From positions 1-61,015 of the forward strand of contig JAWOBX010000095.1 in NCBI GenBank assembly GCA_046484125.1: a DNA stretch of 61,015 nt, written 5' to 3'. The DNA is from Dehalococcoidia bacterium (lineage in GTDB: Bacteria; Chloroflexota; Dehalococcoidia; SZUA-161; SpSt-899). Both the position numbers and the translations under genes were made by a program. The notes beneath the pieces are model-generated. The model was not told the DNA's origin and ran no database searches. It saw only the letters and a list, made by a program, of their open reading frames with translations. How positions within the stretch are numbered: the first letter of the stretch is position 1; every line of letters begins with the position of its first letter. Below are positions 1 through 61,015 of this stretch, piece after piece.

Positions 1-1
1 T

Positions 2-110
2 CTAAGGAACCTCTTCAGTAAGAGATGACTTCGGTAATCTGGGGGTATTCCCCAGCTTCATAAGTTCCCCATGATCGGGGAATTCAGAGTGTTGATCAGA
101 TGGTCCTCAG
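2..110 (+). repeat. MITE-like dispersed repeat family 1, copy A
   Basis: TAAGGAACCTCTTCAGTAAGAGATGACTTCGG...GTTGATCAGA is near-identical to 271-380 and similar to 51951-52142 (reverse) and 59014-59112. Imperfect terminal inverted repeats CTAAGGAACCTCT / AGATGGTCCTCAG. Confidence 0.85.
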
Positions 111-125
111 TGAATTTTCCCTGAC

Positions 126-185
126 GGTTCTGTACAAATGTTGAAGCAATGCTACTTTCACCCCATTGCTTCACTTGAAAAGCTG
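126..185 (+). repeat. Dispersed repeat family 2, copy A, with 10-bp hairpin TGAAGCAATG/CATTGCTTCA
   Basis: Aligns by eye with 32409-32468 (GGTTCTGTACAAATG...GCAATGCTA.TTTCACC.CATTGCTTCACT.GAAAAG). Confidence 0.8.
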
Positions 186-238
186 ACTACACCGGCGACG
201 TACTCGCAAAGCGCGAGTACGTCGCCGGTGTAGTCAGC
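182..238. repeat. Perfect 26-bp inverted repeat with 5-nt loop
   Basis: GCTGACTACACCGGCGACGTACTCGC-AAAGC-GCGAGTACGTCGCCGGTGTAGTCAGC. Confidence 0.95.
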
Positions 239-270
239 GTCGGATGGTTAGTGGGAACAAGGCTTAGTAA

Positions 271-380
271 CTTAAGGAACCTCTTCAGTAAGAGATGACT
301 TCGGGGGTGTGGAGTTATCTCCCAGCTTTAAAAGTCCCCCGTAATTGGGGGACTTAAGGGGTTGATCAGAGGGTCCCTCA
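271..380 (+). repeat. MITE-like dispersed repeat family 1, copy B
   Basis: Starts CTTAAGGAACCTCTTCAGTAAGAGATGACTTCGG like copy A; internal G/C-run hairpins. Confidence 0.85.
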
Positions 381-386
381 TTAGTT

Positions 387-1583
387 TTACCCTTTCATCA
401 AACCCCTCTCCTCCGCCACGCAGCGTACGCCACCCGCATCCATAGCCGCAATACATCTGTTACAATGATCGCAATCCGACCCGGATATTTCACCGGATTG
501 CAGTCTTTTTACAAAGTCGGCATCCCTCACGGTGGCCCTTCCTATCTCAATGAACTCAAATCCTTCATCCATAACTCTTTCCATATCATAGAGCGAGAGC
601 ACTCCACCAATATAGATTACCGGAATCTTCAATGCCTCTTTAAATCTGCGGGCCCCCTCCAGCAGGAAAGTCGGTTCGAAGGGATATTCCTCAACCATAA
701 AGCGCCCGAATAATATGAGTCCCAGCCTGAGCACCGGATTACTCTGATTCCTGGCCATATCGGCGGAAGGTACATTTCCCCTCATCATGTATAAAGGTGT
801 CCTCGCCGTGAACCCGCAACTCGGTATAACCGCTCCGGCCCCCGAAGCCTCGAAAATCCGCGCAACCTCGACCGCCTCATCTAGTTCCAGTCCGCCTTTA
901 AATCCGTCGCGCTGATTCATTTTGACCATAATGGGGAAATCGGGGCCCACTATCTCTCTTGTTCGCTTTATTACAGACGCCGGAAACCGTGCCCTGTTCT
1001 CCAGCGAGCCCCCGTACCGGTCTTTCCGATGATTTGTCCAGGGTGAAAGGAACTGGCTCAACAGGTAGCCATGGCCGGAATGAATCTCCACGGCATCGAA
1101 CCCCGCTTCCTTCGCCAATCCCGCGGCCCTGGCAAAATCCTCGATTTTACCCTCTATCTGGCCCTCTGTCATCTCTTTGCAGATTGACATGCGAAAAAGG
1201 CAGAACTTGCGCGAGGCCCCGATTGGTCTCGTTCCTATTTCACTGCGGCTGGCGAAAAAACCGCAGTGGCCTAACTGTATTGAGGCTTTAGCACCTTCAT
1301 CATGCACGGCGTCTGTAAGCCGCCTCAGGTCAGTTAAAACCTCTTCCCTCATCCATAGCTCGTGGCCGAAGGCCCTCCCGTCAAATGTCACTGAACAATA
1401 TGCCACTGTAGTCATCGCGACCCCCCCTTCAGCCACCCTCCGGTGATGCTCAATCAGTCCATCCGTTACCATTCCCTCCTGGCAAAGCCCTTCGAAGCAC
1501 CCGGACCTGATTATACGATTCCTCAACCTCAACCCGTCTATTGCCCCCGCGGTAAATACCCGGCTTTTCACCTCAGTACTCAC
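387..1583 (-). CDS. OYE-family NADH:flavin oxidoreductase, short type with C-terminal Cys cluster; candidate 3-oxo-5beta-steroid delta4-dehydrogenase/5beta-reductase
   Basis: LRNRIIRS, EIHSGHGYLLSQFLSP, YGGSLENRARF and CDHCNRC motifs. Start moved to GTG 1583 (AGGAG upstream) from the ORF-track 1739. Confidence 0.85.
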   Translation of the reverse strand: MSTEVKSRVFTAGAIDGLRLRNRIIRSGCFEGLCQEGMVTDGLIEHHRRVAEGGVAMTTVAYCSVTFDGRAFGHELWMREEVLTDLRRLTDAVHDEGAKASIQLGHCGFFASRSEIGTRPIGASRKFCLFRMSICKEMTEGQIEGKIEDFARAAGLAKEAGFDAVEIHSGHGYLLSQFLSPWTNHRKDRYGGSLENRARFPASVIKRTREIVGPDFPIMVKMNQRDGFKGGLELDEAVEVARIFEASGAGAVIPSCGFTARTPLYMMRGNVPSADMARNQSNPVLRLGLILFGRFMVEEYPFEPTFLLEGARRFKEALKIPVIYIGGVLSLYDMERVMDEGFEFIEIGRATVRDADFVKRLQSGEISGSDCDHCNRCIAAMDAGGVRCVAEERGLMKG

Positions 1584-1632
1584 TGGCTTGCTCCTTTTCT
1601 GCAGTTTAGGTTGGCCGCTTAACCGTAACTCT

Positions 1633-1794
1633 TCCGATTGGTTCTTATGGTAGATTTGTTCGATGCGAATTTCAACCCTGTTAACTAATCGTAAGTATAC
1701 TGAAAAAAGCCTCACCTGTAATCCTATAGAATCCCTCACGGAGAATAATATGTCCTAATGGTTCATTTCTAACGATTTATATGAACCAATTGGC
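1633..1794. promoter_or_regulatory. Three copies of a candidate operator GAACCAWWNGG in the divergent promoter region
   Basis: 1633-1645 (rc AGAACCAATCGGA), 1753-1765 (rc TGAACCATTAGGA), 1782-1794 (TGAACCAATTGGC). Confidence 0.5.
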
Positions 1795-1845
1795 ACCATA
1801 ATAGGTGAATAAGCGTAACTTATGCGTCGAAACCCCCTCGCAGGG

Positions 1846-1874
1846 TTGTCTTTTTTGAAATAAATATGTATAAT
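1846..1874 (+). promoter_or_regulatory. Sigma70-type promoter of the corrinoid methyltransferase operon
   Basis: TTGTCT-17 nt-TATAAT, about 60 nt upstream of ATG 1937. Confidence 0.6.
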
Positions 1875-1936
1875 GCAAACGTGTCGGAAGTAAACGAATA
1901 TAATTCATAGCTGATCACAAAACTACAGGGGGCAAG

Positions 1937-2572
1937 ATGGGTGTACTAGAAGATATCTCCAAAGCTGTCGAGGAACTGGAAAAAGAAAAAGCTCTTTCCC
2001 TGGTGCGGCAGGCCATTGACGAAGGGGTTGATCCGCCCAAGATAATTCAGGCTGGTATCGTGCCCGGATTGCAGGGTGTGGGTAAAAAGTTCGAGGCGGA
2101 GGAGTACTTCCTCGCCGAGTTGATGATGGGAGGCAAAGTCTCTCAGGCATGCATCGACCTGGTAACCCCTCATCTCCCGGACACCACGGGGAGCAAAGCC
2201 GGAACAGTGGTAATCGGCGCTGTAGAGGGCGATCTGCACGATATTGGCTACGGGCTCGTTGCCACTCAACTTGAACTCAATGGTTTCGAGGTTCACAAGC
2301 TGGGAGTCAACCTGCCGGCGATGACCTTTATCGATAAAGCGAAGGAGCACAACGCGGATATAATCGGCCTGTCCGCATTTCTGGTAACCACCATTCCCAA
2401 CTGCAATGAGGTCATTAACTACCTCAGAGATATGGGGCTTAAGGATAAATACAAGGTGATAATAGGTGGAACGGAAACCAGCCAGGAAAAAGCGGATGCG
2501 ATGGGCGCTGATGGCTGGGCCCCCAACGCCGTGGAAGCGGTCAAATTGTGCCAGCGACTTATGGGCCGCTAG
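1937..2572 (+). CDS. Corrinoid (B12-binding) methyltransferase cognate protein, MtmC/EmtB/AbeB-like
   Basis: Cap domain (GKKFEAEEYFLAELM) plus the B12 motif EGDLHDIG...IGLSAF...VIIGG. Confidence 0.95.
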   Translation: MGVLEDISKAVEELEKEKALSLVRQAIDEGVDPPKIIQAGIVPGLQGVGKKFEAEEYFLAELMMGGKVSQACIDLVTPHLPDTTGSKAGTVVIGAVEGDLHDIGYGLVATQLELNGFEVHKLGVNLPAMTFIDKAKEHNADIIGLSAFLVTTIPNCNEVINYLRDMGLKDKYKVIIGGTETSQEKADAMGADGWAPNAVEAVKLCQRLMGR

Positions 2573-2605
2573 TTTCCAGATTGTTAGCGAGGAGGAGAGG
2601 ATTAG

Positions 2606-3946
2606 ATGATCCCCATTATCGAGTTCCAGGAACGGGCTTTAAACGGCCCGGTAATGAAGAGTGATGAGTTTGATTTAGAATTCTCTATGAAAATCCGCGA
2701 ACTGGTCAAGAAATACAACATTGAATATAACGAGAATGAACTGGTAGTAGACGATGACACGGCTGACGCGGTATACCAGGCAGCGGTTGAACTTCTGGCC
2801 GAAGTCGGTATCTACCATATGGATACCGAACGGGTAATCAAGCTTACCAGAGAAGAGATCGAAGAGGTTGCGGGGGAATACCGGGGGAACCCCGGCCGTC
2901 ATACGTTCGGCAAAGGCAAGGACCAGGTGACAGTTGAATACCGGGCCAGCACGGATAAGAGGCCGCCCACTTTGTATGCCGGCTCGTGGGGAGTGGCGAA
3001 AGAGGAATGGTACAAACCTTATATAAAATCCTTCGTCCAGGAAGAAGCCATAGAGGCGATGGGAATAACCGCCGGTTTGGCCAATCTGGGTAACGTGAGG
3101 GCAAAGGCCGGAACTCCCAGCGAGGTCATCGTCGGGCTCTGGGAAAACGAGAGCGTAAAAGAGGTGGTCGAGGAGGTGGGAAGACCGGGGATGCATCTTG
3201 GATTGCTGGCCACACTTAGCAGCGCCGGTGGCATCATGACCGTAGTAGGAGCAGGCTTCCGGGACGCGCACAACACCCAGATCGGCGTTCATATCATACC
3301 GGAGATGAAGATAAGCTGGAGCCAGTTCGTTCTCGCCCATTATTGCCAGTTGCGGGGAATTCAGCCATGGCAGAGCTCAATGTCGATGATCGGAGGCCTT
3401 TGCCGTAATGCCGCGGACGCGGCGGTTGGATTGACAGCGAACCTGCTTGGCCAGCTTTCCTACGCTCAAGGCCAGTTGTGCAGCCTGTTCACCAATCATA
3501 TGGACGGAAAATCGGCCACCAAGCCGACACATTGGGCATTCAGCGCGGCCGCCCGTGCTTCTGAGCGAAATATAAAAGTGTGTATCGGCGGATGCGCTGC
3601 CGGCGTCCTCTGCAAGTCGCCGTTCACCCTGATTCAAGCTGTAAATATGGCCAGTCTGTTCACCGCCAGCGGTATGTCCTACTGCTGGATAGCGGGGAAT
3701 ACAGGCATAGAGGCCCGGTACACAGGTGAGGTAATGAACGCCATAGCGGGTATGGAGCGAGAGCAGGCCAATGAGCTGATTAATAACATGATGGAACTGC
3801 AACAAAAGTACGCTCCCGAGGTCAAAGGCAATACCTGTAAATTCCCGGATGTGTATGACCTGGAAACAGTCAAACCACACGGATGGTATGTTGACTACAT
3901 TGAAAAGGCAAAGGAGGAACTTGCAAGCTGCGGAGTTCCCTACTAA
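2606..3946 (+). CDS. MtmB-family substrate:corrinoid methyltransferase, non-pyrrolysine, paralog 1
   Basis: GIYHMDTERVIK, GRPGM, PEMKI, TGIEARY and YDLETVKP match recalled MtmB motifs. No in-frame TAG. Confidence 0.9.
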   Translation: MIPIIEFQERALNGPVMKSDEFDLEFSMKIRELVKKYNIEYNENELVVDDDTADAVYQAAVELLAEVGIYHMDTERVIKLTREEIEEVAGEYRGNPGRHTFGKGKDQVTVEYRASTDKRPPTLYAGSWGVAKEEWYKPYIKSFVQEEAIEAMGITAGLANLGNVRAKAGTPSEVIVGLWENESVKEVVEEVGRPGMHLGLLATLSSAGGIMTVVGAGFRDAHNTQIGVHIIPEMKISWSQFVLAHYCQLRGIQPWQSSMSMIGGLCRNAADAAVGLTANLLGQLSYAQGQLCSLFTNHMDGKSATKPTHWAFSAAARASERNIKVCIGGCAAGVLCKSPFTLIQAVNMASLFTASGMSYCWIAGNTGIEARYTGEVMNAIAGMEREQANELINNMMELQQKYAPEVKGNTCKFPDVYDLETVKPHGWYVDYIEKAKEELASCGVPY

Positions 3947-3977
3947 CGATAATTCAAATGACCAGTTTAATCGAGAG

Positions 3978-4781
3978 ATGCTGATTATCGGAGAATCCCT
4001 CAACGCCACTATTCCATCTGTTCGGCAGGCAGTCATTGAACACGATGAAAACAAGATTGCCTCTCTCGCGCGCACTCAGGCGGAGTGTGGGGCAAATATG
4101 CTTGACGTCAACGCCGCTGTACCAGAGCAGGACGAGGTCGAGAATCTGAGATGGATGGTTAAAACGGTGCAGAGGGCGACCGACCTGCCCCTGGTTCTGG
4201 ACAGCTCAGATCCACGGGCAATCGAGGCGGCACTGGAAATCTACAGGGGGCCACCCCCAATCCTTAACTCCATAACCGGGGAGATGACCGAGGGACATCA
4301 CCACCTCCTCGAACTCGCTGTCATGAACGGCTGCGGATTGGTTGTTATGTGCATGGATGAGACAGGGATTTCCCCCGACGCGGAAGTCAGGTTCTCCATA
4401 GCGGTGAAATTGTTCGAACGGGCCAGAGCCGCCGGACTCAGTCCTGAGAAAGTCTATGTAGACCCCCTCGTTATGGCCATAGGTGCTGATTACACCGCGG
4501 GCGCAACCTCCCTTCATGTCCTGCGCCTCATTCAGGAACGTTTGCCACAGGTGTACACGTTCTGTGGTGCCAGCAATATCAGCTGGGGAATGCCCATGCG
4601 CAGACTACTCAATCGAACCATGATCTCCATGCAGGTTTCACTGGGAATGCACGCTTTTCTCGTTGATGTGCGTGATAGCAAATTGATGTCCACGCTGATT
4701 GCGGCAAAGGCGCTCATCGGTCAGGATGAGTGGGGAATGGAGTACATAAGAGCCTATCGGACCGGGAGACTCAACGCCTGA
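3978..4781 (+). CDS. Methyltetrahydrofolate:corrinoid methyltransferase (pterin-binding, AcsE/AbeC-like)
   Basis: MLIIGESLNA, LDVN, PLVLDSSD, ILNS, VDPLV and GASNISWGMP motifs. Start at ATG 3978. Confidence 0.92.
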   Translation: MLIIGESLNATIPSVRQAVIEHDENKIASLARTQAECGANMLDVNAAVPEQDEVENLRWMVKTVQRATDLPLVLDSSDPRAIEAALEIYRGPPPILNSITGEMTEGHHHLLELAVMNGCGLVVMCMDETGISPDAEVRFSIAVKLFERARAAGLSPEKVYVDPLVMAIGADYTAGATSLHVLRLIQERLPQVYTFCGASNISWGMPMRRLLNRTMISMQVSLGMHAFLVDVRDSKLMSTLIAAKALIGQDEWGMEYIRAYRTGRLNA

Positions 4782-5407
4782 TGAGAACAGGATTAATCGT
4801 TTGCGGAGCACTGGGCCGTGAGGTAAAGAACATAGTGCGCAAGCACAGGTGGAATGCATCCATTCTCGGAGTGCCACCCCTCAATCATATGTATCCGCTC
4901 CGTATAGCTCCCGATGTAGAGAGGCGAATCCTGAAACTTCGGGCTGATTGTGATAACATAGCTGTCGTTTACGGTGAATGCGGCACGAGAGGAACCCTTG
5001 ATGAGGTTCTCAATAGATACGGGGCAAAGCGAATCGACGCACAGAATTGCTATGAAATGTATGCCGGAGAGATGTATCAGGAGTTGCTGGAAGAGGAGAG
5101 AGGAACTTTCTTTCTCACGGATTTCCTGGTCCGCACTTTTCACCGAGCCGTCATCGAAGGGCTGGGGCTGGATCGTTTTCCCGAGTTAAAAACTGACTAT
5201 TTCCATAATTGCAGGAGAATCGTTTACCTGGTTCAGAGAAGAGACCCCGAGCTATTGAGACGCGCGGAATCGATCTCTGAGTATATCGATGTTCCGCTGC
5301 AGGTTTACGATACGGGACTTAAGAACCTTGAGGACCGGCTCACAGACCTTTTTAGCAGGCTGCGCTTGGGTTCAACCGAAAACAGGCAGAGAATCCTCTC
5401 ATTCTGA
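4781..5407 (+). CDS. DUF1638 family protein
   Basis: IVCGALGRE, VVYGECGT, NCYEMY and TFFLTDFL motifs. ATG 4781 overlaps the previous TGA. Confidence 0.8.
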   Translation: MRTGLIVCGALGREVKNIVRKHRWNASILGVPPLNHMYPLRIAPDVERRILKLRADCDNIAVVYGECGTRGTLDEVLNRYGAKRIDAQNCYEMYAGEMYQELLEEERGTFFLTDFLVRTFHRAVIEGLGLDRFPELKTDYFHNCRRIVYLVQRRDPELLRRAESISEYIDVPLQVYDTGLKNLEDRLTDLFSRLRLGSTENRQRILSF

Positions 5408-5533
5408 ATGAGGTGAATAACGCGTGAGACCTCCGCAAACACCCGCACGGTATTTTTCACGGCCAACAGGGAATAAGTGGGAATTGTTATCAGTTGACTT
5501 TTCGATGAACAATCAGTATTAAGGAGTTGGTTA

Positions 5534-7192
5534 ATGGCAGACAAACCTCAGACATGGGATATCGAATGCGATTTCATCGCTGTCGGCTCCGGTATAGGCG
5601 GACTTACGGGCGCCATTATTGCCCATGACATCGGCCTGAAAACAGTGATACTGGAGAAGGCTCCCAAGCTCGGCGGCGTCTCAGCACTCTCAGGAGGTGA
5701 GATCTGGGTTCCCAACAACCACGTAATGAAGCGCCAGGGTATAAAGGATACGCGCGACGAGGCAAAACAGTACCTCGACTTCCTGTCAGGAGGGTTTGCC
5801 GAGCCGGAACTGGCCGAAATATTTCTTGACACAGCGCCGGTAGTTTGCGAGTACATGGAGGAGAAAGCAGGCGTTCGCTGGAAAACAATCCCCGATTTCG
5901 CTGATTATTTCTATCCCCATGCTCAGGGAGCGTTGAGAGAGGGGCGATACCTCGAAACCGAGATATTCAAGGGTTCCGACCTGGGAGAGTGGGAGTCACT
6001 GTCGCGCCTGACCCCTCATATGCCCTGTGGAATTACCGCCGAGGAGATGTTTAACTGGGGTGGCGGCGCATGCATGCTCAAATGGGATTTCGCGTTACTG
6101 GGCGAGAGGATGTCCGAGGGTTATCGCACCTTTGGCCCGGGAATGATGGCCTATTTCATCAAGGCAGCAGTTTTAGATAGACAAATCCCGGCGTATCTTA
6201 ATACCGGTGTAAAAGAGCTGGTGATGGATAACAATCGTGTTGTCGGCGTGCGCGCCGAACAGGACGGAAAGGATATCTGGATCGGTGCCCGTAAGGGTGT
6301 GCTCCTCTGTATGGGAGGGTATGACTGGAATGAAGAACTGGCCAGATATTACGAACAGATGCCGGAGTTGCGTTCCGCCTGTCCGCCCCAAATCGAGGGC
6401 GATCACCTGATATTCGGCTGTGAAATCGGAGCACAGGTAGCTGTTATTCCAGTGGGAACACTGGCGACCATGTTTGGCTACAACGTACCCAGCGAGGAGG
6501 CGGAAGGCAAGCCTCTGTGGCGATTATCCGCGGAAGGTGGTTATCCTCACGCAATCTGGGTTAATAAATACGGCCAGAGGTTCTGCGATGAATCCTTCTA
6601 TCCGCAATACTCACCGACTCCGCACATCTGGGATGGCAACCGGAAAGAGCATACCAACTTTCCGGTATATATGATCTTCGATCAGAACCATCGCGATAAA
6701 TATCCCATCGGCCATTTCGCGCCTGGAACAGAACTCCCCGAGGAAATGGTCAAGAGCGCCCCCACACTGAGGGAACTGGCCGGGATTATGGGAATCGACG
6801 CCGAAGGGCTGGAGGCATCGGTCACGCGCTTCAACGGTTTTTGTAAGGACGGTGTCGATAAGGATTTCGGTAAAGGGCAGTATCCGTGGGCCAACTTCAT
6901 GACCGGAGACCTTACCAATCAGCCGAATCCCAATATGGGGCCACTGGAGAAGCCGCCTTACTATTGCCTCAAGTTAACGATCAACTCCGTCGGCATTGAC
7001 TCCGCCGGCCTGAAAACCAATACCAACGGGGAAGTAATCCACGTACGAGGACGTCCGATAGCCGGCCTTTACGCGGCTGGTAACACGGCGGCAGCGCTGG
7101 ATACCGGCGCCGGGTATCAGAGTGGATTCGCCTGCACTCGTGGGATGGTGTGGTCATATATCGCCGCCAGGCACGCTGCCGGCAGACAGTAA
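5534..7192 (+). CDS. FAD-dependent 3-ketosteroid dehydrogenase family protein; candidate delta4-(5alpha) type
   Basis: VGSGIGG, GGVSALSGGEIWVPNN, RFCDES, GLYAAGN and C-terminal GYQSG. Confidence 0.8.
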   Translation: MADKPQTWDIECDFIAVGSGIGGLTGAIIAHDIGLKTVILEKAPKLGGVSALSGGEIWVPNNHVMKRQGIKDTRDEAKQYLDFLSGGFAEPELAEIFLDTAPVVCEYMEEKAGVRWKTIPDFADYFYPHAQGALREGRYLETEIFKGSDLGEWESLSRLTPHMPCGITAEEMFNWGGGACMLKWDFALLGERMSEGYRTFGPGMMAYFIKAAVLDRQIPAYLNTGVKELVMDNNRVVGVRAEQDGKDIWIGARKGVLLCMGGYDWNEELARYYEQMPELRSACPPQIEGDHLIFGCEIGAQVAVIPVGTLATMFGYNVPSEEAEGKPLWRLSAEGGYPHAIWVNKYGQRFCDESFYPQYSPTPHIWDGNRKEHTNFPVYMIFDQNHRDKYPIGHFAPGTELPEEMVKSAPTLRELAGIMGIDAEGLEASVTRFNGFCKDGVDKDFGKGQYPWANFMTGDLTNQPNPNMGPLEKPPYYCLKLTINSVGIDSAGLKTNTNGEVIHVRGRPIAGLYAAGNTAAALDTGAGYQSGFACTRGMVWSYIAARHAAGRQ

Positions 7193-7264
7193 TAATAAAA
7201 GCAAAGCCGTTGTTACCAGTTTATCAACCGTCATTGAAAATAAATCAGAATTAAGGAGGAATAA

Positions 7265-8911
7265 ATGGCCAATATGCCCGATAAATGGGACCTTGAAACC
7301 GACATTCTGGTTATGGGTACGGGAGGATCCGGTTTGGTTGCCGCTATAGTGGCACACGACCAGGGATCTCGAGTGAGCGTAATCGAAAAGGCCGGCACTG
7401 TGGGAGGCGCAACGGCCGTTTCCGGCGGCTTCCCCTGGATACCCAACAACCACCTGGAAAAGGAACTGGGATTCGATGATTCCAGGGAGGACGCACTTAC
7501 GTATATGAAATTCATCGCCCAGAGACAGGTAGACGACTCTCTTCTCGAGGCGTTTGTCGACAACGGTCCGGAGATGATCAAGTACATCGAGGATAATGCC
7601 GGGCTCCGATTCACTGTATCAGAAATGCCCGATTATCACGATACCAGGCCGGGGGGGAAATCCAGAGGCCGGAGCCTCGGCCCGCCGGCATTCGACTCCA
7701 ATGAGCTCGGCGAGTGGAAGAACCGTTTGCGTCAGGCGCCGGTGGTCATCTTCCCCATGTCCTGGGAAGACTATGAGAAAAGCAACGCAAAAGCGGACCC
7801 CAGGAACCTGGATTATCGCGTGCTAGCAGAGAACATGATGAAGGGCATAGTGGGGATGGGCATGGCCACGATAGGCTATCTTCTTAAGGCCTGCCTCGAC
7901 CGCGGTATTGAGCCCCTTATGGAGACCCCCGGGCGTGAATTGATCCAGGATAATGGGCGTGTCGTCGGTATACGGGCGGAACGAGAGGGCAGGGATTTTT
8001 ACATTCGCGTCGGACAGGGCGTTATTCTCGCCTCCGGTGGTTTCGAGTGGAGCGAAGAGCTGAAGAAGCAGTTCATCCCCAGTCCATGGGTATGCCCGTT
8101 AAGTCCACCAAGCAATGAGGGCGACGGTTTGAGAATGGCTATGGCAATTGGTGCCGATCTCGGCAATATGCACCAGGTCTGGGGAGTGCCCTCGGTCATG
8201 ATCCCGGGAGAGGAATACGAGGGAAAACCCCTCGGTCGAATGACGATGGGTGAGCGGGCGCTTCCTCACGTAATAATGGTAAATCGTAAGGGCAAGCGTT
8301 TCGTGGACGAATCATTCAACTACAGCGACGTGGCTAAAACCTACTGCGATATAGATCCGGTGGAATACGACCACCGCAACCTTCCTTCGTGGTGCGTCTT
8401 CGATCAACAGTTCAAGGATAAGTACATGGTGCTCACCAGCGCGCCTGGCGAGCCCGCTCAGGAATGGATGACTCAGGCTGATACACTGGAAGAGCTGGCC
8501 GAAAAAGCGGGTATCGACGCCGATAACCTCAAGGAGACGGTGAATAAATTCAATGAATATGCCGGACAGGGAGTCGACCCTGAATTCAATCGGGGAAGCA
8601 CTGCCTATGATAGATACATGGGCGATCCGAACCACGGTCCGAATCCAGCTCTTGGCGCCATTGAGAAACCTCCATTCTATGCTATGTCCGTGATAAGAGG
8701 CGCTCTCGGTTCGAAAGGAGGGCCAATGACCAACGCCAGCGGCCAGGTGCTTCATGTTATGGGTGGAGTGGTTGAAGGCCTCTATGCCGCGGGCAATGTT
8801 ATGGCCGCTACCAGCGGACCCGGATATGGTGGGGCCGGAAATACCATCGGGGCGGGGATGACCTGGGGCTATATAGCCGCCAGACACGCCTCCAAACAGG
8901 ATAAGAAATAG
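7265..8911 (+). CDS. kstD: 3-ketosteroid delta1-dehydrogenase-like flavoprotein
   Basis: GGATAVSGGFPWIPNN, MPDY, RFVDESFNY, LGSKGG and GYGGAGNTIG; all three KstD Tyr positions appear retained. Confidence 0.8.
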   Translation: MANMPDKWDLETDILVMGTGGSGLVAAIVAHDQGSRVSVIEKAGTVGGATAVSGGFPWIPNNHLEKELGFDDSREDALTYMKFIAQRQVDDSLLEAFVDNGPEMIKYIEDNAGLRFTVSEMPDYHDTRPGGKSRGRSLGPPAFDSNELGEWKNRLRQAPVVIFPMSWEDYEKSNAKADPRNLDYRVLAENMMKGIVGMGMATIGYLLKACLDRGIEPLMETPGRELIQDNGRVVGIRAEREGRDFYIRVGQGVILASGGFEWSEELKKQFIPSPWVCPLSPPSNEGDGLRMAMAIGADLGNMHQVWGVPSVMIPGEEYEGKPLGRMTMGERALPHVIMVNRKGKRFVDESFNYSDVAKTYCDIDPVEYDHRNLPSWCVFDQQFKDKYMVLTSAPGEPAQEWMTQADTLEELAEKAGIDADNLKETVNKFNEYAGQGVDPEFNRGSTAYDRYMGDPNHGPNPALGAIEKPPFYAMSVIRGALGSKGGPMTNASGQVLHVMGGVVEGLYAAGNVMAATSGPGYGGAGNTIGAGMTWGYIAARHASKQDKK

Positions 8912-8932
8912 AACGACAGAGGAGAACTTAAA

Positions 8933-9385
8933 ATGCCTGAAGTCGAACATATGGAAATAGTCAAAGCTCCCCTCCCTACCTCATGGGAATTCTGCAGGGA
9001 TATGAACAACTGGGTCCAGTTTCTGAAAGGCTATCAGAAGCATGAGGAAAAGAACGAATGGGACTCTGTGTGGTGGATCAAAGGTGATGTTGGCATTCTG
9101 GCCCGCACTGTTTCCTTCGAGGTACACATTGACGAATGGATTGAACAGGAAAGCGTCACCTTTTCCATGAAAGGTATCAGCGAGTCGATGACGGGGAAAG
9201 GCGCGCTGCGAATGGAGGCGGCCGACAACAATACCACCAAATTGACTTTTTACCTGGAGGTCAAAGCGGGCGGACTGATAGGGCCCATGGTTAACGCGGT
9301 ACTGGGACCGGTGCTCAAACCAATAGCTGATGATTTCGCGGCAAAACTCAAGGCCAGACTCGAGGAAATAGCATCACAGTCCTGA
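8933..9385 (+). CDS. SRPBCC/CoxG (START-like) ligand-binding protein
   Basis: 150 aa with WEFCRDMNNW...KGDVG and a C-terminal helix after GGLIGPMVN, typical of CoxG/SRPBCC. Confidence 0.8.
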   Translation: MPEVEHMEIVKAPLPTSWEFCRDMNNWVQFLKGYQKHEEKNEWDSVWWIKGDVGILARTVSFEVHIDEWIEQESVTFSMKGISESMTGKGALRMEAADNNTTKLTFYLEVKAGGLIGPMVNAVLGPVLKPIADDFAAKLKARLEEIASQS

Positions 9386-9489
9386 CCTTCTTACGCGCAT
9401 GAGAAGAGACCAGATGATCACCCGCCTTAAGAGAAAAATGGCGTAGAGGCGCAATCGTTGCCTGCCCACAACTTTCAGGAGATGTCATT

Positions 9490-11553
9490 ATGTCAAGTTT
9501 TGATAAACTGTTCAGCCCAATCCAAATCGGGAACATGGAAATCAAGAACCGGATAGTCATGTCCCCGATGACAACTCTGTTCGCCAATATGAAGGAGCAG
9601 ATAACGGATCTGGCCCTTGACTACTATGTCGCACGAGCCAGAGGAGGCACAGGCCTCATCACTGTGGAAGCCTGTACGATTGATCGCCCACACAACTATC
9701 AGTTCAAATCCCTGGGCCTGTGGGACGATAAGTTCATAGCCAGGCACAAAGAACTGACCGACGCTGTTCACGCTCATGACACGAAACTGATCCCGCAAAT
9801 CACTCATCCGGGCCCGGAGTCGCGAGCCCCTATACTTTTCAAGCAACCCGCAGTCGGCCCCTCTTCGGTTCAGTCCGAAATGACCGATGAGATATGCAAG
9901 GAACTCACTATAGAAGAAATCGAAGAGGTTATCGAAAAATATGGTGACGCGGCCAGACGCGCAAGAGAAGCCGGCTATGATGGAATGCAGCTTCATGCCG
10001 CCCACAGCTATATGCTGGCCGGATCCTTCCTGTCACCGCATCGCAACAAGCGAACAGACAAGTACGGCGGTTCGCTGGAAAACCGGGTCCGGTTCGTCCA
10101 GGAAGTCCTGGCAAACATTAGAGCCAAGGCTGGCGATGATTTCCCGATAGATATTCGGATATCCGGAGAAGAACGCATACCCGATGGGAACGATCTTCAG
10201 GACACACTCCGCATGGTCCCGCTGCTCGTGGAGGCAGGTGTCGATTCATTCCACGTTTCCGGGGGTGCAATCGATAAACTCGTCACCATGATCGAGGCCG
10301 GTCCGGAATATCCTCTCGGTTTCAATGTGTCTGCTGCCGCCGCAATCAAGAAGACAGTGGATGTTCCCGTAATGGTCGTTGGTCGAATTAAAGACCCCTA
10401 CCAGGCTGAGGAAATACTTCAGAAAAACGAAGCTGATATGATCGTTATGGGGCGCGGGTTGCTGGCCGATCCGGAATGGCCCAATAAAGCCAGGGCCGGA
10501 AAGGCGGATGAAATACGCAAATGCATCTCCTGCCTGAATTGCTTCGATTCCCAGGCTATGCTGGAAGGACTCAGTTGCTCGGTTAATGGCGTGCTGGGCT
10601 ATGAGAACGTAGAAGAATACCAGTTGAAACCGGCACCCAAATCAAAGAGCGTGATTATCATCGGTGGAGGCCCGGCCGGAATGGAAGCTGCCCGTGTCGC
10701 TTCTATCAGAGGTCATAAGGTCTCCCTGTACGATAAGCTTCCACGGCTGGGGGGCTCCGCCATCCTGGCGTCGATGGTTCACCCGGATAATGAGGATTTC
10801 ATCAACTTCCTGATTACACAGATGAAGAAACTGGGAGTGACAGTAAAATTAAAGCAGGAAATGACCCCTGAGATGATCACCGCCCTCAAGCCTGATGTGG
10901 TTATAATCGCGGTAGGGCCTTCTCTGGTAACTACGAGGATACCCGGAGATGAGCAGCGTCACGTCCTCAGCGCCCCCGATCTCAAAGCGGTCATGGCCGG
11001 TAATCTCAGTGGCCCGGGAGCGGCAAAACTGCCTGCCTCAATTAAAATGGGATTGCGTCTGGCCCGGCCATTTATGCCACGTCTGATGAAACCATCCACC
11101 ATACGAAGCTTGACCAAAACCTGGATGCCCGTCGGAAAACGAGTAGTTGTCATCGGAGGTGATCTGGCCGGCTGCGAACTGGCGCAGTTCCTGGGCGAAC
11201 ATGGTCGAAAGGTGACTCTGCTGGAAACCGGAGATACAATTGCCCCTGAAGTCGGTCCCAAACGGCGGGACAATCTGCAGGGCTTTCTAAATAGAGCCGG
11301 CGTGACCGTTTTCACTCAGGTGACACCAAAAGAGATCACCCGCAATACCGTTACCTTCGAGTCCGGCGATGGGAACTCTCAGGCCGTTGAAGCGGATAGC
11401 GTCATTGTCGCTGGTGAAGCCGAGTCGAACACGGGCATGTATGAGGCTCTGGAAGGCAAGGTCCCTGAAGTTTACACGATTGGTGATTGTGCCGCAATCG
11501 GACTGATCCGAAAAGCCACGGCAACAGCGATGGGTGTTGCGATCAAGATATAG
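9490..11553 (+). CDS. BaiH-like FMN/FAD/Fe-S NAD(P)H-dependent oxidoreductase (OYE plus FAD domain), copy 1
   Basis: PQITHPGPES, LHAAHSYMLAGSFLSP, RISGEE, CISCLNC...C and GGGPAG motifs. Confidence 0.88.
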   Translation: MSSFDKLFSPIQIGNMEIKNRIVMSPMTTLFANMKEQITDLALDYYVARARGGTGLITVEACTIDRPHNYQFKSLGLWDDKFIARHKELTDAVHAHDTKLIPQITHPGPESRAPILFKQPAVGPSSVQSEMTDEICKELTIEEIEEVIEKYGDAARRAREAGYDGMQLHAAHSYMLAGSFLSPHRNKRTDKYGGSLENRVRFVQEVLANIRAKAGDDFPIDIRISGEERIPDGNDLQDTLRMVPLLVEAGVDSFHVSGGAIDKLVTMIEAGPEYPLGFNVSAAAAIKKTVDVPVMVVGRIKDPYQAEEILQKNEADMIVMGRGLLADPEWPNKARAGKADEIRKCISCLNCFDSQAMLEGLSCSVNGVLGYENVEEYQLKPAPKSKSVIIIGGGPAGMEAARVASIRGHKVSLYDKLPRLGGSAILASMVHPDNEDFINFLITQMKKLGVTVKLKQEMTPEMITALKPDVVIIAVGPSLVTTRIPGDEQRHVLSAPDLKAVMAGNLSGPGAAKLPASIKMGLRLARPFMPRLMKPSTIRSLTKTWMPVGKRVVVIGGDLAGCELAQFLGEHGRKVTLLETGDTIAPEVGPKRRDNLQGFLNRAGVTVFTQVTPKEITRNTVTFESGDGNSQAVEADSVIVAGEAESNTGMYEALEGKVPEVYTIGDCAAIGLIRKATATAMGVAIKI

Positions 11554-11696
11554 AGAGTAACAGGGGCGGGAACCATATGGAAAGTACCTGCTCCCTGTAT
11601 CGCTGGCAATGGAACCGGGCAGAGGCGTATATGCTATCCATGGTATATTAAATAAGCACGGGCTTACGGTAGAACTCTAAACCAGGCAGGTTCTTA

Positions 11697-13652
11697 GTGA
11701 CCTCACTGACAAGCTTGTTCAGTCCTGTCCGAATCGGCTCGATGGAGCTGAACAACCGCATCGTAATGTCCACCATCTCTACGGGTGACTACTGCAACCG
11801 CGATGGCACCGTATCCGAGAAGCTCATCGGATATCTTGAAGCCCGGGCCAGGGGCGGTGTCGGGCTTATCAATACGGAACCTGTTACCATTGGGGAAAAG
11901 CTTCCATATACACCAAGAACCCTCGGAATCTGGGACGACAGGTTCATTCCCGGTTTACGACGGTTGACCGATATCCTGCACTCCCATGGTGCAAAGGTTC
12001 AGCCCCAGCTAATGCATCCGGGCCCCGAATCGCTGTCCCCTTTCTTCCATAAAACTCCCGCTAAGGGCCCATCTCCGGTCATATGCCACACCACCAAACA
12101 GGTATGCCATGAGATGACCCGAGACGAGATCGACGAGGCAGTCAAGCTGTTTGGAGAAGGAGCCAGGCGAGTCAGGGAGGCCGGTTTCGACGGAGTGGAG
12201 TTACACGCGGCCCACAGCTATATGCTCGTGGGTTCTTTTCTTTCCCCTCTACGTAACCGGAGGGCAGATGAGTACGGGGGGTCAATCGAAGGCAGGCTCC
12301 GTCTCCTCCTCGAGGTGATTGACAGTATAAAACAATCGGCCGGAAGCGACTTCCCCCTTACGTTGCGGATCTCCGGTGATGAGTTGACGCCCGGGGGGAA
12401 TACTATCAATGATATGCAGCATATCGCCCCAATACTGGTTGAGGCCGGAGTCCACGCCTTCCACGTTTCGGCGGGAGCTTTTCCCAACTGGCGAATCATA
12501 GCGCCCACAGGGACGCCTTACGGATTAAATGTCGCTTTTTCCGCCGCACTTAAGGAAGTGATCGATGTGCCGGTTATGACGGTTGGCAGGATCAACGATC
12601 CGCGGCTGGCCGAAACAATTCTGCGCCGAAAACAGGCCGATCTGATCGTAATGGGCCGGGCGTTACTGGCCGATCCGGAACTCCCCCTGAAGGCCATGGA
12701 AGGCCGGTTCGATGATATAGCCCCCTGCATCTCCTGTCTGCTGGGATGCCGAGGAGTGACACCGGGAATGGCCATGACCTGTGTGGTCAATCCTGCTCTC
12801 GGTAGAGAACAGGAGATGACCATTACGCCTGCCACCGAGCCCAGGAAGGTGATGGTAGTAGGAGCCGGCCCCGGCGGGCTGGAAACCGCCAGGGTGGCGG
12901 CGTTGAGGGGTCATCAAGTAGATCTCTATGAAAAAGAGCAGCGAATCGGCGGTCAGTTTAACCTCGCAGCCGTACCGCCCATGAAACAGGAACTGGTCAA
13001 AGTACTCCGCTACCTGTCGATACAGGCGGAGAAAGCGGGGGCCAACATTCGGTTGAATACAGAGGTAACTCCGGAAATCATCGCGGAAGCCGGTCCGGAT
13101 GTTCTGGTCATCGCTACCGGTGGGGTACCCCTGATTCCGGATATCCCCGGGATTGATGGCGAAAAAGTGATAACCGCCCATGATGTTCTGGCCGGAAAAC
13201 TGGCTATCCACGGGTCCGATGTGCTGGTGATCGGCGGCGGGATGGTTGGCTGCGAAACCGCCGAGTTTCTGGCCAACAGGGGGGATAATCCCCTTATCGG
13301 GCGCACTCGCGTTACTATCGTTGAGATGCTCGATGATGTGGCAAAAGACCTCGCGCCTGAAAACCGTTCCCTGCTGATGCAAAACCTTCGCGAGGCGGGT
13401 GTCACCATCATCACCTCAGCCAGAGTCAGGGAAATCCTCGAGGACGGTGTAATCATTGAAAAAGACGGTCAGGAATCATCCCTCCGTCCCCTTGACTATA
13501 TCGTGTTAGCAATGGGCGCGAAATCATATAATCCGTTCGGTAACGAGATCATGGGAAAAGCGAAGGAAGTACATGTCATCGGTGATGCCGCAAATCCGTG
13601 CAGGGCACTTGAGGCAATTGCCGATGGTGCGAGAGTGGGCAGAGAGATTTAG
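11697..13652 (+). CDS. BaiH-like OYE/FAD oxidoreductase, copy 2
   Basis: PQLMHPGPES, LHAAHSYMLVGSFLSPLRN, RISGDE, CISCLLGC and GAGPGG motifs. Confidence 0.9.
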   Translation: MTSLTSLFSPVRIGSMELNNRIVMSTISTGDYCNRDGTVSEKLIGYLEARARGGVGLINTEPVTIGEKLPYTPRTLGIWDDRFIPGLRRLTDILHSHGAKVQPQLMHPGPESLSPFFHKTPAKGPSPVICHTTKQVCHEMTRDEIDEAVKLFGEGARRVREAGFDGVELHAAHSYMLVGSFLSPLRNRRADEYGGSIEGRLRLLLEVIDSIKQSAGSDFPLTLRISGDELTPGGNTINDMQHIAPILVEAGVHAFHVSAGAFPNWRIIAPTGTPYGLNVAFSAALKEVIDVPVMTVGRINDPRLAETILRRKQADLIVMGRALLADPELPLKAMEGRFDDIAPCISCLLGCRGVTPGMAMTCVVNPALGREQEMTITPATEPRKVMVVGAGPGGLETARVAALRGHQVDLYEKEQRIGGQFNLAAVPPMKQELVKVLRYLSIQAEKAGANIRLNTEVTPEIIAEAGPDVLVIATGGVPLIPDIPGIDGEKVITAHDVLAGKLAIHGSDVLVIGGGMVGCETAEFLANRGDNPLIGRTRVTIVEMLDDVAKDLAPENRSLLMQNLREAGVTIITSARVREILEDGVIIEKDGQESSLRPLDYIVLAMGAKSYNPFGNEIMGKAKEVHVIGDAANPCRALEAIADGARVGREI

Positions 13653-13773
13653 ACGTTTCACCTTTGACCGGCTCCCAGGGGGAACCAGGTGACCTTTGAA
13701 GGAGTACCTGTTTCTGGAGTAACGCCCCATGATAATTGAGCTAAATAAGAGGTCAAAACGCGAGGGGTAAACC

Positions 13774-14013
13774 ATGCAAATATCAATAGAGACGTCAAGT
13801 TGCACCGGTTGCCTGCGGTGCGCTCTGGCATGTTCGTTCTTCACCTCAGGTCATAAGGCCTTTAACCCCTTTCAGTCCAAAATTCAAATCTCACCAGCGA
13901 TAGATGATGAAGGATATGACATCTCGTTCACGCCGGAATGCAACGAATGTGGCCTGTGTGTGAAATATTGCGTGTTTGGTGCGCTGCACGGAAACGGGGG
14001 GCAATATGAGTAA
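13774..14013 (+). CDS. 2x[4Fe-4S] ferredoxin, likely AOR partner
   Basis: CTGCLRCALAC and CNECGLCVKYC. Confidence 0.9.
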   Translation: MQISIETSSCTGCLRCALACSFFTSGHKAFNPFQSKIQISPAIDDEGYDISFTPECNECGLCVKYCVFGALHGNGGQYE

Positions 14014-15886
14014 CCTCGGGGGATATGCCGGTAATATTTTAACAGTTGATCTGAGTTCGGGGCGGATATCCTCGGCAACTCTTTCACAGGATCTCGCGGT
14101 CCGGTTCATTGGCGGGGCTGGTTTGAACGCCCGTTTGGCCTATGACCAGATCGTAGCTGGAACCCCGGCGTTATCGCCGGAGGTACCGATGATTCTGGGG
14201 GCCGGGCCGCTCGTTGGCACACTCGCTCCTTTAGCATCGCGCACTAACATCACCTCTAAGTCCCCGCTCTCCGGGTACATAGGGTCTTCCGGAGCCGGAC
14301 ATATGGGCGCCTTGAAATTCTGTGGATACGATCACCTTATCATAACCGGCAAAGCTGAAAAGCCGGTAATTCTGGAAGTCGGAGACGAGGTGAGGATCAG
14401 TCCGGCGAGCCATCTGTGGGGCAAAGATACCTGGGAAACAACCGAGTCTATACGTGATGACCTGGGAAGACAGCGCTCGATCGCCGCCATCGGACCGGCA
14501 GGTGAGAATCAAGTGGGGACTGCCTCAATTCTGGTCGATAAAAAGGCGGCTTACGGCAAGACAGGCTTAGGGGCCGTGATGGGCTCTAAAAACCTCAAGG
14601 CTATAGTTCTCTCAGGCACCAGAGGTGTTACCGTCGCCGAACCCAATCGGTTTATCAAACTGGTTAACGATTTAACCGGCCAAATAACCGGCACCCCGGG
14701 CCTGGAGTATTTCCAGAAGCTGGGCATCATGACGATGTACCAGGACATGCTTGCCGCGAAAGGTAAAACATTTCCCTTCAAAAACGGGCTGGAGATCCTT
14801 GATACGGAAAACACGCCTAATCTCGATATGAAGCAGTTATGGCAAATGTTGTCGCAGTCTCGTAATATCAGTTGCCTTTCCTGTCCGATAGGATGCAAGA
14901 ACTCTGTAACGATCTCGGAGGGTCCTTACTCCGGTTTGAGTATGATCGTGGGCTGCTTCGGGCCTTCAACCGGGGGATTTGGCGGTCTCTGCGGCCTTGA
15001 AGGATGGGATGAGATGGTTAAGTGCAGTGAGATATGCAACCGTCTGGGAATGGATTACAGCTCGGCCGGACTCATCTCAATGGCCATAGAGCTATATCAG
15101 AATGGGATTATAAGTAAAAGTGACACCGATGGAATGGAACTGGACTGGCACCAACCGGAAATGGTTCATGATCTGCTTTATAAGATCGCCCATCGGGAGG
15201 GATTTGGTGCCATCCTGGCCGACGGCTCCCTGGCGGCACAGAAACGCATCGGTACCGCCGCGGAAGGATATTCGGTTCATTATAAAGGGCAAATAGATAC
15301 AGCAGGAGCCGATCCCCGTCCCTCATTTGCGACATGGACACGGAGCCTGATTACCAGTCCGGTCGGCCAGGCGCTCCCTTTGAATGAAATCCACCACCTT
15401 CCACCTGAAAAAATAGAGGGTATGCTTCGTTACCAGGGCATACCTGATACGGATATAAAACGCGTTCTGTCCACAATGGAGAGCTGCAATTCCGGAGAGT
15501 TAACCCGATGCAGCGAGAACTACATTTTCGCGCTGGAGTGCCTTGGACTGTGCGCCTTCTGGAGCCAGATGTTTGGCATCGATACCTGGGCGGAGGTATA
15601 TTCAACCGCCACCGGCATCGATATGGATGGACCCGGCCTGTTAGAAGCCGCCGCCCGCGGCATCGATATGAGAAGGGCATTCAACGTCAGGGAGGGAGCC
15701 GGCAGGAAGGACGATACCGTCCCGAAACGGTTTATGTCGGAACCGGTAAAGGTTTATGGGGAAACCCGGCCACCCTTTGATAGCAAACAACTCGACGATG
15801 AAGTGACAGGATATTATATAGCCCGGGGATGGAACTTGCCGGAAGGTACAGTAAGCAGTGAGAGGCTGGCTGAACTTTTGAAGTAG
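14006..15886 (+). CDS. Aldehyde:ferredoxin oxidoreductase (W-AOR family)
   Basis: GYAGNILTVDLS, AIGPAGEN, GLGAVMGSKNLKAI, CLSCPIGC and LGMD motifs. Start at ATG 14006. Confidence 0.92.
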   Translation: MSNLGGYAGNILTVDLSSGRISSATLSQDLAVRFIGGAGLNARLAYDQIVAGTPALSPEVPMILGAGPLVGTLAPLASRTNITSKSPLSGYIGSSGAGHMGALKFCGYDHLIITGKAEKPVILEVGDEVRISPASHLWGKDTWETTESIRDDLGRQRSIAAIGPAGENQVGTASILVDKKAAYGKTGLGAVMGSKNLKAIVLSGTRGVTVAEPNRFIKLVNDLTGQITGTPGLEYFQKLGIMTMYQDMLAAKGKTFPFKNGLEILDTENTPNLDMKQLWQMLSQSRNISCLSCPIGCKNSVTISEGPYSGLSMIVGCFGPSTGGFGGLCGLEGWDEMVKCSEICNRLGMDYSSAGLISMAIELYQNGIISKSDTDGMELDWHQPEMVHDLLYKIAHREGFGAILADGSLAAQKRIGTAAEGYSVHYKGQIDTAGADPRPSFATWTRSLITSPVGQALPLNEIHHLPPEKIEGMLRYQGIPDTDIKRVLSTMESCNSGELTRCSENYIFALECLGLCAFWSQMFGIDTWAEVYSTATGIDMDGPGLLEAAARGIDMRRAFNVREGAGRKDDTVPKRFMSEPVKVYGETRPPFDSKQLDDEVTGYYIARGWNLPEGTVSSERLAELLK

Positions 15887-15940
15887 CGCGAGACCGCTAC
15901 AGCTTCAAGTGAAGTCGATGCCATTGGAGGTGATTTAAAG

Positions 15941-17344
15941 ATGCCACATAAACTTATTTCAGCCGTCACCGAGATTGTCGGTCCCGGGTATTGTTCGGAT
16001 AGCGACTTCGCTACTTTTGCCTGTTCGAACAATTCAAGCCAGTACCCCTCAAGAGTGCCCGGAATGGTGGTCCGGCCAGGAAATACGGATGAGGTCTCCC
16101 GGATCGTCAAACTGGCAAATCAGGATAAGGTGCCTGTTGTGCCGCGTGGTGGAGCGTGCAGTTATGGGGGCTGGCCGGAGGGTGAGCCGGGGGAAAGCAT
16201 CTGCATCGATCTGACCCGGATGAGGCGGATACTGGATTTCAATCCGGTCAACAAGACGGTAACTGTAGAGGCCGGTATTACCGGCAGTGAAATAGAGACC
16301 CGGATGAGGGCGGAGGGATTCTGCGTTCACACCATCTTTTCCCCATCGGATTCCGTAACTGTGGGCGGCATGATCTGCGGTGAGAGCGGCGCTGCCGCAG
16401 GCAGGGATTTCAGCAGCGCGGGCATGGACTGGCTTTTTACCTGGGGACTTAAAGTGGTTTTGCCGAACGGGGACATCATCCAGACAGGATCAGGTATCAA
16501 TCCGCAGGCCAAGAATCACTCCCGGGTCTCAAGCGGACCCGATCTTACCGGCCTCTTTATCGGGAGCATGGGTGTTTTCGGTATTGTCACTGAGGTGACG
16601 ATGCAGCTTTTCCACCTGCAACCCTATGAAGCTACAGGCAGCGTTGCCTTCGACTACGGTCACCTGGACGATGCCCATCGAGCGATGGCGGCGATTGATG
16701 ATCACGAACCTAAACTGTGTGCCATACTGGCCATGTTCGGACCGGGTCCTGTTATACCTGAAGGCCAGGATTGGGTGCTGATTTACCGGGTCACGGGTTT
16801 CACTCAAGATGAGGTGGATCGAAAGCTGGGGACCATCGCCAGGATCCTGAGGGAGGTAACGCCCTCCAATAAGGGACCGACCGCGTCATCTGAGAAGATG
16901 GCCGACTTCTATATCAATCGCATGCATGATTCCGCTCACGGTTTTGGCATGTGGTTTATGATAGAATCACTGGCCCCCAGGGACCAGTCACTGAGGAATT
17001 TAAAAGCCAGCTTTGAATGGCTTAAAAATGAACTGGCGGGCTGGGAGCGCAGAGTCCCTGTTTTCAATAGTTCCCTCTTCGCTCAGCTTGATGGTGACGT
17101 CGTATCCTATCATGGGATGGTCGATCTTACCGATGAAGAAGCTCGTGAAAAGGCTATGGAGGTGCAAAAAGGCACTCTCGATATGCTGCTTGGCCTGGGA
17201 GGGAATGTCATTGTCCTCAGCAAGGACCTTTGCGATGTTGGCGCCGACCATTTCCGGCCTGAGTGTGCCGCTATGTTGCGAACCATGAAAGCCGCTCTTG
17301 ACCCGAACAATATCATGAATCCGCATATATTCAAATTGCCCTAA
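15941..17344 (+). CDS. FAD-binding oxidoreductase, GlcD/VAO-type
   Basis: VVPRGGA, VTVEAG, TVGGMI, GPDLTGLFIGSMGVFGIVTE and LDPNNIMNP motifs. Confidence 0.88.
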   Translation: MPHKLISAVTEIVGPGYCSDSDFATFACSNNSSQYPSRVPGMVVRPGNTDEVSRIVKLANQDKVPVVPRGGACSYGGWPEGEPGESICIDLTRMRRILDFNPVNKTVTVEAGITGSEIETRMRAEGFCVHTIFSPSDSVTVGGMICGESGAAAGRDFSSAGMDWLFTWGLKVVLPNGDIIQTGSGINPQAKNHSRVSSGPDLTGLFIGSMGVFGIVTEVTMQLFHLQPYEATGSVAFDYGHLDDAHRAMAAIDDHEPKLCAILAMFGPGPVIPEGQDWVLIYRVTGFTQDEVDRKLGTIARILREVTPSNKGPTASSEKMADFYINRMHDSAHGFGMWFMIESLAPRDQSLRNLKASFEWLKNELAGWERRVPVFNSSLFAQLDGDVVSYHGMVDLTDEEAREKAMEVQKGTLDMLLGLGGNVIVLSKDLCDVGADHFRPECAAMLRTMKAALDPNNIMNPHIFKLP

Positions 17345-17476
17345 TGTTTTTAATATCGACCTCGCCGCGAATTCTGAGGATCGGAAAAGACCCGGACATA
17401 TCATTGAACCGGTTGCCAGCCGAAAACCCGGGCGAGCAAGTGACGGTTCACGCTATCGGCCACAGGAGGGAAGAAT

Positions 17477-18667
17477 ATGACAAATGAGTCCAAACTGGAA
17501 CAGATAAGGAAGATGGTGTATTCATGCGTTCAGTGCGGGTACTGCCGTGAAAAATACTCGGACGAAGTCTTTACCACGCTGATCGCCTACCGCGTCTGCC
17601 CCATCAGGGAGCACACCGCTGGTTTTGAGCATCATTGCGCTCGCGGAAAGATAAAGATCGCCCAGGGCATCCTTGAGGGCCGGTTCGACTACACTGATGA
17701 GCTCATTAATTTGCTCTATACCGATCCTGACTGCAAATTATGTTCCTGGATATGCCACGCCGAACCGATGCTGGATCCGGTCAGGATATGGCTGGCCATG
17801 CGTCAGGATATCGTTGCGGCGGGACTCGGTCCCCCGGAACCGCTAAAGCAAATAGACAATCGTGTTTCACAGAAACACAACGTATTCGGAGCCATACAGG
17901 AGCGGAGGGCCCGATGGGCTGCCGATCTCGATCTTCCCCGTAACGGAGACACTGTATACTTCGCCGGTTGTCACGCGTCGTATCCCAAGAGTGAAATTGC
18001 CCGGTCAACAGTGGCGATTTTGAGGAAAGCCGGAATCGATGTGGCGTATCTCGGTGAAGATGAATGGTGCTGCGGCGTGGTACAGTTTCATGACGGGTCA
18101 ATCGATATCGCGGAGGAACTGGCCAGGCATAACGTGGAATCTATCAGCAACAGTGGCGCCCGCCGGGTGGTAACCGGCTGTGCCGAATGCTATAAATCCC
18201 TTAAACTGGAATATCCGGCCCTTGTGGGCGAACTGCCGTTTGAAGTAGTTCATACCAGCGAGCTTTTCGCGGAATTGATCGACTCCGGAAAACTGGAACT
18301 GAAGGAGGGGCTCGATGAAAGGAAGATCACCTATCACGACCCCTGCCAGATGGGCCGATATTGCCAGGTATACGATCCTCCAAGAGAGATTTTAAAGCGC
18401 ATCCCGGGGATTGAATTGATCGAAATGCTGAGACATCACGGCAACGCCTGGTGTTGCGGCAATGGGGCGGACATGGTGCGGTCTATGGATGGCGACCTCG
18501 CCAGGGAAATCGCCATGGATCGGTTAACCGAGGCTAATGAGGCCGGTGCTGAAGCTATAGTGACCGCCTGTCCCCGGTGTGTAGAGAGCTTTGAGCGGGT
18601 TGCCGAAGGAATGAAGGTATATGACCTGTCCGTGGTAACCGCTCGAGCGCTTTCCATTGGAACCTGA
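17477..18667 (+). CDS. Fe-S oxidoreductase with two CCG domains (GlcF/HdrD-like)
   Basis: CVQCGYC, YFAGC, EWCCG, TYHDPC, WCCG and VTACPRC motifs. Confidence 0.9.
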   Translation: MTNESKLEQIRKMVYSCVQCGYCREKYSDEVFTTLIAYRVCPIREHTAGFEHHCARGKIKIAQGILEGRFDYTDELINLLYTDPDCKLCSWICHAEPMLDPVRIWLAMRQDIVAAGLGPPEPLKQIDNRVSQKHNVFGAIQERRARWAADLDLPRNGDTVYFAGCHASYPKSEIARSTVAILRKAGIDVAYLGEDEWCCGVVQFHDGSIDIAEELARHNVESISNSGARRVVTGCAECYKSLKLEYPALVGELPFEVVHTSELFAELIDSGKLELKEGLDERKITYHDPCQMGRYCQVYDPPREILKRIPGIELIEMLRHHGNAWCCGNGADMVRSMDGDLAREIAMDRLTEANEAGAEAIVTACPRCVESFERVAEGMKVYDLSVVTARALSIGT

Positions 18668-18719
18668 AGTTAATATCCATAGATAAATGCCTGAGCCGGC
18701 AATTATGAGGTAAGAGATC

Positions 18720-20678
18720 GTGTCACTGACCAGGTTATTCAGTCCTCTCCAGATTGGCTCAATGGAGCTTAAGAACCGATTGGTTATGGCCCCAATGGCC
18801 ACCGGGTGGGCCAATCGAGACGGGTCCATTTCCGATAAACTTTCATCGTATCTTGAGGCACGTGCCCGCGGAGGTGCCGGTTTAATCATCACCGAGGTTG
18901 TCACCGTCGATGGCGAATTCCCATATGTGCCGGCCACAGTCGGCCTCTGGGACGATAATCAGATATCCGCCACCCGAAAACTAACAGACTCCATTCATTC
19001 TCATGGAGCCAGAATTATACCTCAGCTCTCCCATCCCGGGCCGGAATCAATATCACTGCTTGTCGGCGGCAGGCAACCTGTCGGACCTTCACAGATACTG
19101 TGTCACAGTACCAAGGATACATGCCGTGAGCTGACCATCGAGGAAATCGAGCAAATCATCGAGCAATTCGCCGAGGCGGCCCGGAGGGCTCACGAAGGCG
19201 GGTACGATGGGATCGAATTACACGCCGCCCACAGCTACATGTTGCTTGGGTCCTTCATCTCGCCGTTGCGAAACAGGCGGACTGACGCTTACGGTGGCTC
19301 CATTGACGGACGGTTAAAGCTGCCCCTTCAAGTGATCGAGAGAATTCGGACAACAGTCGGCCATGATTTCCCTATTTTCGTAAGGATTTCCGGTGATGAG
19401 CTATATCCCGGCGGTCGAGACATTCGCGAGACACAATACGTCGCCCCCATAATGGCCAGAGCCGGCGTCAACGCCTTTGACATATCTGCCGGGTCATACC
19501 CCCATATGTCGTGGCGTATTATTCCTCCCTGCGGTACTCCGTTCGGCATAAATACATCCTATTCCCGAGCGGTTAAAGAAATTGTGGACATACCCGTGAT
19601 GACGGTAGGCAGAATCAATGATCCGCGCTTCGCGGAGGACATCCTTGCCAGAAACGAGGCCGACCTGATAGGGATGGGAAGGGCTCTCCTGGCGGACCCT
19701 GAACTTCCTCAAAAGTCAATGGAGGGCCGCTTTGATGATATCGCCCCGTGCACCGGTTGCGGAGTAGGATGTTCCAGAGCACAACAGGACGAGCGCAACA
19801 TCACCTGCGTGATCAATCCAGCGGTGGGCAGGGAGCGTAAAACGCAGATCCTCCCCACCCCCACACCCGGGAGAGTACTGGTGGTGGGAGCCGGTCCGGG
19901 CGGGCTGGAAGCAGCACGCGTTGCCGCACTGAGAGGGCATCATGTCATCCTCTGTGAAAAGGAGAGCAAGGTTGGTGGACAGCTCAATCTGGCTACCGTT
20001 CCTCCGATGAAGCAGGAACTGTCGAAGTGGATTCAATACCTTCAAAACCAGATTGAGAAAGCCGGAGTTGATTTAAGATTGCTTACAGAGATCACGGCGG
20101 AGAACATCGAGCAATTCAAGCCGGACGCCGTTATAATCGCAACCGGCGGAGAGCCTTTTATTCCCGAATTCGCGGTTGTTGCAGGCAAGAATCTACCCAC
20201 GGCACATGATGTGCTGGCCGGCAGAATAACCATTCAGTCCGGGCACGTGATCGTGCTGGGTGGAGGGGTTGTGGGGTGTGAAGTCGCCGATTTCCTCGCC
20301 GACAGGGGATACAACCAACTGATCGGGCGAACTGATGTTACCATCATCACCAGTAAAGAAGAGGCGGGACTGAAGCTGGTTCGCGAGATCCGGACCATGA
20401 CGATGCAGCGCCTTTCTGAAAAAGGGGTGAAAATTATCACCCGGGCCAGGGTTACAGGCATAATCGATAACGGTGTCAAGATAGAGAGAAACGGGCGGCA
20501 GGAGATCATCACCGGGGCTGATGACATTATTGTGGCCAGGGGTGTAAAATCGGTTGAAAACCTCAGCGACCGGATTAAAGACAAAATAGCCAGTGTATAT
20601 ATTATAGGGGACTGCGCCAGTCCACGTGAAGCGATGGAGGCAATTGCCGAAGGCAGCAGGATCGGCAGAGAGATATAA
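18720..20678 (+). CDS. BaiH-like OYE/FAD oxidoreductase, copy 3
   Basis: PQLSHPGPES, LHAAHSYMLLGSFISPLRN and CTGCGVGC; closely similar to copy 2. Confidence 0.9.
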   Translation: MSLTRLFSPLQIGSMELKNRLVMAPMATGWANRDGSISDKLSSYLEARARGGAGLIITEVVTVDGEFPYVPATVGLWDDNQISATRKLTDSIHSHGARIIPQLSHPGPESISLLVGGRQPVGPSQILCHSTKDTCRELTIEEIEQIIEQFAEAARRAHEGGYDGIELHAAHSYMLLGSFISPLRNRRTDAYGGSIDGRLKLPLQVIERIRTTVGHDFPIFVRISGDELYPGGRDIRETQYVAPIMARAGVNAFDISAGSYPHMSWRIIPPCGTPFGINTSYSRAVKEIVDIPVMTVGRINDPRFAEDILARNEADLIGMGRALLADPELPQKSMEGRFDDIAPCTGCGVGCSRAQQDERNITCVINPAVGRERKTQILPTPTPGRVLVVGAGPGGLEAARVAALRGHHVILCEKESKVGGQLNLATVPPMKQELSKWIQYLQNQIEKAGVDLRLLTEITAENIEQFKPDAVIIATGGEPFIPEFAVVAGKNLPTAHDVLAGRITIQSGHVIVLGGGVVGCEVADFLADRGYNQLIGRTDVTIITSKEEAGLKLVREIRTMTMQRLSEKGVKIITRARVTGIIDNGVKIERNGRQEIITGADDIIVARGVKSVENLSDRIKDKIASVYIIGDCASPREAMEAIAEGSRIGREI

Positions 20679-20704
20679 GCACCCGCAAAAAAGGAGAGCG
20701 ATGT

Positions 20705-22054
20705 ATGATTCCCATCATTGATTTCCAGAAGCGTTCGCTGAACGGCCCGGTCATGAAGGCAGATGAATTCGACCTTCATTTTTCGAAGACAGTTCGTGAA
20801 CTGGTAGCCAGGTATGAGATCAAGTACAATCCGGAGGAGCTGATCGTAGACGACAGAACCGCCGATGCCGTCTTCCAGGCTGGCGTGGAACTACTGGCTG
20901 ATGTGGGACTGTATCATATCGGTACGGAACGTGTGGTACAGTTCACAAAAGAAGAGGTGGAGCGGATTGCCCGCGAATATCATGATAATCCACGTAAACA
21001 GAAGTTCGGCCGCGGGAAGGACGAGGTTACTATCGAGTATCGAACAGGATCTGATAAGCGTCCCCCCGTCATGTACGCCGGGTCGGCGGGAGTTGCGGAG
21101 GAAGACTGGTATATACCTATGATCAAATCATTTGCCCAGGAGGAGTCGGTCAAGGCAATGGGCATAACTCCGGGCCTGGCTAAACTGGGTGATATCGAGC
21201 CAAAAGCGGGAACCCTCAGCGAAGTTTATGTATCCCAGTGGGAACAAAAGCAATTGAAAGAAGCTCTCCGCCAGGTGGGGAGGCCTGATATGCACTGTGG
21301 CCTGCTTGCTACAGTCAGCACTGTTGGCGGCACCCTGGCCATGATCGGGCCGGGACTCCGTGAAGCCCATAATACGCAAATTGGCGTCCATATCATTCCG
21401 GAACAGAAGCTCGACTGGGCCAGACTGGTTCTCTCCCAGTACTGTCAGGATCGAGGCATACAGCCGTGGCAAAGTTCCATGTCAATGATTGGAGGGCTTT
21501 GCCGTGATGCGGCGGATACCGCGGTGGGACTGGTGGCGAATCTGCTGGGTCAGTTAGCTTATGCTCAAGGGAACCTTTGCAGCCTTTTCACCAATCATAT
21601 GGACGGAAAATGGGCAACCCGGCCCGCGCTATGGGCGTACAGTGCCGCCGCCCGTGCCTCTGAGAGAAACATCAAGGTCTGTATCGGTGGGGTAGCGATA
21701 AGCGCCATAGAAGCATGGAAAACCAGAGAGCAGATAATGCACGCAACCGCCAACGCGATTGTGAACAGCGCCAGCGGTATGGCCTATTGCTGGATCGCCG
21801 GATTGACCGGCTTTGAGGCGCGTCTGATAGCGGAAGCAATGGAGGTCACCGCCGGAATGACCAGAGAAAAAGTCAACCAGTTATCACAGTCCATCCTCAC
21901 CGAAGTATACGCAAATATGAACACCGAACCGGTTCTTGACACACCGTTTCCTGAATCCTGTGATTTGCAGACATCCTTACCACTACCCGAATATGAAGCC
22001 ACCATACTGAAGGGCAAGGACGAACTGGCACGCCTGGGCGTGCCCTATCATTAA
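20705..22054 (+). CDS. MtmB-family substrate:corrinoid methyltransferase, non-pyrrolysine, paralog 2
   Basis: Collinear with 2606..3946 (MIPII.FQ, AHNTQIGVHIIPE, QPWQSSMSMIGGLCR, SLFTNHMDGK). No in-frame TAG. Confidence 0.9.
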   Translation: MIPIIDFQKRSLNGPVMKADEFDLHFSKTVRELVARYEIKYNPEELIVDDRTADAVFQAGVELLADVGLYHIGTERVVQFTKEEVERIAREYHDNPRKQKFGRGKDEVTIEYRTGSDKRPPVMYAGSAGVAEEDWYIPMIKSFAQEESVKAMGITPGLAKLGDIEPKAGTLSEVYVSQWEQKQLKEALRQVGRPDMHCGLLATVSTVGGTLAMIGPGLREAHNTQIGVHIIPEQKLDWARLVLSQYCQDRGIQPWQSSMSMIGGLCRDAADTAVGLVANLLGQLAYAQGNLCSLFTNHMDGKWATRPALWAYSAAARASERNIKVCIGGVAISAIEAWKTREQIMHATANAIVNSASGMAYCWIAGLTGFEARLIAEAMEVTAGMTREKVNQLSQSILTEVYANMNTEPVLDTPFPESCDLQTSLPLPEYEATILKGKDELARLGVPYH

Positions 22055-22077
22055 ACCGCGCGTATGAGGAGGATCAC

Positions 22078-22881
22078 ATGGCATTACCTACCATAGCCGA
22101 GCTTTTCGATCTGAGCGGAAAAGGGGTCGCGATTACGGGCGGGGGGATGGGTATTGGGCAGGCGATCGCGTTCAGGCTTTCCGAAGCAGGAGCGTCGATT
22201 ATGGTCGCCGATATCGACCAGGAGTCAGCCCGTAAAACGGTAGATGAGATCAAATCCCGCGGAGGAAACGCTCAGGCTATCGAAGCAGACGCAAGCAGCG
22301 CCGAAGACGCGGACAAAGTAACAAGAGCTACCACGGACGCGTTCGGCAGTATCGATATAATGGTCAATAACGCGGGTATCTATCCGATCGTTCCGGTAAT
22401 GGAGATCACGGAAGAGATATGGGATAGGGTTTTGAGTATTAACCTCACAGGTACGTTCCTGTATTCCCAGGCAGCCGCCAGGCTCATGATGAGCGCCGGA
22501 ACCGGGGGAAAGATCATCAACCTTGCCTCGATAGATGCATTCCATCCCAATGGTGAGGCAGCGCATTACAACGCCTCGAAAGGCGGGGTTGTAATGCTGA
22601 CCAAGGCCCTTGCTCTCGAGCTGGCTCCGCATGAAATAACCGTCAACGCGGTAGCTCCGGGTAACGTTCAGACACCCGGAACCAAAGCAACTGGCAAGGC
22701 CTATGCGGCCTCGGGACGCGACCCTGCGGAGCTGTGGAAGCGATACGAGGGCCGCTTTCCCCTCGGCCGCGGAGGCGAGCCCGACGATATCGCTAAAGTC
22801 GCTCTGTTTCTGGCGAGCAGGGCATCCGACTACATGACCGGAGACGTGATCCTTGTAGATGGCGGATATCTTCTCTCTTGA
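22078..22881 (+). CDS. SDR oxidoreductase; hydroxysteroid dehydrogenase candidate
   Basis: TGGGMGIG, NNAG and YNASK motifs. Confidence 0.9.
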   Translation: MALPTIAELFDLSGKGVAITGGGMGIGQAIAFRLSEAGASIMVADIDQESARKTVDEIKSRGGNAQAIEADASSAEDADKVTRATTDAFGSIDIMVNNAGIYPIVPVMEITEEIWDRVLSINLTGTFLYSQAAARLMMSAGTGGKIINLASIDAFHPNGEAAHYNASKGGVVMLTKALALELAPHEITVNAVAPGNVQTPGTKATGKAYAASGRDPAELWKRYEGRFPLGRGGEPDDIAKVALFLASRASDYMTGDVILVDGGYLLS

Positions 22882-22947
22882 GAGAAATTCTCGGGAAAGC
22901 ATTGTTTTGTTGCATAATCAGTGCTGAACGTGAAAGGAGAGATAGTA

Positions 22948-23748
22948 TTGCAGCCAATTAAGGAACTTTTCGACCTCAGTGAAAAGGGCGCCATAGTAAC
23001 GGGCGCCGGTACGGGCATAGGGCAGGCTATCTCATTGCGCCTGGCCGAGGCGGGTGCCAAGATAATGGTCACTGATATTGATATGAATGCCGCCAGTCAG
23101 ACCGTCGAGATGATCGAAAACGCAGGTAACAAAGCACTCGCCTTCAAGGCTGATGCCAGCAGCAAAGCGGATGCCTCGAGAGTCTCCATGGCAGCGGTAG
23201 AGCATTTCGGTAGCGTCGATATTATGGTCAATAATGCCGGCATTTACCCTATGTCTCCGGTTATGGATATCGGCAAAAGTCTGTGGGAAACAGTGATTGC
23301 CCTGAACCTGAAGGGCTCCTTTTTTTTCGCCCAGGCAGCCGCCGAGGAGATGATAAAGGCCGGCCACGGCGGGAAGATCATCAATCTGGCCTCTGTTGAC
23401 GGCCTCAGTCCATCCGGTTTTGTTGCCCCATATAACGCGTCAAAGGGTGGAGTCATCATGCTCACCAGGGCAATGGCACTCGAACTGGCAACCTATGGCA
23501 TCACGGTAAACTCCGTAGCTCCGGGTGGAATCGTAACACCCGGCACTATGCAGACGAGTGAGCAGCTGCAGCAGATAACCGGGAAGACACTCGAGCAGCT
23601 TATACTGGATACGAGCCAGCGCATGCCTCTGGGAAGAATGGGGGAACCTGACGAAGTAGCCAGAGTGGTACTTTTTCTGGCCAGCGGTGCTTCTGACTAC
23701 ATTACAGGTGAGGTGGTGGTGATAGATGGGGGGTACCTTCTATCCTGA
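22948..23748 (+). CDS. SDR oxidoreductase, tandem paralog of the previous gene
   Basis: TGAGTGIG, NNAG and YNASK motifs. TTG 22948 follows AAGGAG. Confidence 0.9.
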   Translation: MQPIKELFDLSEKGAIVTGAGTGIGQAISLRLAEAGAKIMVTDIDMNAASQTVEMIENAGNKALAFKADASSKADASRVSMAAVEHFGSVDIMVNNAGIYPMSPVMDIGKSLWETVIALNLKGSFFFAQAAAEEMIKAGHGGKIINLASVDGLSPSGFVAPYNASKGGVIMLTRAMALELATYGITVNSVAPGGIVTPGTMQTSEQLQQITGKTLEQLILDTSQRMPLGRMGEPDEVARVVLFLASGASDYITGEVVVIDGGYLLS

Positions 23749-23783
23749 GGTTGTGGGTATAGAACAAAATTAACTCCGGCACA

Positions 23784-23812
23784 TTTACATATGAGCAGCT
23801 TGACAGTACAAT
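23784..23812 (+). promoter_or_regulatory. Sigma70-type internal promoter before the CoA transferase
   Basis: TTTACA-17 nt-TACAAT. Confidence 0.55.
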
Positions 23813-23875
23813 ATACCATGGTGCTGGAATCCCGCAGAAAGCAGGCTCATCAATCAATTTAGGAGGTCAAACCAG

Positions 23876-25099
23876 ATGACAAAGGGAGCTCTTGAGGGCG
23901 TGAAGGTAGTCGAATTCGGCCATTTCCTGCTCGTCCCCACCGCCACCGCCATGCTTGCCGATTGGGGAGCGGAGGTAATCAAGGTCGAGAACTTCAAGAG
24001 AGGGGGGGACGCAGTACGATTCGCAACCCCTATCGAGGGAGTCATGCCCCCTTCGGAACTAAAGCAGAGCATGTGGTTCCATTATTTCAACCGAAACAAA
24101 AAGAGCATCGGAATCGATACCAAGTCGGAAAAAGGCAAGAAAGCCCTGTTCAGACTGATCGAGCAGGCGGACGTCTTCGCCACCAATTTCGATGTAGGCG
24201 CGATCGAAAAGCAGGGACTTGATTACGATAGCCTGAAAAAAATCAATCCAGGATTGATCTATTGTCAGGGCTCCGGCTATGGCACAAAGGGGCGTGACAA
24301 ATACAAGCCGGGGTTCGACTATGCCGCATGGTGGGCCCGCAGCGGGATGATGGACCGCATCTCTACCGAGGAAGACCCTCGTCCGCAGCGAGCCGGATTG
24401 GGAGATAACCAGGTCGCGCCTGCAATTGCCGGCGCCATTGCCGCGGCTTTATACAGCAGGGAAAAAACCGGTCAGGGGCAGAAAGTTGAAGTCAGCCTCT
24501 ATCACTATGCTGTCTTCGGAGCCGCTTTCGACATTGGCGCCGCGCTTAATGTCGGGGTCAATATACCAAGAACTAACAGGACAAAAGTCACCAACGCGCT
24601 TTGGAATGTCTACAAAGCCAAGGATGGTAAATGGATAATGTTCGTCATGCCCCAGACTGACCTTTTCTGGGACCGCTTCTGCAGGGCAATCGGCAAACCT
24701 GAATGGGAAAAGGACGAACGGTTCGATACTCATCAGAAAAGGATAGAACAGAACATGTTCCTCATCCCCGCGATGGATGAGATCGTGGCCACCAAAACCG
24801 CCGACGAATGGGACCAGATAGCCCGGGATTATGATATCGTGCTGGGATGGGTACAGACTCCACTGGATGTCGCCGGCGACCAGCAGGCATGGGATAACGG
24901 GTTCTTCCAGGAGGTGTCGGAGGAAGGCAGCGACTACAAGTTTAAGATTATCAATTCACCGGTCACCTTCAGCGAGACACCAGCCACCATCAGAACACTG
25001 GCCCCCGAACTCGGGCAAAATACGGAGGAGATACTCCTGGAATATGGCTTTTCCTGGGAAGAACTTTCTGCGATGAAAGAGGAGGCAGTTATTATTTAG
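23876..25099 (+). CDS. Class III CoA transferase (CaiB/BaiF family)
   Basis: LADWGAEVIKVE, NRNKKSI, PGFD, LGD (catalytic Asp) and APELGQNT motifs. Confidence 0.93.
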   Translation: MTKGALEGVKVVEFGHFLLVPTATAMLADWGAEVIKVENFKRGGDAVRFATPIEGVMPPSELKQSMWFHYFNRNKKSIGIDTKSEKGKKALFRLIEQADVFATNFDVGAIEKQGLDYDSLKKINPGLIYCQGSGYGTKGRDKYKPGFDYAAWWARSGMMDRISTEEDPRPQRAGLGDNQVAPAIAGAIAAALYSREKTGQGQKVEVSLYHYAVFGAAFDIGAALNVGVNIPRTNRTKVTNALWNVYKAKDGKWIMFVMPQTDLFWDRFCRAIGKPEWEKDERFDTHQKRIEQNMFLIPAMDEIVATKTADEWDQIARDYDIVLGWVQTPLDVAGDQQAWDNGFFQEVSEEGSDYKFKIINSPVTFSETPATIRTLAPELGQNTEEILLEYGFSWEELSAMKEEAVII

Positions 25100-25189
25100 G
25101 CTGCCATTTCCCACTCACTGGTTCACTGATTCTCGATAGCACTCGAGAATGGGATAATTAATTCTTAAACAAAGGGAGGTTCCACACAT

Positions 25190-26023
25190 ATGAAAGCCGG
25201 ATTTATTGGAATGGGAGACATCGGCCTGCCAATGGCCAAAAACGTGGTCAGTAAGGGTTACGAAACCACGGTTTGCGGTCATGTTCGGAGACAGCCGATA
25301 GAAGAAATGCTGGCACTCGGAGCCAAGGAGGCACCCAATCCCAAGGGTGTTGCGATGAATTCTGACGCGATAATAATCATGGTAAATTCGGACCAGCAGG
25401 CCGATGAGGTTATCTTCGGCACTGACGGACTGATGGAAGGCCTGAAGGATGGCTCCGGAATAATTCTCATGGGCACGTACGCACCTGATTTCTGCCGAAA
25501 AGTCGCCGAGGCGGGTAAACCCAAGAATATAGACGTATTTGACGCCCCGGTAGTTGGCGCTCGCATGGGCGCCGAGCAGGGTACACTTGGTATAAGCCTC
25601 GGGGGAGACGAGGCGGCTCTGGAGAAGTATCGGCCGCTTATCGAGACAATGGGCAAGATCACTTACTGCGGCCCTCTCGGTATGGGACAGATCGTCAAGC
25701 TTGCCAACAACATATGCGCAACCGTACACGCCTGGGTTGCCTATGAGGCAGTGAACTGGGGTATAGCCAATGGCGCCGATGAGCAAATGCTCGTCAAGCA
25801 CATTCAAAACGGGTCCGGAAGCAGTTTTATCATCCAGAACTGGGAATGGATCAAATCGATGTATACGGATCCGCCTCCACCAACATACTACGCGGGTGCC
25901 AAGGATATGGGCCATGTTCTGGATATCGCCACACCATTGCGTCAGCCATGCCACTTCACCGCGCTGGCTTACGCCTTCTGCCAGGGCCCTCCACCCAAAC
26001 TTCGGCAGAAACCGGCAAAATAG
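25190..26023 (+). CDS. beta-hydroxyacid dehydrogenase family (3-hydroxyisobutyrate dehydrogenase-like)
   Basis: GFIGMGDIGLPMA, DAPVVG and GQIVKLANN (catalytic Lys). Confidence 0.88.
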   Translation: MKAGFIGMGDIGLPMAKNVVSKGYETTVCGHVRRQPIEEMLALGAKEAPNPKGVAMNSDAIIIMVNSDQQADEVIFGTDGLMEGLKDGSGIILMGTYAPDFCRKVAEAGKPKNIDVFDAPVVGARMGAEQGTLGISLGGDEAALEKYRPLIETMGKITYCGPLGMGQIVKLANNICATVHAWVAYEAVNWGIANGADEQMLVKHIQNGSGSSFIIQNWEWIKSMYTDPPPPTYYAGAKDMGHVLDIATPLRQPCHFTALAYAFCQGPPPKLRQKPAK

Positions 26024-26049
26024 CTAATTAGAAGGAGAGCACTTTACCT

Positions 26050-27210
26050 ATGGATTTTGAGTTTACCGAAGAACAGAAGATGCTCCAGAAGAACGTGCGG
26101 GCTTTCCTCGAAAAGGAGATCGCGCCACTGGTCGATGAGTACGAGAAAAAGTACGTGCCTTATCCGCGGGATATCCTGGTAGACCTGATCAGGAAATTGC
26201 TGCCCTGGGATTACTGCCTCGGACTTGTCAAGAAAGAGGATGGAGGTACGGAGATACCACTTACCACCAACGGACTCCTTCAGGAGGAACTCAGCCGCGT
26301 ATGGCCAAGTCTTGCTGTCTCGCTTGGGGCCGGCGGAGGTTATCTGGTCACCAAGCTGGCAAACGAGGAACAGAAAAAGAAATACCTTCCCGGCTTGCAG
26401 TCTTTAGAGTTACTCGGCAGCTTCGCGCTGACCGAGCCCAATGTGGGTTCCGACCTGCGCGGCGTAGAGACAACCGCCGTACTCGATGGTGATCACTATG
26501 TAATCAACGGGCAGAAGGCATGGGTAACCGGCGGAGACATAGCCGAGATATGCATTCTCTTTGCCTCTGAAGATAGGAGCAAAGGAGTTGATGGCCTGGC
26601 TATATTCCTGGTCGACAGGCGGGAGTCTCCCTTCGAAGCCACAACCATACCCAAGATTGGCCTTCGCTGTGCCCCATCGGCCCTGATGACCTTCACTGAC
26701 TGCAAGGTGCCCAAAGAGAACCTGATCGCGGGCGCTGGATCGGGTGCCCTTAACACCCTGACGGGCGAACTCGGTTTCACCCGCGCCACCGTAGGAATGT
26801 TCTCAATTGGAATCGCCCAGGCCTCCATTGAGGCGGCTATCCAGTATGCCCGGCAACGGGTTCAATTCGGCAAGAAAATCGGAAAATTCCAGCTTATCCA
26901 GGAACTTATAGCCGAATCAGTGGTCGAAACCGAAGCCGCGAGAATGCTTTGCTACAAAGCCTTTTCGCTACTCGAACAGGGTAAGGAAGCCACGAACGAG
27001 GCCTGCGGCGGCAAATTCCTTGCCAACGAGGTAGGACTCAGGGCAGCCTCCAACGCTATGGAAGTCCATGGCGCATGGGGACTTGCCGAGGAGTACAAGG
27101 TGGAACGATACTTCAGAGACGCCCGTGCCATGTTCCAGCCCGAGGGGAACCCTGAGATTCAGAAGTTGATTGTCGGGGGTCGAAGTATTGGCATGAGCGC
27201 GCTTGTTTAG
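26050..27210 (+). CDS. Acyl-CoA dehydrogenase
   Basis: FALTEPNVGSD, INGQKAWVT, RVQFGKKI, VERYFRDAR and PEGNPEIQ motifs. Confidence 0.94.
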   Translation: MDFEFTEEQKMLQKNVRAFLEKEIAPLVDEYEKKYVPYPRDILVDLIRKLLPWDYCLGLVKKEDGGTEIPLTTNGLLQEELSRVWPSLAVSLGAGGGYLVTKLANEEQKKKYLPGLQSLELLGSFALTEPNVGSDLRGVETTAVLDGDHYVINGQKAWVTGGDIAEICILFASEDRSKGVDGLAIFLVDRRESPFEATTIPKIGLRCAPSALMTFTDCKVPKENLIAGAGSGALNTLTGELGFTRATVGMFSIGIAQASIEAAIQYARQRVQFGKKIGKFQLIQELIAESVVETEAARMLCYKAFSLLEQGKEATNEACGGKFLANEVGLRAASNAMEVHGAWGLAEEYKVERYFRDARAMFQPEGNPEIQKLIVGGRSIGMSALV

Positions 27211-27225
27211 CACCACCGCATAAAT

Positions 27226-27271
27226 AAATAGACAGCCCCCATCCATTAATTGAGGTGGGGGCTGTCTATTT
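27226..27271 (+). terminator. Intrinsic terminator closing the first half of the island
   Basis: 16-bp stem AAATAGACAGCCCCCA / TGGGGGCTGTCTATTT just after the acyl-CoA dehydrogenase stop. Confidence 0.8.
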
Positions 27272-27382
27272 CTACGTATTCCAGGGAATAATACCACGAT
27301 ATCGCCTTTTCTTTCAATTTCACAAAAGTAACATAATCATTAATGATATGACCGATTAGCAAAAGTGACTACTGCAATAATT

Positions 27383-27440
27383 ACCATATGGTTCATGTTA
27401 CTGCGTTTACGTTGACAAATGCTTCATACAATGATACAAT
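27383..27440 (+). promoter_or_regulatory. Sigma70 promoter with an upstream copy of the island operator
   Basis: TTGACA(27412)-17-TACAAT(27435) with extended TG. ACCATATGGTTCA lies at 27383-27395. Confidence 0.7.
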
Positions 27441-27481
27441 CCTGCCCGAAACGGTAAATAAACCGAAGGGGGAGTCGTGCC

Positions 27482-29701
27482 ATGCCCTCACAAGTTACAA
27501 AGAAAACGTGCTGTCAGTTCTGTCCCGCCCTTTGCGGTGTACTGGTTCACACCGAAGATGGCAAGGTAGTCAATATAGAGGGGAACAAGGACCATTTGAT
27601 AAGCCACGGATTTACCTGCGAGCGACCTGGGATCGCGCCCAAGTGGCTTTATCATCCCGATCAGCTAATGTACCCGTTGAAAAGAGTGGGCAAGCGAGGC
27701 GAGGGTAAATGGCAGCGTATTAGCTGGGACGACGCGATGGGTGAGATCGGCCAGAAGCTGATCGAGCTGAAAAAAGATTTCGGCCCGGAGACGCTCGGCT
27801 TCTTCGAGGGTACCTACCGCGGCAACGACTACTGGCCGAGAGGCAGATTCGCCACTTTATTCGAAAACCCTCACAACATCTTCGCTCCGGGAATAATCTG
27901 CGGTATCAACGATATGGGAATAAATATGGCGGTTACCGGAGATGTTACTACCTGGTCCACGGAGGTCTCCGGTTCCGGTTGCGTCGTCCTCTGGGGGGGC
28001 AATCCGGCCCAGTCAGAATTGCGGCTGTGGACTCACCTGGTTAAGGCCAAAAAGGAAAAGGACATTAAAATCATCGCGGTCGACCCCAGGCAAACCAGGA
28101 CAACACAGCTCGCAGACATATGGCTGCAACTCAGACCGGGCACAGATACAGCCCTGGCAATGGGATGGCTCAACGTGATCATAAATGAAGAGCTATACGA
28201 TAAAGACTTCGTGGAAAACTGGACCACCGGCTTTGATAAACTCAGAGAGCGTGTTCAGGAATACCCGCCTGAGAAGGTATCTGAGATAACCGGCGTTCCC
28301 TCCGATAAGATCGTCGAAGCGGCGAGAATATATGCAACCAACGGGCCGGCCGCCATGCCCTACGGAGTGGCCATCGACCAGCTTGGACTGAACGGGACCA
28401 GAACCGAGCACGCCAAAGTGATCATGCGGGCCATCTGTGGGTACCTTGGTACTTTTGGCGGTCATCTCATTACCAGGCCGGGAACCACCATCGGTGGAGG
28501 TAAGTTTATCACCGAATCCGAACTCTCAATGATGGAACGCCTGTCCATGGAAACCCGCAGGAAAATGATGGGCTATGACGTATGCCGCCTTGTTTCGCTG
28601 AAGGGCTGGAGCATGATGTCGGAGTATATAGAGAAGGTCTATGGAGTCCCGGCACCGGTGACAGTTCAGATCCAGGCACACACTACAATGCTGTGGCGAG
28701 CTATCCTCGAGGGAAAACCCTACCCAATAAAGGCCCTGGTATGCTGGGGCTCAAATCCAATGGCCTGGGGAGGCAACACCAGGCTGATTTACGAAGCTCT
28801 CAAGAGCGACAATCTGGAGCTCCATGTGGTTCAGGAACTGTTCATGACACCCACGGCTCAACTGGCCGATTACGTATTTCCCGCAACAAGCTGGATGGAA
28901 CGGGACCTTTGCACCAATATGATGGATTTCGCCAGTCTATTGTGGGCGGGCGAGAAGGCTATCGAGCCTATGGGGGAGAGGCGCGATATTTACGAGTTTT
29001 TCCGCGCACTTGCCCTGTCTGTGGGACAGGATGACTTCTGGCCATGGGAAACTACCGCGGAAGTCAGCGACTACCGTCTCCAGCAATGTGGCCTCACGTT
29101 CCGGGACGCTGTCGAAAGGATGGTCGTGTTCCCTGACAGCTTCGACCTCAAGCCTTATGAGCAGACCGGATTTCCTACACCTTCCGGCAAGGTTGAACTC
29201 TTCTCCAGCATACTGGAGAGGCTTGATTATGATCCTATGCCTTATTACGAGGAACCTCCTGAGAGCCCCCTCAGACTGCCGGAGGTCGCTAAGGAATACC
29301 CGTTAATCCTCAACACCGGTGGCAATTTCCGGCCTATGTTCCATTCTGAATTCATGCAATGGGGTGTAGGCTCCCGGGAAAAGCATCCCGATCCGCTCAT
29401 GGATATTCATCCTGATACGGCCCGCGACCTCGGGATTAATGACGGTGACTGGGCATACATCGAGACCCGTCGAGGGAAGATCAAACAAAAAGCACGATTC
29501 AATTCCGGCATGCTCCCCAACGTTGTCAATTGCCAGGCGAGCTGGTGGTTCCCTGAAAAGCCGGCTAAAGAACCCGAACTCAGCGGCGTCTGGGAATCCA
29601 ATGCCAACGTGCTTACACTCGATGATCCGGAGTTCTGCGATGAGCTCTCAGGCGGATGGTGCAACCGAGCACTTTTATGTAAAGTCTATAAAGCTGGGTA
29701 A
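27482..29701 (+). CDS. Cytoplasmic bis-MGD Mo/W oxidoreductase, acetylene hydratase/catechol dehydroxylase clade
   Basis: CQFCPALC...C Fe-S motif, ISWDDA, Cys ligand region GIICG, LRPGTD, KPYPIKA and FMTPTAQLADYV. No Tat signal. Confidence 0.85.
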   Translation: MPSQVTKKTCCQFCPALCGVLVHTEDGKVVNIEGNKDHLISHGFTCERPGIAPKWLYHPDQLMYPLKRVGKRGEGKWQRISWDDAMGEIGQKLIELKKDFGPETLGFFEGTYRGNDYWPRGRFATLFENPHNIFAPGIICGINDMGINMAVTGDVTTWSTEVSGSGCVVLWGGNPAQSELRLWTHLVKAKKEKDIKIIAVDPRQTRTTQLADIWLQLRPGTDTALAMGWLNVIINEELYDKDFVENWTTGFDKLRERVQEYPPEKVSEITGVPSDKIVEAARIYATNGPAAMPYGVAIDQLGLNGTRTEHAKVIMRAICGYLGTFGGHLITRPGTTIGGGKFITESELSMMERLSMETRRKMMGYDVCRLVSLKGWSMMSEYIEKVYGVPAPVTVQIQAHTTMLWRAILEGKPYPIKALVCWGSNPMAWGGNTRLIYEALKSDNLELHVVQELFMTPTAQLADYVFPATSWMERDLCTNMMDFASLLWAGEKAIEPMGERRDIYEFFRALALSVGQDDFWPWETTAEVSDYRLQQCGLTFRDAVERMVVFPDSFDLKPYEQTGFPTPSGKVELFSSILERLDYDPMPYYEEPPESPLRLPEVAKEYPLILNTGGNFRPMFHSEFMQWGVGSREKHPDPLMDIHPDTARDLGINDGDWAYIETRRGKIKQKARFNSGMLPNVVNCQASWWFPEKPAKEPELSGVWESNANVLTLDDPEFCDELSGGWCNRALLCKVYKAG

Positions 29702-29822
29702 GGCGATTCAGTTCAGTGTAACCGGGACCTGGAGCAGGAATATGCGACAATGGTATTTATCAATCCTTTACCCCACTTGTGAACCGTAGAACGAATGAAG
29801 TTGAGTGCCAGGACACTTGTGA

Positions 29823-31748
29823 ATGATGATTGACTACTCATCCCTCTTTCAACCCGGTAAGATTGGCTCTGTTGAGCTAGGCAACAGAATTATCATGCCC
29901 GCCATGGCATCGCAGCTCTCTGAGCCGGATGGCAGGCTATCGAAAAGACTCCTCGATTATTATCTGGCCCGCGCCAGCGGTGGCGTCGGCATGATCATAC
30001 CCGCTTATGCGGCCGTCAGCGATGATAGTCCGCTAATGTTCAATATGGCTATATATGATGATGAATGGATTGACGAGTGGAGAAAGCTTGTCGATGCCAT
30101 TCACCAGTATGGTGTTAAAGTGGGCATCCAGCTTATGCATGTTGGAATGCTGTATCTCTTCGCCGGCTTCGTTCCCAAAGGCACCACAATGAAGGTCGCC
30201 TCGGAGACGCCATGGCTCAGAGAGGACATGCCGCATCAGGTTCTGACTATACCCGAAATAGAGCGCTACGTCGATGATTTCTCTCAAGCCGCCCGGAGAG
30301 CCAGTGAGGCAGGGGCAGACATGGTGGAGATCCATTCCTGCCACGGCTCACTCGCCGGTATGTTCATGTCGCCAATCACCAACCAAAGGACTGACGATTA
30401 CGGCGGCAGCGTTGAGAAACGAAGCCGCTTCCCATGTGAAGTCATCGAGAGGATCCGGGAAAGAGTCGGCCCCGATTTACCCATTATCATGAGGATAAAC
30501 GGCAGCGATGATCTGGAGGGCGGTACCACTCCTGAGGAGGCGGCAAGGCAGGCAGCGATTCTCGAGTCCGCGGGCGCCAATGCCATAAGCGTCTCCAGGG
30601 GAATTGAATTCTGGGCCACTACGACCATACCTTCATACCTCTACCCCCCGGGGTCCATGCTCCCTCTCGTTGATGAGATAAAGAAACTGGTCGATATACC
30701 TGTAATTGCTGCCGGCAGGATTGATGCTGAGCTCGCCAGTGAGGTTATCGAACAGGAGAGAGCTGACTTTGTGGCCATGGGCCGGCCTCTCCTGGCTGAC
30801 CCTCAATTACCGAACAAACTCCGCCAGAACCGGCCGGATGATATTCGGCGGTGCATCTATTGTATGAATTGTCTCAATCAGGACCGACGTAAAGGCAGGG
30901 GATCCTGTTCGGTCAATCCTTTCCTGAACCGGGAATCCCGGCTTCCTATGAGTCCGGCGAATCCGCGGAAGAAGGTGCTGGTGGCAGGTGGAGGATTGGC
31001 GGGCATGCACACAGCGGTTCTCCTTGCTGAACGAGGACACAACGTATCGATATACGAGAGGGAATCCATACTCGGTGGCCAGTGGAACACGGCCAGCGCG
31101 GTTCCAGGCAAAAACCATTTCTCCACGATTATAGACCAGCTGGAACGGACTCTAAGAAACCTCTCGGTCGAGATCAACACCGAATTTGAAGTCACCAGAG
31201 ATATGGTTATACGATTAGAACCCGACGTTGTGGTAGTAGCGAGCGGCGCTAATCCCGCTACGTTGAATGTGCCGGGAGCGACAGGAAAGAATGTAATACA
31301 GGGTATAGACGTTCTTTCAGGCAAGATACAACCCAAAGGCGAAACAGCGGTAATCGGTGGCCGGTATACCGCGATCGATGTAGCTATACTGCTGGCGAAG
31401 AAGCTCGATAGCGTGAGGCTTGTAACCAGAGCCAGCCTCGGCCTCACCATGGAGCGTATGACGTTCAGGACTCTATTGAACGAGCTCGTCAGCCTGCGAG
31501 TTCCTCTGTACTTGAATACCACTGTGCTGGAGATCACAGAAAAAAGCGTCATAGCCCTGTTCAATGAAGAACTTATCCGAATACCGGCCGATACGGTGGT
31601 CATGGCAGTCGGGATGCAGCCGGAAAATACTCTGGTGCAACAGCTGGAAGGATCCGGTCTGGACTTCCATACGGTTGGTGATTGCACAAAGCCAAGAAAC
31701 GCCGCGGCAGCAGCGTATCAAGCGGCACAGTTGGCAACCAGAATTTAA
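29823..31748 (+). CDS. OYE/FAD oxidoreductase (BaiCD/FadH architecture) with atypical active site
   Basis: NRIIMPAM, EIHSCHGSL, CIYCMNC and GGGLAG motifs. Confidence 0.88.
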   Translation: MMIDYSSLFQPGKIGSVELGNRIIMPAMASQLSEPDGRLSKRLLDYYLARASGGVGMIIPAYAAVSDDSPLMFNMAIYDDEWIDEWRKLVDAIHQYGVKVGIQLMHVGMLYLFAGFVPKGTTMKVASETPWLREDMPHQVLTIPEIERYVDDFSQAARRASEAGADMVEIHSCHGSLAGMFMSPITNQRTDDYGGSVEKRSRFPCEVIERIRERVGPDLPIIMRINGSDDLEGGTTPEEAARQAAILESAGANAISVSRGIEFWATTTIPSYLYPPGSMLPLVDEIKKLVDIPVIAAGRIDAELASEVIEQERADFVAMGRPLLADPQLPNKLRQNRPDDIRRCIYCMNCLNQDRRKGRGSCSVNPFLNRESRLPMSPANPRKKVLVAGGGLAGMHTAVLLAERGHNVSIYERESILGGQWNTASAVPGKNHFSTIIDQLERTLRNLSVEINTEFEVTRDMVIRLEPDVVVVASGANPATLNVPGATGKNVIQGIDVLSGKIQPKGETAVIGGRYTAIDVAILLAKKLDSVRLVTRASLGLTMERMTFRTLLNELVSLRVPLYLNTTVLEITEKSVIALFNEELIRIPADTVVMAVGMQPENTLVQQLEGSGLDFHTVGDCTKPRNAAAAAYQAAQLATRI

Positions 31749-31835
31749 GCCCGCATTGTTTTGATAAAATTTGCACTAACCCCGTACTTTGGAATAAACT
31801 CAATCTTAAGCAAACAACAGCCGGGAGGAAACGAC

Positions 31836-32408
31836 ATGCAGTTAGCTTTTTATTTCGATCAAAATAGATGCACCGGATGCTGGACCTGCGTAGTCGCGTG
31901 TAAGGACTGGCATGATATACCCGCAGGCCCCGCTAGCTGGATGAGGGTTTCGACGATACAGGAAGGCAGATACCCTGACCTGTTCATGGCCTTCCTGGCC
32001 ACTCCATGCTATCACTGCGCCAGGCCGGCCTGCATAGAGGCATGCCCTCATAATGCGATCTATAAGCGAGACGAGGATGGCATAGTTATGGTAGATCAGG
32101 AATCCTGTGTGGGTAAAGACGAATGCGGACTTTGTCTCGATGCCTGTCCGTACGAGGCCCCCCAATTCGGTAGCGAAGCAGACGCGAAGATGCATAAGTG
32201 TAATTTCTGTGTGGATCGCTGGGCAGAAGACAAGCCGCCTGTATGTGTCGCCGCCTGCCCTACTAGAGCGCTGGATGCCGGACCGATAGAAGAGCTGGAA
32301 TCCGGATATGGTAAAACGAAACAGGCGGCTGGCTTTGAATACGATGAAAAGATACAACCGTCAGTGGTTTTGAGGCCGAAGCCGGTCGTTTCGATTGCGG
32401 GCTACTAG
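31836..32408 (+). CDS. DmsB-like 4x[4Fe-4S] subunit
   Basis: CTGCWTCVVAC, CYHCARPACIEAC, CGLCLDAC and KCNFC...CVAACP. ATG 31836 follows GGAGG. Confidence 0.92.
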   Translation: MQLAFYFDQNRCTGCWTCVVACKDWHDIPAGPASWMRVSTIQEGRYPDLFMAFLATPCYHCARPACIEACPHNAIYKRDEDGIVMVDQESCVGKDECGLCLDACPYEAPQFGSEADAKMHKCNFCVDRWAEDKPPVCVAACPTRALDAGPIEELESGYGKTKQAAGFEYDEKIQPSVVLRPKPVVSIAGY

Positions 32409-32468
32409 GGTTCTGTACAAATGTGTCGCAATGCTATTTTCACCGCATTGCTTCACTCGAAAAGGCTG
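32409..32468 (+). repeat. Dispersed repeat family 2, copy B
   Basis: Homologous to 126-185; begins immediately after the DmsB-like stop codon. Confidence 0.8.
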
Positions 32469-32598
32469 GTTGGGTGGCAGGAACTCAAGAGGTTTTCTCA
32501 CTTCAGAACCATTACCAGCAGGGGAAAGGAAATGACAACGAATAATGCAAGCAAGCACTGGCACCGGATATTTAATTTAAAACAGGGGGGAGAGGTAG

Positions 32599-33048
32599 AT
32601 GGAAGAAAAACAGTTTCAGTTTCCACCGGTTCACCAGCTTGGTTATGTAGTTAGTGATATCGAAAAGACCCGTCAATATTATGCCTCAAAGCTGGGCCTC
32701 GAATTTTCCGAGCCGATGGAGGTCAATATGGACGGCGCGTATCTCCGGGGTAAACCTGTCAGTACCAGGATTAAAGTCGCCTTCGCCAAATCCGGCGATC
32801 TCGAACTGGAACTTATTCAGCCAGTAGAGGGCGAGAACCCGTACACTGAATTCCTGGCCAGAAGAGGAGATGGAATCCATCATCTCGCGTTTCAGCTAGA
32901 TGATATGGACGCCGGGAAAGAGCAACTCGCCCGTATGGGGATAGAGCCCCTTTTCCATCAGGATATGGGCTTCATGGAGTTCGCCTACTTCGACACCTCT
33001 GAGCCGGGCGGGGTGATGATCGAATTCATTCACTGGAAGAAAAAGTGA
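32599..33048 (+). CDS. VOC family protein (methylmalonyl-CoA epimerase-like)
   Basis: HQLGYVV, LELIQP, GIHHLAF and MIEF motifs. Confidence 0.88.
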   Translation: MEEKQFQFPPVHQLGYVVSDIEKTRQYYASKLGLEFSEPMEVNMDGAYLRGKPVSTRIKVAFAKSGDLELELIQPVEGENPYTEFLARRGDGIHHLAFQLDDMDAGKEQLARMGIEPLFHQDMGFMEFAYFDTSEPGGVMIEFIHWKKK

Positions 33049-33104
33049 TGATTTTATGGACTGATGATATCGTAACAAATCCGCTTATTAAAGGGGTATG
33101 AGCC

Positions 33105-35291
33105 ATGAATAACGCAGAGGAAAAAGTCGTAACCACTACCTGCGCGCCACATTGCGGCGGGGGGTGCCTCCTGAAGGTCCATGTTAAGAGCGGCGAGATA
33201 ACCAGGATTGAGACGGACGATGGTAATGAACTCCAGGCAAGGGCATGCCTCAGGGGACGCTCCTGGCGGCAGAGAATCTACCATCCGAACCGCCTCAAAT
33301 ACCCGATGAAGCGCACAGGGGAGCGGGGAGATGGTAGATTTGAAAGGATATCCTGGGATGAGGCTCTCGACACCATCGCCAGTGAACTGAAGCGGGTAAT
33401 TGACGCTCATGGACCGGCATCCATTATTCACTGGGTTTCCGGCGGCGACCAGGGCATGCTTCACGATACCTGGCGGCGTATGAGCCGGCTGTTTTGCATG
33501 CTGGGCGGTTACACCCGTCCATGGGGACTTCACTCATATGAGGGTGGCATCTTCGCTGAACTGGCCACCTTCGGAATGGCCTGGACCGCAAGCACCCGTG
33601 ACGATCTCTTAAATTCCCGCCTCATAATTATGTGGGGATGGGATCCATCCACCACGATCCAGGATACCAATACAGCGTGGTTTCTGACACAGGCAAAAGA
33701 GAGGGGAATAAAGATCATATCGATCGACCCGCGTTTCACGGCATCCACTGCAGCATTCGCCAACCACTGGATACCCATCCGTCCCGGAACGGACTCAGCC
33801 ATGATGATAGCCATGGCCTACGTAATGGTGACCGAAAACATCCACGATCAGGACTTCCTCGATAAATATACCATCGGATTCGATTCGTTTAAGGACTACG
33901 TCATCGGCGGCGAAGACGGCATACCGAAAACCCCGGAATGGGGTGAGTCCATAACCGGCGTGCCCGCTGAAACCATACGGAAACTGGCTCGAGATTACGC
34001 TTCGACCAAACCCGCCGCCCTGATAGCAGGCATCGGCCCGGGGCGGAGCGCATACGGGGAACAGTATCACAGGGCAGCCATAACGCTGGCAGCGATGACC
34101 GGTAACATTGGCAAATCAGGCGGATCGTGCGGCGGCAAATCATGGGGCCCCCACGCTCTTGGAAGGATGGGCTCCGGCCCAAAAATCCCCCCGAATCCGG
34201 TGGACAACCTGATCCCAAATCCGGAGGGAAAACTGCCAAATAGGAACCACTACATTTATGGCTATGGCATAATCAATGTATTTCGCGTCACGGACGCCAT
34301 CATCAATGGAAAAGCCGGGGGGTACCCCGCCGATTACAAGTTCCTCTGGGTAACCAACGCCAATCCGCTCAACCAGTGGCCGAATACCAACAAAACCGTG
34401 GAGGCGTTCAATCAACTGGATTTTGTTGTGACGGAAGAGCAGTTCATGACTCCCACAGCCAGATATTCAGACATGGTGTTGCCCATGACCACCTTTTTCG
34501 AACGGAGGGATATCACCATGGGAGCGGCATACCCGCCTTTCTTTGCCTACAGGAACCAGATCATCGATCCTCCGGGGGAAACCAGAAAACCGATGGATGT
34601 AGCCGATGAGCTGGCTGCCAAACTGGGTCTTACGGAATATAACGATAAGTCGGAGGAAGAATGGCTCGATGTGATCCTGCAAAAAAGCGACATCCCCGAT
34701 CACGCCGCCTTTAAGGACCAGGGATTTCACAAAGTTAATCTTACCGAACCGGTTGTCCCTTTTAAGGCCCAGATCGAGGATCCGGCCAGCAACCCCTTCT
34801 ATACTTCATCCGGCAAAATCGAGATTTATTCGCAGATGCTGGCGGATATGAACCACCCCGAAATCCCGCCCATTCCCAAATATATCGCGCCCCGGGAGGG
34901 ACCCGATGACCCTCTAAGGAATGAATATCCGCTGCAGCTTATCACGACCCACACCAGGAGAAGGGCACATACCCAGTTCGACAATGTTTCCTGGCTTCGG
35001 GAACTGGACCCTCACTCCATCCGAATGAACGGAATCGACGCCGAAGCCCGTGGCATCAAAGATGGGGACATGGTTAAGGTGTTCAACGCCCGGGGAACGA
35101 TTGTTATTCCCGCTAAAATAGTGGAAACGATAATGCCGGGTGTCGTTGACCTGCCCCAGGGGGCCTGGTTTGACCCGGATGAAAAAGGCACGGATCGCGG
35201 CGGATGCGCCAACGTCCTTTCCGATAACCGTCCATCGCCGGGGGGAGCACTGCCCTCAAATACCGGCCTGGTTCAGGTCGAAAAGGCATAG
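33105..35291 (+). CDS. DmsA-like bis-MGD oxidoreductase catalytic subunit (Ser ligand), cytoplasmic
   Basis: CAPHCGGGC, ACLRGR, GLHSYEG, IRPGTD and RAHTQF motifs. No Tat signal. Confidence 0.88.
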   Translation: MNNAEEKVVTTTCAPHCGGGCLLKVHVKSGEITRIETDDGNELQARACLRGRSWRQRIYHPNRLKYPMKRTGERGDGRFERISWDEALDTIASELKRVIDAHGPASIIHWVSGGDQGMLHDTWRRMSRLFCMLGGYTRPWGLHSYEGGIFAELATFGMAWTASTRDDLLNSRLIIMWGWDPSTTIQDTNTAWFLTQAKERGIKIISIDPRFTASTAAFANHWIPIRPGTDSAMMIAMAYVMVTENIHDQDFLDKYTIGFDSFKDYVIGGEDGIPKTPEWGESITGVPAETIRKLARDYASTKPAALIAGIGPGRSAYGEQYHRAAITLAAMTGNIGKSGGSCGGKSWGPHALGRMGSGPKIPPNPVDNLIPNPEGKLPNRNHYIYGYGIINVFRVTDAIINGKAGGYPADYKFLWVTNANPLNQWPNTNKTVEAFNQLDFVVTEEQFMTPTARYSDMVLPMTTFFERRDITMGAAYPPFFAYRNQIIDPPGETRKPMDVADELAAKLGLTEYNDKSEEEWLDVILQKSDIPDHAAFKDQGFHKVNLTEPVVPFKAQIEDPASNPFYTSSGKIEIYSQMLADMNHPEIPPIPKYIAPREGPDDPLRNEYPLQLITTHTRRRAHTQFDNVSWLRELDPHSIRMNGIDAEARGIKDGDMVKVFNARGTIVIPAKIVETIMPGVVDLPQGAWFDPDEKGTDRGGCANVLSDNRPSPGGALPSNTGLVQVEKA

Positions 35292-35309
35292 CCAGTTGGA
35301 TGCGACCGG

Positions 35310-37238
35310 ATGAATAAAGATTGTTACAGCGGCAAGATACTGAGGATAGACTTATCCTCGGGTAAAGGGCTGGAACTGCCAACCAGCGATTATGCGCCTC
35401 GTTTCCTCGGCGGCAGGGGTATCGCGGCCGCGCTCTGCTGGGAAGAGGCCGCCCCGAAGCTCGATGCGTTCGATCCGGCGAATCCCCTGATATTCGCCAC
35501 CGGTCCGCTTGCCGGCATACCCGTCATTGGAGGCTCCAGATGGATCGTATACGGCAAATCTCCAGCCACCGACCCACCCCACTTCTGCTCCTCCAACCTT
35601 GGTGGTGACTGGGGACTCAAACTCAAGGGATGCGGCTATGACGCCCTGATGATAACAGGCCGAGCGGATAAGCCCGTTTACCTTCTGCTCAGTAATAGCG
35701 GGTGGGAACTACGCGAAGCGGCGGAACTCTGGGGAAAAGGTGCCATAGAAACGCGAGAGGAATTGAAACGCAGACTTGGCAAAGCGGCCGGCGTAGCGGC
35801 CATAGGTCCCGCGGGCGAGAACCTTGCTGCGATGGCCACCATCATGGCTGACGGTGATGCCTCCGGTTCCGGCGGACTTGGCGCTTCGATGGGGTCAAAA
35901 AATCTAAAGGCTGTCGCGGTAGCCGCCAGGCCGGTGCGAACCCGCGCGGCACAACCGGAAAGACTGAAAGATCTCATATCACACTTCCGCTCATTTGAAA
36001 AGGAGCCGGTAACAAAGGCGAGCGGGATGCCGCTTAGAATCACCGGAAGGGGAACACGGAAAGCTCCCTGCCATGGCTGCGCAGGCACTTGCCTCAGACG
36101 AACGTACAGGGCGGAAGATGGAACAACCGGGAAGTTCATGTGCCAGTCGGCCACGTTCTACCAGCCGATGGCGGAGGCTTACTACGGTCCGGGGTACGAA
36201 ATCCCCTTTCAAGCCACCAGGCTCTGCGATGATTATGGAGTCGACACCATGGCCATCACCGTGATCATAGCCTGGCTGTGGAAATGCTCCAGGGCGGATA
36301 TTCTGAGCGAGCAATCCACGGGAATGCCCATATCCAGACTGGGCAGCCTTGAATTTATCGAAACGCTCATCAGAAAGATATCCCTGCGGGAAGGGTTCGG
36401 CGGCCTTCTGGCCGGTGGCATCGAACGGGCTGCGGCCTCCATGGGCCGGCAATCAATGGAGCTGCTGACCTCTCAGATGTCAAAGGCGGGTCAGCCCAAC
36501 GTCTACGATGCCAGACTCTACATCAACAGCGCGCTGCTTCACGCAACCGAGCCTAAACCTCCCATCCCCCAGCTCCAGGAGGTCACCCGGATAATCTTCA
36601 AATGGCTTGAGTGGTACCGGGGAGAGGCCGGCAGTTACCTTTCGAACGCGGTGGCGCGCGATATCGCGTCGAGGTTCTGGGGAGGGGAGGCGGCGGCTGA
36701 TTTCACCAGTTCTCAAGGTAAAGCGAAGGCGGCAAAACTGATACAGGACCGGCAGTACGCCAAGGAGTGCCTTATACTGTGCAGCTTCCTCTGGCCGGTC
36801 ATGGATTCAGCGAAAACAGATGACAACGTCGGCGATCCGGCACTGGAGGCCGGACTTCTCTCAGCGGTAACCGGTGGCTTGATTTCAGAAGAGGAGCTCA
36901 ACCTTACTGGCGAGAGGATATTTAACCTGCAGCGTGCCATATACCTGCGCGACGGACATCAAGGAGCAGCGGATGACCGGTTGCCGGAAAGCTGGTATAC
37001 TGTCCCCACCCGATGGGATATGGCAAACCCGGAGATGATGGTGCCCGGTAAGGGAGACCGGATGGTATCCCGGAAAGGAGAGGTCGTTGATGGTGAGGTC
37101 TTCGAGAATATGAAAACGGAGTATTACCGTTTGCGGAAATGGGAGGAGTCAACGGGTTTGCCAACCAGGTCCGTAATGGAAGACCTCGATCTGGCTGATG
37201 TGGCCCGCTGGGTTGAAACGATTTCCCGCCAACGTTGA
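35310..37238 (+). CDS. Aldehyde:ferredoxin oxidoreductase family protein 2
   Basis: GKILRIDLS, AIGPAGEN, GLGASMGSKNLKAV, CHGCAGTC and YGVDT motifs. Confidence 0.9.
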   Translation: MNKDCYSGKILRIDLSSGKGLELPTSDYAPRFLGGRGIAAALCWEEAAPKLDAFDPANPLIFATGPLAGIPVIGGSRWIVYGKSPATDPPHFCSSNLGGDWGLKLKGCGYDALMITGRADKPVYLLLSNSGWELREAAELWGKGAIETREELKRRLGKAAGVAAIGPAGENLAAMATIMADGDASGSGGLGASMGSKNLKAVAVAARPVRTRAAQPERLKDLISHFRSFEKEPVTKASGMPLRITGRGTRKAPCHGCAGTCLRRTYRAEDGTTGKFMCQSATFYQPMAEAYYGPGYEIPFQATRLCDDYGVDTMAITVIIAWLWKCSRADILSEQSTGMPISRLGSLEFIETLIRKISLREGFGGLLAGGIERAAASMGRQSMELLTSQMSKAGQPNVYDARLYINSALLHATEPKPPIPQLQEVTRIIFKWLEWYRGEAGSYLSNAVARDIASRFWGGEAAADFTSSQGKAKAAKLIQDRQYAKECLILCSFLWPVMDSAKTDDNVGDPALEAGLLSAVTGGLISEEELNLTGERIFNLQRAIYLRDGHQGAADDRLPESWYTVPTRWDMANPEMMVPGKGDRMVSRKGEVVDGEVFENMKTEYYRLRKWEESTGLPTRSVMEDLDLADVARWVETISRQR

Positions 37239-37279
37239 ACATCATTTCCCGATATCTGGACGAAAAGGAGTTAACAGAC

Positions 37280-38098
37280 ATGCTCAATGAAACTATGATC
37301 AATAATATCCGTGAGGCCGGGATCGCCCAGGGCACACAACAGGTGGAGGACCGAATGAGGCTCCTTGAACATGAATTCGGCTTTCGGATGGCCGACAAAG
37401 CCCAATACGTTGTCCTGGCAAGCTGTTTCAATCCATATCTCGAGCCGGATGACATGAAGGCTTTTAGAAAGCTGCTGGATTATTACAGTATCGACTACAC
37501 GATTATTCCACGTGAGTACTGCTGTGGCGATCCCCTGTACCTCAAGGCGATCAAGGATAACGACCAGCAAGACCTCAAGCAGGCGGATGAACTGGCCGCA
37601 GAGTTCCTAAATCAGAATCTAAAGCAGATCAGGCAGGTCGGAGCGAGCAGTGTCATTATATACTGTGCCGGCTGCGACATGATCTGGGAGCGGCTGGGCG
37701 GCCTATATTCGGAGGAAATTCTGTGGCACCCAACGCTGATAAATCGCCTCTTTCAAGGCGGCAAGCTCGAGCTTCAGGCAGATTATTATGCCGGCTGCCA
37801 TAAGAACCGCCTTACCCTCAACAATACTCTCCCGGACCTGGATTCAGCCCTGTCCTCCCTTTCCCGGATCGAGGGGCTCGAGTTAAACCACCTCGATTCC
37901 AGCCTTTGCTGCACAAAGCCGGATCAGGTGGAAATCCTGTATTCCAGCCTCAAGCACAAAACCTTGATATCGCCATGTCCCGGATGCACACTCTTTTTGA
38001 GGCAGGCTCTTAAAGATAGAGGGGACTATCAGATTTTCATGCCCTCCACCATCATATGGGCCGCCATTAACGGAAGCAGACCCGGAGAGAATTTGTAA
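37280..38098 (+). CDS. CCG-domain (HdrB/HdrD-related) Fe-S protein
   Basis: ASC, EYCCG, YCAGC, YYAGCH, LCC and PCPGC. ATG 37280 follows AAGGAG; alternative TTG at 37235. Confidence 0.78.
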   Translation: MLNETMINNIREAGIAQGTQQVEDRMRLLEHEFGFRMADKAQYVVLASCFNPYLEPDDMKAFRKLLDYYSIDYTIIPREYCCGDPLYLKAIKDNDQQDLKQADELAAEFLNQNLKQIRQVGASSVIIYCAGCDMIWERLGGLYSEEILWHPTLINRLFQGGKLELQADYYAGCHKNRLTLNNTLPDLDSALSSLSRIEGLELNHLDSSLCCTKPDQVEILYSSLKHKTLISPCPGCTLFLRQALKDRGDYQIFMPSTIIWAAINGSRPGENL

Positions 38099-38120
38099 CA
38101 AGGAGAGAAATCGCACTTAG

Positions 38121-38546
38121 ATGAGAAAGCTGCCTGATTCAGTCAAACACTCGCCCTTCGCCGGGGTTTTAGGACTTAAATTCGCCAGAATCGAGGATGG
38201 ATACACCCAGGCAAAAGCCCTGATCACCGACAGATTGCGTAACAACTACGGTACCGTTCATGGTGGTGCTATCTACACGATGGCGGACGTCTGTATGGGA
38301 GCGGCCGTGTTTTTCAGCCTGGATGAAGATGAGATGTGCGTAACGGCCGAGATGAAGATAAGTTATCTCAAACCGGCACATTCGGGAGAATTGCAGTGCG
38401 AGGCGAGGTTGGATCAAAGAACCGGTAACGTGGCAACAGCCGAGTCGGAGATAATCAATAATGAAAACCTGATCGCCAGGGCGATTGGCACTTTCTACAT
38501 TCAGCAAATGCCCGTACAATCCGCTCAAACAAAGGAGGAATCGTGA
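38121..38546 (+). CDS. PaaI-family hotdog thioesterase
   Basis: NNYGTVHGGAIYTMAD and KISYLKP motifs. Confidence 0.92.
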   Translation: MRKLPDSVKHSPFAGVLGLKFARIEDGYTQAKALITDRLRNNYGTVHGGAIYTMADVCMGAAVFFSLDEDEMCVTAEMKISYLKPAHSGELQCEARLDQRTGNVATAESEIINNENLIARAIGTFYIQQMPVQSAQTKEES

Positions 38547-38986
38547 AACCGAAAGGAGTAAACAGGGTTACCATAGCGGTGAACGATCTGGAAAAAGGTA
38601 TGGACGTATTTTCCAGGCTGCTGGGAGCCACTTTCAACCCGGCCAATGAGGAGGATGCCGCGGCATTCGGGATAAGGGTGGCCATGAGCTGGGATGCGGG
38701 GATAGAGCTGGTCGCGCCGATACCGGGCAAAGAAAGCTTCGTCAGGAATCATCTTGAGGAACGGGGCGAGGGGTTGATGGGGGTGGTGTTTTTGGTTGAC
38801 GATGTGGAGGAGGCACGTAGCGAGGCCGAAAAACTCGGCGCCCAGATATGGCACAGTCTGGATTACACTCAGGAGCAAATCGATCAGCACCTTCAGGGGA
38901 GGTTCATAAAATATAAGGAGTACATGTTCAGCCCGGAAGGAACATGCGGCGTCGGGCCAGTGATAGGTGAGATCGAACCGAAGTGA
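38543..38986 (+). CDS. VOC family protein
   Basis: VNRVTIAVNDLE, IELVAP and RGEGLMGVVF motifs. Confidence 0.85.
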   Translation: MKPKGVNRVTIAVNDLEKGMDVFSRLLGATFNPANEEDAAAFGIRVAMSWDAGIELVAPIPGKESFVRNHLEERGEGLMGVVFLVDDVEEARSEAEKLGAQIWHSLDYTQEQIDQHLQGRFIKYKEYMFSPEGTCGVGPVIGEIEPK

Positions 38987-39037
38987 TACCAGTAAAGTAT
39001 TTATCCATTCAGCCAAAATCAAAATCCGGAGGTAATC

Positions 39038-39373
39038 ATGATCAAGACCATTGCCCTGCTCAAGCGAAAACCAGGGATATCTCGAGAGGAATTCGCCAGA
39101 CATTATGAAGAAGTCCACGCGCCTATGGCGATCAAGTTGTTGACGGTATTCAGGAAATATGTACGAAATCATGTGGTGGAGGTACCCGGGGTGGAAGGGC
39201 CCGATTTCGACTGTGTCAGCGAGTTCTGGTTCGATAGCGTCGAGGATGCGATGGAAGTGCAGGAAATTCTCCAATCCGACGCGGCCAGGGAATTACGCGA
39301 AGATGAGGCCTCATTTATCGACAGCAGCAAGACCGTTTCATTTATGGTGGATGAGCGGATTTCCGAGATTTGA
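39038..39373 (+). CDS. EthD-domain protein
   Basis: LLKRKPGISREEF..HYEEVHAP, FDCVSEFWF and DEASF motifs. Confidence 0.9.
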   Translation: MIKTIALLKRKPGISREEFARHYEEVHAPMAIKLLTVFRKYVRNHVVEVPGVEGPDFDCVSEFWFDSVEDAMEVQEILQSDAARELREDEASFIDSSKTVSFMVDERISEI

Positions 39374-39387
39374 GCGGGAGCCGGTCA

Positions 39388-39732
39388 ATGATAAAAGCTG
39401 TCGCGCTACTCAAGCGAAAACCAGGCCTCTCTATGGAGGAATTCATGCGCCACTATGAAGAGACCCATGCCCCGCTGATAATTTCGAAGTCAGTTGGCCT
39501 CGAAAAATACGCAAGGAACTACGTCATCCATAATGCCTCTAACCCGGAACCCGACTTCGATTGCCTGACAGAGCTGTGGTATTCCGATCACGATTCCTAT
39601 AAATCAAGCATGGCCATAAGGCTCGGCGAAGAGGGAAGAGTCATTGAGAAGGACGAGGAAAGCTTTCTGGATACGAGGGTTATCCGTTTCTTCCTTGTCA
39701 ACGAACACTCCGCCCGGACCGCTGGTGAGTGA
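39388..39732 (+). CDS. EthD-domain protein, tandem paralog
   Basis: LLKRKPGLSMEEF..HYEETHAP, FDCLTELWY and DEESF motifs. Confidence 0.9.
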   Translation: MIKAVALLKRKPGLSMEEFMRHYEETHAPLIISKSVGLEKYARNYVIHNASNPEPDFDCLTELWYSDHDSYKSSMAIRLGEEGRVIEKDEESFLDTRVIRFFLVNEHSARTAGE

Positions 39733-39741
39733 GGTTTGGTT

Positions 39742-40506
39742 ATGGATATGGCCGAAATCAATCTTGGGGGGAAAGTCGCCATAATTACCGGCAGCAGTCA
39801 GGGAATCGGTAACACGCTTGCCAGGGGTTTTGCCCGAGCCGGGGCATTCGTTTTCATGGTGGCACGGAATGGCAGCCGGCTTGAGTCGGAAGTTCGCGCC
39901 ATTGAGTCGGATGGGGGGAAGGCACTGGCCCTGCCTGCTGATGTAACCCGCGCGGAGGAAGTTGAAAAAATGGCCAGTCAGGCCCTGGCGAATTCTGGAA
40001 GGATCGACATACTGGTCAATTGCGCCGGAGGTAGCGGAGAGTTCAGGTTCAGACCTCTGTTGGATCTGGAGGAAAACGCCTGGGATCAAGTCATCGAACT
40101 CAACTTGAAGAGTGTCTACCTGTGCTGTCGAGCAGTCGGCCAACACATGGCCGAGAAAATGGGGGGCGCTATCATTAATTTCAGCTCGGGGGCCTCTATC
40201 CAGCCGGTTCCGGGAATGACACACTATTGTTCGGCGAAAGCGGCGGTGAATCAGTTCACCAGGGTTCTGGCCGTTGAATGGGGTAAGTATAATATACGCG
40301 TAAACGCTATCTCTCCCGGCTTGACGGATACTGAGGGTGAACGACGATGGATGCCACCGGAGATGATGGAGAAATACTCAAAGGCAGTTCCCCTTGGACG
40401 CATCGGGAAGCCGGAGGACATTCTGGGCACCGCCTTATTTCTGGCATCCGATATGTCTTCATATCTCAGTGGAGCGATTATCTCGGTAAGTGGGGGACCT
40501 CAGTAG
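39742..40506 (+). CDS. SDR oxidoreductase
   Basis: TGSSQGIG, NCAG and YCSAK motifs. Start could be 39736, 39742 or 39748. Confidence 0.9.
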   Translation: MDMAEINLGGKVAIITGSSQGIGNTLARGFARAGAFVFMVARNGSRLESEVRAIESDGGKALALPADVTRAEEVEKMASQALANSGRIDILVNCAGGSGEFRFRPLLDLEENAWDQVIELNLKSVYLCCRAVGQHMAEKMGGAIINFSSGASIQPVPGMTHYCSAKAAVNQFTRVLAVEWGKYNIRVNAISPGLTDTEGERRWMPPEMMEKYSKAVPLGRIGKPEDILGTALFLASDMSSYLSGAIISVSGGPQ

Positions 40507-40613
40507 TGGGGAGTTCGCTTTTACCCTGATTGAAAAACCTCTGAAAATGTGATGACTTGATGGTCCGGGAGTATAATGGGGGTTGAACAGAATTTACCTG
40601 ATCAGAAGGAGGT

Positions 40614-41384
40614 ATGCAAATGGCACTACCCGATTTCTCTATCAATGGAAAGGTAACCATAGTCACCGGAGCCAGCCGGGGCATCGGTAACGCGCTGGCA
40701 AAGGGTTTTGCTGAAGCTGGAGCCAAGGTGGTGCTGGCAGCACGGACAGTTACCGATCTCCAGTCAACGGCGGATGAGATCAATTCCAAAGGCGGCACCG
40801 CGATAGTTATCCCCACCGATGTAACCCGGCGGCAGCAGCTCGAAGATATGGTTAACGGAGCTGTGGATGAATTCGGGCGGATCGATGTGCTGCTTAACGT
40901 CGCGGGCGGAGCGGGCGAGACCTATGTGCTGCCGCCGCTGGACATGCCTGAGGAATTCTACCATGAACTCGAAGGGCGGAACTATAGAGGCGTTTTCTTC
41001 TGCAATCAGGCTGTTGCCCGCGTCATGACCAAACAGCGATACGGCAGCATAATCAACATAAGCTCGCTCTCGGCAACGAAGCCGGTGGCATTCGAGGCAG
41101 TGGTAGGTGGATTCAAAGCTGCCGTCAATCAAATGACGAGGGCGCTGGCCATAGCCTGGGGACCGGATAACGTCAGAGTCAATGCCATCGCACCGGGATT
41201 GACCCTGACAGAACGCGTCAGTAAAAAGCTGGGACCGGAATTCATCGAAAGCTTCTCTCAGAGTATACCACTCAAAAGGCCTGCTCTACCCGAAGACCAC
41301 CTCGGACCCGCTATATTCCTGGCGTCAGATGCCTCAGCCTATATCACAGGTATGGTTATACCTGCTGACGGAGGTCCACAATAG
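40614..41384 (+). CDS. SDR-fold protein lacking the catalytic Tyr
   Basis: TGASRGIG and NVAG present; the YxxxK position reads VGGFK. Confidence 0.85.
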   Translation: MQMALPDFSINGKVTIVTGASRGIGNALAKGFAEAGAKVVLAARTVTDLQSTADEINSKGGTAIVIPTDVTRRQQLEDMVNGAVDEFGRIDVLLNVAGGAGETYVLPPLDMPEEFYHELEGRNYRGVFFCNQAVARVMTKQRYGSIINISSLSATKPVAFEAVVGGFKAAVNQMTRALAIAWGPDNVRVNAIAPGLTLTERVSKKLGPEFIESFSQSIPLKRPALPEDHLGPAIFLASDASAYITGMVIPADGGPQ

Positions 41385-41420
41385 CGGTTTACCTCTCGAA
41401 CCAACAATCAGTGAACCTTC

Positions 41421-41497
41421 GAGCAACAGATGACTTCGGGGGCTGAGTCCCCCTCCGGCCTATAAATTTCCGGGGTGGGGATAACGTGGTTTGATCA
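41421..41497 (+). repeat. Degenerate copy of repeat family 1 at the island/housekeeping junction
   Basis: GAACCTTCGAGCAACAGATGACTTCGGGGGCTG...TTGATCA. Confidence 0.6.
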
Positions 41498-41935
41498 ATT
41501 CGTATCACCCGCCAGGAAATCCAGTGCCTGTAGATATCCTTGCCATCCATGACCGCTTATCTGCTTTCTGGCAATCGGCTCTATAACCGACTTCCTCCTG
41601 AATTCCTCACGTGAATGAATATCGGAGATATGCACTTCCACTACCGGCAGATTAGCGTCTATGAGAGCATCAGCCAGCGCGTAACTATAGTGGGTCAGTG
41701 CGCCAGCATTGATGATTATGGCATCGGCTGAACCTGATTGCTCCTGAATGAAATCGATCAGCGAGCCTTCGTGATTGGACTGGTATGTCGTTATCTCGAT
41801 TCCCAGAGCCCCGCCCCGTTCCAGAATAGAGGCGTTGATCTCAGCAAGCGTCTTACTGCCATAAAGCGACCGATCGCGCTTACCAAGCATGTTGAGGTTG
41901 GGCCCGTTAATTACAAGAATTCTCATAGTTTTCAC
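41495..41935 (-). CDS. aroQ: Type II 3-dehydroquinate dehydratase
   Basis: INGPNLNMLGKR..YG, QSNHEG, NAGALTHYS and EVHISDIHSREEFR motifs. Confidence 0.96.
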   Translation of the reverse strand: MKTMRILVINGPNLNMLGKRDRSLYGSKTLAEINASILERGGALGIEITTYQSNHEGSLIDFIQEQSGSADAIIINAGALTHYSYALADALIDANLPVVEVHISDIHSREEFRRKSVIEPIARKQISGHGWQGYLQALDFLAGDTN

Positions 41936-42870
41936 TCAGGGAACCTCTGAACATCGGAGGATCTAACGGTATGCTGGCTTTCACTGCCCCTTGGATGGGC
42001 TTCAAGATAGCGCCTGCGCATCTGACTGCGTGTCACGTGAGTGTATATCTGAGTGCTCGATAGATTGGTATGGCCCAGCAGTTCCTGTACGACCCTGAGG
42101 TCCGCACCGCCATCGAGCATGTGGGTGGCGAAGGTATGGCGCACTTTATGAGGATGCACTTTTCCACTGATGCCGGCCTGTTTGGCATACTTCTTGATCA
42201 GGTATTGAATTCTCCTCTCCGCTATTCTCCTGCCATACCGATTCAAAAACAACGCTCTGTCATCCTCGGTACCAACCAGTTTCGGCCGACCGTATTCGAG
42301 ATATTGCCTTATAGCTTCGATGGCGGGTTGTCCCATCAATACCATGCGTTCCTTTGAGCCCTTCCCAAGTATGGTTAATTGACCGGTCTCAAGTTCTACA
42401 TCCCCTATATCGAGTGAAGTTATCTCGCTGACGCGCAATCCGGCAGCATAAAGCAATTCCATAACGGCTCGATCCCTGATCCCCTGCGGACTGGAGCTAT
42501 CCGCCGCATTCAAGAGCGCGAGTACCTCTTCTGAGGTCAGAAACGAGGGAAGCCTTTTCTCCATTTTCGGTGCGGAAACCCTGTTGAGCGGCTCGTTATC
42601 GATAAAGCCCTCCCGGTTCAGATAGCGGAAAAATGAGCGTAAAGCGCTCATCTTTCTGGAAATACTGGTACGCACCATCCCGGAATCAAGAAGCTGGCCG
42701 AGGTAGTTCCTGACCACAGCGTGATCGACATTCTGGAGCGATTTGATCTCCTCCAGTTTGAGGAAATTGAGGAAATGCGAAATATCGGTTACGTAATTCC
42801 TGACCGTAAACGGCGAGAGATCCCGCTCTACCTCAAGGTAGCGAACATATTTGCCGAGAAGCTCCTCCAT
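41932..42870 (-). CDS. xerC: Tyrosine recombinase XerC
   Basis: GLRVSE, GKGSKER, HPHKVRHTFATH and LLGH..STQIYTHV motifs; lies next to topA. Confidence 0.92.
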   Translation of the reverse strand: MEELLGKYVRYLEVERDLSPFTVRNYVTDISHFLNFLKLEEIKSLQNVDHAVVRNYLGQLLDSGMVRTSISRKMSALRSFFRYLNREGFIDNEPLNRVSAPKMEKRLPSFLTSEEVLALLNAADSSSPQGIRDRAVMELLYAAGLRVSEITSLDIGDVELETGQLTILGKGSKERMVLMGQPAIEAIRQYLEYGRPKLVGTEDDRALFLNRYGRRIAERRIQYLIKKYAKQAGISGKVHPHKVRHTFATHMLDGGADLRVVQELLGHTNLSSTQIYTHVTRSQMRRRYLEAHPRGSESQHTVRSSDVQRFPE

Positions 42871-42884
42871 GTACCGACCCTTAA

Positions 42885-45002
42885 TCAGGCGGGCACTGAC
42901 TCCATCTCGCGCAACTCATCTATGCTGGCCTGATGATTGCACTCAGTGCATTTGGCCATTTTCTTGTTACGGCTCTCAGGCACCATAAGCCCGCCACATT
43001 CCGGACATTTGGTTTCCAGCGGCTTCTCCCACACAGCAAAATCACATTCCGGATAGTTGCTGCAGCCATAAAAAGTGCGTTTCTTCTTTGTACGCCTTTC
43101 TACCAGCTTGCCTCCGCATCTGGGACAGTTGGCCTCTATGGTCGTACGAATGGGTTTGGAATTCTTACATGTGGGAAAATTGCTGCATGCGAGGAATCTT
43201 CCATATCTACCCCGCTTGATCACCATGGGACTGCCACACTTATCGCATACCTCATCAGTCGGCTCGGCGGCCGGTTTAACCTTCGGCATATTTGTATAAG
43301 CGTTCTTTACCTCTTCCGAGAATATATCATAAAACGCCCGGAGCGTCGGAATCCACTTCGATTCACCCGAAGAGATCTCATCCAGCTTCTCTTCCATACG
43401 GGCGGTGAAATTCTTGCTTACTATCTCCGGGAAATGCTCGGAAAGCAGGTCGGTGACGATAAATCCCATCTCATTGGGTTTAAAATGACCCTTTTCCTTG
43501 GTCACATAATCCCTTTCCTGGATCGTGGAGATTATCGGCGCGTAAGTACTGGGCCTGCCGATGCCGTTCTCCTCCAGGGCCTTGATCAACGTAGCCTCGG
43601 TATATCTGGGCGGCGGTTTGGTGAAATGCTGCTCGGGGTAAAGCTTCTCCAGAGAGACCATGTCCCCCTGCTCCAGAGGTGGCAGTGTCTCCTTCCCAAC
43701 AGATTCGTCGTCATCGTCCTTTCCCTCGCTGTATACAATCAGAAAACCCGAAAAGGCGAGCGGTGAACTGGTAGCCCGGAGAAGGTATTTATCCTTCCCA
43801 GAATCAGCCTGTATATCCACCGTGGTGGTATCGAAGATAGCAGCAGCCATTTGACTCGCCAGCATCCGCTTCCAGATGAGTTCATAAAGCCGGTTCTGAT
43901 CAGATGTCAAATAGGACTTTATCGAGGATGGTCCTCTATTAACAGAGGTTGGGCGAATGGCTTCATGTGCCTCCTGAGCTCCCTTTACTTTCTTCTTGAA
44001 GACCCTGGCTTTGGCCGGCAGATAATCAGCACCGTACCTTTCTTTAATATAATCCCTTGTCTCCTTTATCGCCTGATCGGATACGTGGGTGGAATCGGTA
44101 CGCATATAGGTTATGAGACCGGTTGGCTCCCCTTCTCCAACAGGAACACCTTCATACAAAGCCTGAGCCGCCATCATCGTTCTCTTGGCACTGAAGCGCA
44201 GCTTGCGCCAGGCCTCCTGCTGCAGCGTACTGGTGATGAAAGGTGCCACCGGCTGTCGCTGAACCGCTTTTTTCTGAACACTCGATATGCTATAGCTTGC
44301 CCCCCGCAGATCATCACATATAGAGTTCGCCTGTTCTTTGTTACTGATGGATATCTTCTTCCTGGCACCCTTTCCGATAAGCTCAGCTAGAAAGGAATCT
44401 TCCCCCTTTTTAAGCTCTGCCCCCACTGTCCAGTACTCGGTGGGAACGAAACCCTCTATCTCTCGTTCTCTGTCGACAACCATTCGTACCGCTACCGACT
44501 GAACCCTGCCCGCAGAAAGTCCTTTCATCACCTTCTGCCAGAGAATGGGACTAATCTTATACCCCACCAGCCTGTCCAGAATTCTCCTTGCCTGCTGGGC
44601 ATCAACCAGCCTCGTGTCGATATCCCTTGGGTGCTTGAAAGCCTCTTCCACCGCATCCCTGGTAATCTCATGGAAAACTACCCGTTTCGCTTTCTTCTTG
44701 TTAAGTTTGGCAGACTCCACCACATGCCACGATATGGCTTCACCCTCACGATCCGGGTCAGTAGCCAGATACAGAGTGTCGGCTCCCTGCGCAGCCTTCT
44801 TGATCTCGTTTATCACCTTTTGTTTCCCCCTGGGTACTGTGTATGTCGGGGAGAAATCATTATCAGGATCTACGCCGAGATCCTTGTCAGGCAGGTCTCT
44901 TATATGACCCATAGTCGCTTTTATCGTATAACCATCTTTTAGAATTCGCCCTATAGTACGCGCTTTTGCGGGCGATTCCACTATCACCAGATTATTTCCC
45001 AT
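42885..45002 (-). CDS. topA: DNA topoisomerase I with C-terminal zinc ribbons
   Basis: LVIVESPAKA, ATDPDREGEAI, SAGRVQS and ITYMRTDS motifs. Confidence 0.98.
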   Translation of the reverse strand: MGNNLVIVESPAKARTIGRILKDGYTIKATMGHIRDLPDKDLGVDPDNDFSPTYTVPRGKQKVINEIKKAAQGADTLYLATDPDREGEAISWHVVESAKLNKKKAKRVVFHEITRDAVEEAFKHPRDIDTRLVDAQQARRILDRLVGYKISPILWQKVMKGLSAGRVQSVAVRMVVDREREIEGFVPTEYWTVGAELKKGEDSFLAELIGKGARKKISISNKEQANSICDDLRGASYSISSVQKKAVQRQPVAPFITSTLQQEAWRKLRFSAKRTMMAAQALYEGVPVGEGEPTGLITYMRTDSTHVSDQAIKETRDYIKERYGADYLPAKARVFKKKVKGAQEAHEAIRPTSVNRGPSSIKSYLTSDQNRLYELIWKRMLASQMAAAIFDTTTVDIQADSGKDKYLLRATSSPLAFSGFLIVYSEGKDDDDESVGKETLPPLEQGDMVSLEKLYPEQHFTKPPPRYTEATLIKALEENGIGRPSTYAPIISTIQERDYVTKEKGHFKPNEMGFIVTDLLSEHFPEIVSKNFTARMEEKLDEISSGESKWIPTLRAFYDIFSEEVKNAYTNMPKVKPAAEPTDEVCDKCGSPMVIKRGRYGRFLACSNFPTCKNSKPIRTTIEANCPRCGGKLVERRTKKKRTFYGCSNYPECDFAVWEKPLETKCPECGGLMVPESRNKKMAKCTECNHQASIDELREMESVPA

Positions 45003-46099
45003 TACTTCGTATCTACTCCTTGGCTCACTATATAGTTCATATTGCCCAATTGACTTACCATACCTTTAAGTTCCATCATTGTCAAGGTACTGCTCACCGC
45101 CGATGCCGGTAGACCGGCGGACCGGCACAGCTCGTCTATATGCACCGGACCCATACAAAGGTGCCTCAGAAGTAACTCCTCCGTCTGAGTCTCGGGTGTG
45201 ATTCCACTAAAAGCCATTTGCCTCGGCATCATGCTCAGGTTCAGCTCCTCCAGCACATCCTCAACATCAAGCACAAGTTTAGCTCCATCCCGGATCAATC
45301 GGTTGCTGCCCTTGCTTGAAGCGGCAAATATATTGCCGGGGACCGCGAACACCTCTCTGTCCTGCTCAAGAGCCATTCTGGCGGTAATAAGAGCACCGCT
45401 CCTCTCAGTAGCCTCTATAACCAGAGTGCCCAGACTTATACCACTCATTATCCGGTTGCGTCGCGGGAAATTCTCCGCCCTTGGCTTCACTCCGGGCGGG
45501 TACTCACTTATCAAGGCCCCGTTTTCAGCTATCTTCTGTGCCAGTTTGGCATTCTCAGGAGGATATATTATGTCGAGTCCGCAAGCCAGCACAGCTATAG
45601 TCCTTCCCCCTTCAGATAAAGCTACCTGATGAGCTACGGTATCTATACCCCGGGCCAGCCCGCTGACGATGACTACCCCATTTCTGACCAGATCCCTCAC
45701 CAGCCGCTCGGTTGCCTCTTTGCCATACATGGTGGCCTTTCTGGTACCGACAACGGCCAGAGGGCAATCCTCATCCGTTAGAAGCGAACCCTTAACGTAC
45801 AACAGCGGCGGAGGATCATATATATGTTTCAGGCTTTCCGGATAAGACCCATCATCGATATTCAATACCCTGATGTCACTTTCATCCAGTCTACGCAACT
45901 CGGCCTGAGGTTCGATACTCGACCTGCGCTCAACTATCCTCCGTACCAGTGCATCACTGATTCCGGCCTCTATCAGTTCTTCCGGCCCGGCATCCCAGGC
46001 TTTTTCAAGGCTTCCAAATTGATCCAGCAGCTGTCCAAACCTTACCCGGCCAAGACCGGGTATCAGGTTAAACGCGACCCAGTATGCTATTTCTGACAT
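45002..46099 (-). CDS. dprA: DNA processing protein DprA
   Basis: AVVGTR, VSGLARGID, FPRRNRIMSG and GREVFAVPG-like DREVFAVPG motifs. Confidence 0.97.
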   Translation of the reverse strand: MSEIAYWVAFNLIPGLGRVRFGQLLDQFGSLEKAWDAGPEELIEAGISDALVRRIVERRSSIEPQAELRRLDESDIRVLNIDDGSYPESLKHIYDPPPLLYVKGSLLTDEDCPLAVVGTRKATMYGKEATERLVRDLVRNGVVIVSGLARGIDTVAHQVALSEGGRTIAVLACGLDIIYPPENAKLAQKIAENGALISEYPPGVKPRAENFPRRNRIMSGISLGTLVIEATERSGALITARMALEQDREVFAVPGNIFAASSKGSNRLIRDGAKLVLDVEDVLEELNLSMMPRQMAFSGITPETQTEELLLRHLCMGPVHIDELCRSAGLPASAVSSTLTMMELKGMVSQLGNMNYIVSQGVDTK

Positions 46100-46150
46100 A
46101 AACAGTCTCCGAAAGATATGCAGGTGAGTAGAGAGGTGATCTAAGCGGAC

Positions 46151-46813
46151 CTAATCTTCCTCGCTTGCCCTGGCCAGTGCCTTCTTCAACTTCATAAAGA
46201 ATTGGGCAAGATCCTCGGTATCCATAGCGGCCATTTCCGGTGTCAGCGCAAGGATCAACGGAATACCATTACCTGTACCCTGAACCTGCATAACTTGCTC
46301 TGCCCTTGTCTTGCGGTTAGTACCCGATCCTTTCCTGGCAACGGTAGAGGTTCTGTTTCCAGAGTTTATTCCAAGGTCAATCTCCGCCATATGACAGAGC
46401 TGAATGAAAAACCTCGTCGTTTTGGCCGCCATTTCCGGCCCGAGGCAGTTAACCGTTATAAAGTGGTTGTATATATCCTCATGAGCGCACTTCGTTCCCT
46501 CGAACTGCTGGAAAAAATCTTTGTAGGCGTTTTTTACGATTTCCTGTAACGCGGCCGTAAAAGTTACGCCCTTGGTTTTCAACAACTGGCTCTTTTCGGT
46601 TGGTTTCCCTTCGTCATCTATTATTCCCAGAAAACGCAAAGCCCCTATGACCTTATATTCATTACCCGGAGCAACCCTGTTCATTCTAAGGTAATTCCCG
46701 TCTATCTTGGAAGGAGTACTCTTCCTCATAAGCTGTAGCGCCTGCATCATCCCCTTGGTAGGACCATATGGTAACGTCAAACCCTGCTCTCCAGGCCTCG
46801 CAGCTTCAGCCAT
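46151..46813 (-). CDS. DUF5343-like protein of unknown function
   Basis: LPYG..., ALRFLGIIDDEGKPT and FFIQLCHMAEI resemble DUF5343. Start at ATG 46813. Confidence 0.6.
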   Translation of the reverse strand: MAEAARPGEQGLTLPYGPTKGMMQALQLMRKSTPSKIDGNYLRMNRVAPGNEYKVIGALRFLGIIDDEGKPTEKSQLLKTKGVTFTAALQEIVKNAYKDFFQQFEGTKCAHEDIYNHFITVNCLGPEMAAKTTRFFIQLCHMAEIDLGINSGNRTSTVARKGSGTNRKTRAEQVMQVQGTGNGIPLILALTPEMAAMDTEDLAQFFMKLKKALARASEED

Positions 46814-47091
46814 AAATAATTCTCCAGCGTTCATTTGAGGACAGTCCGTGTTGCCGGAAGTATAACACCACCCTCGCGGACTGTCAACCAGTCCGTGCAT
46901 GACAAAATCGGCTCGGACTGACTTATCGGCCTCATATTTGAAGCAAGAATTAATGCCTCCCTTTTTGTAAAGTCCGGATGAAAAATCGTGTGTTTTAGTC
47001 CATGAACAGATTCATCACTCAAATTCTTTAACGATGTTCGGCGGTGCTTCTCGGACTTAATATTTTCGCTTCGGCCCCTGTCCTTAATGGA

Positions 47092-48216
47092 TCAACTCAA
47101 TACCCTGGAGGTAATATCCGCCACATATTTCCCGATAGCCGGCGAGGCCGTCAGGCCCGGTGATTCAATACCAACGAGATTTATAAGACCGGGGAGCCCG
47201 GATATTTCCTCGTGAGCGATGACAAAATCCCGGAATTCTCCCCCGGGAACCTGCAATCTTGGCCGGATACCAGCGAAATCAGGGTGCAGGTCTTCAATTT
47301 CCAGTTGCGGCATGAAGCGCATGGCTGAATTGAAAAAAGTCTTCTTATGGTTTATATTCACGTCATACTCAATACTATCAACATACTCGGCGTTCGGGCC
47401 CAGTCGTACCATGCCATCACGGGAAATCGTGACATGTATTCCCAATCCGCTTTTTTCGGGGGGCGGATAGATGAGAGTATTGACCGCGTTTCTCCATTTA
47501 GATCCGAGTCCGAAGTACTCCCCTTTGCAGTAATTAATGCGATAGCCCTGCGTTTCTACGTCTACTCCGGCCAATCGGGCGATGACGTCAGATTGAAGAC
47601 CCGCTGAATTCACTACCACCCGGGTATCGATATCGGTCACTCCATTCCAGTCTCGCACCTTTACCTTCCAGAGATTTCCCGGTTTTTCTATTCTCTCGAC
47701 CGTTGACTCAAACAGTATATCCGCGCCTCCCTCTACGGCTTTTTGATAGTAATATCTCATAAGCGCATGCGTATCGATTATCCCTGTTGAGGGTGAAAAC
47801 AGCCCCTCTTTTGCCTTTATATTCGGCTCCCTTTTATTGATTTCCGCCCCTGATATAAACTCCAGGTCCTCAACGCCGTTTCTACTGGCCTGCTCATGGA
47901 TTATGTTAAGTGCTTCGATTTCGTCATCGTTCACAGCGACGATAATTTTGCCGGTTTTCCTGCAAGGGATCCCATTCTTTTCACAAAGCTCATACAGCAG
48001 TCGGTTACCCTCAATACACAGTCTGGCTTTGAGAGAATCCTGCGGATAGTAGATTCCAGCGTGGATAACCTCACTGTTCCTGCTACTGATCTCACACCCA
48101 AACGAGCGGTTTTTTTCGAATACAATCACCCTTCTGCCCTGTTTCGATATCCGGGCAGCTACAGCCAGCCCCACCACACCCGCGCCTACTATTACCACAT
48201 CAACTTCAACTGACAT
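47092..48216 (-). CDS. FAD-dependent oxidoreductase, L-2-hydroxyglutarate oxidase (LhgO) family
   Basis: GAGVVG, SSRNSEVIHAGIYY, KGEY, AGIRP and GIESPGLTAS motifs. Confidence 0.9.
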   Translation of the reverse strand: MSVEVDVVIVGAGVVGLAVAARISKQGRRVIVFEKNRSFGCEISSRNSEVIHAGIYYPQDSLKARLCIEGNRLLYELCEKNGIPCRKTGKIIVAVNDDEIEALNIIHEQASRNGVEDLEFISGAEINKREPNIKAKEGLFSPSTGIIDTHALMRYYYQKAVEGGADILFESTVERIEKPGNLWKVKVRDWNGVTDIDTRVVVNSAGLQSDVIARLAGVDVETQGYRINYCKGEYFGLGSKWRNAVNTLIYPPPEKSGLGIHVTISRDGMVRLGPNAEYVDSIEYDVNINHKKTFFNSAMRFMPQLEIEDLHPDFAGIRPRLQVPGGEFRDFVIAHEEISGLPGLINLVGIESPGLTASPAIGKYVADITSRVLS

Positions 48217-48237
48217 GCCTCTTCCCCTTGAGATTAT

Positions 48238-48270
48238 AACAAAACGGGCCCCGTTTGCCGGGGCCCGTTT
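48238..48270 (-). terminator. Intrinsic terminator after glutamate synthase
   Basis: AAACGGGCCCCG / CGGGGCCCGTTT stem, running into TTTTGTT on the minus strand. Confidence 0.8.
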
Positions 48271-48300
48271 GTGTGAAAAATTGTACGATTTTCAAGCGAC

Positions 48301-49893
48301 TCAGCTATTGAGAATTTCCATGGCCTCCTCGCGATAGCACTCCATGAGGTAAGGTATACCCGTCACTCTGGCGCATTCCTCGGTAAGCGACATCAGATCT
48401 TTCCGTGTGATAGAAGAGATGTTAAAGCAGCGGGCACCGGCCATGAGCTGCTGCAACCCGACGCGCAGTTTCTCGGCATAGCTGTAAATACCAATAGCCC
48501 CGAGAGGTATATTCCGGATCTCATCGGAACCGACTATATCCTTGACTTCCTCGTAACAGACAAATATCTCCTCGACTGTGGAACCGTACTCACTCACCGT
48601 CCTGGGGAGCTTGCCCTCCTTAAGCCACTCGTTGATATTTCTGCCGACCATGCCCGGTATCATCAGCGCCCGGCCCATACAAGCCGCTTTTACGAATGGG
48701 GAACCAAGTGCCAATGCTTTAAAGATACCGTCCTCGCTGGAAAAGCCTCCGGCAAAGGCGAGGTCAGGTACGCGCTCACCTTTATCGGCCAGCTTCCGGG
48801 CAAACTCTTCCGCTGCGGCGTGGAGATACAGACTCGGCATACCCCACTCTTCCATCATTCGCCACGGACTCATTCCGGTACCGCCGGGAGCCCCGTCTAT
48901 GGTCAGGAGATCTATCCCGGCCTTTGATCCCCATTTAAGAGCCATAGCCAGTTCTCGAAGGCCGTAAGCACCCGTTTTAAGGGTAATCCGCTTGAATCCG
49001 AGGCCCCTTAGCCGCTGAACCTCCGCCAGGAACCCTTCCTCATCTATAAAGCCGAGTCTGCTGTGCCGTTCGAACTCTTTTATCGAGCCGTCTTTAAAGG
49101 AGGACTGAACAACCCGGCTTGATGGATCAGGCGTAACAATATAGCCACGCTTTTGAAGTTCCAGCGCTCTCTCCACGCTGTCGACCTTGATCTCACCGCC
49201 AATGCATTTGGCTCCCTGCCCCCATTTCAACTCGATAGTATCCAGCCCGTGTTTTTTGCTTACATACTCAGCGACACCAAGCCTGGTATCCTCGACATTC
49301 ATCTGGACCAGTAACTCTCCGTATCCCTGGTGATAACGCCGGTATTGCTCGATCCTCCGGTCGATATCAGGCGCCAGGGCCACTTTCCCATCGGAGTCGA
49401 GTTCCAGTCCGGGATCGATTCCACAGACATTCTCACCACAAACAATGGTCACACCTGATAACGCGGCCCCTACGGCAAAATGCTCCCAGTTCTTTCGGGC
49501 TATCTCAGTTGAGCCCAGTGCCCCGGTAAAGACTGGCAGGCGCATCTTTCGTTTGATATCCCAGCCATACTCCGTTTCCGTATTTACTGAAGGGAAGGTA
49601 GCTGTATCTGGATCACCGGCAACGCCTTCGGGCAGTCCTTTCGCGCCGAGAGCATAACCCTGCATATTGAGATGGGAATAGTCTACAGGGTAGTTTTTGT
49701 CGCCTCCCGCGGTTATCTCCCCGAATGGTCCGGGATATATCATCTCCCTGGCCCGGAAGGTGGCCTTGAACACCTCGCAGTTACCGGTACAGCCGTCAAC
49801 ACAGCGGGTACACAAACCACTCATCGGGACCACGCTTTTTGAGCGATTGGCCGACCTGGTGGCATCATTCGAATTAGGTCTTTGCAGGTTCAC
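48301..49893 (-). CDS. Stand-alone FMN-binding glutamate synthase family protein
   Basis: ELKWGQGAKCIGGE, IDGAPGGTG, KALALG and GLQQLMAG motifs; N-terminal CTRCVDGC...C cluster. Confidence 0.9.
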   Translation of the reverse strand: MNLQRPNSNDATRSANRSKSVVPMSGLCTRCVDGCTGNCEVFKATFRAREMIYPGPFGEITAGGDKNYPVDYSHLNMQGYALGAKGLPEGVAGDPDTATFPSVNTETEYGWDIKRKMRLPVFTGALGSTEIARKNWEHFAVGAALSGVTIVCGENVCGIDPGLELDSDGKVALAPDIDRRIEQYRRYHQGYGELLVQMNVEDTRLGVAEYVSKKHGLDTIELKWGQGAKCIGGEIKVDSVERALELQKRGYIVTPDPSSRVVQSSFKDGSIKEFERHSRLGFIDEEGFLAEVQRLRGLGFKRITLKTGAYGLRELAMALKWGSKAGIDLLTIDGAPGGTGMSPWRMMEEWGMPSLYLHAAAEEFARKLADKGERVPDLAFAGGFSSEDGIFKALALGSPFVKAACMGRALMIPGMVGRNINEWLKEGKLPRTVSEYGSTVEEIFVCYEEVKDIVGSDEIRNIPLGAIGIYSYAEKLRVGLQQLMAGARCFNISSITRKDLMSLTEECARVTGIPYLMECYREEAMEILNS

Positions 49894-50055
49894 TAATCCT
49901 CCTTTCCTGTTTCCGGGAAGCCCCGATATCCGATAAAAGGATGGTGCAGCATCTTCAACAGTCGAGAGTTCCCGCCCCTCAGCACCCTGGGAACTGAAAA
50001 ATAAAAAAACTCCCTCCTGACATCGGTGAAATCAATCCTCAGGAGGTCATACGAC

Positions 50056-50114
50056 GGCAACCGATTACCGTCTCACACATGGCAAATGATATCATCCTTA
50101 GCAATGACTGTCAA
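50056..50114 (-). promoter_or_regulatory. Glutamate synthase promoter with downstream NrpR-type operator
   Basis: TTGACA(50114-50109)-17-TATCAT(50091-50086). GGCA-N6-TACC lies at 50056-50069. Confidence 0.7.
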
Positions 50115-50594
50115 TACCCGCATAGTATTAATAAGCGGACCTGTCATCAAGAGGACTTGGTGGACATTTATCCTTTACATCGGCAAAATTGCCAGCTAAG
50201 AGAGCCGTTGTACTGGCCGGGTATCCCTTTATGATGCCCCAAGCGCCGGCAATTAACAGGCAGGTACCGCGGTAATTAAATCCCGATATGACTACTGATA
50301 AATCGATGAAAAGAGATATCTCTTTCTTGTAAATTACGGTCAGTGAAGGTCGCGTGGAGGTGATTGTGATCTTCGGACTGAATACTGTATCCATTCTGGA
50401 AAGGTCGGTGTGCGTGTGGAACCGGGAACGCCGACAGGACTGGCTGGCTTCGGTTCACTATTCCACTGTCATGAACTCAGGGGTGGACTTCTTACGTGTT
50501 TTTGAATCTATCGGAGCTATTTGACACCGCAGGTTCCGGTACAGTGGCGAGTGGTCATTATAATTCCTGGTTCACGGATGGTTCAGAGGCTACT

Positions 50595-51596
50595 CTATAA
50601 TCTCAGATCATCAAACCTTACCAGTGAACCATAATCAACGACAGTACTGCCCGCCCGGTTATCAGCCTCGATACCACCTTCTTCGGCGGCAGCGACCGGA
50701 TTCATTCCGCCAACCAGTATCATACCCACCTTATTCAAATCCACAGGAATCTGGCAAAGCGGTTCACTCGTATTCCCCGTGGTAAGGATGGCCCCCAGCC
50801 CCACTTCATTCATTCGGGAGATTACCTCATCCACAATAGGCCGGCAGGGGGCGGGAAATTCCCGGAAGTTAGCCAGTATTTTTCCGTTACCCTGGCCGGC
50901 AGCTTTTCTGACCGAGGTCATCTTTCCACGTATAAATACCTCTGATGGATCCAGAGAAGTGCCGGCATAATAGATCAACTCTATAAAACGCAGGGGCCTG
51001 TAATTGCGAATTTGTAAAATCCCTCCAAAACGGGAATCCATCGGAACCCCTGCCTTGAGCAGTACACCGTTTACGAGCACGCTGCAAACTGTAGCCAACC
51101 CCACCTTACCCTGTGGTACGACATGTTCACCGATCCTCTCACCCTCCCCTGCCACCGCGACCCGATCCCCGGCACACAACCCGGCCTTGAATGCGGGGGC
51201 CATTAAAGTCTTTGCCCTGGCAAATTTATCCTTCGGGAAAAAAGAGATATTTACGGGAATTGTACCAGTGCAGGTACGGAAGTCAAAACTGGTCTGAAAA
51301 GCGAGCATTTCAATGCGTGAGAGCACCAGTCCCACCTTATCCTGAACCAGCGCGCTCCGCATCTCCTCCCTGCCCTGCTCAGTAATTACCCTACCGTCCC
51401 TTCCAACCAGCCGGGTCAAACCCCGCTCATCCATCAACTTCAGATGGTAGCGAACCGCCCGCTCCGTAAGGTCGATTCCGTAATCCTTAAGCCTTCTCGC
51501 TATCAGGCGCGCTCCCATTGGCTCCGCCGAATCGCCGACTATCCGGAGAATGGCAAGCACCTTTCTCTCTACTTCCTGAGTCTCCGTCCCAACCAA
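50595..51596 (-). CDS. nrpR: NrpR-family nitrogen regulator (wHTH plus one NRD domain), paralog 1
   Basis: GARLIARRL, ERAVRYHL..MDERG, TVCS, GTSLDP, LANFRE and GGMNP motifs. Confidence 0.92.
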   Translation of the reverse strand: MVGTETQEVERKVLAILRIVGDSAEPMGARLIARRLKDYGIDLTERAVRYHLKLMDERGLTRLVGRDGRVITEQGREEMRSALVQDKVGLVLSRIEMLAFQTSFDFRTCTGTIPVNISFFPKDKFARAKTLMAPAFKAGLCAGDRVAVAGEGERIGEHVVPQGKVGLATVCSVLVNGVLLKAGVPMDSRFGGILQIRNYRPLRFIELIYYAGTSLDPSEVFIRGKMTSVRKAAGQGNGKILANFREFPAPCRPIVDEVISRMNEVGLGAILTTGNTSEPLCQIPVDLNKVGMILVGGMNPVAAAEEGGIEADNRAGSTVVDYGSLVRFDDLRL

Positions 51597-51950
51597 GTCT
51601 TACATCCTTGCCGGTAATAATCCATATCTGATTCCCCTGGCTCTTATCCTAGAATATGAACAAATTCTCCATTTCTGTCAAGTAAATCGCGCTAAATAGG
51701 TTAAAACCGCTATGAAAGAGGCGCCTCACGCTCTACAGCCAATGGTAGCTACACATCACGTCATCACCGTGCGAGGACCCGGAGTTCTCGAACGCCTGAT
51801 TACATTGTTTCGCACAACGGGCTCTCATAACCCGGAAAAAACTGTTCGGTTTCAGCGGCCGGATGACATGGATATTCCGCCATTCTCCATAAGGGAATCC
51901 AGCGCTTCTATACAAGTGTTCCGCAACGCTCTTTTCACCTTATTGGTTCA

Positions 51951-52142
51951 CTTAAGGTAACTTTAATCAACCCCTTTTAATTCCCCAGTCTTGGGGAAAT
52001 TTCAATCCGGGGGGACACCCCCGGACCCCCGAAGTCACCACTTGCCTCAAGAGGTTCCTTAAGGTAACTCTGATCAACCCCTCAATACCCCAATCATGGG
52101 GGACTTTTGATGCTGGGGAACACCCCCGGACCCCCGAAGTCA
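51951..52142 (-). repeat. Repeat family 1, tandem copies D (51951-52063) and E (52058-52142) sharing CTTAAG
   Basis: Reverse complement of D reads CTTAAGGAACCTCTTGAGGCAAGTGGTGACTTCGGGGG...GTTGATTAAAGTTACCTTAAG. Confidence 0.85.
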
Positions 52143-52280
52143 GCGTCGGGTAGGTGGTGGGGATAAGGCTGAGTACCTGAACACAATTAGTATCAGGGAA
52201 AGTCTGGTTATTTACGGGACGTTACACCAGGATCGACTGGATTGTGAGAGAGTCAGGTGTTGTTGGTTCTATGCAGGTTG

Positions 52281-52318
52281 ATGGGCGCCATATCCTTCGC
52301 TAGGGATATGGCGCCCAT
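52281..52318. terminator. 15-bp hairpin downstream of glnA
   Basis: ATGGGCGCCATATCC / GGATATGGCGCCCAT; no clear U-tract. Confidence 0.5.
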
Positions 52319-52369
52319 AGTGGACAGAGAAGACATCCGGACATGCCAGAAGATCCGGTTCAATCGAAG

Positions 52370-53707
52370 TTAGAGTACAGGCAAATACCGTTTGAGCTCA
52401 AATTCAGTTACCTGCGTACGATACATATCCCATTCCACCTTCTTGTTGGTAATGAAGTTCTCAAAAACATGGTCTCCCAGTGTATCTCGTACCAGCTTAC
52501 TCTGCTCGGTTAACATGATGGCCTCCTGGAGGCTGCCCGGGAGCATACCGATGCCCCTGCGTTCCCGTTCGGCCGCGCTCATCTCGTAGACATTCTCCTC
52601 CACCGGTTCCGGGGCCTCATACCCCTTTGCAATTCCCTCCAGTCCGGCCGCCAGCATAACGCTGAAGGCCAGGTACGGGTTGCACGCCGGGTCGGGCGAC
52701 CTGAACTCCACCCTTGTCGATTTCTCCTTACCCGGTTTGTATTCCGGAATGCGGATGAGGTCTGAGCGATTCCTCTGCGCCCAGGAGACATACACCGGCG
52801 CCTCGTAGCCAGGTACCAGCCTCTTATAGGAATTCACCCACTGGTTACATACTGAAGTGATCTCGGGACCGTATTTCAGCAGTCCTGCCACATAGCTCCG
52901 GGCATCTTTGGAAAGATGATACGCCGATCCTTTTTCGAAAAACGCGTTCGATTCGCCCTTGAATAGAGACTGATGCACGTGCATTCCGCTGCCATTGATA
53001 CCGAACACGGGCTTGGGCATAAAGGTCGCATAAACCCCGTAGCGCATGGCTGTCTGCTTGACTACCAGCCGGTAGGTCATTACATTATCCGCCATGGTGA
53101 GCGCATCCGTATACCTCATGTCGATTTCATGCTGGCTGGGAGCCACTTCGTGGTGGGAATACTCAATGCCAATTCCCATATCTTCAAGCGAAAGGACAGT
53201 GTCCCTTCGGAAATCCGTGGCCGCATCCAGCGGGGTCAGGTCAAAATACCCACCCTGGTCCAGTACCTCGGTGCCGTTCGAATCCTTAAAGTAGAAGAAC
53301 TCGAGCTCGGGCCCGACATAGAATGTGTAACCCAGCTCCGCAGCACGAGCCAGGTTCCTTTTTAATACATACCGTGGATCGCCCTCGAAAGGTTCTCCCG
53401 TCGGCTTAATGATGTCACAGAACATCCGGGCCACCGCACGATGCTCCTTTGGCCGCCACGGAAGCAGGCAGAAGGTATCCGGATCGGGCATGGCCATCAT
53501 GTCGCTCTCATCTATTCGGGCGAAGCCTTCTATAGATGATCCGTCAAAACCCATGCCGTCTTCCAGCGCGGTCTCAAGTTCCTCAACCGTGATGGTGAAA
53601 CTTTTCAGAAAGCCGAGGATATCGGTAAACCACATTCTAATGAACTTGACATCATGTTCCTTCGCTTTCTTGAGCACATATTCTTTGCTCTCATCTTTGG
53701 ACGTCAT
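52370..53707 (-). CDS. glnA: Glutamine synthetase type I
   Basis: GFDGSSIEGF, GPELEFF, HHEVAPSQHEI, FMPKP, NGSGMH and RVEFRSPD motifs. Confidence 0.98.
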   Translation of the reverse strand: MTSKDESKEYVLKKAKEHDVKFIRMWFTDILGFLKSFTITVEELETALEDGMGFDGSSIEGFARIDESDMMAMPDPDTFCLLPWRPKEHRAVARMFCDIIKPTGEPFEGDPRYVLKRNLARAAELGYTFYVGPELEFFYFKDSNGTEVLDQGGYFDLTPLDAATDFRRDTVLSLEDMGIGIEYSHHEVAPSQHEIDMRYTDALTMADNVMTYRLVVKQTAMRYGVYATFMPKPVFGINGSGMHVHQSLFKGESNAFFEKGSAYHLSKDARSYVAGLLKYGPEITSVCNQWVNSYKRLVPGYEAPVYVSWAQRNRSDLIRIPEYKPGKEKSTRVEFRSPDPACNPYLAFSVMLAAGLEGIAKGYEAPEPVEENVYEMSAAERERRGIGMLPGSLQEAIMLTEQSKLVRDTLGDHVFENFITNKKVEWDMYRTQVTEFELKRYLPVL

Positions 53708-53932
53708 CTTTCTTTCCTCCTAACGTAAAAAGTTGGTTCAGGTCACCCTGGCGATCTGAGACCTTACTGCTGTATGCTCCCAACCCCCAGTCCTTGCAAC
53801 TGTCTGTTATATTAGCATTCCAACCTCCATTAGCACCAGTGCGCTTTTATTTCATTTTATCCCTGCCATGTTACATACATGTTTCAGTGTTTATTTTCAA
53901 CGGCCGTGATTTCCAGCCGGATTACCGTTCTT

Positions 53933-54271
53933 CTAAACCGCGTCCTGCCCCTGGTCTCCATTACTTATTCGCAGGGCATCCTCAACCGGTAAGACAAATA
54001 TCTTTCCATCACCCCGCTCCCCTGTCCTGGCGCTGTTCGCGATGGCGCGCACCGCCCTGTCAGCCTCTTCATCTATAACAACACATTCTATTTTCAACTT
54101 CGGCAGGAATTCAACCCGGTATTCACCGGCCCGCCACTGCAAGGTAATGCCCATCTGCTTTCCTCTGCCACTTACCTGGCTTACGGTCATACCGCGTACG
54201 CCCATCTCCGCTAGTGCTTCTCTCACAGGCTCCAGCTTTTCCGGTCTGATGATCGCCTCTATCTTTTTCAT
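53933..54271 (-). CDS. glnK: P-II nitrogen regulator
   Basis: MKKIEAIIRP, GRGKQ and TGERGDGKIFV motifs; adjacent to amtB. Confidence 0.95.
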   Translation of the reverse strand: MKKIEAIIRPEKLEPVREALAEMGVRGMTVSQVSGRGKQMGITLQWRAGEYRVEFLPKLKIECVVIDEEADRAVRAIANSARTGERGDGKIFVLPVEDALRISNGDQGQDAV

Positions 54272-55494
54272 GGCAACAAACCTCCGTACGCACGCTCACC
54301 GTGCTGTGAAATATCCAGCCCAACTTCCTCCTCCTCACTCTTAACCCTCAGGCCGATAAAACGATCGACCAGTTTGCCCAGTATCACAGTCGCAACAAAG
54401 GCAAAAACTGCAACCGCGGCAACTCCAGCTATCTGCTTGCCGAATTGCACTCCCCCACCCCACAGCAGTCCGTCCACCCCACCGATCGAAGCACTGGCAA
54501 ATATTCCGGTGGCCAGCGCCCCCCAGACGCCGCACATGCCGTGGACCGCCCACACATCCAGCGACTCATCTATGCCCCGTTTAGTTCTCCAGAGGATAAA
54601 GTAATATCCTACAATTGAGGCGCCTATCCCTATCGGTATTCCCATGATCGGATGGACAAATCCCGCGGCCGGTGTTATGGCCACCAGCCCCGCTACAGCA
54701 CCGGTAGCTACCCCCAGGGCCGATGGGCGCCGATCCCTCCATGCCAGTAACATCCAGGTCACCGCGGCGGCCGCCGCTGACAGATTGGTCGCCACGAAAG
54801 CGCTGGCAGCCAGACCATCCGCGGCCAGCGAGCTCCCCGCGTTAAATCCGAACCAGCCAAACCACAAGAGCCCCGCCCCAAGCATAACCAGGGGAACATT
54901 GCCGGGCTCCATCGGCATACCTTCCCGAAAACCTTTCCTGGGCCTGAGCAGAAAGGCCAGAGCCAGAGCGGTCATTCCCGCGTTTATGTGGACGACTGTA
55001 CCTCCGGCGAAGTCAAGCGCGCCCAGTTCGTTCAGCCACCCCCCTTCACCCCACACCCAGTGAGCCACCGGACAATAGACCACTGTAAACCAGAGAACGG
55101 CGAGAATCACGAATCCGCTGAACTTCATCCGCTCCACCACCCCGCCAGTCCACAGGGCAACAGTTATTACGGCGAACATACCCTGAAACACCATAAATCC
55201 CAGGTGTGGTACTGTAGAGGCGTAAGTGCCGGAAGGCTCCTGCCCGACGCCCTTTAGAGCGATAAAATCAAGTCCGCCCACCAGGCTCCCGTGGTCGGAG
55301 CCAAAGCTGAGGCTGTAGCCGTAGAGGGCCCATAACAAGCCGATAATCCCCAGTAATGTAAAGCTCATCATGAGGGTGGAGAGCACATTTTTACTCCTGA
55401 CCATCCCACCGTAGAAGAAGGCCAGCCCGGGAGTCATCAGCATGACCAGAGCCGTCGATACAAGAATCCACGTCGTATCTCCCGCGTCAATCAT
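54268..55494 (-). CDS. amtB: Ammonium transporter
   Basis: LMTPGLAFFYGG, DFAGGTVVH, LLWFGWFGFNAGS and GLVAITP motifs. Confidence 0.98.
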   Translation of the reverse strand: MIDAGDTTWILVSTALVMLMTPGLAFFYGGMVRSKNVLSTLMMSFTLLGIIGLLWALYGYSLSFGSDHGSLVGGLDFIALKGVGQEPSGTYASTVPHLGFMVFQGMFAVITVALWTGGVVERMKFSGFVILAVLWFTVVYCPVAHWVWGEGGWLNELGALDFAGGTVVHINAGMTALALAFLLRPRKGFREGMPMEPGNVPLVMLGAGLLWFGWFGFNAGSSLAADGLAASAFVATNLSAAAAAVTWMLLAWRDRRPSALGVATGAVAGLVAITPAAGFVHPIMGIPIGIGASIVGYYFILWRTKRGIDESLDVWAVHGMCGVWGALATGIFASASIGGVDGLLWGGGVQFGKQIAGVAAVAVFAFVATVILGKLVDRFIGLRVKSEEEEVGLDISQHGERAYGGLLP

Positions 55495-55523
55495 TGAAGT
55501 TCACCACCTTTCGCTCGCTTCAT

Positions 55524-55587
55524 ACTGTAGATAATGCTAACCATAGGGGGTTTCAGCGGTGTTACCGGGATGTTACGTTTATGTTAC
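55524..55587 (-). promoter_or_regulatory. amtB promoter with four phased GlnR-like pentamers
   Basis: Minus strand reads GTAAC-N6-GTAAC-N6-GTAAC-N6-GAAAC (55587-55550), then a -10-like TACAGT at 55529-55524. Confidence 0.7.
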
Positions 55588-56504
55588 AAAACAGGGGACC
55601 GGTATACGCGCCCGGCGCATGGGCCCTGGGGCCTGTTTTCTTCTGGCGCGAAGCTGGATATGCTATAATGCTGTCTATGGTGTGACAGGCACTTTCTCAA
55701 TGGCAAAATGGGCCAAGCACTACGTCACACGCTGGGAATATGAGCGTGACCCCAAATCAACAGTGTGCATAACACCTATGAGGACTCCCTTTGTCAAGGG
55801 CTGCCTTCCTTTTGAATATGGATAGCTTAATGGTCTTGTACCCTTACTTGTTTACCAGCGAGGCGATGGGCGCGAGAAAAGAAGTAGCCCGCGTCAACAA
55901 ATTATTTCAGCACAAACTGGGAGAAACAATATAGAAACCATATGAGCTCCGAACCTGAAAGGCGGCATAACGTATTAAGGCCACGACTGATTGCTCTTAT
56001 CTCAGTCCTTCTTATTATCGGCGCGGCGGCAATAGTAATATATCGGTCTGGGATGTTTTTTATTACGATATAACCGATCTTGAACGGCATGTATCAATTC
56101 ACATCACATACGATCCAGAGGGTGATGCCCCGGCACTCGACTGGATGGAGGTTGAAGCCGCCCGTTAGGTCAGATTTCAAATAAGTTCAGGATGAGAACC
56201 TGAATGTCTGGAGTGCACAATCACAAATAGAACCCAAGTTCAGAGAATTCTAACTCAGGGTTACGGATGGCATCCAACAACGCAACCACATTCACTACAA
56301 AAAACCCACGTTACCATGTGACTGTCGCCGGTTGTTTTAACGTGATTTATAGAATCTCTCGTAAACGCAAAAGCAGAGCTACCGCATTTTGGGCATACCG
56401 GTTCCATTCATCCCCCTTAATAAAATTACACATACTGGAGGCACCCGGCAGGTGGTAATTAATTGTGTCTTATCTGGTCAGGTTACCGGAAATCACTAAG
56501 TAAA

Positions 56505-57752
56505 CTAAATCCATCCCCGGCACCTCATTGCTTCGACCACGCGCTCAACAGCTACAACATAAGCGGCCTTTCTCATGGTGATACCATATTTCCTGGATGT
56601 GCTCAGTACCTGGTGATAGGCGGTTTTCATTTTCTCATTAAGACGCTTATGGATTTCTTCTTCATCCCAGTTGCACATATATGAGTTCTGTACCATCTCA
56701 AAGTAAGAGACTGTTACACCACCGGCATTGCACAGAAAGTCGGGTATCACGTGAACGCCATTTTCACCTAGAATTTCATCGGCCTTAGGCGTCGTTGGGC
56801 CATTGGCCAGCTCAGCAAGGATTTTAGCCTTGATATTCCTGGCGTTCTTTTCGGTGATTACGTTCTCTAACGCGCAGGGGATAAGCACATCCACATCAAG
56901 CTCCAGAAGTTCCTCATTGGAAATGCCCTGTGCGTCAGGTAAGTTAGTTACCGATCCTGTTTTGACCTTATGATTATATATAATCTCTGGGTCGAGGCCT
57001 TCGCTATTGTATATGCCGCCTTTGCTATCGCTGACAGCGACTACCCGACTGCCAAAAAGCTCTTTGCACAGGCGTGCTGCATGGTATCCGGCATTTCCAT
57101 AGCCCTGTATCGCAACTGTTAAATCGCTCATATCTATACCTAATACATTAACTGCTTCCCTGATAGTATACATTCCACCACGTGCCGTTGCGTCTCCCCG
57201 TCCGGCTGAGCCGCCGATGCATACAGGTTTGCCGGTAATAACACCGAAATGGCTCTTCCCAACAATCCTGGAATACTCATCCATCATCCAGGACATTATC
57301 TCCGGGGTGGTATAGACATCGGGTGCCGGGACGTCAACATCCGGCCCGATGAACTGCCAGATAGCTTTTATATATGCCCTGCTCACCCGTTCCAGTTCAC
57401 CTTTCGATAATTCCTTAGGGTTACAAATAATACCGCCTTTACTTCCACCGAGAGGGAGGTCAAGCAGGGCGCACTTCCAGGTCATCCATGCGCTAAGGGC
57501 TCGGACAGTATCTATCGTTTCTTCGGGATGGAACCGAATTCCACCTTTGCCCGGGCCTCTGGCATCATTGTATTGTACCCTGAATCCATGGAACACTTTC
57601 ACGGCACCATTGTCCATGCGTACCGGGATGGACACGTGGAGTTCACGCATTGGATTGCGAAGTATCTCGCATACGTTTGGTTCCAGGGTCAGGGTTTCGG
57701 CACATGCATCTATCTGTTCCTGCGCAACTCTAAACGGATTGACAGCTGACAT
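56505..57752 (-). CDS. gdhA: Glutamate dehydrogenase
   Basis: [35 protein letters not shown] and ANGP motifs. Confidence 0.95.
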
Positions 57753-57890
57753 TCTTTTCTTATACCTCGTTATTAAGATTTACGATAAACAGCCATACTA
57801 TGCCCGCACACCATGAAGAGCCTGTATAAAGCCATCATGACCGCCATTGCAGTTACCCCAAAATGCGATCACTGTTTTTAAGACAGCTCA

Positions 57891-58895
57891 TCACTGCTGC
57901 AACTCCTCGAATTTGACGAGATCGTTATAGTCCACGATGGCGCTCATGGCCCGGTTTTCCGCCTCAATACCGGCCTCTTCAGCGGCGGCAACAGGATTCA
58001 TACCGCCTATCAAAATCATCCCGATTTTGTTGATTTCCACAGGTATTTCACAGACCGGCTGGCTGGTACTGCCCATCAACAGTACTCCTCGCAAGCCGGC
58101 CTTTGACAACCCCTCCAAAGCTTCCTCAACTATAGGCCGGCAAATACCGGGTACCTCACGAAAATTGGATAGTATTTTACCGTTGCCGTTTCGTGCTGCC
58201 TCTCTCACTGAGGTCATTTTGCCCCTGATGAATACCTCTGAGGGATCGAGCGACGATCCTGCGTAGTTAATAAGTTCCACAAATCGAATCGACTGCCTGT
58301 TCCTTAGCTGAAGGATTCCACCAAAACGGGAATCCATGGGAATACCGGCTTTCAATAATACTCCGTTGACCAGTACGCTACACACTGTGCCCAGCGCAAC
58401 CTTGCCCTCGGGAACCGTTAGCTCGCCGATTTTCTCACCAGCCCGGGCTACCACCACTCGGTCTCCGGCACAAAGTCCGGCTTTAAACACTGGCACCATC
58501 GCGGAAACCGCCTTACCAAATTCCCGTTTAGGAAAAAGGGAAACATTTATCGGAATTTGGCCGGTACATGTTTCCCAATCGAAACTGGTCTGGAACGCCT
58601 GCATCTCTATCTTCGAAAGCACCAGCCCGACTTTATCCTGAACAAGAGCGCTTTTGAGCTCATCAATTCCCTGTTTCGTGATCAATCTGCCATCCCGACC
58701 TACCAAATATGTCAATCCTCGTTCATCCATTAGCCTGAGATGGTAGCGGACTGCCCGTTCAGTAAGATCAATACCGTAATCCTGCATGCGACGGGCAATG
58801 ATACGAGCGCCTATCGGGTCCGTAGATTCGCTGATAATTCTCAATATGAGAATAACTTTGCGTTCGACTTCCTGTGAATCTACACCAACCAGCAT
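57891..58895 (-). CDS. nrpR: NrpR-family regulator, paralog 2
   Basis: Collinear with 50595..51596. Start at ATG 58895. Confidence 0.92.
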   Translation of the reverse strand: MLVGVDSQEVERKVILILRIISESTDPIGARIIARRMQDYGIDLTERAVRYHLRLMDERGLTYLVGRDGRLITKQGIDELKSALVQDKVGLVLSKIEMQAFQTSFDWETCTGQIPINVSLFPKREFGKAVSAMVPVFKAGLCAGDRVVVARAGEKIGELTVPEGKVALGTVCSVLVNGVLLKAGIPMDSRFGGILQLRNRQSIRFVELINYAGSSLDPSEVFIRGKMTSVREAARNGNGKILSNFREVPGICRPIVEEALEGLSKAGLRGVLLMGSTSQPVCEIPVEINKIGMILIGGMNPVAAAEEAGIEAENRAMSAIVDYNDLVKFEELQQ

Positions 58896-58920
58896 TTTCT
58901 GCCCTGAGCCTTTTTTGGTA

Positions 58921-59004
58921 GTGGCAATATAGTGCCACAATATCGGCAATCGGTTGCCTTTTATGCTTACCAAAATATTATCAGAGCCACATGTAAAGTG
59001 TCAA
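58921..59004 (-). promoter_or_regulatory. nrpR2(-gdhA) promoter with tandem GGCA-N6-TGCC operators
   Basis: TTGACA(59004-58999)-18-TAATAT. GTGGCA-N6-TGCCAC at 58921-58938 and GGCA-N6-TGCC at 58945-58958. Confidence 0.72.
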
Positions 59005-59013
59005 CAATTTAAT

Positions 59014-59112
59014 TCTAAGAGACCTCCTCAGTAAGAGGTGACTTCGGGGGGCTAGGGGTGTCCCCAGCTTTAAAAGTCCTCCATGATTTGGGGGGTTCAG
59101 GGAATTGATCAG
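59014..59112 (+). repeat. Repeat family 1, copy F
   Basis: TCTAAGAGACCTCCTCAGTAAGAGGTGACTTCGGGGGG...TTGATCAG. Confidence 0.85.
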
Positions 59113-59314
59113 GTAATACATTCACGGTTAATTAGGCAATATTGCCAATTATTGGCACAAATTGATTTTTCCCCGGAAGGGGATGGGCACTGATTACGCA
59201 AATGCTGCAACGAAGTACTAATGTGGGCCGAGCCCACCCTGTGTCTGCTGAAAAAAGCCGCCACCCGGAATCAATCACAATTCCACTAAATAATTAAAAG
59301 TGCTAAAATAGGCT

Positions 59315-60145
59315 ATGGCCGGAATTGAGTATAAAAAGTTTATCGGCCCCGGAATAATCGCGGTCCTGGTCATAGCCCTTTATTATCCCGCCATCGAATG
59401 GATGGCCAATTCATGGTGGAACTCCGATTATTACTCTCACAGCTTACTCCTCCTCCCGGTTGCCCTCATCATTCTCTGGAGCAGGCGGAATGACCTGGGT
59501 GAAAAGCGACCATACCAGATCGGTATATGGGTGCTCGTCGCCGGACTCATTCTTTACGTCGTGGGCTTCGTCCGGGCCTCGAATTTCCTTTGCGCGGCAT
59601 CCCTCCTGCTCGTACTGCCGGGAATCGTAATCTTCGCCCGGGGGATAACCGCCCTTCGGGCGGTCGCCTTCCCCATCGCCCTCCTTGTCTTCATGATCCC
59701 GTTTCCCTGGCTGGATAGAGTCACCCTCTGGCTGCAAAACTTTGCCGCCAGGGCGTCTGCCTGGATAGTGGATTTACTGGGAGTATCGGTTACACGAACC
59801 GGCTCACAAGTGGAACTGGAGAATGCTTCCTTCCAGATTGGAGTCCCGTGCAGCGGAATGCACAGTCTTATCGCCCTGCTGGCGCTCGCGGCAATCCTGG
59901 CCTATTTGCTCAGAGGACCTTTCATCCGCAAGCTGTCACTGGTCATACTGGCCATCCCCGTCGCCATTTTCTCCAATCTGGCCCGGCTGGTTATCCTGCT
60001 GTTAATCGGCAACGCCTGGGGAGAGGACGCGGTTACAGGCGTAGTTCATGACCCCTTGAGTCCCATCATATTCGTAATAGCCATCATATGCCTGATCCCC
60101 CTGGCACGCATACTTGGCCTCCGGGTTAATGAACCTCACGAATAA
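59315..60145 (+). CDS. Exosortase/archaeosortase family membrane protein
   Basis: YYSH, LFMIP-like VFMIPFP, VPCSG (Cys), NLAR (Arg) and VHD (His); multiple transmembrane helices. Confidence 0.9.
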   Translation: MAGIEYKKFIGPGIIAVLVIALYYPAIEWMANSWWNSDYYSHSLLLLPVALIILWSRRNDLGEKRPYQIGIWVLVAGLILYVVGFVRASNFLCAASLLLVLPGIVIFARGITALRAVAFPIALLVFMIPFPWLDRVTLWLQNFAARASAWIVDLLGVSVTRTGSQVELENASFQIGVPCSGMHSLIALLALAAILAYLLRGPFIRKLSLVILAIPVAIFSNLARLVILLLIGNAWGEDAVTGVVHDPLSPIIFVIAIICLIPLARILGLRVNEPHE

Positions 60146-60190
60146 GACGAATCACTTCCATAAATAAGCTCCCCGATTTATAATAATCAA

Positions 60191-60781
60191 GTGCTGCTGT
60201 TCGGTCATATCGGAATCACAATGGGGGTGGTACTGGCATGGGATAAGGGCCTTTCCAGAAGAGTTCCATTCATCCACAGGGAAGAACAGGGGGAGAGCTC
60301 AACACCCGGCCGTTTGGCTGCCATGGGAAACAGCATCGACTACCGGCTGGTCGGGCTGGGAGCGATGCTCCCGGATATAATCGACAAGCCACTGGGCATT
60401 TACATCTTTGGTGATGCCATCAGTAATGGGCGGATTTTCGGCCATACACTTGTCTTTTTCCTGATATTGCTCGCCATAGGAATCTATCGCTATCGCAGAT
60501 ACGCCAGGCCAGGCTTCCTTATCGTTTCCCTGTGTTCCGGATTCCACCTGCTGCTTGACAGAATGTGGTATACTTCCCACACCCTCCTATGGCCCGCGTA
60601 CGGAATAAGTTTTGAAAAAGTGGATGTTACCGGATGGCTTTCCGAGATAAGCGATAAGTTCCTCAGTTCTCCGGGCGCCTATGGTACGGAAATTATCGGA
60701 CTTCTCATTCTGTTGCCGTTTGCCTTCAAACTATTACGCGACAGGGAAGTAATTCGATTCATTAAATCCGGGACCATTTGA
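60191..60781 (+). CDS. Membrane-bound metal-dependent hydrolase (YdjM-like)
   Basis: FGH, GAMLPDIIDKP, GHTL and HLLLD motifs. Confidence 0.85.
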   Translation: MLLFGHIGITMGVVLAWDKGLSRRVPFIHREEQGESSTPGRLAAMGNSIDYRLVGLGAMLPDIIDKPLGIYIFGDAISNGRIFGHTLVFFLILLAIGIYRYRRYARPGFLIVSLCSGFHLLLDRMWYTSHTLLWPAYGISFEKVDVTGWLSEISDKFLSSPGAYGTEIIGLLILLPFAFKLLRDREVIRFIKSGTI

Positions 60782-61015
60782 TGGAACATTATGACGTATT
60801 GATAGTCGGGGCGGGGCCCGCCGGCAGCCGTACCGCCTACAGGATGGCGAGCGCCGGATACAAAGTAGCCATCTTCGAAGAAAAAGAACAGGCAGGGCAT
60901 AAGTCCTGTTGCACAGGAATTATAGGAAGGGAATGCGCCGACCTTTTTGATATAGACGTCGATTGCGTTCTTCGAGAGGCCGGCTCCGCCAGACTTTTCG
61001 CTCCGTCGGGCGAAT
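60781..61015 (+). CDS. Geranylgeranyl reductase family flavoprotein, 5' part, cut by the window end
   Basis: MEHYDVLIVGAGPAGS...FEEK...SCCTGII. Confidence 0.8.
   Translation, partial: MEHYDVLIVGAGPAGSRTAYRMASAGYKVAIFEEKEQAGHKSCCTGIIGRECADLFDIDVDCVLREAGSARLFAPSGE

Follow-up and report, generated by a model that had tools for sequence, protein, structure and literature searches.

What function can be assigned to a 41-kb stretch, rich in redox enzymes, in the genome of an uncultured sediment bacterium, and is it a single unit? The window analysed here is a Dehalococcoidia contig of 61,015 nucleotides, in which 33 genes were called between positions 387 and 41384. A sequence-only reading had taken this segment for one anaerobic steroid and bile-acid redox toolkit, encoded nearly entirely on the plus strand (indeed, 32 of the 33 genes lie on it) and devoid of oxygenases. 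By searching Pfam, we could confirm its enzyme counts at the family level: five OYE (Oxidored_FMN) proteins (387-1739, 9490-11553, 11697-13652, 18720-20678 and 29823-31748, the first on the minus strand), four SDRs (starting at 22078, 22921, 39736 and 40614) and, all on the plus strand, two FAD_binding_2 KstD-like flavoproteins (5534-7192 and 7265-8911), two MtmB-family proteins (2606-3946 and 20705-22054), two AORs (13976-15886 and 35310-37238), two bis-MGD enzymes (27482-29701 and 33105-35291) and one each of a family-III CoA-transferase (CoA_transf_3, 23876-25099), an acyl-CoA dehydrogenase (ACAD, 26050-27210) and a 4HBT thioesterase (38121-38546). Key genes had been overlooked beside the first MtmB gene, namely those for a corrinoid protein, a methyl-THF:corrinoid methyltransferase and a DUF1638 protein, as had genes for an SRPBCC protein, GlcD/CCG pairs, a DmsB-like FeS protein, two glyoxalase-fold and two EthD proteins. 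No oxygenase domain was detected at E<=1e-5 among the 33 proteins, as had been claimed, and for KstD, BaiCD and HSDH none of the 33 attained the equivalog threshold of NCBIfam. No transporter or regulator was found in the window.

The clustering of these families exceeds chance. First, the 41 kb represent 1.5% of the 2.68-Mb genome, yet carry five of its nine long or short OYE genes (binomial P ~1e-7, by our own arithmetic). Second, they hold two of the five KstD-like and two of the five MtmB-like genes. Since the genome is otherwise rich in AOR (12), bis-MGD (13), CoA-transferase (16), ACAD (18) and SDR (39) genes, part of the apparent toolkit is background. Moreover, the whole 41 kb cannot be upheld as one island, as three or more modules lie next to one another in it. 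Block C (27482-41384, plus strand; Pfam and PDB searches) comprises an acetylene-hydratase-like and a DmsA-like bis-MGD enzyme, a long OYE enzyme, the second AOR, the DmsB-like FeS protein, a CCG protein, the 4HBT thioesterase, two SDRs and the glyoxalase-fold and EthD proteins. In three relatives (G014 C14, G001 C73 and G009 C158), the orthologs of both its MGD enzymes sit together on contigs apart from blocks A and B, and the same query did not find them in G003. AOR1, a GlcD-like FAD_binding_4 protein and an Fe-S protein with a CCG domain are encoded by an insert (13976-18667, plus strand) that, of the genomes compared, only this one carries; in G001, G003 and G014 it is absent from the space that separates the two OYE orthologs. 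The best solved match of AOR1 was 1aor (261 bits), with BamB (4z3w) at 190 bits. Also, one same-genus scaffold bears the two MtmB modules about 1 Mb apart. Block C and the AOR1 insert are neighbours, not demonstrable parts, of the Abe-type system described below.

The MITE-like repeats that had been placed at both ends do not delimit an island either. Two tandem hairpin-bearing units of ~119 nt and a third element (146-235) occupy 3-391. By blastn, the left-end elements (3-121, 273-391 and 146-182) gave 73-171 hits on 49-67 of the 139 contigs, with further copies in the window at 32428-32464, 51945-52142 and 59016-59112, and none in the right-end spacer (41385-41494). They are genome-wide dispersed REP/MITE-like elements.

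The beginning of the segment holds a complete and adjacent methyltransferase triad (1937-4781, plus strand). First, an AbeB-like corrinoid protein (CoP) of 211 aa (1937-2572) combines B12-binding and B12-binding_2 domains; its nearest NCBIfam models, MtgC/MtbC, scored below cut-off, it is 83-86% identical across syntenic Dehalococcoidia loci, and no second CoP of the genome is more than 42% identical to it. Second, an AbeA-like methyltransferase of the MtmB family (MT1, 2606-3946; PF05369, E=1.9e-50) is encoded by an uninterrupted ORF, with no pyrrolysine codon or in-frame stop. Third, an AbeC-like methyl-THF:corrinoid methyltransferase (MT2, 3978-4781, ~267 aa) carries a Pterin_bind domain and exceeds the NCBIfam cut-off of PRK07535 (283.8 versus 259). 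The mechanical ORF of MT2 begins at 3849, and the start at 3978 was set by translation and by the ORF of its ortholog in locus L018. A DUF1638 protein (4730-5407, plus strand; PF07796, E=7.6e-24) follows MT2 in all eight orthologous Dehalococcoidia clusters; the term DUF1638 is absent from the TUW77 datasets of PMC11912376.

MT1 is 82% identical and syntenic to NQT71483.1 (L018:10001-11341), in an orthogroup of seven sequences with an SH-aLRT of 100. According to PMC11912376 (2025 PNAS), NQT71483.1 is the protein most similar (~66% identity) to AbeA, the MT1 of anaerobic testosterone-to-estradiol demethylation in Phosphitispora sp. TUW77. Counted by eye on Dataset S1 of that paper, the window MT1 and AbeA3 are about 50% identical over 400 residues (66, 47, 53 and about 36 in successive hundreds), which falls below the ~66% published for the ortholog; the paper gives about 40% identity for AbeA versus EmtA, two enzymes whose substrates are the same pair of steroids. 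It is rather likely that 387 to about 27210 encodes the Dehalococcoidia counterpart of the Abe system, in which demethylation depends on cobalamin, needs no oxygen and leaves an aromatic ring, with a steroid as the presumed substrate.

The triad could instead work on a common C1 compound (methylamine, methanol, a methoxylated aromatic or a betaine), while the flavoproteins, OYE, CoA-transferase, ACAD and AOR enzymes would degrade unrelated alicyclic or aromatic CoA esters; the resemblance to steroid enzymes would in that case be a chance agreement of family labels. Homologs of MT1 are indeed publicly named "monomethylamine:corrinoid methyltransferase", the window encodes a CoA-transferase, an ACAD and a thioesterase, the closest solved relatives of its OYE enzymes are naphthoyl-CoA reductase and FadH, and the genome-wide expansion of these families is typical background. 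The MtmB/MtmC/MtbA system of Methanosarcina also shares PF05369 and the three-component corrinoid logic. However, true MtmB has an in-frame amber (pyrrolysine) codon, which the window MT1 lacks, and solved MtmB, the structure nearest to the window MT1, is matched at no more than 112 bits; the window MT2 is of the THF type and not of the CoM type, and the neighbours are steroid-type flavoproteins. In addition, a KstD-like gene flanks 25 of the 55 loci that match any island family, across phyla, and the same linkage exists in the experimentally studied TUW77; it is unexpected for methylamine use. We thus hold a C1 role to be quite improbable.

Upstream of the triad, a divergently transcribed short OYE-domain protein of 450 aa (387-1739; PF00724, E=2.4e-50, over profile positions 10-243 of 342 only) belongs to the conserved block A, with orthologs 76-77% identical at the same place in four related loci. 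Downstream come the two KstD-like flavoproteins. KstD-like a (5534-7192, 552 aa) best matched 7p18, a 3-oxosteroid 1-dehydrogenase (240 bits), and its Y125, Y356, Y528 and G531 align with the catalytic Tyr119, Tyr318, Tyr487 and Gly491 of KstD1 from Rhodococcus erythropolis (4c3x). KstD-like b (7265-8911, 548 aa) scored 327.5 bits to 7p18 and 254 bits to 4c3x, and its Y124, Y353, Y521 and G525 align with the same four residues. Both proteins share the FAD_binding_2 fold of these enzymes but stay below the NCBIfam KstD cut-off of 789 (375 and 487.5, respectively), and their host is an anaerobe. Because a and b are only 39% identical, one may have another regiospecificity, e.g. delta-4. A small SRPBCC/CoxG-fold protein (8933-9385, plus strand; PF06240 and PF10604), likely a binder of hydrophobic ligands, follows KstD-like b in all syntenic relatives as well as in a Fibrobacterota (L031) and a Desulfobacterales (L048) locus. 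Next are two long OYE + Pyr_redox_2 Fe-S flavoenzymes (9490-11553 and 11697-13652, plus strand), which are candidate steroid ene-reductases or desaturases; in relatives, two OYE genes also follow the SRPBCC gene. Their top NCBIfam model was BaiCD (492 and 556 bits), and their best solved matches were the 2-naphthoyl-CoA reductase NCR (6qkg, 335 bits) and FadH (1ps9), both of which act on CoA thioesters.

These scores bear on whether the whole 41 kb could be a bai-like redox pathway for bile-acid CoA thioesters, with BaiCD/BaiH flavoenzymes, a BaiF transferase and BaiA SDRs. BaiCD is the top model for all four long OYE enzymes, which share the OYE + Pyr_redox_2 Fe-S architecture of BaiCD/BaiH from Clostridium scindens, and the window has a transferase of the CaiB/BaiF family as well as SDRs whose nearest models are those of 7-alpha-HSDH. 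Yet scores are far under the NCBIfam cut-offs (481-556 versus 825 for the long OYE enzymes, and 190-215 versus 350), Pfam found neither a BaiB-type (AMP-binding) ligase nor a BaiE-type (SnoaL-type) dehydratase domain in the window, and the 41 kb are not one conserved unit. Likewise, the transferase that had been called BaiF-type deserves the name at the CaiB/BaiF family level only, as it lies nearer to formyl-CoA and succinate-glutarate transferases. A bile-acid (bai-type) specificity finds no support in these scores, and this is the least probable reading considered here.

Block B has as its core a long OYE enzyme (18720-20678), a second MT1 (20705-22054), 61% identical to the first, and two SDRs (22078-22881 and 22921-23748), all on the plus strand. 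This order, with one to three MtmB2 genes, is retained in seven loci, and the MtmB2 clade (15 sequences) has an SH-aLRT of 97. The CoA-transferase, an HIBADH-like dehydrogenase and the ACAD (23876-27210, plus strand; no NCBIfam cut-off reached) follow SDR2 in G001 too (87%, 73% and 90% identity), as does the CoA-transferase in L013 (84%); these three genes have no place in the Abe scheme.

We also found that synteny, for which the sequence-only reading had proposed a search, is preserved: the module CoP-MT1-MT2-KstD-KstD-SRPBCC-OYE-OYE is kept in related Dehalococcoidia, and block A gene order is held in six loci and in genomes G001 and G003. KstD-linked loci include Neptuniibacter, Fibrobacterota, Desulfobacterales and Desulfatiglandales, and the logic of MT1 + KstD + SRPBCC + long OYE recurs in other phyla and in TUW77. 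Among 17 distant loci scanned, neighbours comprised 3Beta_HSD-family proteins (two each in L036 and L048, one each in L038 and L021), a KshA_C Rieske protein and a P450 (L038), a SnoaL_4 protein (L014) and paired FAD_binding_2 genes (L016, L021, L032 and L036). Separately, and as a weak hint, three metatranscriptome libraries (two studies) contain contigs that match the core at 99% identity or more.

The same chemistry may be directed at other substrates, that is 3-ketones, whether polycyclic or alicyclic, that carry a quaternary methyl, such as side-chain-intact sterols, triterpenoid or terpenoid ketones or 4,4-disubstituted cyclohexadienones, each MT1 paralog having its own methyl position or skeleton. 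The genome encodes five MT1 paralogs for only one close CoP/MT2 set, which argues for several substrates, not necessarily androgens. The paralogs form separate, well-supported clades with differing neighbours (KstD+OYE versus SDR+SDR), relatives each have 2-6 of them, and an MGD2-like/FeS pair adjoins an MT1 paralog in L015/G009 C74. Also, KstD-like b scores nearly as high to ChcC1, a 4-oxocyclohexanecarboxylate 2-dehydrogenase acting on a monocyclic ketone (445.5 versus a cut-off of 1000), as to KstD. Against this, AbeA and EmtA, the only characterised members of the clade, both act on C19/C18 steroids, the steroid-typed neighbours (KshA_C, 3Beta_HSD family and KstD) are recurrent, and no terpenoid-specific genes were seen. 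Non-steroid substrates are thus possible but unlikely.

Corrinoid methyl transfers are reversible in principle, so that the system could also run backwards, methylating oestrogens with Wood-Ljungdahl methyl-THF to provide androgens for catabolism. EmtAB of Denitratisoma sp. DHT3 works in this way (bioRxiv 10.1101/714501). Compared by description, EmtABCD, whose site of action is C-10 of the steroid, has in common with our locus a pyrrolysine-free MT1 of the MtmB clade and a corrinoid protein similar to MtmC; it differs in that it adds the methyl group, its denitrifying host going on to degrade the androgen (bioRxiv 10.1101/714501), that EmtC and EmtD take the place of an MT2 of the THF type, and that the Wood-Ljungdahl pathway is lacking (bioRxiv 10.1101/714501 and PMC11912376). 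The THF-type MT2 and the Wood-Ljungdahl pathway, on which PMC11912376 bases the demethylating direction, are both present here: all four marker families searched were found, with AcsB, FTHFS, three MTHFR and two CODH/prismane genes, along with three RACo-type activators. Moreover, extending the search for atcABC to the rest of the 93.7%-complete genome gave no match to the AtcA family (PF02738), consistent with its reported absence from the segment, and since this enzyme of the 2,3-seco route was not found, androgens from a reverse run would have no onward route. The methylating direction is therefore very improbable.

Like the genome studied here, TUW77 (PMC11912376) has a pyrrolysine-free MtmB-family MT1, a ~211-aa CoP and a pterin-binding MT2 side by side, several MT1 paralogs, long OYE+Pyr_redox_2 genes adjoining MT1, and an SRPBCC gene paired with a KstD-like gene. 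There, the order is abeC2-abeB2-abeA2-ABFY19_01955, the last gene (PF00724+PF07992) being labelled "putative 3-ketosteroid-delta4-oxidoreductase" by the authors and taking 38th place in their proteome table. The gene after abeA3 is ABFY19_02010 (PF00724, FPKM 9655.6), and the SRPBCC gene ABFY19_00265 lies directly upstream of the KstD gene ABFY19_00270. In both genomes the Wood-Ljungdahl pathway is present and no acetate kinase was found. The two differ in host phylum (Chloroflexota versus Bacillota), in the one CoP/MT2 set here versus three or four full sets there, in the tandem KstD-like pair and DUF1638 inside an operon-like array, and in the lack here of a nearby sigma-54 regulator or MFS transporter.

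Following the Abe scheme, the SDRs would oxidise a 3-hydroxysteroid, or a polycyclic alcohol resembling one, to its 3-ketone, and the two KstD-like and/or long OYE enzymes would introduce the ring-A double bonds to give a 1,4-dien-3-one, as conserved catalytic residues and synteny suggest. The KstD gene of TUW77 has a low FPKM (19.5), so that the desaturase step is inferred even in this model organism. MT1 and its four genomic paralogs would then transfer the angular C-19 methyl to Co(I) of CoP, ring A turning phenolic, a step that rests on orthology to the closest AbeA relative. MT2, whose family assignment is secured by its NCBIfam score, would pass the methyl to tetrahydrofolate, and methyl-THF would feed into the Wood-Ljungdahl pathway, whose genes lie in other parts of the genome. 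The SRPBCC protein is a probable carrier of the hydrophobic substrate. Further steroid molecules may take up the reducing equivalents through OYE-type ene-reductases and SDRs, as when TUW77 ferments testosterone, or else the methyl group may end up in acetyl-CoA. The route that had been proposed, delta-1 desaturation and C19 demethylation by MtmB paralogs with ene-reductase sinks and no ring cleavage, matches AbeABC as described in PMC11912376, and is further backed by the NQT71483.1 orthology, the kept synteny, the Wood-Ljungdahl genes and the lack of an AtcA-type family. Together, these data indicate a vitamin-B12-dependent gene set very like the testosterone-to-oestrogen system, and suggest that the same chemistry is probably found in a group of microbes that is widespread in the subsurface.

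By searching the proteins of the 33 genes called between 387 and 41384, 32/33 of them on the plus strand, against Pfam, we recovered all the enzyme families named in the sequence-only reading, that is five OYE enzymes, four SDRs, two KstD-type FAD_binding_2 flavoproteins, a family-III CoA-transferase, an acyl-CoA dehydrogenase (ACAD), a 4HBT thioesterase, two AORs, two bis-MGD enzymes and two MtmB-family proteins. We also found genes that this reading did not list. Immediately around the first MtmB-family gene (hereafter MT1 #1, 2606-3946, plus strand) are those for a corrinoid protein, a pterin-binding methyltransferase (MT2) and a DUF1638 protein, and a gene for an SRPBCC protein (8933-9385) lies 3' of the second KstD-like gene. 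The corrinoid protein (CoP, 1937-2572, plus strand, 211 aa) is AbeB-like, has B12-binding and B12-binding_2 domains and is encoded 34 nt upstream of MT1 #1. MT2 (plus strand, true start about 3978) has a Pterin_bind domain and scored 283.8 with the NCBIfam model for methyl-THF:corrinoid methyltransferases (PRK07535), above its cut-off of 259. None of the window proteins reached the NCBIfam equivalog cut-offs for KstD, BaiCD or HSDH, and Rfam gave no match to a cobalamin riboswitch or any other known RNA across the window. The genome comprises 2.68 Mb on 139 contigs (93.7% complete, 3.9% contaminated). The interval 387-41384 makes up 1.5% of it, yet carries 5/9 of its OYE genes, 2/5 of its KstD-like genes and 2/5 of its MtmB-like genes, so that these genes are clustered beyond chance.

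This gene set resembles a system described in Phosphitispora sp. TUW77 (PMC11912376). During testosterone fermentation by this strain, KstD yields 1-dehydrotestosterone. [quoted passage not shown] AbeC then hands the methyl group to THF, the oxidative Wood-Ljungdahl pathway oxidises it, and the electrons reduce further testosterone to androstanediol. The authors call the abeAB genes rare, and the oxygen-free formation of oestrogen is known so far from one fastidious gut isolate. As in the Abe system, the window has an adjacent counterpart of AbeB (CoP) and, with its THF-type MT2, of AbeC.

We then compared MT1 #1 with AbeA. First, MT1 #1 is a PF05369 protein with an uninterrupted reading frame, that is, one free of a pyrrolysine codon. 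Second, it shares 82% identity with NQT71483.1, which an exact-sequence look-up identified as the product of 10001-11341 in a syntenic locus (L018), and both fall in one orthogroup of 7 rows (SH-aLRT 100). According to PMC11912376, NQT71483.1, from a Chloroflexota marine-sediment MAG, is the closest relative of AbeA, at about 66%. Third, by counting identities by eye against the AbeA3 sequence of Dataset S1 of that paper, we obtained 66, 47, 53 and about 36 per successive hundred residues, hence about 50% identity by this manual count. This is below the published figure for the ortholog NQT71483.1 and exceeds the ~40% reported between AbeA and EmtA, the estradiol methyltransferase component, which handle the same steroid pair (PMC11912376). 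Proteins from TUW77 or Denitratisoma were absent from the best 120 MT1 homologs listed, and neither organism was the source of any of the 56 loci with MT1 relatives found in species-representative genomes.

The two KstD-like flavoproteins, KstD_a (5534-7192) and KstD_b (7265-8911), have 3-oxosteroid 1-dehydrogenases as their best solved-structure matches, with 240 and 327.5 bits, respectively, against 7p18. The catalytic residues of Rhodococcus erythropolis KstD1 are Tyr119, Tyr318, Tyr487 and Gly491 (PMC5348764), corresponding to chain positions 139/338/507/511 of 4c3x if a tag offset of +20 is assumed; these positions do read Y, Y, Y and G. Aligned with them are Y125/Y356/Y528/G531 in KstD_a and Y124/Y353/Y521/G525 in KstD_b, so that all four are matched in both proteins. 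Their scores with the KstD equivalog model NF009478 (375 and 487.5) fall under the cut-off of 789. With just 39% identity between them, KstD_a and KstD_b may differ in regiospecificity.

For the long OYE proteins, BaiCD is the top model, under its cut-off, and the nearest solved structures are 2-naphthoyl-CoA reductase and FadH; this kinship is the chief evidence against a steroid substrate. A bile-acid 7-dehydroxylation (bai) pathway found no support: scores with the BaiCD model NF041087 were 481-556 against a cut-off of 825, and at E<=1e-5 the 33 window proteins contained neither an AMP-binding domain (BaiB-type ligase) nor a SnoaL domain (BaiE-type dehydratase).

Gene order in related genomes separates the interval into blocks. 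In block A (about 387-13652), a short OYE gene on the minus strand is followed by CoP-MT1-MT2-DUF1638-KstD_a-KstD_b-SRPBCC-OYE-OYE, an order kept at six other loci (L001, L002, L004, L005, L009 and L018) and in two genomes of the same genus (G001 and G003). Block B (core 18720-23748), which includes the second MT1 paralog (20705-22054), has the order OYE-MT1 paralog(s)-SDR-SDR, kept in L007, L008, L010-L013 and G001; in the latter genome, CoA-transferase, HIBADH and ACAD genes at 87%, 73% and 90% identity lie 3' of the block. The sequence-only reading had proposed a single 41-kb island, and this does not hold. On a single scaffold of G003, about 1 Mb separates blocks A and B; the AOR1-FAD4-CCG1 genes (13976-18667) are missing between the OYE orthologs in G001, G003 and the further relative G014; and block C (27482-41384) is a conserved unit, but on other contigs (C14 of G014, C73 of G001 and C158 of G009). 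Block C was therefore rejected as part of an Abe-like system for want of synteny support. Moreover, the genome encodes 12 AOR, 13 bis-MGD, 16 CoA-transferase, 18 ACAD and 39 SDR genes, and these families are best regarded as background because of such high totals.

Block C contains two bis-MGD enzymes. The one at 33105 (plus strand) is DmsA/TorA-like. At one locus (L015, on contig C74 of G009), a DmsA-like bis-MGD gene (56% identity to window 33105-35291) and that of its FeS partner directly adjoin an MT1 paralog and three SDR genes; this pair is the sole hint that ties a block-C-type enzyme to the methyltransferase family. The other, at 27482-29701, gave a full-length match of 446 bits to acetylene hydratase (2e7z), and the Cys ligand of W is kept (C140). 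In acetylene hydratase, the Asp that adjoins the second Fe-S cysteine is catalytic. Pro15 takes its position here, and the acetylene-hydratase identity was rejected on this ground. This predicted cytoplasmic protein has orthologs at 86-87% in relatives, which also hold several paralogs at 38-43%.

The borders of the interval were likewise reinterpreted. The MITE-like repeats said to stand at both ends are elements found on 49-67 of the 139 contigs, and no copy occurs at the right border (41385-41494). These hairpin-bearing intergenic repeats of about 100-160 nt are at 3-391, 32428-32464, 51945-52142 and 59016-59112 in the window and gave 73-171 blastn matches. Because the window starts inside a tandem pair of them, such repeats may cause assembly breaks. 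A tyrosine recombinase gene (41932-42870) was dismissed as an island integrase: it sits within an aroQ/xerC-like/topA/dprA array, which we infer to be housekeeping. Further along, two genes for NrpR-type (archaeal-style) nitrogen repressors (50595-51596 and 57891-58973, minus strand), with a 185-nt stretch in common at 70% identity, flank a nitrogen-assimilation array of glnA (52370-53707), PII (53933-54271), amt (54268-55494) and gdh (56505-57752). Just upstream of these genes, a DAO-family flavoprotein gene (47092-48216, minus strand) adjoins that of a 530-aa protein (48301-49893, minus strand) with the central glutamate-synthase domain (PF01645) only.

Next to MT1 genes elsewhere, similar companions recur. 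A KstD-like gene was found in the flank of 25 of the 55 loci matching any island family, many of which are short. By scanning 85 neighbouring ORFs of 17 distant loci with Pfam, we found 3Beta_HSD-family neighbours (two each in L036 and L048, and in L038 and L021), paired FAD_binding_2 genes (L016, L021, L032 and L036), a long OYE (L035), a SnoaL_4 protein (L014) and, in L038, a P450 together with a KshA_C Rieske protein. In a proteobacterial (L038) and a Binatia (L028) MAG, the MT1/CoP pair comes with a homocysteine S-methyltransferase-type protein (PF02574), which replaces the pterin-binding MT2; in the former, the Rieske oxygenase and P450 genes are near this set. This arrangement may be an aerobic variant or serve a different methyl acceptor. 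The TUW77 datasets of PMC11912376 give the order abeC2-abeB2-abeA2-ABFY19_01955, the last gene product (PF00724+PF07992, rank 38 in the proteome table) being labelled a "putative 3-ketosteroid-delta4-oxidoreductase"; ABFY19_02010 (PF00724, FPKM 9655.6) is 3' of abeA3, and an SRPBCC gene is directly upstream of the KstD gene ABFY19_00270. TUW77 and the window share the same neighbourhood logic, with MT1 beside OYE and SRPBCC paired with KstD.

Against five MT1 paralogs, the genome itself encodes a single close CoP/MT2 set. The paralog on contig C111 likewise adjoins a KstD-like gene, with HIBADH-like and OYE-like genes beside it; other KstD-like genes adjoin two SDR genes (contig C8) or an SDR and an AOR gene (contig C113). 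All four Wood-Ljungdahl marker families searched (CdhC/AcsB, FTHFS, MTHFR and Prismane/CODH) are present, together with three RACo-type corrinoid activators. The acetate kinase family had no match in the genome, and ADP-forming acetyl-CoA synthetase-type domains are present. The absence of an AtcABC-type (2,3-seco pathway) gene, noted earlier for the window, extends to the rest of the 93.7%-complete genome, in which PF02738, the xanthine-oxidase-family molybdenum subunit of AtcA type, had no match; a control search was positive in 6/14 genomes. This is consistent with methyl harvesting without ring cleavage. Taken together, we consider it fairly probable that the window system works by an Abe-like mechanism, with a steroid as its putative substrate.

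The MT1 family was detected in 9/61 genomes searched, our own included, with 2-6 matches per positive genome. Positives all fall within one family, in three of its genera (4/4, 1/1 and 3/3; 8/19 for the family overall); the sister family (0/25 genomes) and the class-level sample gave none. The 56 loci with MT1 relatives come from many anaerobic phyla, the loci found spanning at least eight phylum labels, and homologs form 633, 345 and 79 clusters (50%-cluster representatives) at E<=1e-3, 1e-10 and 1e-30, respectively. Contigs at least 99% identical turned up in one DNA run and, on the RNA side, in three metatranscriptome libraries belonging to two studies. When window 1-20000 is divided into 30 bins, the contigs of these RNA libraries reach 20, 17 and 16 of them, for the most part with >=99% identity; as they are assembled contigs, uncovered parts are uninformative. 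Without a silent control, they hint weakly at expression.

This kind of system is already known, and PMC11912376 already points to the orthologous MT1. In the literature searched, abe terms in this sense were confined to that paper (PNAS), to its preprint and to a single review; of 25 papers with three or more of the terms Dehalococcoidia, 3-ketosteroid, methyltransferase and corrinoid, the 12 listed had nothing on this cluster. What is new is the complete architecture in Dehalococcoidia, with its paired KstD genes and its SRPBCC and DUF1638 companions, as well as, by gene count, a putative single CoP/MT2 hub for five MT1 paralogs and the breadth of the MT1 family across anaerobic phyla. Steps left unassigned in the TUW77 study gain named candidates in the KstD-like pair, the long OYE enzymes and the SRPBCC protein.

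A wider role is conceivable, if unlikely: the MT1 family could be a general tool for removing angular methyls from polycyclic 3-ketones of several kinds (steroids, whether or not they carry a side chain, and perhaps triterpenoids), with sediment anaerobes living on these methyls via the Wood-Ljungdahl pathway. If so, Dehalococcoidia and similar bacteria would be agents of the ring-A (and stepwise) steroid and terpenoid aromatisation recorded in young anoxic sediments. For the window itself, the data place an Abe-type gene logic, in a more elaborate form, in an uncultured Dehalococcoidia lineage and would give geochemists an enzymatic route to ring-A aromatic steroids that can be tested. If the function holds, steroid methyl groups would feed abundant subsurface bacteria as a C1 substrate, and phenolic (oestrogenic) steroids would arise in anoxic sediments and salt lakes.

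Follow-up and report, generated by a model that had tools for sequence, protein, structure and literature searches.

Does a contig from a sediment Dehalococcoidia bacterium (61,015 nucleotides, the window) encode a cobalamin-dependent system that moves the C19 methyl group of steroids? We consider it probable that the genes at 1937-9385 encode, along with substrate-preparing enzymes, a cobalamin-dependent methyltransferase system of the AbeABC type, which acts on C19 of steroids (the angular methyl group at C10). On the sequence comparisons described here, the substrate is most likely a steroid (an androgen, sterol-derived or bile-acid dienone) and the direction most likely demethylating; the steroid methyl-transfer interpretation of the initial annotation was supported by every computational check that it had proposed. 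In the published model of AbeABC from Phosphitispora sp. TUW77, a 3-oxosteroid 1-dehydrogenase produces 1-dehydrotestosterone, and AbeA, AbeB and AbeC pass the methyl group to tetrahydrofolate (THF) and into the Wood-Ljungdahl pathway; according to the accessible part of that paper, the assignment was made on omics and physiological data and not with purified enzyme (PMC11912376). The earlier argument that a KstD would make the substrate of the methyltransferase agrees with this model, in which the dehydrogenase acts before AbeA.

Gene organization of the locus

Open reading frame calls and Pfam searches recovered, on the + strand and at the coordinates given there, the whole gene set named in the initial annotation, namely a corrinoid protein (CoP), a pyrrolysine (Pyl)-free MtmB-family methyltransferase (MT1), a methyl-THF:corrinoid methyltransferase (MT2), DUF1638, two KstD-like flavoproteins and a START-fold protein. 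The features of the region are as follows:

1846..1874, +, promoter-like site TTGTCT-17-TATAAT, a consensus match only, 63 nt 5' of the CoP start
1937..2572, +, CoP, AbeB/EmtB-like, 211 aa (Pfam B12-binding_2 and B12-binding)
2606..3946, +, MT1a, Pyl-free MtmB-family methyltransferase of the AbeA/EmtA clade, 446 aa (PF05369, E 1.9e-50)
3978..4781 (ORF from 3849), +, MT2, methyl-THF:corrinoid methyltransferase, AbeC-like (Pterin_bind, PRK07535)
4781..5407 (ORF from 4730), +, DUF1638 protein (PF07796, E 7.6e-24)
5534..7192, +, KstD/AcmB-like FAD flavoprotein 1, 552 aa (FAD_binding_2; AcmB 7P18, E 6e-70)
7265..8911, +, KstD/AcmB-like FAD flavoprotein 2, 548 aa (FAD_binding_2; AcmB 7P18, E 1.3e-96)
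8933..9385, +, small SRPBCC (CoxG/START-like) protein (PF06240, 4.5e-8; PF10604, 4.6e-7)
9490..11553 and 11697..13652, +, two OYE + Pyr_redox_2 Fe-S flavoenzymes, BaiCD-like candidate steroid enone reductases (Pfam, NCBIfam)
18720..20678, +, third BaiCD-like OYE flavoenzyme, directly upstream of MT1b (Pfam, NCBIfam)
20705..22054, +, MT1b, second methyltransferase of the AbeA/EmtA clade, 449 aa (PF05369, E 1.5e-46)
22078..22881 and 22921..23748, +, two SDR dehydrogenases, candidate hydroxysteroid dehydrogenases (Pfam)

The genes at 1937-9385 are co-directional, with intergenic gaps of 21-126 nt. A terminator-like hairpin (1831-1847) precedes the promoter-like site, although such promoter-like sites are no more numerous in the region than in shuffles, and no terminator-like site was found on the + strand from 1847 to 14000. 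The order CoP-MT1-MT2-DUF1638-2xKstD-SRPBCC-OYE recurs in five orthologous Dehalococcoidia loci (L001, L003, L004, L006, L007), and a 9-kb contig (L002) has it without SRPBCC; these genes did not come to lie together by chance. Three RNA libraries from two studies yielded contigs that map on the operon at >=99% identity (25/28, 22/23 and 12/16 pieces), and single contigs span the CoP/MT1 (2448-2698) and MT1/MT2 (3649-4070) junctions; these contigs carry no strand, and carried-over DNA is a possible source of them.

The host genome is 93.7% complete, and its Dehalococcoidia affiliation, which had been proposed from the sequence, was borne out. It contains markers of the Wood-Ljungdahl pathway, the genes of which the initial annotation had suggested looking for: ACS, two CODH-type hits, FTHFS and three MTHFR. 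The claim of a new lineage was partly anticipated by the 2025 AbeABC paper, in whose accessible part the closest AbeA relative named is a Chloroflexota MAG protein and homologs in marine-sediment bacteria are taken to suggest a widespread process (PMC11912376).

Phylogenetic position of the MT1 proteins

The genome holds five MT1 paralogs, 57-65% identical to one another (61% between MT1a and MT1b). Over the full length, MT1a shares 46-48% identity with the AbeA paralogs and MT1b 48-49%. EmtA (the Denitratisoma protein, P0351, locus tag B9N43_10325) shares 47-52% with the five paralogs (48% with MT1a, 51% with MT1b); AbeA and EmtA are only 39-41% identical to each other. In a FastTree phylogeny of 190 rows, AbeA and all Dehalococcoidia rows fell in a 72-row clade (support 100), and a long, fully supported branch separates the MT1 clade from more than 100 other MtmB-family representatives. 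IQ-TREE on 78 rows gave a 54-row clade (SH-aLRT 100, branch 0.34) consisting of the AbeA subclade and a 40-row sister subclade. The latter contains a 37-row clade (99), in which both the EmtA group (100) and a 17-row Dehalococcoidia group that includes all five paralogs are found, such that the window MT1 lies in the subclade of EmtA and not in that of AbeA. The smallest clade with both AbeA and EmtA includes the five paralogs (support 100). An AU test of a group named post hoc, after inspection of the tree, rejected the union of the AbeA and EmtA groups without the Dehalococcoidia paralogs (delta lnL 74.9, p 5.8e-5). There are 22 signature columns, whose residue is the same in five AbeA and four EmtA-type rows but occurs in no more than 2 of 20 outgroup rows; of these the paralogs retain 16-20 (MT1a 19/22, MT1b 20/22). 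The phylogeny proposed as a check thus placed MT1 within the clade that AbeA and EmtA delimit, and not among amine or O-demethylases.

Among 56 loci of this clade, which are not independent because some share contigs (overlapping stretches L007/L015 and L045/L047) and some genomes contribute several, KstD-like genes occur in 26 (Chloroflexota, Thermodesulfobacteriota, Pseudomonadota, Fibrobacterota and others), MT2 in 12 (TUW77 abe and the orthologous Dehalococcoidia loci included), SRPBCC in 10 and DUF1638 in 6, all of them orthologous Dehalococcoidia loci. Three of the five KstD-like genes in the host genome lie within 4 kb of an MT1.

The proposed methyl-transfer chain and its probable direction

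The CoP (B12-binding_2, E 2.5e-16; B12-binding, E 2.8e-22) is 62% identical over 208 aa to AbeB of TUW77. It carries the motif D-L-H-D-I-G, to be read against the DxHxxG rule. There is one AbeB-like copy in the genome, with three further CoP homologs at 35-42% identity. MT2 (Pterin_bind, E 2.4e-20) passes the NCBIfam cut-off of PRK07535, the methyl-THF:corrinoid/Fe-S protein methyltransferase (283.8 bits, cut-off 259), and is 45% identical to AbeC over the full length; its start is likelier ATG 3978 (267 aa), because the family matches begin at ORF residue 44. The DUF1638 gene, single-copy in the genome, most likely starts at ATG 4781 and overlaps the MT2 stop. A genetic link ties DUF1638 both to B12-dependent methionine synthase and to an activase resembling RamA (PMC5764234, accessible in part), and the protein is probably an accessory factor for corrinoid (re)activation. 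No RACo gene was found within the operon; the genome has three elsewhere.

The system resembles AbeABC in combining a Pyl-free MtmB-family MT1, a corrinoid protein of about 23 kDa and a pterin-binding MT2 in an anaerobic host with the Wood-Ljungdahl pathway, and the two loci have in common OYE/Pyr_redox_2 enzymes, SDRs, a CCG protein and an FAD_binding_2 dehydrogenase. It differs in host phylum (Chloroflexota, Dehalococcoidia), in gene order (CoP-MT1-MT2 versus MT2-CoP-MT1 in TUW77), in the DUF1638, SRPBCC and two AcmB-like KstD genes inside the operon, in the locus being without RACo, and in the five MT1 genes that accompany a single dedicated CoP and a single dedicated MT2.

We then considered whether the reaction could run as in EmtABCD of Denitratisoma sp. 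DHT3, the estradiol methyltransferase, whose physiological direction is the methylation of estrogens and in which EmtC is hypothetical and EmtD flavodoxin-like (bioRxiv 10.1101/714501, accessible in part); our comparison with it rests on EmtA. Of the 10 EmtA-group loci, 7 have a corrinoid protein of the same type next to the methyltransferase gene, and one has a KstD-like gene. In this reading, steroids with a phenolic A ring (estrogens or other 19-nor phenols) would be methylated at C10 with methyl-THF via MT2 and CoP, and the KstD-like enzymes would run in the reductive direction or pass the dienone product on to further catabolism. The initial annotation had likewise allowed for the reverse reaction. 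MT1 does group nearer to the methylating EmtA than to AbeA. Nevertheless, we regard this direction as unlikely. MT2 is present in the window operon but in none of the 10 EmtA-group loci. In addition, no xanthine-oxidase-type Mo enzyme of PF02738, which we take to be the family of AtcABC, the entry enzyme of anaerobic androgen-core degradation, was found in the 93.7% complete genome, so that an androgen product would have no evident use. As far as the accessible part of PMC11912376 goes, the EmtA hosts, denitrifying Pseudomonadota, are without MT2 and Wood-Ljungdahl genes, unlike the window host, and methylation is described as thermodynamically challenging. EmtAB is nonetheless reversible in extracts (PMC11912376), and AcmB-type KstDs also catalyse the reverse hydrogenation (PMC9736390, accessible in part); because of the former and of the proximity to EmtA, the MT1 phylogeny cannot give the direction.

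Flavoproteins, reductases and the nature of the substrate

Among solved structures, both flavoproteins are closest to AcmB, a 3-oxosteroid 1-dehydrogenase (7P18), and for flavoprotein 2 the next solved match is KstD1 (4C3X, E 2.3e-74). AcmB Tyr118, Tyr363 and Tyr536, whose catalytic roles are described in the accessible part of PMC9736390, align to Tyr in both. Flavoprotein 1 reaches 374.9 bits on the NCBIfam KstD model PRK12844, below its cut-off of 789; flavoprotein 2 scores 487.5 bits on KstD and, nearly equal, 445.5 bits on ChcC1, a member of the KstD family whose substrate is a monocyclic ketone, both below the equivalog cut-offs. One of the two may differ in regiospecificity or substrate, because they are only 38% identical to each other; with the FAD_binding_2 protein encoded next to abeA in TUW77 they share only 25-28% identity. 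Of the NCBIfam models, bile-acid BaiCD gives the first two OYE enzymes their highest scores (492 and 556 bits; 492-556 across the three copies). They share the OYE + Pyr_redox_2 architecture of BaiCD/BaiH, but we assign them to the broad family only, because they are below the 825-bit cut-off and their scores on the mycofactocin-OYE and bilirubin-reductase models come close. Identities to the corresponding TUW77 enzymes are 33-36% for the OYE enzymes flanking abeABC and 36-37% for the SDRs, the NCBIfam matches of which are generic.

Could the same chemistry, the removal of a quaternary methyl group from a cross-conjugated cyclohexadienone, be directed at terpenoids or other alicyclic ketones, with the KstD-family enzymes as ChcC1/ChcC2-type ring desaturases? 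The score of flavoprotein 2 on the 4-oxocyclohexanecarboxylate 2-dehydrogenase model would fit, as would the divergence of the five MT1 paralogs, the differences between their gene neighbourhoods (in which a glycyl-radical enzyme, HGD-D proteins, or a CoA transferase and MaoC occur) and the generic matches of the downstream AOR, Mo-bisPGD, CoA transferase and ACAD genes, which give no pointer to steroids. Still, this appears improbable: steroids are the substrates of both members with an experimental link, between which the window proteins fall, AcmB is an enzyme of steroids and sterols, and the OYE enzymes match bile-acid models best. Furthermore, one MT1 paralog adjoins a thiolase-like protein and an OB-fold protein of the ChsH2 type, a pairing familiar from steroid side-chain cleavage.

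Proposed pathway

In the steroid-demethylating reading that we favour, the SDRs and the two KstD/AcmB-like flavoproteins would oxidise a 3-hydroxy or 3-keto steroid to the 1,4-dien-3-one. MT1 (2606-3946, and its four paralogs) would then take the C19 methyl group off C10 and load it onto the corrinoid protein (1937-2572) in its Co(I) state, by which the A ring would become phenolic and 19-nor, and MT2 (3978-4781) would hand the methyl group to THF, from which it could enter the Wood-Ljungdahl pathway as a source of carbon and electrons. For the accessory proteins and reductases we infer the following roles: DUF1638 and the RACo-type activases encoded elsewhere would keep the corrinoid reduced, the SRPBCC protein possibly binds lipid or steroid, and the neighbouring BaiCD-like enone reductases may dispose of electrons on more steroid, as happens in Phosphitispora TUW77. 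With a complete, probably steroid-demethylating B12 system in Dehalococcoidia, O2-independent androgen-to-estrogen chemistry is probably not confined to the single bacterium in culture that is known for it.

Relation to methylamine methyltransferases

The MT1a frame is open under table 11. It shares the Pfam family with MtmB of Methanosarcina (1L2Q/1NTH), aligns to it end to end (6-444 versus 11-456; 1L2Q, E 3e-31) and, like MtmBC, has a cognate corrinoid protein, but the partner MT2 is a THF enzyme and not a CoM enzyme. As the MtmB pyrrolysine position falls in a one-residue gap of the 1L2Q alignment, MT1a is Pyl-free. Ordinary use of methylamine or another N-methyl compound is very improbable, despite the Pfam placement and sub-cut-off NCBIfam matches of the CoP to methylamine and glycine-betaine corrinoid models, given the missing pyrrolysine codon, the low match to solved MtmB (111.8 bits), the long branch that sets the MT1 clade apart and the absence of any NCBIfam match to MT1 at E 1e-10 or better. 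That automated annotation would nevertheless report methylamine utilisation proved correct, since the sources name these proteins 'monomethylamine:corrinoid methyltransferase', and AbeA bears the identical name.

Organization of the gene array

The seven genes that the initial annotation had placed between positions 1937 and 9385 were recovered there by Pfam, all on the forward strand; they are listed below together with two other genes of the window assigned in the same way.

Pfam-assigned genes of the array and two related genes (coordinates, strand, description)
1937-2572, +, corrinoid protein (CoP)
2606-3946, +, MtmB-family methyltransferase (MT1a)
3849 or 3978-4781, +, pterin-binding methyltransferase (MT2), with 3978 as the probable start
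4730 or 4781-5407, +, DUF1638 protein, with 4781 as the probable start
5534-7192, +, FAD_binding_2 flavoprotein 1
7265-8911, +, FAD_binding_2 flavoprotein 2
8933-9385, +, CoxG/SRPBCC protein
387-1739, minus, truncated fifth OYE enzyme (OYE domain only), upstream of the array
20705-22054, +, second MtmB-family methyltransferase (MT1b)

The spacing between the genes of the array is 21-126 nt, and MT2 and the DUF1638 gene probably overlap by one base. A promoter and terminator scan found no terminator-like site on the forward strand between 1847 and 14000; the promoter and terminator counts of the scanned region were not above those of shuffled sequences, such that the position of one site, and that alone, is suggestive.

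The array opens a co-directional forward-strand tract of about 40 kb in a window whose GC content varies between 48 and 56% (2-kb windows, 61,015 nt). Downstream lie four Fe-S flavoenzymes of the OYE + Pyr_redox_2 type (Pfam), two aldehyde:ferredoxin oxidoreductases, a FAD_binding_4 protein and two CCG-domain proteins, followed on the same strand by MT1b, four SDRs, a family III CoA transferase, an acyl-CoA dehydrogenase and two Mo-bisPGD enzymes. The genes from 41.9 kb onwards are on the minus strand and have housekeeping functions (integrase/Xer-like, topoisomerase). The OYE enzymes resemble the bile-acid Fe-S flavoenzyme BaiCD in their OYE + Pyr_redox_2 architecture only, as scores of 492.3, 556.5 and 525.5 bits all fall below the NCBIfam cut-off of 825. 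The downstream SDR, CoA transferase, acyl-CoA dehydrogenase, Mo-bisPGD, aldehyde:ferredoxin oxidoreductase and FAD_binding_4 genes were discarded as steroid-specific evidence, since their NCBIfam names are generic.

The island runs up to a tyrosine recombinase (Phage_integrase, its N-terminal domain SAM-like), which may either mark a mobile island or be XerC/D, and then topoisomerase I (41932-45002, minus strand); the sign of the GC skew flips near 42 kb. Within the island, the two aldehyde:ferredoxin oxidoreductases (13976-15886 and 35310-37238), the two Mo-bisPGD enzymes, which are of cytoplasmic type (27482-29701 and 33105-35291), and one 4Fe-4S protein (31761-32408) are all co-directional; one of the Mo-bisPGD enzymes is DmsA-like, with 669 bits, below the model cut-off.

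Homology to the Abe and Emt components

To our knowledge, only one bacterium in culture, with testosterone as its sole growth substrate, is so far known to form estrogens without O2. The available text on that organism, Phosphitispora sp. TUW77, describes AbeA as an MT1 of about 50 kDa, AbeB as a CoP of about 23 kDa and AbeC as an MT2 of about 28 kDa, places AbeA and the estradiol methyltransferase EmtA in one lineage next to MtmB, and proposes 1-dehydrotestosterone as the first product, made by a 3-oxosteroid 1-dehydrogenase (PMC11912376). In pairwise BLAST against the TUW77 proteins, the CoP of the window, which carries B12-binding domains with a DxHxxG-type motif and ends 33 nt upstream of MT1a, is 61-62% identical to AbeB. 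MT2 is 45% identical to AbeC and scores above the NCBIfam PRK07535 cut-off, and identity to AbeA is 45-48% for MT1a and 48-49% for MT1b.

MT1a belongs to the MtmB family (PF05369, E 1.9e-50), and its frame is open under table 11. Unlike the monomethylamine methyltransferase MtmB proper, which has an in-frame UAG-encoded pyrrolysine in its active site, MT1a has no in-frame stop and hence no pyrrolysine of this kind. The pyrrolysine of the solved MtmB (1L2Q) aligns to a gap between MT1a residues 198 and 199, so that the old active site is remodelled.

The genome-contig scan by N-terminal peptide patterns gave 58 loci, four of them from TUW77, and none from Denitratisoma or Steroidobacter. EmtA was found as protein P0351, 'hypothetical protein B9N43_10325 [Denitratisoma sp. 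DHT3]', since the available Methods of bioRxiv 10.1101/714501 give the locus tag B9N43_10325 as emtA. EmtA shares 47-52% identity with the five MT1 paralogs of the window's own genome and 39-41% with the AbeA paralogs; thus, the window proteins are nearer to either characterised enzyme than these are to one another.

Phylogeny of the methyltransferases

An exhaustive, profile-free search of 1.84 billion representatives returned 633 MtmB-family proteins at E <=0.001 and 79 at <=1e-30. A FastTree of 190 rows was built from 69 MT1-like ORFs of the loci and the genome and 121 of 150 representatives (those of at least 430 aa, the 29 shorter ones being left out), and it united the AbeA rows and all Dehalococcoidia rows in a 72-row clade (support 100, branch 0.33). 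An IQ-TREE quick tree (LG+C20+F+G4 PMSF) was then computed on 78 rows, hand-picked from this set together with EmtA and eight named or near proteins. Here AbeA, EmtA and all five paralogs of the genome fall in a 54-row clade (SH-aLRT 100). Its two subclades have 14 rows, those of AbeA, and 40 rows; the larger one includes a 37-row clade (99) in which the EmtA group (10 rows, 100) stands together with a Dehalococcoidia group (17 rows, 93) that has all five paralogs. The best tree that joins the AbeA and EmtA groups and leaves the rest outside was rejected by the AU test (lnL 74.9 lower, p 5.8e-5), for a group that was named after the tree had been seen.

Signature columns, identical in five AbeA and four EmtA-type rows and present in at most 2 of 20 outgroup rows, numbered 22, of which the five paralogs keep 19, 20, 19, 17 and 16; Trp135, Gly153, Gly157, Trp179, Ser205 and Tyr359 are kept in all five. 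The trees, the AU test and the signatures place MT1a inside the clade of AbeA and EmtA, apart from other MtmB-family proteins; the distant branching that would have spoken against the initial annotation is not seen.

Two other proteins, P0123 and P0126, were considered as EmtA-like at about 40% identity to AbeA and were ruled out, as their place in the tree is outside the clade, in a group of Actinobacteria/Anaerolineales type. EmtA was absent among the best 120 matches of the AbeA homologue search and is listed, at 40% identity, in that of P0123.

Flavoproteins and DUF1638

Among solved structures, both flavoproteins are nearest to Sterolibacterium denitrificans AcmB (7P18; E 6e-70 for flavoprotein 1 and 1.3e-96 for flavoprotein 2), with KstD1 (4C3X) next, and these two are well ahead of 3-ketosteroid delta-4-(5-alpha)-dehydrogenase, fumarate reductases and urocanate reductase. 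Counted along the printed alignments, both proteins, which have the FAD_binding_2 fold, carry Tyr at the positions of AcmB Tyr118, Tyr363 and Tyr536, residues to which the available text of PMC9736390 assigns catalytic roles. NCBIfam ranks the KstD model first for both, with 374.9 and 487.5 bits, below the cut-off of 789, and the ChcC1 model gives 291.4 and 445.5 bits, the second close to the KstD score. Because the scores stay under the KstD cut-off with ChcC1 nearby, both were filed as KstD-family proteins, for which specificity for steroids is predicted as likely.

In Phaeobacter, DUF1638 and a RamA-like protein are genetically required for a split B12-dependent methionine synthase, and the presence or absence of DUF1638 tracks the RamA-like protein, according to the available text of PMC5764234; the accessible part of PMC12478193 treats RamA and DUF1638 as a cobalamin recharging pair. 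On the strength of these links, which are genetic in kind, we infer that the DUF1638 protein of the operon would be an accessory of corrinoid (re)activation.

Host genome and distribution

The genome holding the window (2.68 Mb, 139 contigs, 93.7% complete, 3.9% contamination) has five MT1 paralogs and a single copy each of the AbeB-like CoP, the AbeC-like MT2 and DUF1638, all three in the window. It also has ten OYE-type genes and five KstD-like genes, three of the latter within 4 kb of an MT1. The Wood-Ljungdahl genes that the initial annotation proposed to look for are present at marker level, with CdhC/ACS, two Prismane/CODH, FTHFS and three MTHFR matches, all above the Pfam cut-offs; the search covered these marker families of the pathway. 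RACo_C_ter has three matches in the genome and none in the window. We found no PF02738 enzyme in this 93.7% complete genome; we take PF02738 to be the family of the known anaerobic androgen-core entry enzyme.

The four MT1 paralogs other than MT1a (MT1b and those on contigs C111, C122 and C71, loci L064-L066) are 57-65% identical to MT1a and have no CoP or MT2 of their own. That on C111 lies between HIBADH-like and KstD-like genes with a glycyl-radical enzyme nearby, and that on C122 adjoins an SDR, MaoC, a family III CoA transferase and a Mo-bisPGD enzyme. The MT1 on C71 is flanked on one side by the genes of a ChsH2-type OB-fold and a thiolase-like protein and on the other by four HGD-D genes (2-hydroxyacyl-CoA dehydratase/benzoyl-CoA-reductase type). 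Two of the three RACo matches contain one in-frame TGA (C114:2363-3154 and C75:25001-25750), which could be selenocysteine, a frameshift or the boundary of two genes.

Clade-level MT1 matches were found in 8 of 19 other genomes from the host's own family (spread over three genera) and in none of 21 genomes from three different families within the order. When 300 more genomes were sampled evenly from the class, matches of at least 57% identity were restricted to the same family (3 of 7 genomes), and four other genomes have matches of 32-35% only. Of all genomes searched, only members of this one Dehalococcoidia family thus have the system.

Gene context across loci

Gene context was searched by tblastn (E <=1e-15, at least half the query length) in 56 loci (L001-L056), L057 and L058 being left out of the count as N-terminal fragments. 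A KstD-like gene is present in 26 of the 56 loci, across several phyla, MT2 in 12 (six orthologous Dehalococcoidia loci, L023, L028, L029 and three TUW77 loci), SRPBCC in 10 and DUF1638 in 6, the orthologous Dehalococcoidia loci only; these counts overstate independence, as some loci overlap on one contig and some genomes contribute several. None of the 10 EmtA-group loci has MT2, six of them being at least 19 kb long. The TUW77 loci contain OYE/Pyr_redox_2 enzymes, RACo, SDRs, ETF and a CCG protein, and a FAD_binding_2 protein stands beside a further abeA-like gene.

RNA-library evidence

Three metatranscriptomic libraries from two studies, with run records labelled salt lake metagenome, contain contigs that match positions 1-20000 of the window at 99% identity or more (25 of 28, 22 of 23 and 12 of 16 pieces), and some of them span the CoP/MT1 and MT1/MT2 junctions. 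The stretch is also present in one DNA run, labelled freshwater sediment metagenome. Bins 1-1334, within the upstream minus-strand gene, are uncovered in RNA runs X2 and X3 and covered by the DNA run; the uncovered part is taken as no evidence. Runs with small word shares (X5, X7-X15) were left out of the habitat reading. As the contigs carry neither strand nor level and DNA carry-over is possible, transcription of the operon is hinted at, not proven.

Proposed reaction, direction and substrate

The best reading of the operon is an Abe-type sequence, in which a steroid would be dehydrogenated to the 1,4-dien-3-one, its C10 methyl would pass to a Co(I) corrinoid and from there to THF, and the methyl group would be oxidized or assimilated by the Wood-Ljungdahl pathway; the enone reductases could serve as an electron sink. 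Demethylation is the favoured direction because MT2 is operonic, the Wood-Ljungdahl pathway is present at marker level and no member of the androgen-core entry enzyme family was found in the 93.7% complete genome. The opposite direction, an EmtA-like methylation, draws on the closer relation of the MT1 to EmtA and on the reversibility of the reaction in extracts that is reported in the available text of PMC11912376, and for these reasons demethylation is not proven. As to the steroid used, the pointers weighed were that AcmB is a sterol enzyme, that the OYE enzymes are BaiCD-like and that there are five MT1 variants.

Novelty and wider meaning

Our literature search led to the TUW77 paper, its preprint and one review, and to no paper describing the Dehalococcoidia operon. 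What is added here is the complete operon with its KstDs, the layout of one CoP with five MT1s, its bracketing by the two characterised enzymes, the confinement to a single family and the RNA-library hits. An Abe-type operon of this completeness and conservation, with signs of transcription, in an abundant class of sediment bacteria would imply that the reaction may belong to normal anoxic carbon turnover, that sediments and saline lakes could yield or modify steroid hormones with no animals involved, and that 'methylamine utilisation' genes in Chloroflexota and Desulfobacterota metagenomes are misread. The accessible part of PMC11912376 takes marine-sediment homologs to suggest a widespread process.

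In geochemistry, A/B-ring monoaromatic steroids are put down to microbial reactions at low temperature during early diagenesis (available text of PMC3783881). The operon is a candidate for the enzymes behind A-ring aromatic steroids of early diagenesis, and an Abe-type system in sediment Dehalococcoidia a candidate agent of that aromatisation. We know of no enzyme for the geochemically inferred microbial A-ring aromatisation of steroids. Many sedimentary ring-A aromatic steroids keep a migrated methyl, which Abe-type chemistry would not explain. A broader joint reading seems to us rather unlikely: one sediment family of Dehalococcoidia would live partly on the angular methyls of steroid skeletons generally, including 1,4-dien-3-ones derived from C27-C29 sterols and from bile acids and not only androgens, with five MT1 paralogs of differing specificity sharing one CoP and one MT2, and would be the enzymatic agent of the low-temperature, 'microbially mediated' A-ring aromatisation of early diagenesis. 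In that reading, Wood-Ljungdahl-linked demethylation would be older and estrogen methylation in denitrifiers derived, as is suggested by the MT2-bearing operons found to either side of the EmtA group in the MT1 tree. The operon is a compact, testable gene set (CoP, MT1, MT2, DUF1638 and two KstDs), and the five natural MT1 variants are usable for mapping substrate specificity.

Observations on individual loci

In TUW77 we found six MtmB-family genes, five in loci L041, L042, L045 and L047 plus P0281 (58% identical); the available text of PMC11912376 names four abeA genes. At L041, sigma-54 activators accompany two MT1 genes, and a FAD_binding_2 gene of this locus may encode the 3-oxosteroid 1-dehydrogenase to which the paper refers. 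The same text gives a Chloroflexota bin164 protein, about 66% identical, as the closest relative of AbeA, and the four bin.164 proteins that we retrieved (L011, L026) are 43-50% identical to the AbeA paralogs; the paper may refer to another protein, or its 66% may be similarity.

Locus L017, 15.7 kb from a record titled Neptuniibacter sp. MAG, has an MT1 whose sister in the tree is a Dehalococcoidia protein (support 100), along with a CoP that shares 85% identity with that of the window, two KstD-like genes and four SDRs, and it looks like a Dehalococcoidia-type contig misbinned into a gammaproteobacterial MAG or a recent transfer. Locus L036, from a Candidatus Binatia MAG, combines an EmtA-group MT1 with a pair of distantly related MtmB-family genes (28-30% identity to MT1a), two corrinoid proteins and one RACo, and thus distinct MtmB-family lineages coexist there side by side.

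Follow-up and report, generated by a model that had tools for sequence, protein, structure and literature searches.

The window, a 61,015-nucleotide stretch of DNA, encodes two MT1-type methyltransferases on the + strand. The first, copy A (2606..3946), was assigned to the pyrrolysine-free MtmB-fold methyltransferases of the AbeA/EmtA lineage by its match to PF05369, an AlphaFold model and its identity to AbeA. It is part of an operon in the order corrinoid protein, MT1, tetrahydrofolate (THF)-type MT2, DUF1638 protein and two KstD-like flavoproteins, all on the + strand, and this arrangement is kept in Dehalococcoidia MAGs, at no fewer than eight loci. The AbeB-like corrinoid protein (1937..2572; Pfam B12-binding and B12-binding_2) is 61% identical to the corrinoid protein adjoining AbeA in Phosphitispora TUW77 and matches the NCBIfam methyltransferase cognate corrinoid protein family below the equivalog cut-offs. 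The AbeC-like MT2, a methyl-THF:corrinoid methyltransferase (3978..4781; Pfam Pterin_bind), scores 284.6 bits against NF005719, above the cut-off of 259, and shares 45-46% identity with the TUW77 MT2; its start is likely Met44 of the ORF opening at 3849. The open frame of the DUF1638 protein (4730..5407; PF07796, E 7.6e-24) likely starts at 4781 and so shares bases with the stop codon of MT2, and this gene lies directly 3' of MT2 also in the Dehalococcoidia loci L018, L020, L024 and L039.

Both flavoproteins that follow resemble the 3-oxosteroid 1-dehydrogenase family. KstD-like FAD flavoprotein 1 (5534..7192) matches PDB 7P18 with E 6e-70 and the NCBIfam 3-ketosteroid-delta-1-dehydrogenase model with 375 bits, while KstD-like FAD flavoprotein 2 (7265..8911) matches 7P18 (E 1.3e-96) and 4C3X (E 2.3e-74) and reaches 487.5 bits; both NCBIfam scores are below the cut-off of 789. 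The second also matches 4-oxocyclohexanecarboxylate 2-dehydrogenase (445.5 bits, below the cut-off of 1000). Next comes a small SRPBCC/CoxG-like protein (8933..9385, + strand; Pfam COXG and Polyketide_cyc2), possibly a binder of hydrophobic ligands, whose gene is syntenic 3' of the second KstD gene in L018, L020, L024, L039 and L042. It is followed by two BaiCD-like enoate-reductase-type flavoenzymes with OYE and Pyr_redox domains by Pfam (9490-11553 and 11697-13652, + strand). In NCBIfam both match the bile-acid BaiCD family best, with scores of 492 and 556 bits that fall short of the cut-off of 825, and homologues of this pair (33-36% identity) flank the abe loci of TUW77. On the other side of the operon an Old-yellow-enzyme-type flavoprotein (387..1739, - strand; PF00724) is transcribed divergently, with syntenic homologues at 76% identity in L018 and L020. 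An Rfam scan of the whole window gave no match at the gathering score, and no cobalamin riboswitch was detected.

Copy B (20705..22054; PF05369, E 1.5e-46), an AbeA-like methyltransferase 61% identical to copy A, is an orphan: neither a corrinoid protein nor an MT2 adjoins it. Directly upstream is another BaiCD-like enoate reductase (18720..20678, + strand, identified by Pfam), with 525.5 bits against NCBIfam BaiCD, again below 825, and syntenic in L030 and L033. Downstream are two short-chain dehydrogenases (22078-22881 and 22921-23748, + strand; Pfam adh_short and adh_short_C2), a pair syntenic in L030, L032, L033 and L037. In these same four loci the orthologues of copy B stand alone or form tandem arrays of two to three. 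The genome encodes five MT1 paralogues with 57-69% mutual identity, and only copy A lies beside a corrinoid protein and an MT2. Copy B and the three further paralogues probably depend on the copy A operon for their corrinoid protein and MT2, and their substrates probably differ.

An earlier note on this DNA had drawn attention to a glycine in both MT1 proteins at the place of the pyrrolysine (Pyl) of Methanosarcina MtmB. Its motif strings, coordinates and glycine codons agree exactly with direct translation. The copy A ORF contains the motif GRPGMHLGLLAT, with Gly199 encoded by GGA at 3200-3202 in both the translation and the raw sequence, and positions 3179-3220 translate to GRPGMHLGLLATLS. 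In the copy B ORF the motif is GRPDMHCGLLAT, with Gly199 encoded by GGC at 21299-21301 in the translation GRPDMHCGLLATVS of positions 21278-21319. Both codons fall at or beside the Pyl202 column of MtmB. The MtmB motif used in the note for the comparison, GRPGMGV-Pyl-GPETS, is also correct, as PDB entries 1L2Q and 1NTH read agrpgmgvXgpetsls. All of 12 archaeal mtmB genes, which were picked with a TAG-containing pattern, read GRPGMGV-TAG-GPET, TAG being codon 202. The two window genes are complete ORFs of 446 (copy A) and 449 (copy B) amino acids with no in-frame stop under table 11, and the genome, which is 93.7% complete, yielded neither PylS nor PylD above cut-off, with M. acetivorans as a positive control. 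Both paralogues thus do without pyrrolysine, as the note had supposed.

The MtmB fold was confirmed. PF05369 is matched end to end by both proteins (E 1.9e-50 for copy A), and the AlphaFold model of copy A (pLDDT 96.5) has 1NTH as its top match, with a Foldseek TM of 0.91 and a VIA Z of 50.3 (rmsd 1.9 A over 439 residues). Identity to the TUW77 AbeA proteins is 46-50% overall, about 48% for copy A and 48-50% for copy B. In a FastTree topology of 132 sequences with 12 Pyl-MtmB proteins as the root, considered here without its support values, copy A, copy B and AbeA fall in one GL[LI]xT clade. By sequence, then, both proteins are members of the known AbeA/EmtA lineage of steroid methyl transfer, a Pyl-free branch of the MtmB TIM barrels. 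No Denitratisoma or Steroidobacter locus was among the 80 best matches of either of two genome-contig profile scans, one run with the family alignment and the other with an AbeA-centred alignment.

Whether Gly199 is the exact counterpart of Pyl202 was judged from sequence alignments and from the DSSP strings of two AlphaFold models, the Foldseek and VIA comparisons providing scores and ranges rather than a residue-by-residue superposition. Three MAFFT alignments (136, 75 and 161 sequences) are ungapped at Gly199/Pyl202 and pair Thr203, invariant in the AbeA-like proteins (124/124), with Thr206 of Pyl-MtmB (12/12). In the DSSP strings copy A is offset from MtmB by three residues on either side of the site; the helix that follows begins at 207 in copy A and at 210 in MtmB, and the loop after it has 11 residues in both. 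A bridging homologue (P0144), GRPGMLLGFPET, keeps P-E-T and has glycine in the Pyl column, again ungapped. On the other hand, phmmer aligns GRPGMHL-GLLAT over GRPGMGVXGPETS of PDB 1L2Q/1TV2, and profile-profile hhalign (124 AbeA-like against 11 Pyl-MtmB sequences) gives the same gapped pairing. These alignments would mean that Pyl was deleted rather than substituted, leaving its position empty, the strand one residue shorter and Gly199 equivalent to MtmB Gly203. The DSSP strand does cover only 200-201 in the copy A model and 200-203 in MtmB, so the local backbone differs. The region is also rich in indels, and 42 of 123 non-Pyl homologues have glycine one column past Pyl, so that Gly199 and Gly203 could go back to the same ancestral residue. 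A deletion, however, would have to be made good by two additional residues in copy A ahead of Lys235, where the helix-strand loop is 11 residues long in both models; it breaks the Thr203/Thr206 match, and it is at odds with P0144. We regard the deletion as unlikely and favour Gly199 as the structural equivalent of Pyl202. Of the proposal that Gly replaces Pyl, the absence of Pyl and the glycine in both copies stand, whereas the one-to-one correspondence is favoured only, since the aligners disagree. Under either alignment, pyrrolysine has been replaced by no side chain.

Conservation of the glycine was examined across the family. With MAFFT it is present in 124/124 close homologues, in which L200 (123/124), L201 (120/124) and T203 (124/124) are also nearly or fully conserved, making the G-L-L triplet a feature of the whole clade. 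Among 86 genome-encoded homologues 85 have glycine, and the remaining one has an alignment gap. Those with glycine include the five AbeA copies of TUW77, with the consensus GRP[NH][IML]HLGLIPT. This invariance pattern is not due to chance. Gly199 was nevertheless rejected as a signature of the steroid clade, for glycine also occurs in sister lineages whose function is unassigned, and across the superfamily glycine heads the residue counts (24/123) at the Pyl column of non-Pyl MtmB homologues, a column that is variable and prone to indels. His197 was set aside as a catalytic acid because its position is not invariant (H 87, N 30, S 6 and C 1 among the 124).

Several other residues invariant in Pyl-MtmB are altered in the 124 AbeA-like proteins. 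E205 becomes A, C or S, E229 becomes Q or H, E259 becomes S (124/124), and N332-Q333-Y334-Y335 are replaced by small residues. As read from these columns, remodelling of the Pyl site reaches far beyond one residue, and we infer an enlarged pocket. Gly199 would lie on the barrel strand at the place of Pyl202, or directly flank a one-residue deletion of Pyl. The G-L-L/I-x-T segment and the disappearance of the polar residues of Pyl-MtmB may jointly have turned a methylamine-activating site into one for a large apolar substrate.

The closest characterised system is AbeABC of Phosphitispora sp. TUW77 (Peptococcaceae), which is described as demethylating 1-dehydrotestosterone to estradiol and feeding the Wood-Ljungdahl pathway (PMC11912376). 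It resembles the window in its Pyl-free MtmB-fold MT1 with Gly in the same column of the motif GRPN[IM]HLGLIPT, in the corrinoid protein (61%) and THF-type MT2 (45%) adjoining MT1, in the flanking OYE/Pyr_redox reductases, and in having several MT1 paralogues per genome as well as Wood-Ljungdahl genes. In our genome FTHFS, an AcsB-type CdhC and three MTHFR genes score above cut-off. The two systems differ in gene order (MT2, corrinoid protein, MT1 in TUW77), in the MT1 identity of only 46-50%, and in the DUF1638 and two KstD-like genes, which are fused into the operon here, whereas the TUW77 loci showed neither within a distance of 6 kb; the host here is one of the Dehalococcoidia (Chloroflexota), and the activity is predicted. 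EmtABCD of Denitratisoma spp., compared here by its published description, likewise has an MtmB-related MT1, placed in the same lineage, and emtA is described as having no Pyl codon; as portrayed in those reports, the system runs in the opposite direction, is SAM-dependent and works without an MT2 (bioRxiv 10.1101/714501; PMC7448270). MtmB of Methanosarcina barkeri (1NTH/1L2Q) shares the TIM-barrel fold and GRPGM, Thr206, H-x-D-G and other motifs. It is only 22-26% identical to the window proteins, which have no UAG/Pyl202 (Gly or a gap at the column) and in which its E205, E229, E259 and N332-Y335 are replaced, and its methyl acceptor is CoM-linked rather than THF-linked as here. MtqB of Methanococcoides methylutens, also likened by description, belongs to the MtmB superfamily as well, lacks Pyl and has a corrinoid protein of its own, differing in its archaeal host and its quaternary-amine substrate, tetramethylammonium or choline (PMC13044021).

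On balance we think it probable that both window proteins are MT1 components, of the AbeA/EmtA lineage, of a three-component cobalamin methyltransferase whose Pyl site has been remodelled for a large apolar substrate. The MT1 identity below 50% to the characterised relatives compared is a point against this explanation. Since the AbeA lineage acts on steroid dienones, a bulky hydrophobic substrate is our best guess for both proteins, and by analogy the function is likely C-19 demethylation of a steroid 1,4-dien-3-one. A neighbouring KstD-like flavoprotein would form the 1,4-dien-3-one A ring, by analogy with AbeABC. Aromatisation of that ring would then drive the transfer by MT1 of C-19, the angular methyl, to Co(I) of the corrinoid protein encoded next to it, MT2 would pass the methyl on to tetrahydrofolate, and the Wood-Ljungdahl enzymes encoded in the genome would oxidise it.

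Two other assignments of substrate or direction were weighed against C-19 demethylation. The methyl donor might be something other than an androgen, such as a longer-chain sterol or bile-acid dienone, a terpenoid cyclohexadienone, a methoxylated aromatic or, as for MtqB, a quaternary amine. Five MT1s that are 57-69% identical, with partners beside one of them, form a pattern typical of several substrate-specific MT1s, and MtqB itself is described as a non-Pyl MtmB that uses tetramethylammonium or choline (PMC13044021). Every accessory enzyme is below its equivalog cut-off, the KstD-like and BaiCD-like proteins included, and the double match of the second KstD-like flavoprotein leaves room for a ring substrate other than a steroid. 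We nonetheless consider such a donor fairly unlikely: the window MT1s share the clade, the G-L-L/I-x-T segment and the flanking reductase types of AbeA, the best PDB matches of both KstD-like flavoproteins are 3-oxosteroid 1-dehydrogenases, and the neutral or small residues that take the place of the acidic residues of Pyl-MtmB argue against a cationic amine. The reaction could also run in the direction of EmtAB, in which estrogen catabolism opens with the methylation of estrogens to androgens, given that EmtA and AbeA are homologous and that the reaction is reported to be reversible in extracts (PMC7448270). This appears very improbable, as the operon includes a methyl-THF:corrinoid MT2 and the genome Wood-Ljungdahl genes, features given in PMC11912376 as separating Abe-type from Emt-type organisms, and no emtC- or emtD-like gene was seen among the genes adjoining MT1. 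We therefore infer that the methyl group is removed from, rather than added to, the substrate.

The family, its reaction type and Chloroflexota homologues are already published (PMC11912376), so the advance here is incremental. Our literature search found no account of the replacement of Pyl in EmtA or AbeA, nor a structure of either protein. New are the glycine that is invariant at the Pyl column across the AbeA-like proteins compared and the exchanged polar residues, which offer positions for mutagenesis and for predicting substrate range, and the conservation, among Dehalococcoidia MAGs, of a complete Abe-type operon into which two KstD-like genes are fused. Oxygen-independent formation of estrogens thereby gains candidate hosts in the Dehalococcoidia, which are dominant in anoxic sediments. 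A broader reading, which we rate as rather unlikely, is that diversified AbeA-like MT1s of sediment Dehalococcoidia strip angular methyls from steroid, perhaps also triterpenoid, cyclohexadienones and deliver them to the Wood-Ljungdahl pathway by way of a single corrinoid protein and a single MT2 that all of these MT1s share, the glycine-centred site being the adaptable part of the pocket. If true, the ring-A aromatic steroids of anoxic sediments would have a biological source in these Dehalococcoidia, and the steroid methyl group would be an energy substrate in the subsurface. Monoaromatic steroids of early diagenesis, aromatic in ring A or B, are ascribed to microbial reactions in PMC3783881. 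The setting of this broader reading is a genome with five MT1s, with relatives that carry tandem arrays of up to three.

Both MT1 genes (for the substrate-binding methyltransferase subunit) lie on the plus strand of a genome bin of 2.68 Mb and 93.7% completeness, in which the window is contig C99. Copy A (2606-3946) encodes 446 aa and contains GRPGMHLGLLAT; copy B (20705-22054) encodes 449 aa, contains GRPDMHCGLLAT and is 61% identical to copy A. The strings that the earlier note had read at 3179-3220 and 21278-21319 are exact on translation, and the raw bases at 3200-3202 are GGA. Pfam PF05369 (MtmB) covers nearly all of each protein, and structure comparison of the copy A model with MtmB 1NTH gives a TM of 0.91 (Z 50.3, rmsd 1.9 Å, 439 residues) at an identity of only 22-23%. 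The MtmB motif given in the earlier note is correct: PDB entries 1L2Q and 1NTH read GRPGMGV-X-GPETSLS, and GRPGMGV-TAG-GPET, with TAG as codon 202, is present in 12/12 archaeal mtmB genes, collected via a TAG-containing pattern. Neither PylD nor PylS was found above cut-off in the window's genome, while the M. acetivorans control was positive.

The earlier note had placed Gly199 of both paralogs at the position of Pyl202. In three MAFFT L-INS-i runs (124 AbeA-like close homologues with 12 Pyl-MtmB; 75 sequences; 161 sequences including 122 wider-superfamily representatives) the site is ungapped, Gly199 falls in the Pyl column, and Thr203 (124/124 AbeA-like) pairs with Thr206 (12/12 Pyl-MtmB). 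In phmmer against PDB and in profile-profile hhalign, by contrast, Pyl faces a one-residue gap and Gly199 is matched to Gly203, which would mean that Pyl was deleted. As arbiters, copy A (pLDDT 96.5) and one Pyl-MtmB with TAG read as K (pLDDT 97.3) were folded. Around the site, the elements are helix 171-191, strand 200-201, helix 207-213 and strand 225-227 in copy A, against helix 174-193, strand 200-203, helix 210-215 and strand 227-231 in Pyl-MtmB; in each model, the loop ahead of the last of these strands has 11 residues. In these models the offset between the two proteins is 3 before the site, where GRPGM sets it, and again 3 at the start of the next helix, whereas the gapped solution requires an offset of 4 and two additional residues in a loop that is equally long in both. 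A deletion is also at odds with P0144 (GRPGMLLGFPET), a bridging homologue in which P-E-T is retained and Gly fills the Pyl column ungapped. Because the offset is the same on both sides, the loops are of equal length and P0144 is ungapped, we favour, on the models, the placement of Gly199 in the Pyl202 column; the deletion, despite its two gapped alignments, appears doubtful. Near Gly199 the copy A model has the shorter strand, and its backbone there may therefore deviate from that of MtmB. Under either alignment, pyrrolysine is replaced by no side chain in these sequences.

The Gly column is Gly in 124/124 AbeA-like sequences (the best 120 of 301 matches of a word-indexed search and four proteins of the window's genome), and the next two positions are Leu in 123/124 and 120/124. 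Gly is also found in 85/86 full-length homologues encoded in genome loci (91 hmmsearch matches minus 5 under 400 aa), the remaining one being an alignment gap. Comparison with AbeA, as suggested earlier, gives Gly at the same column, the copies of Phosphitispora sp. TUW77 reading GRPN[IM]HLGLIPT. As a diagnostic of the AbeA-like clade, Gly was rejected: sister lineages without assigned function share it in the tree, and 123 non-Pyl superfamily sequences (P0120 together with 122 cluster representatives at 50% identity) have G 24, L 18, V 13, I 9 and others. The column after the Pyl column is Gly in 42/123 of them, in a region with indels.

Judged from the alignment, the site changes extend well past one residue. 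Among residues invariant in the 12 Pyl-MtmB, E205 becomes A/C/S, E229 Q/H and N332-Q333-Y334-Y335 G/S, V/C/S, A and A/S in the 124 AbeA-like sequences, and E259 is S in 124/124; Trp361 and His229 are invariant in the AbeA-like group. Several of the substituted MtmB residues are reported to contact pyrrolysine in the MtmB structure. As a sequence proxy, the residue pattern is compatible with the larger, less polar pocket that had been proposed for a bulky substrate.

The nearest genome-encoded relatives are from Dehalococcoidia MAGs (82-85% identity); the four abeA loci of TUW77 (CP156677) show 46-48% (tblastn) or 48-50% (blastp). A FastTree phylogeny of 132 sequences, rooted on Pyl-MtmB and read from its topology, unites copies A and B, the genome's three further paralogues and the TUW77 AbeA copies in one G-L-[LI]-x-T clade. 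According to PMC11912376, AbeA serves as MT1 in a cobalamin system: it takes the C-19 methyl off 1-dehydrotestosterone to yield estradiol, and AbeB and AbeC relay the methyl to THF and then the oxidative Wood-Ljungdahl pathway. The closest AbeA relative noted in that paper is the Chloroflexota MAG bin164, which is among our fetched loci (L026, L030, L039, L067). For emtA, the available portions of bioRxiv 10.1101/714501 and PMC7448270 give the lack of a Pyl codon and nothing more on the site. The AbeA/EmtA family and its reaction are published, and Chloroflexota homologues are mentioned in print; the literature searched yielded neither an account of the EmtA or AbeA active site or structure nor a paper tying Dehalococcoidia to an Abe/Emt-type system.

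Copy A sits in a tight plus-strand operon, behind a corrinoid protein gene (1937-2572). Downstream of copy A are a THF-type MT2 (3978-4781), scoring above the NCBIfam NF005719 cut-off, a DUF1638 gene directly after it (4730-5407), two KstD-family flavoproteins (5534-7192 and 7265-8911), whose best PDB matches are the 3-oxosteroid 1-dehydrogenases 7P18 and 4C3X, and an SRPBCC protein. The operon is preceded by a divergent OYE gene and followed by two BaiCD-like reductases, and the entire arrangement is found again in the Dehalococcoidia loci L018, L020, L024 and L039. Reductases of the same type flank the TUW77 abe loci, in which the order is MT2-corrinoid protein-MT1 rather than corrinoid protein-MT1-MT2. 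DUF1638 follows MT2 in 4/4 Dehalococcoidia operons examined, and no homologue was seen up to 6 kb away from the TUW77 abeA genes; its product may act as a lineage-specific accessory, e.g. for corrinoid activation. An Rfam scan of the window (1-61015) gave no family at gathering score, and no cobalamin riboswitch before the corrinoid-protein operon.

By analogy, a KstD-like enzyme would form the 1,4-dien-3-one, MT1 would hand the angular methyl to Co(I), with aromatisation driving the transfer, and MT2 would move the methyl on to THF. The genome encodes four corrinoid proteins, FTHFS, an AcsB-type CdhC and three MTHFR genes. A substrate other than an androgen is possible, if on balance unlikely: it is suggested by the five divergent MT1s, by accessory enzymes that all score below equivalog cut-offs, and by the second KstD, which also matches 4-oxocyclohexanecarboxylate 2-dehydrogenase. 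Far less probable is a reaction in the Emt direction, against which stand the MT2 in the operon and the Wood-Ljungdahl genes. PMC3783881 ascribes the ring-A aromatisation of steroids in early diagenesis to microbial reactions at low temperature; on the boldest, rather improbable reading, the MT1 paralogue sets could make sedimentary Dehalococcoidia agents of this process.

Copy B is an orphan MT1, with a BaiCD-like reductase on one side and, on the other, two SDRs and then a CoA-transferase, a dehydrogenase and an acyl-CoA dehydrogenase, an arrangement conserved in L030, L032, L033 and L037. Direct tandems of AbeA-like MT1 genes take the place of the single copy B in the Chloroflexota bin.164 MAG (three genes; L030, 5896-10089) and in a Dehalococcoidia MAG (two genes; L032, 6001-8748). 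The five MT1 paralogues of the genome share 57-69% mutual identity, and copy A is alone in having a neighbouring corrinoid protein and MT2. A third one (locus L001, on contig C111 of the window's genome, G000) adjoins another KstD-like gene, 60% identical to the second one of the window.

Enone reductases are unusually dense around both MT1 genes. Five old-yellow-enzyme-type flavoproteins occur in a 40-kb plus-strand block (387-1739 on the minus strand, 9490-11553, 11697-13652, 18720-20678 and 29823-31748); four carry a Pyr_redox_2 domain, and three of these four, run against NCBIfam, matched BaiCD best, below cut-off. The same block contains two aldehyde:ferredoxin oxidoreductase-family genes (13976-15886, 35310-37238), two molybdopterin oxidoreductases (27482-29701, 33105-35291), a 4Fe-4S dicluster protein (31761-32408) and two CCG-domain (HdrD-like) genes (17477-18667, 37235-38098), and three TUW77 abe loci have CCG-domain homologues (34% identity) some 4-5 kb downstream. 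The NrpR family is chiefly known from methanogens, as nitrogen repressors; two NrpR-type regulators (Pfam NRD1_2 + HTH_12) are encoded in this bacterial genome, on the minus strand at 50595-51596 and 57891-58973, and between them, at 52370-55494 on the same strand, are genes for glutamine synthetase, a P-II protein and an ammonium transporter.
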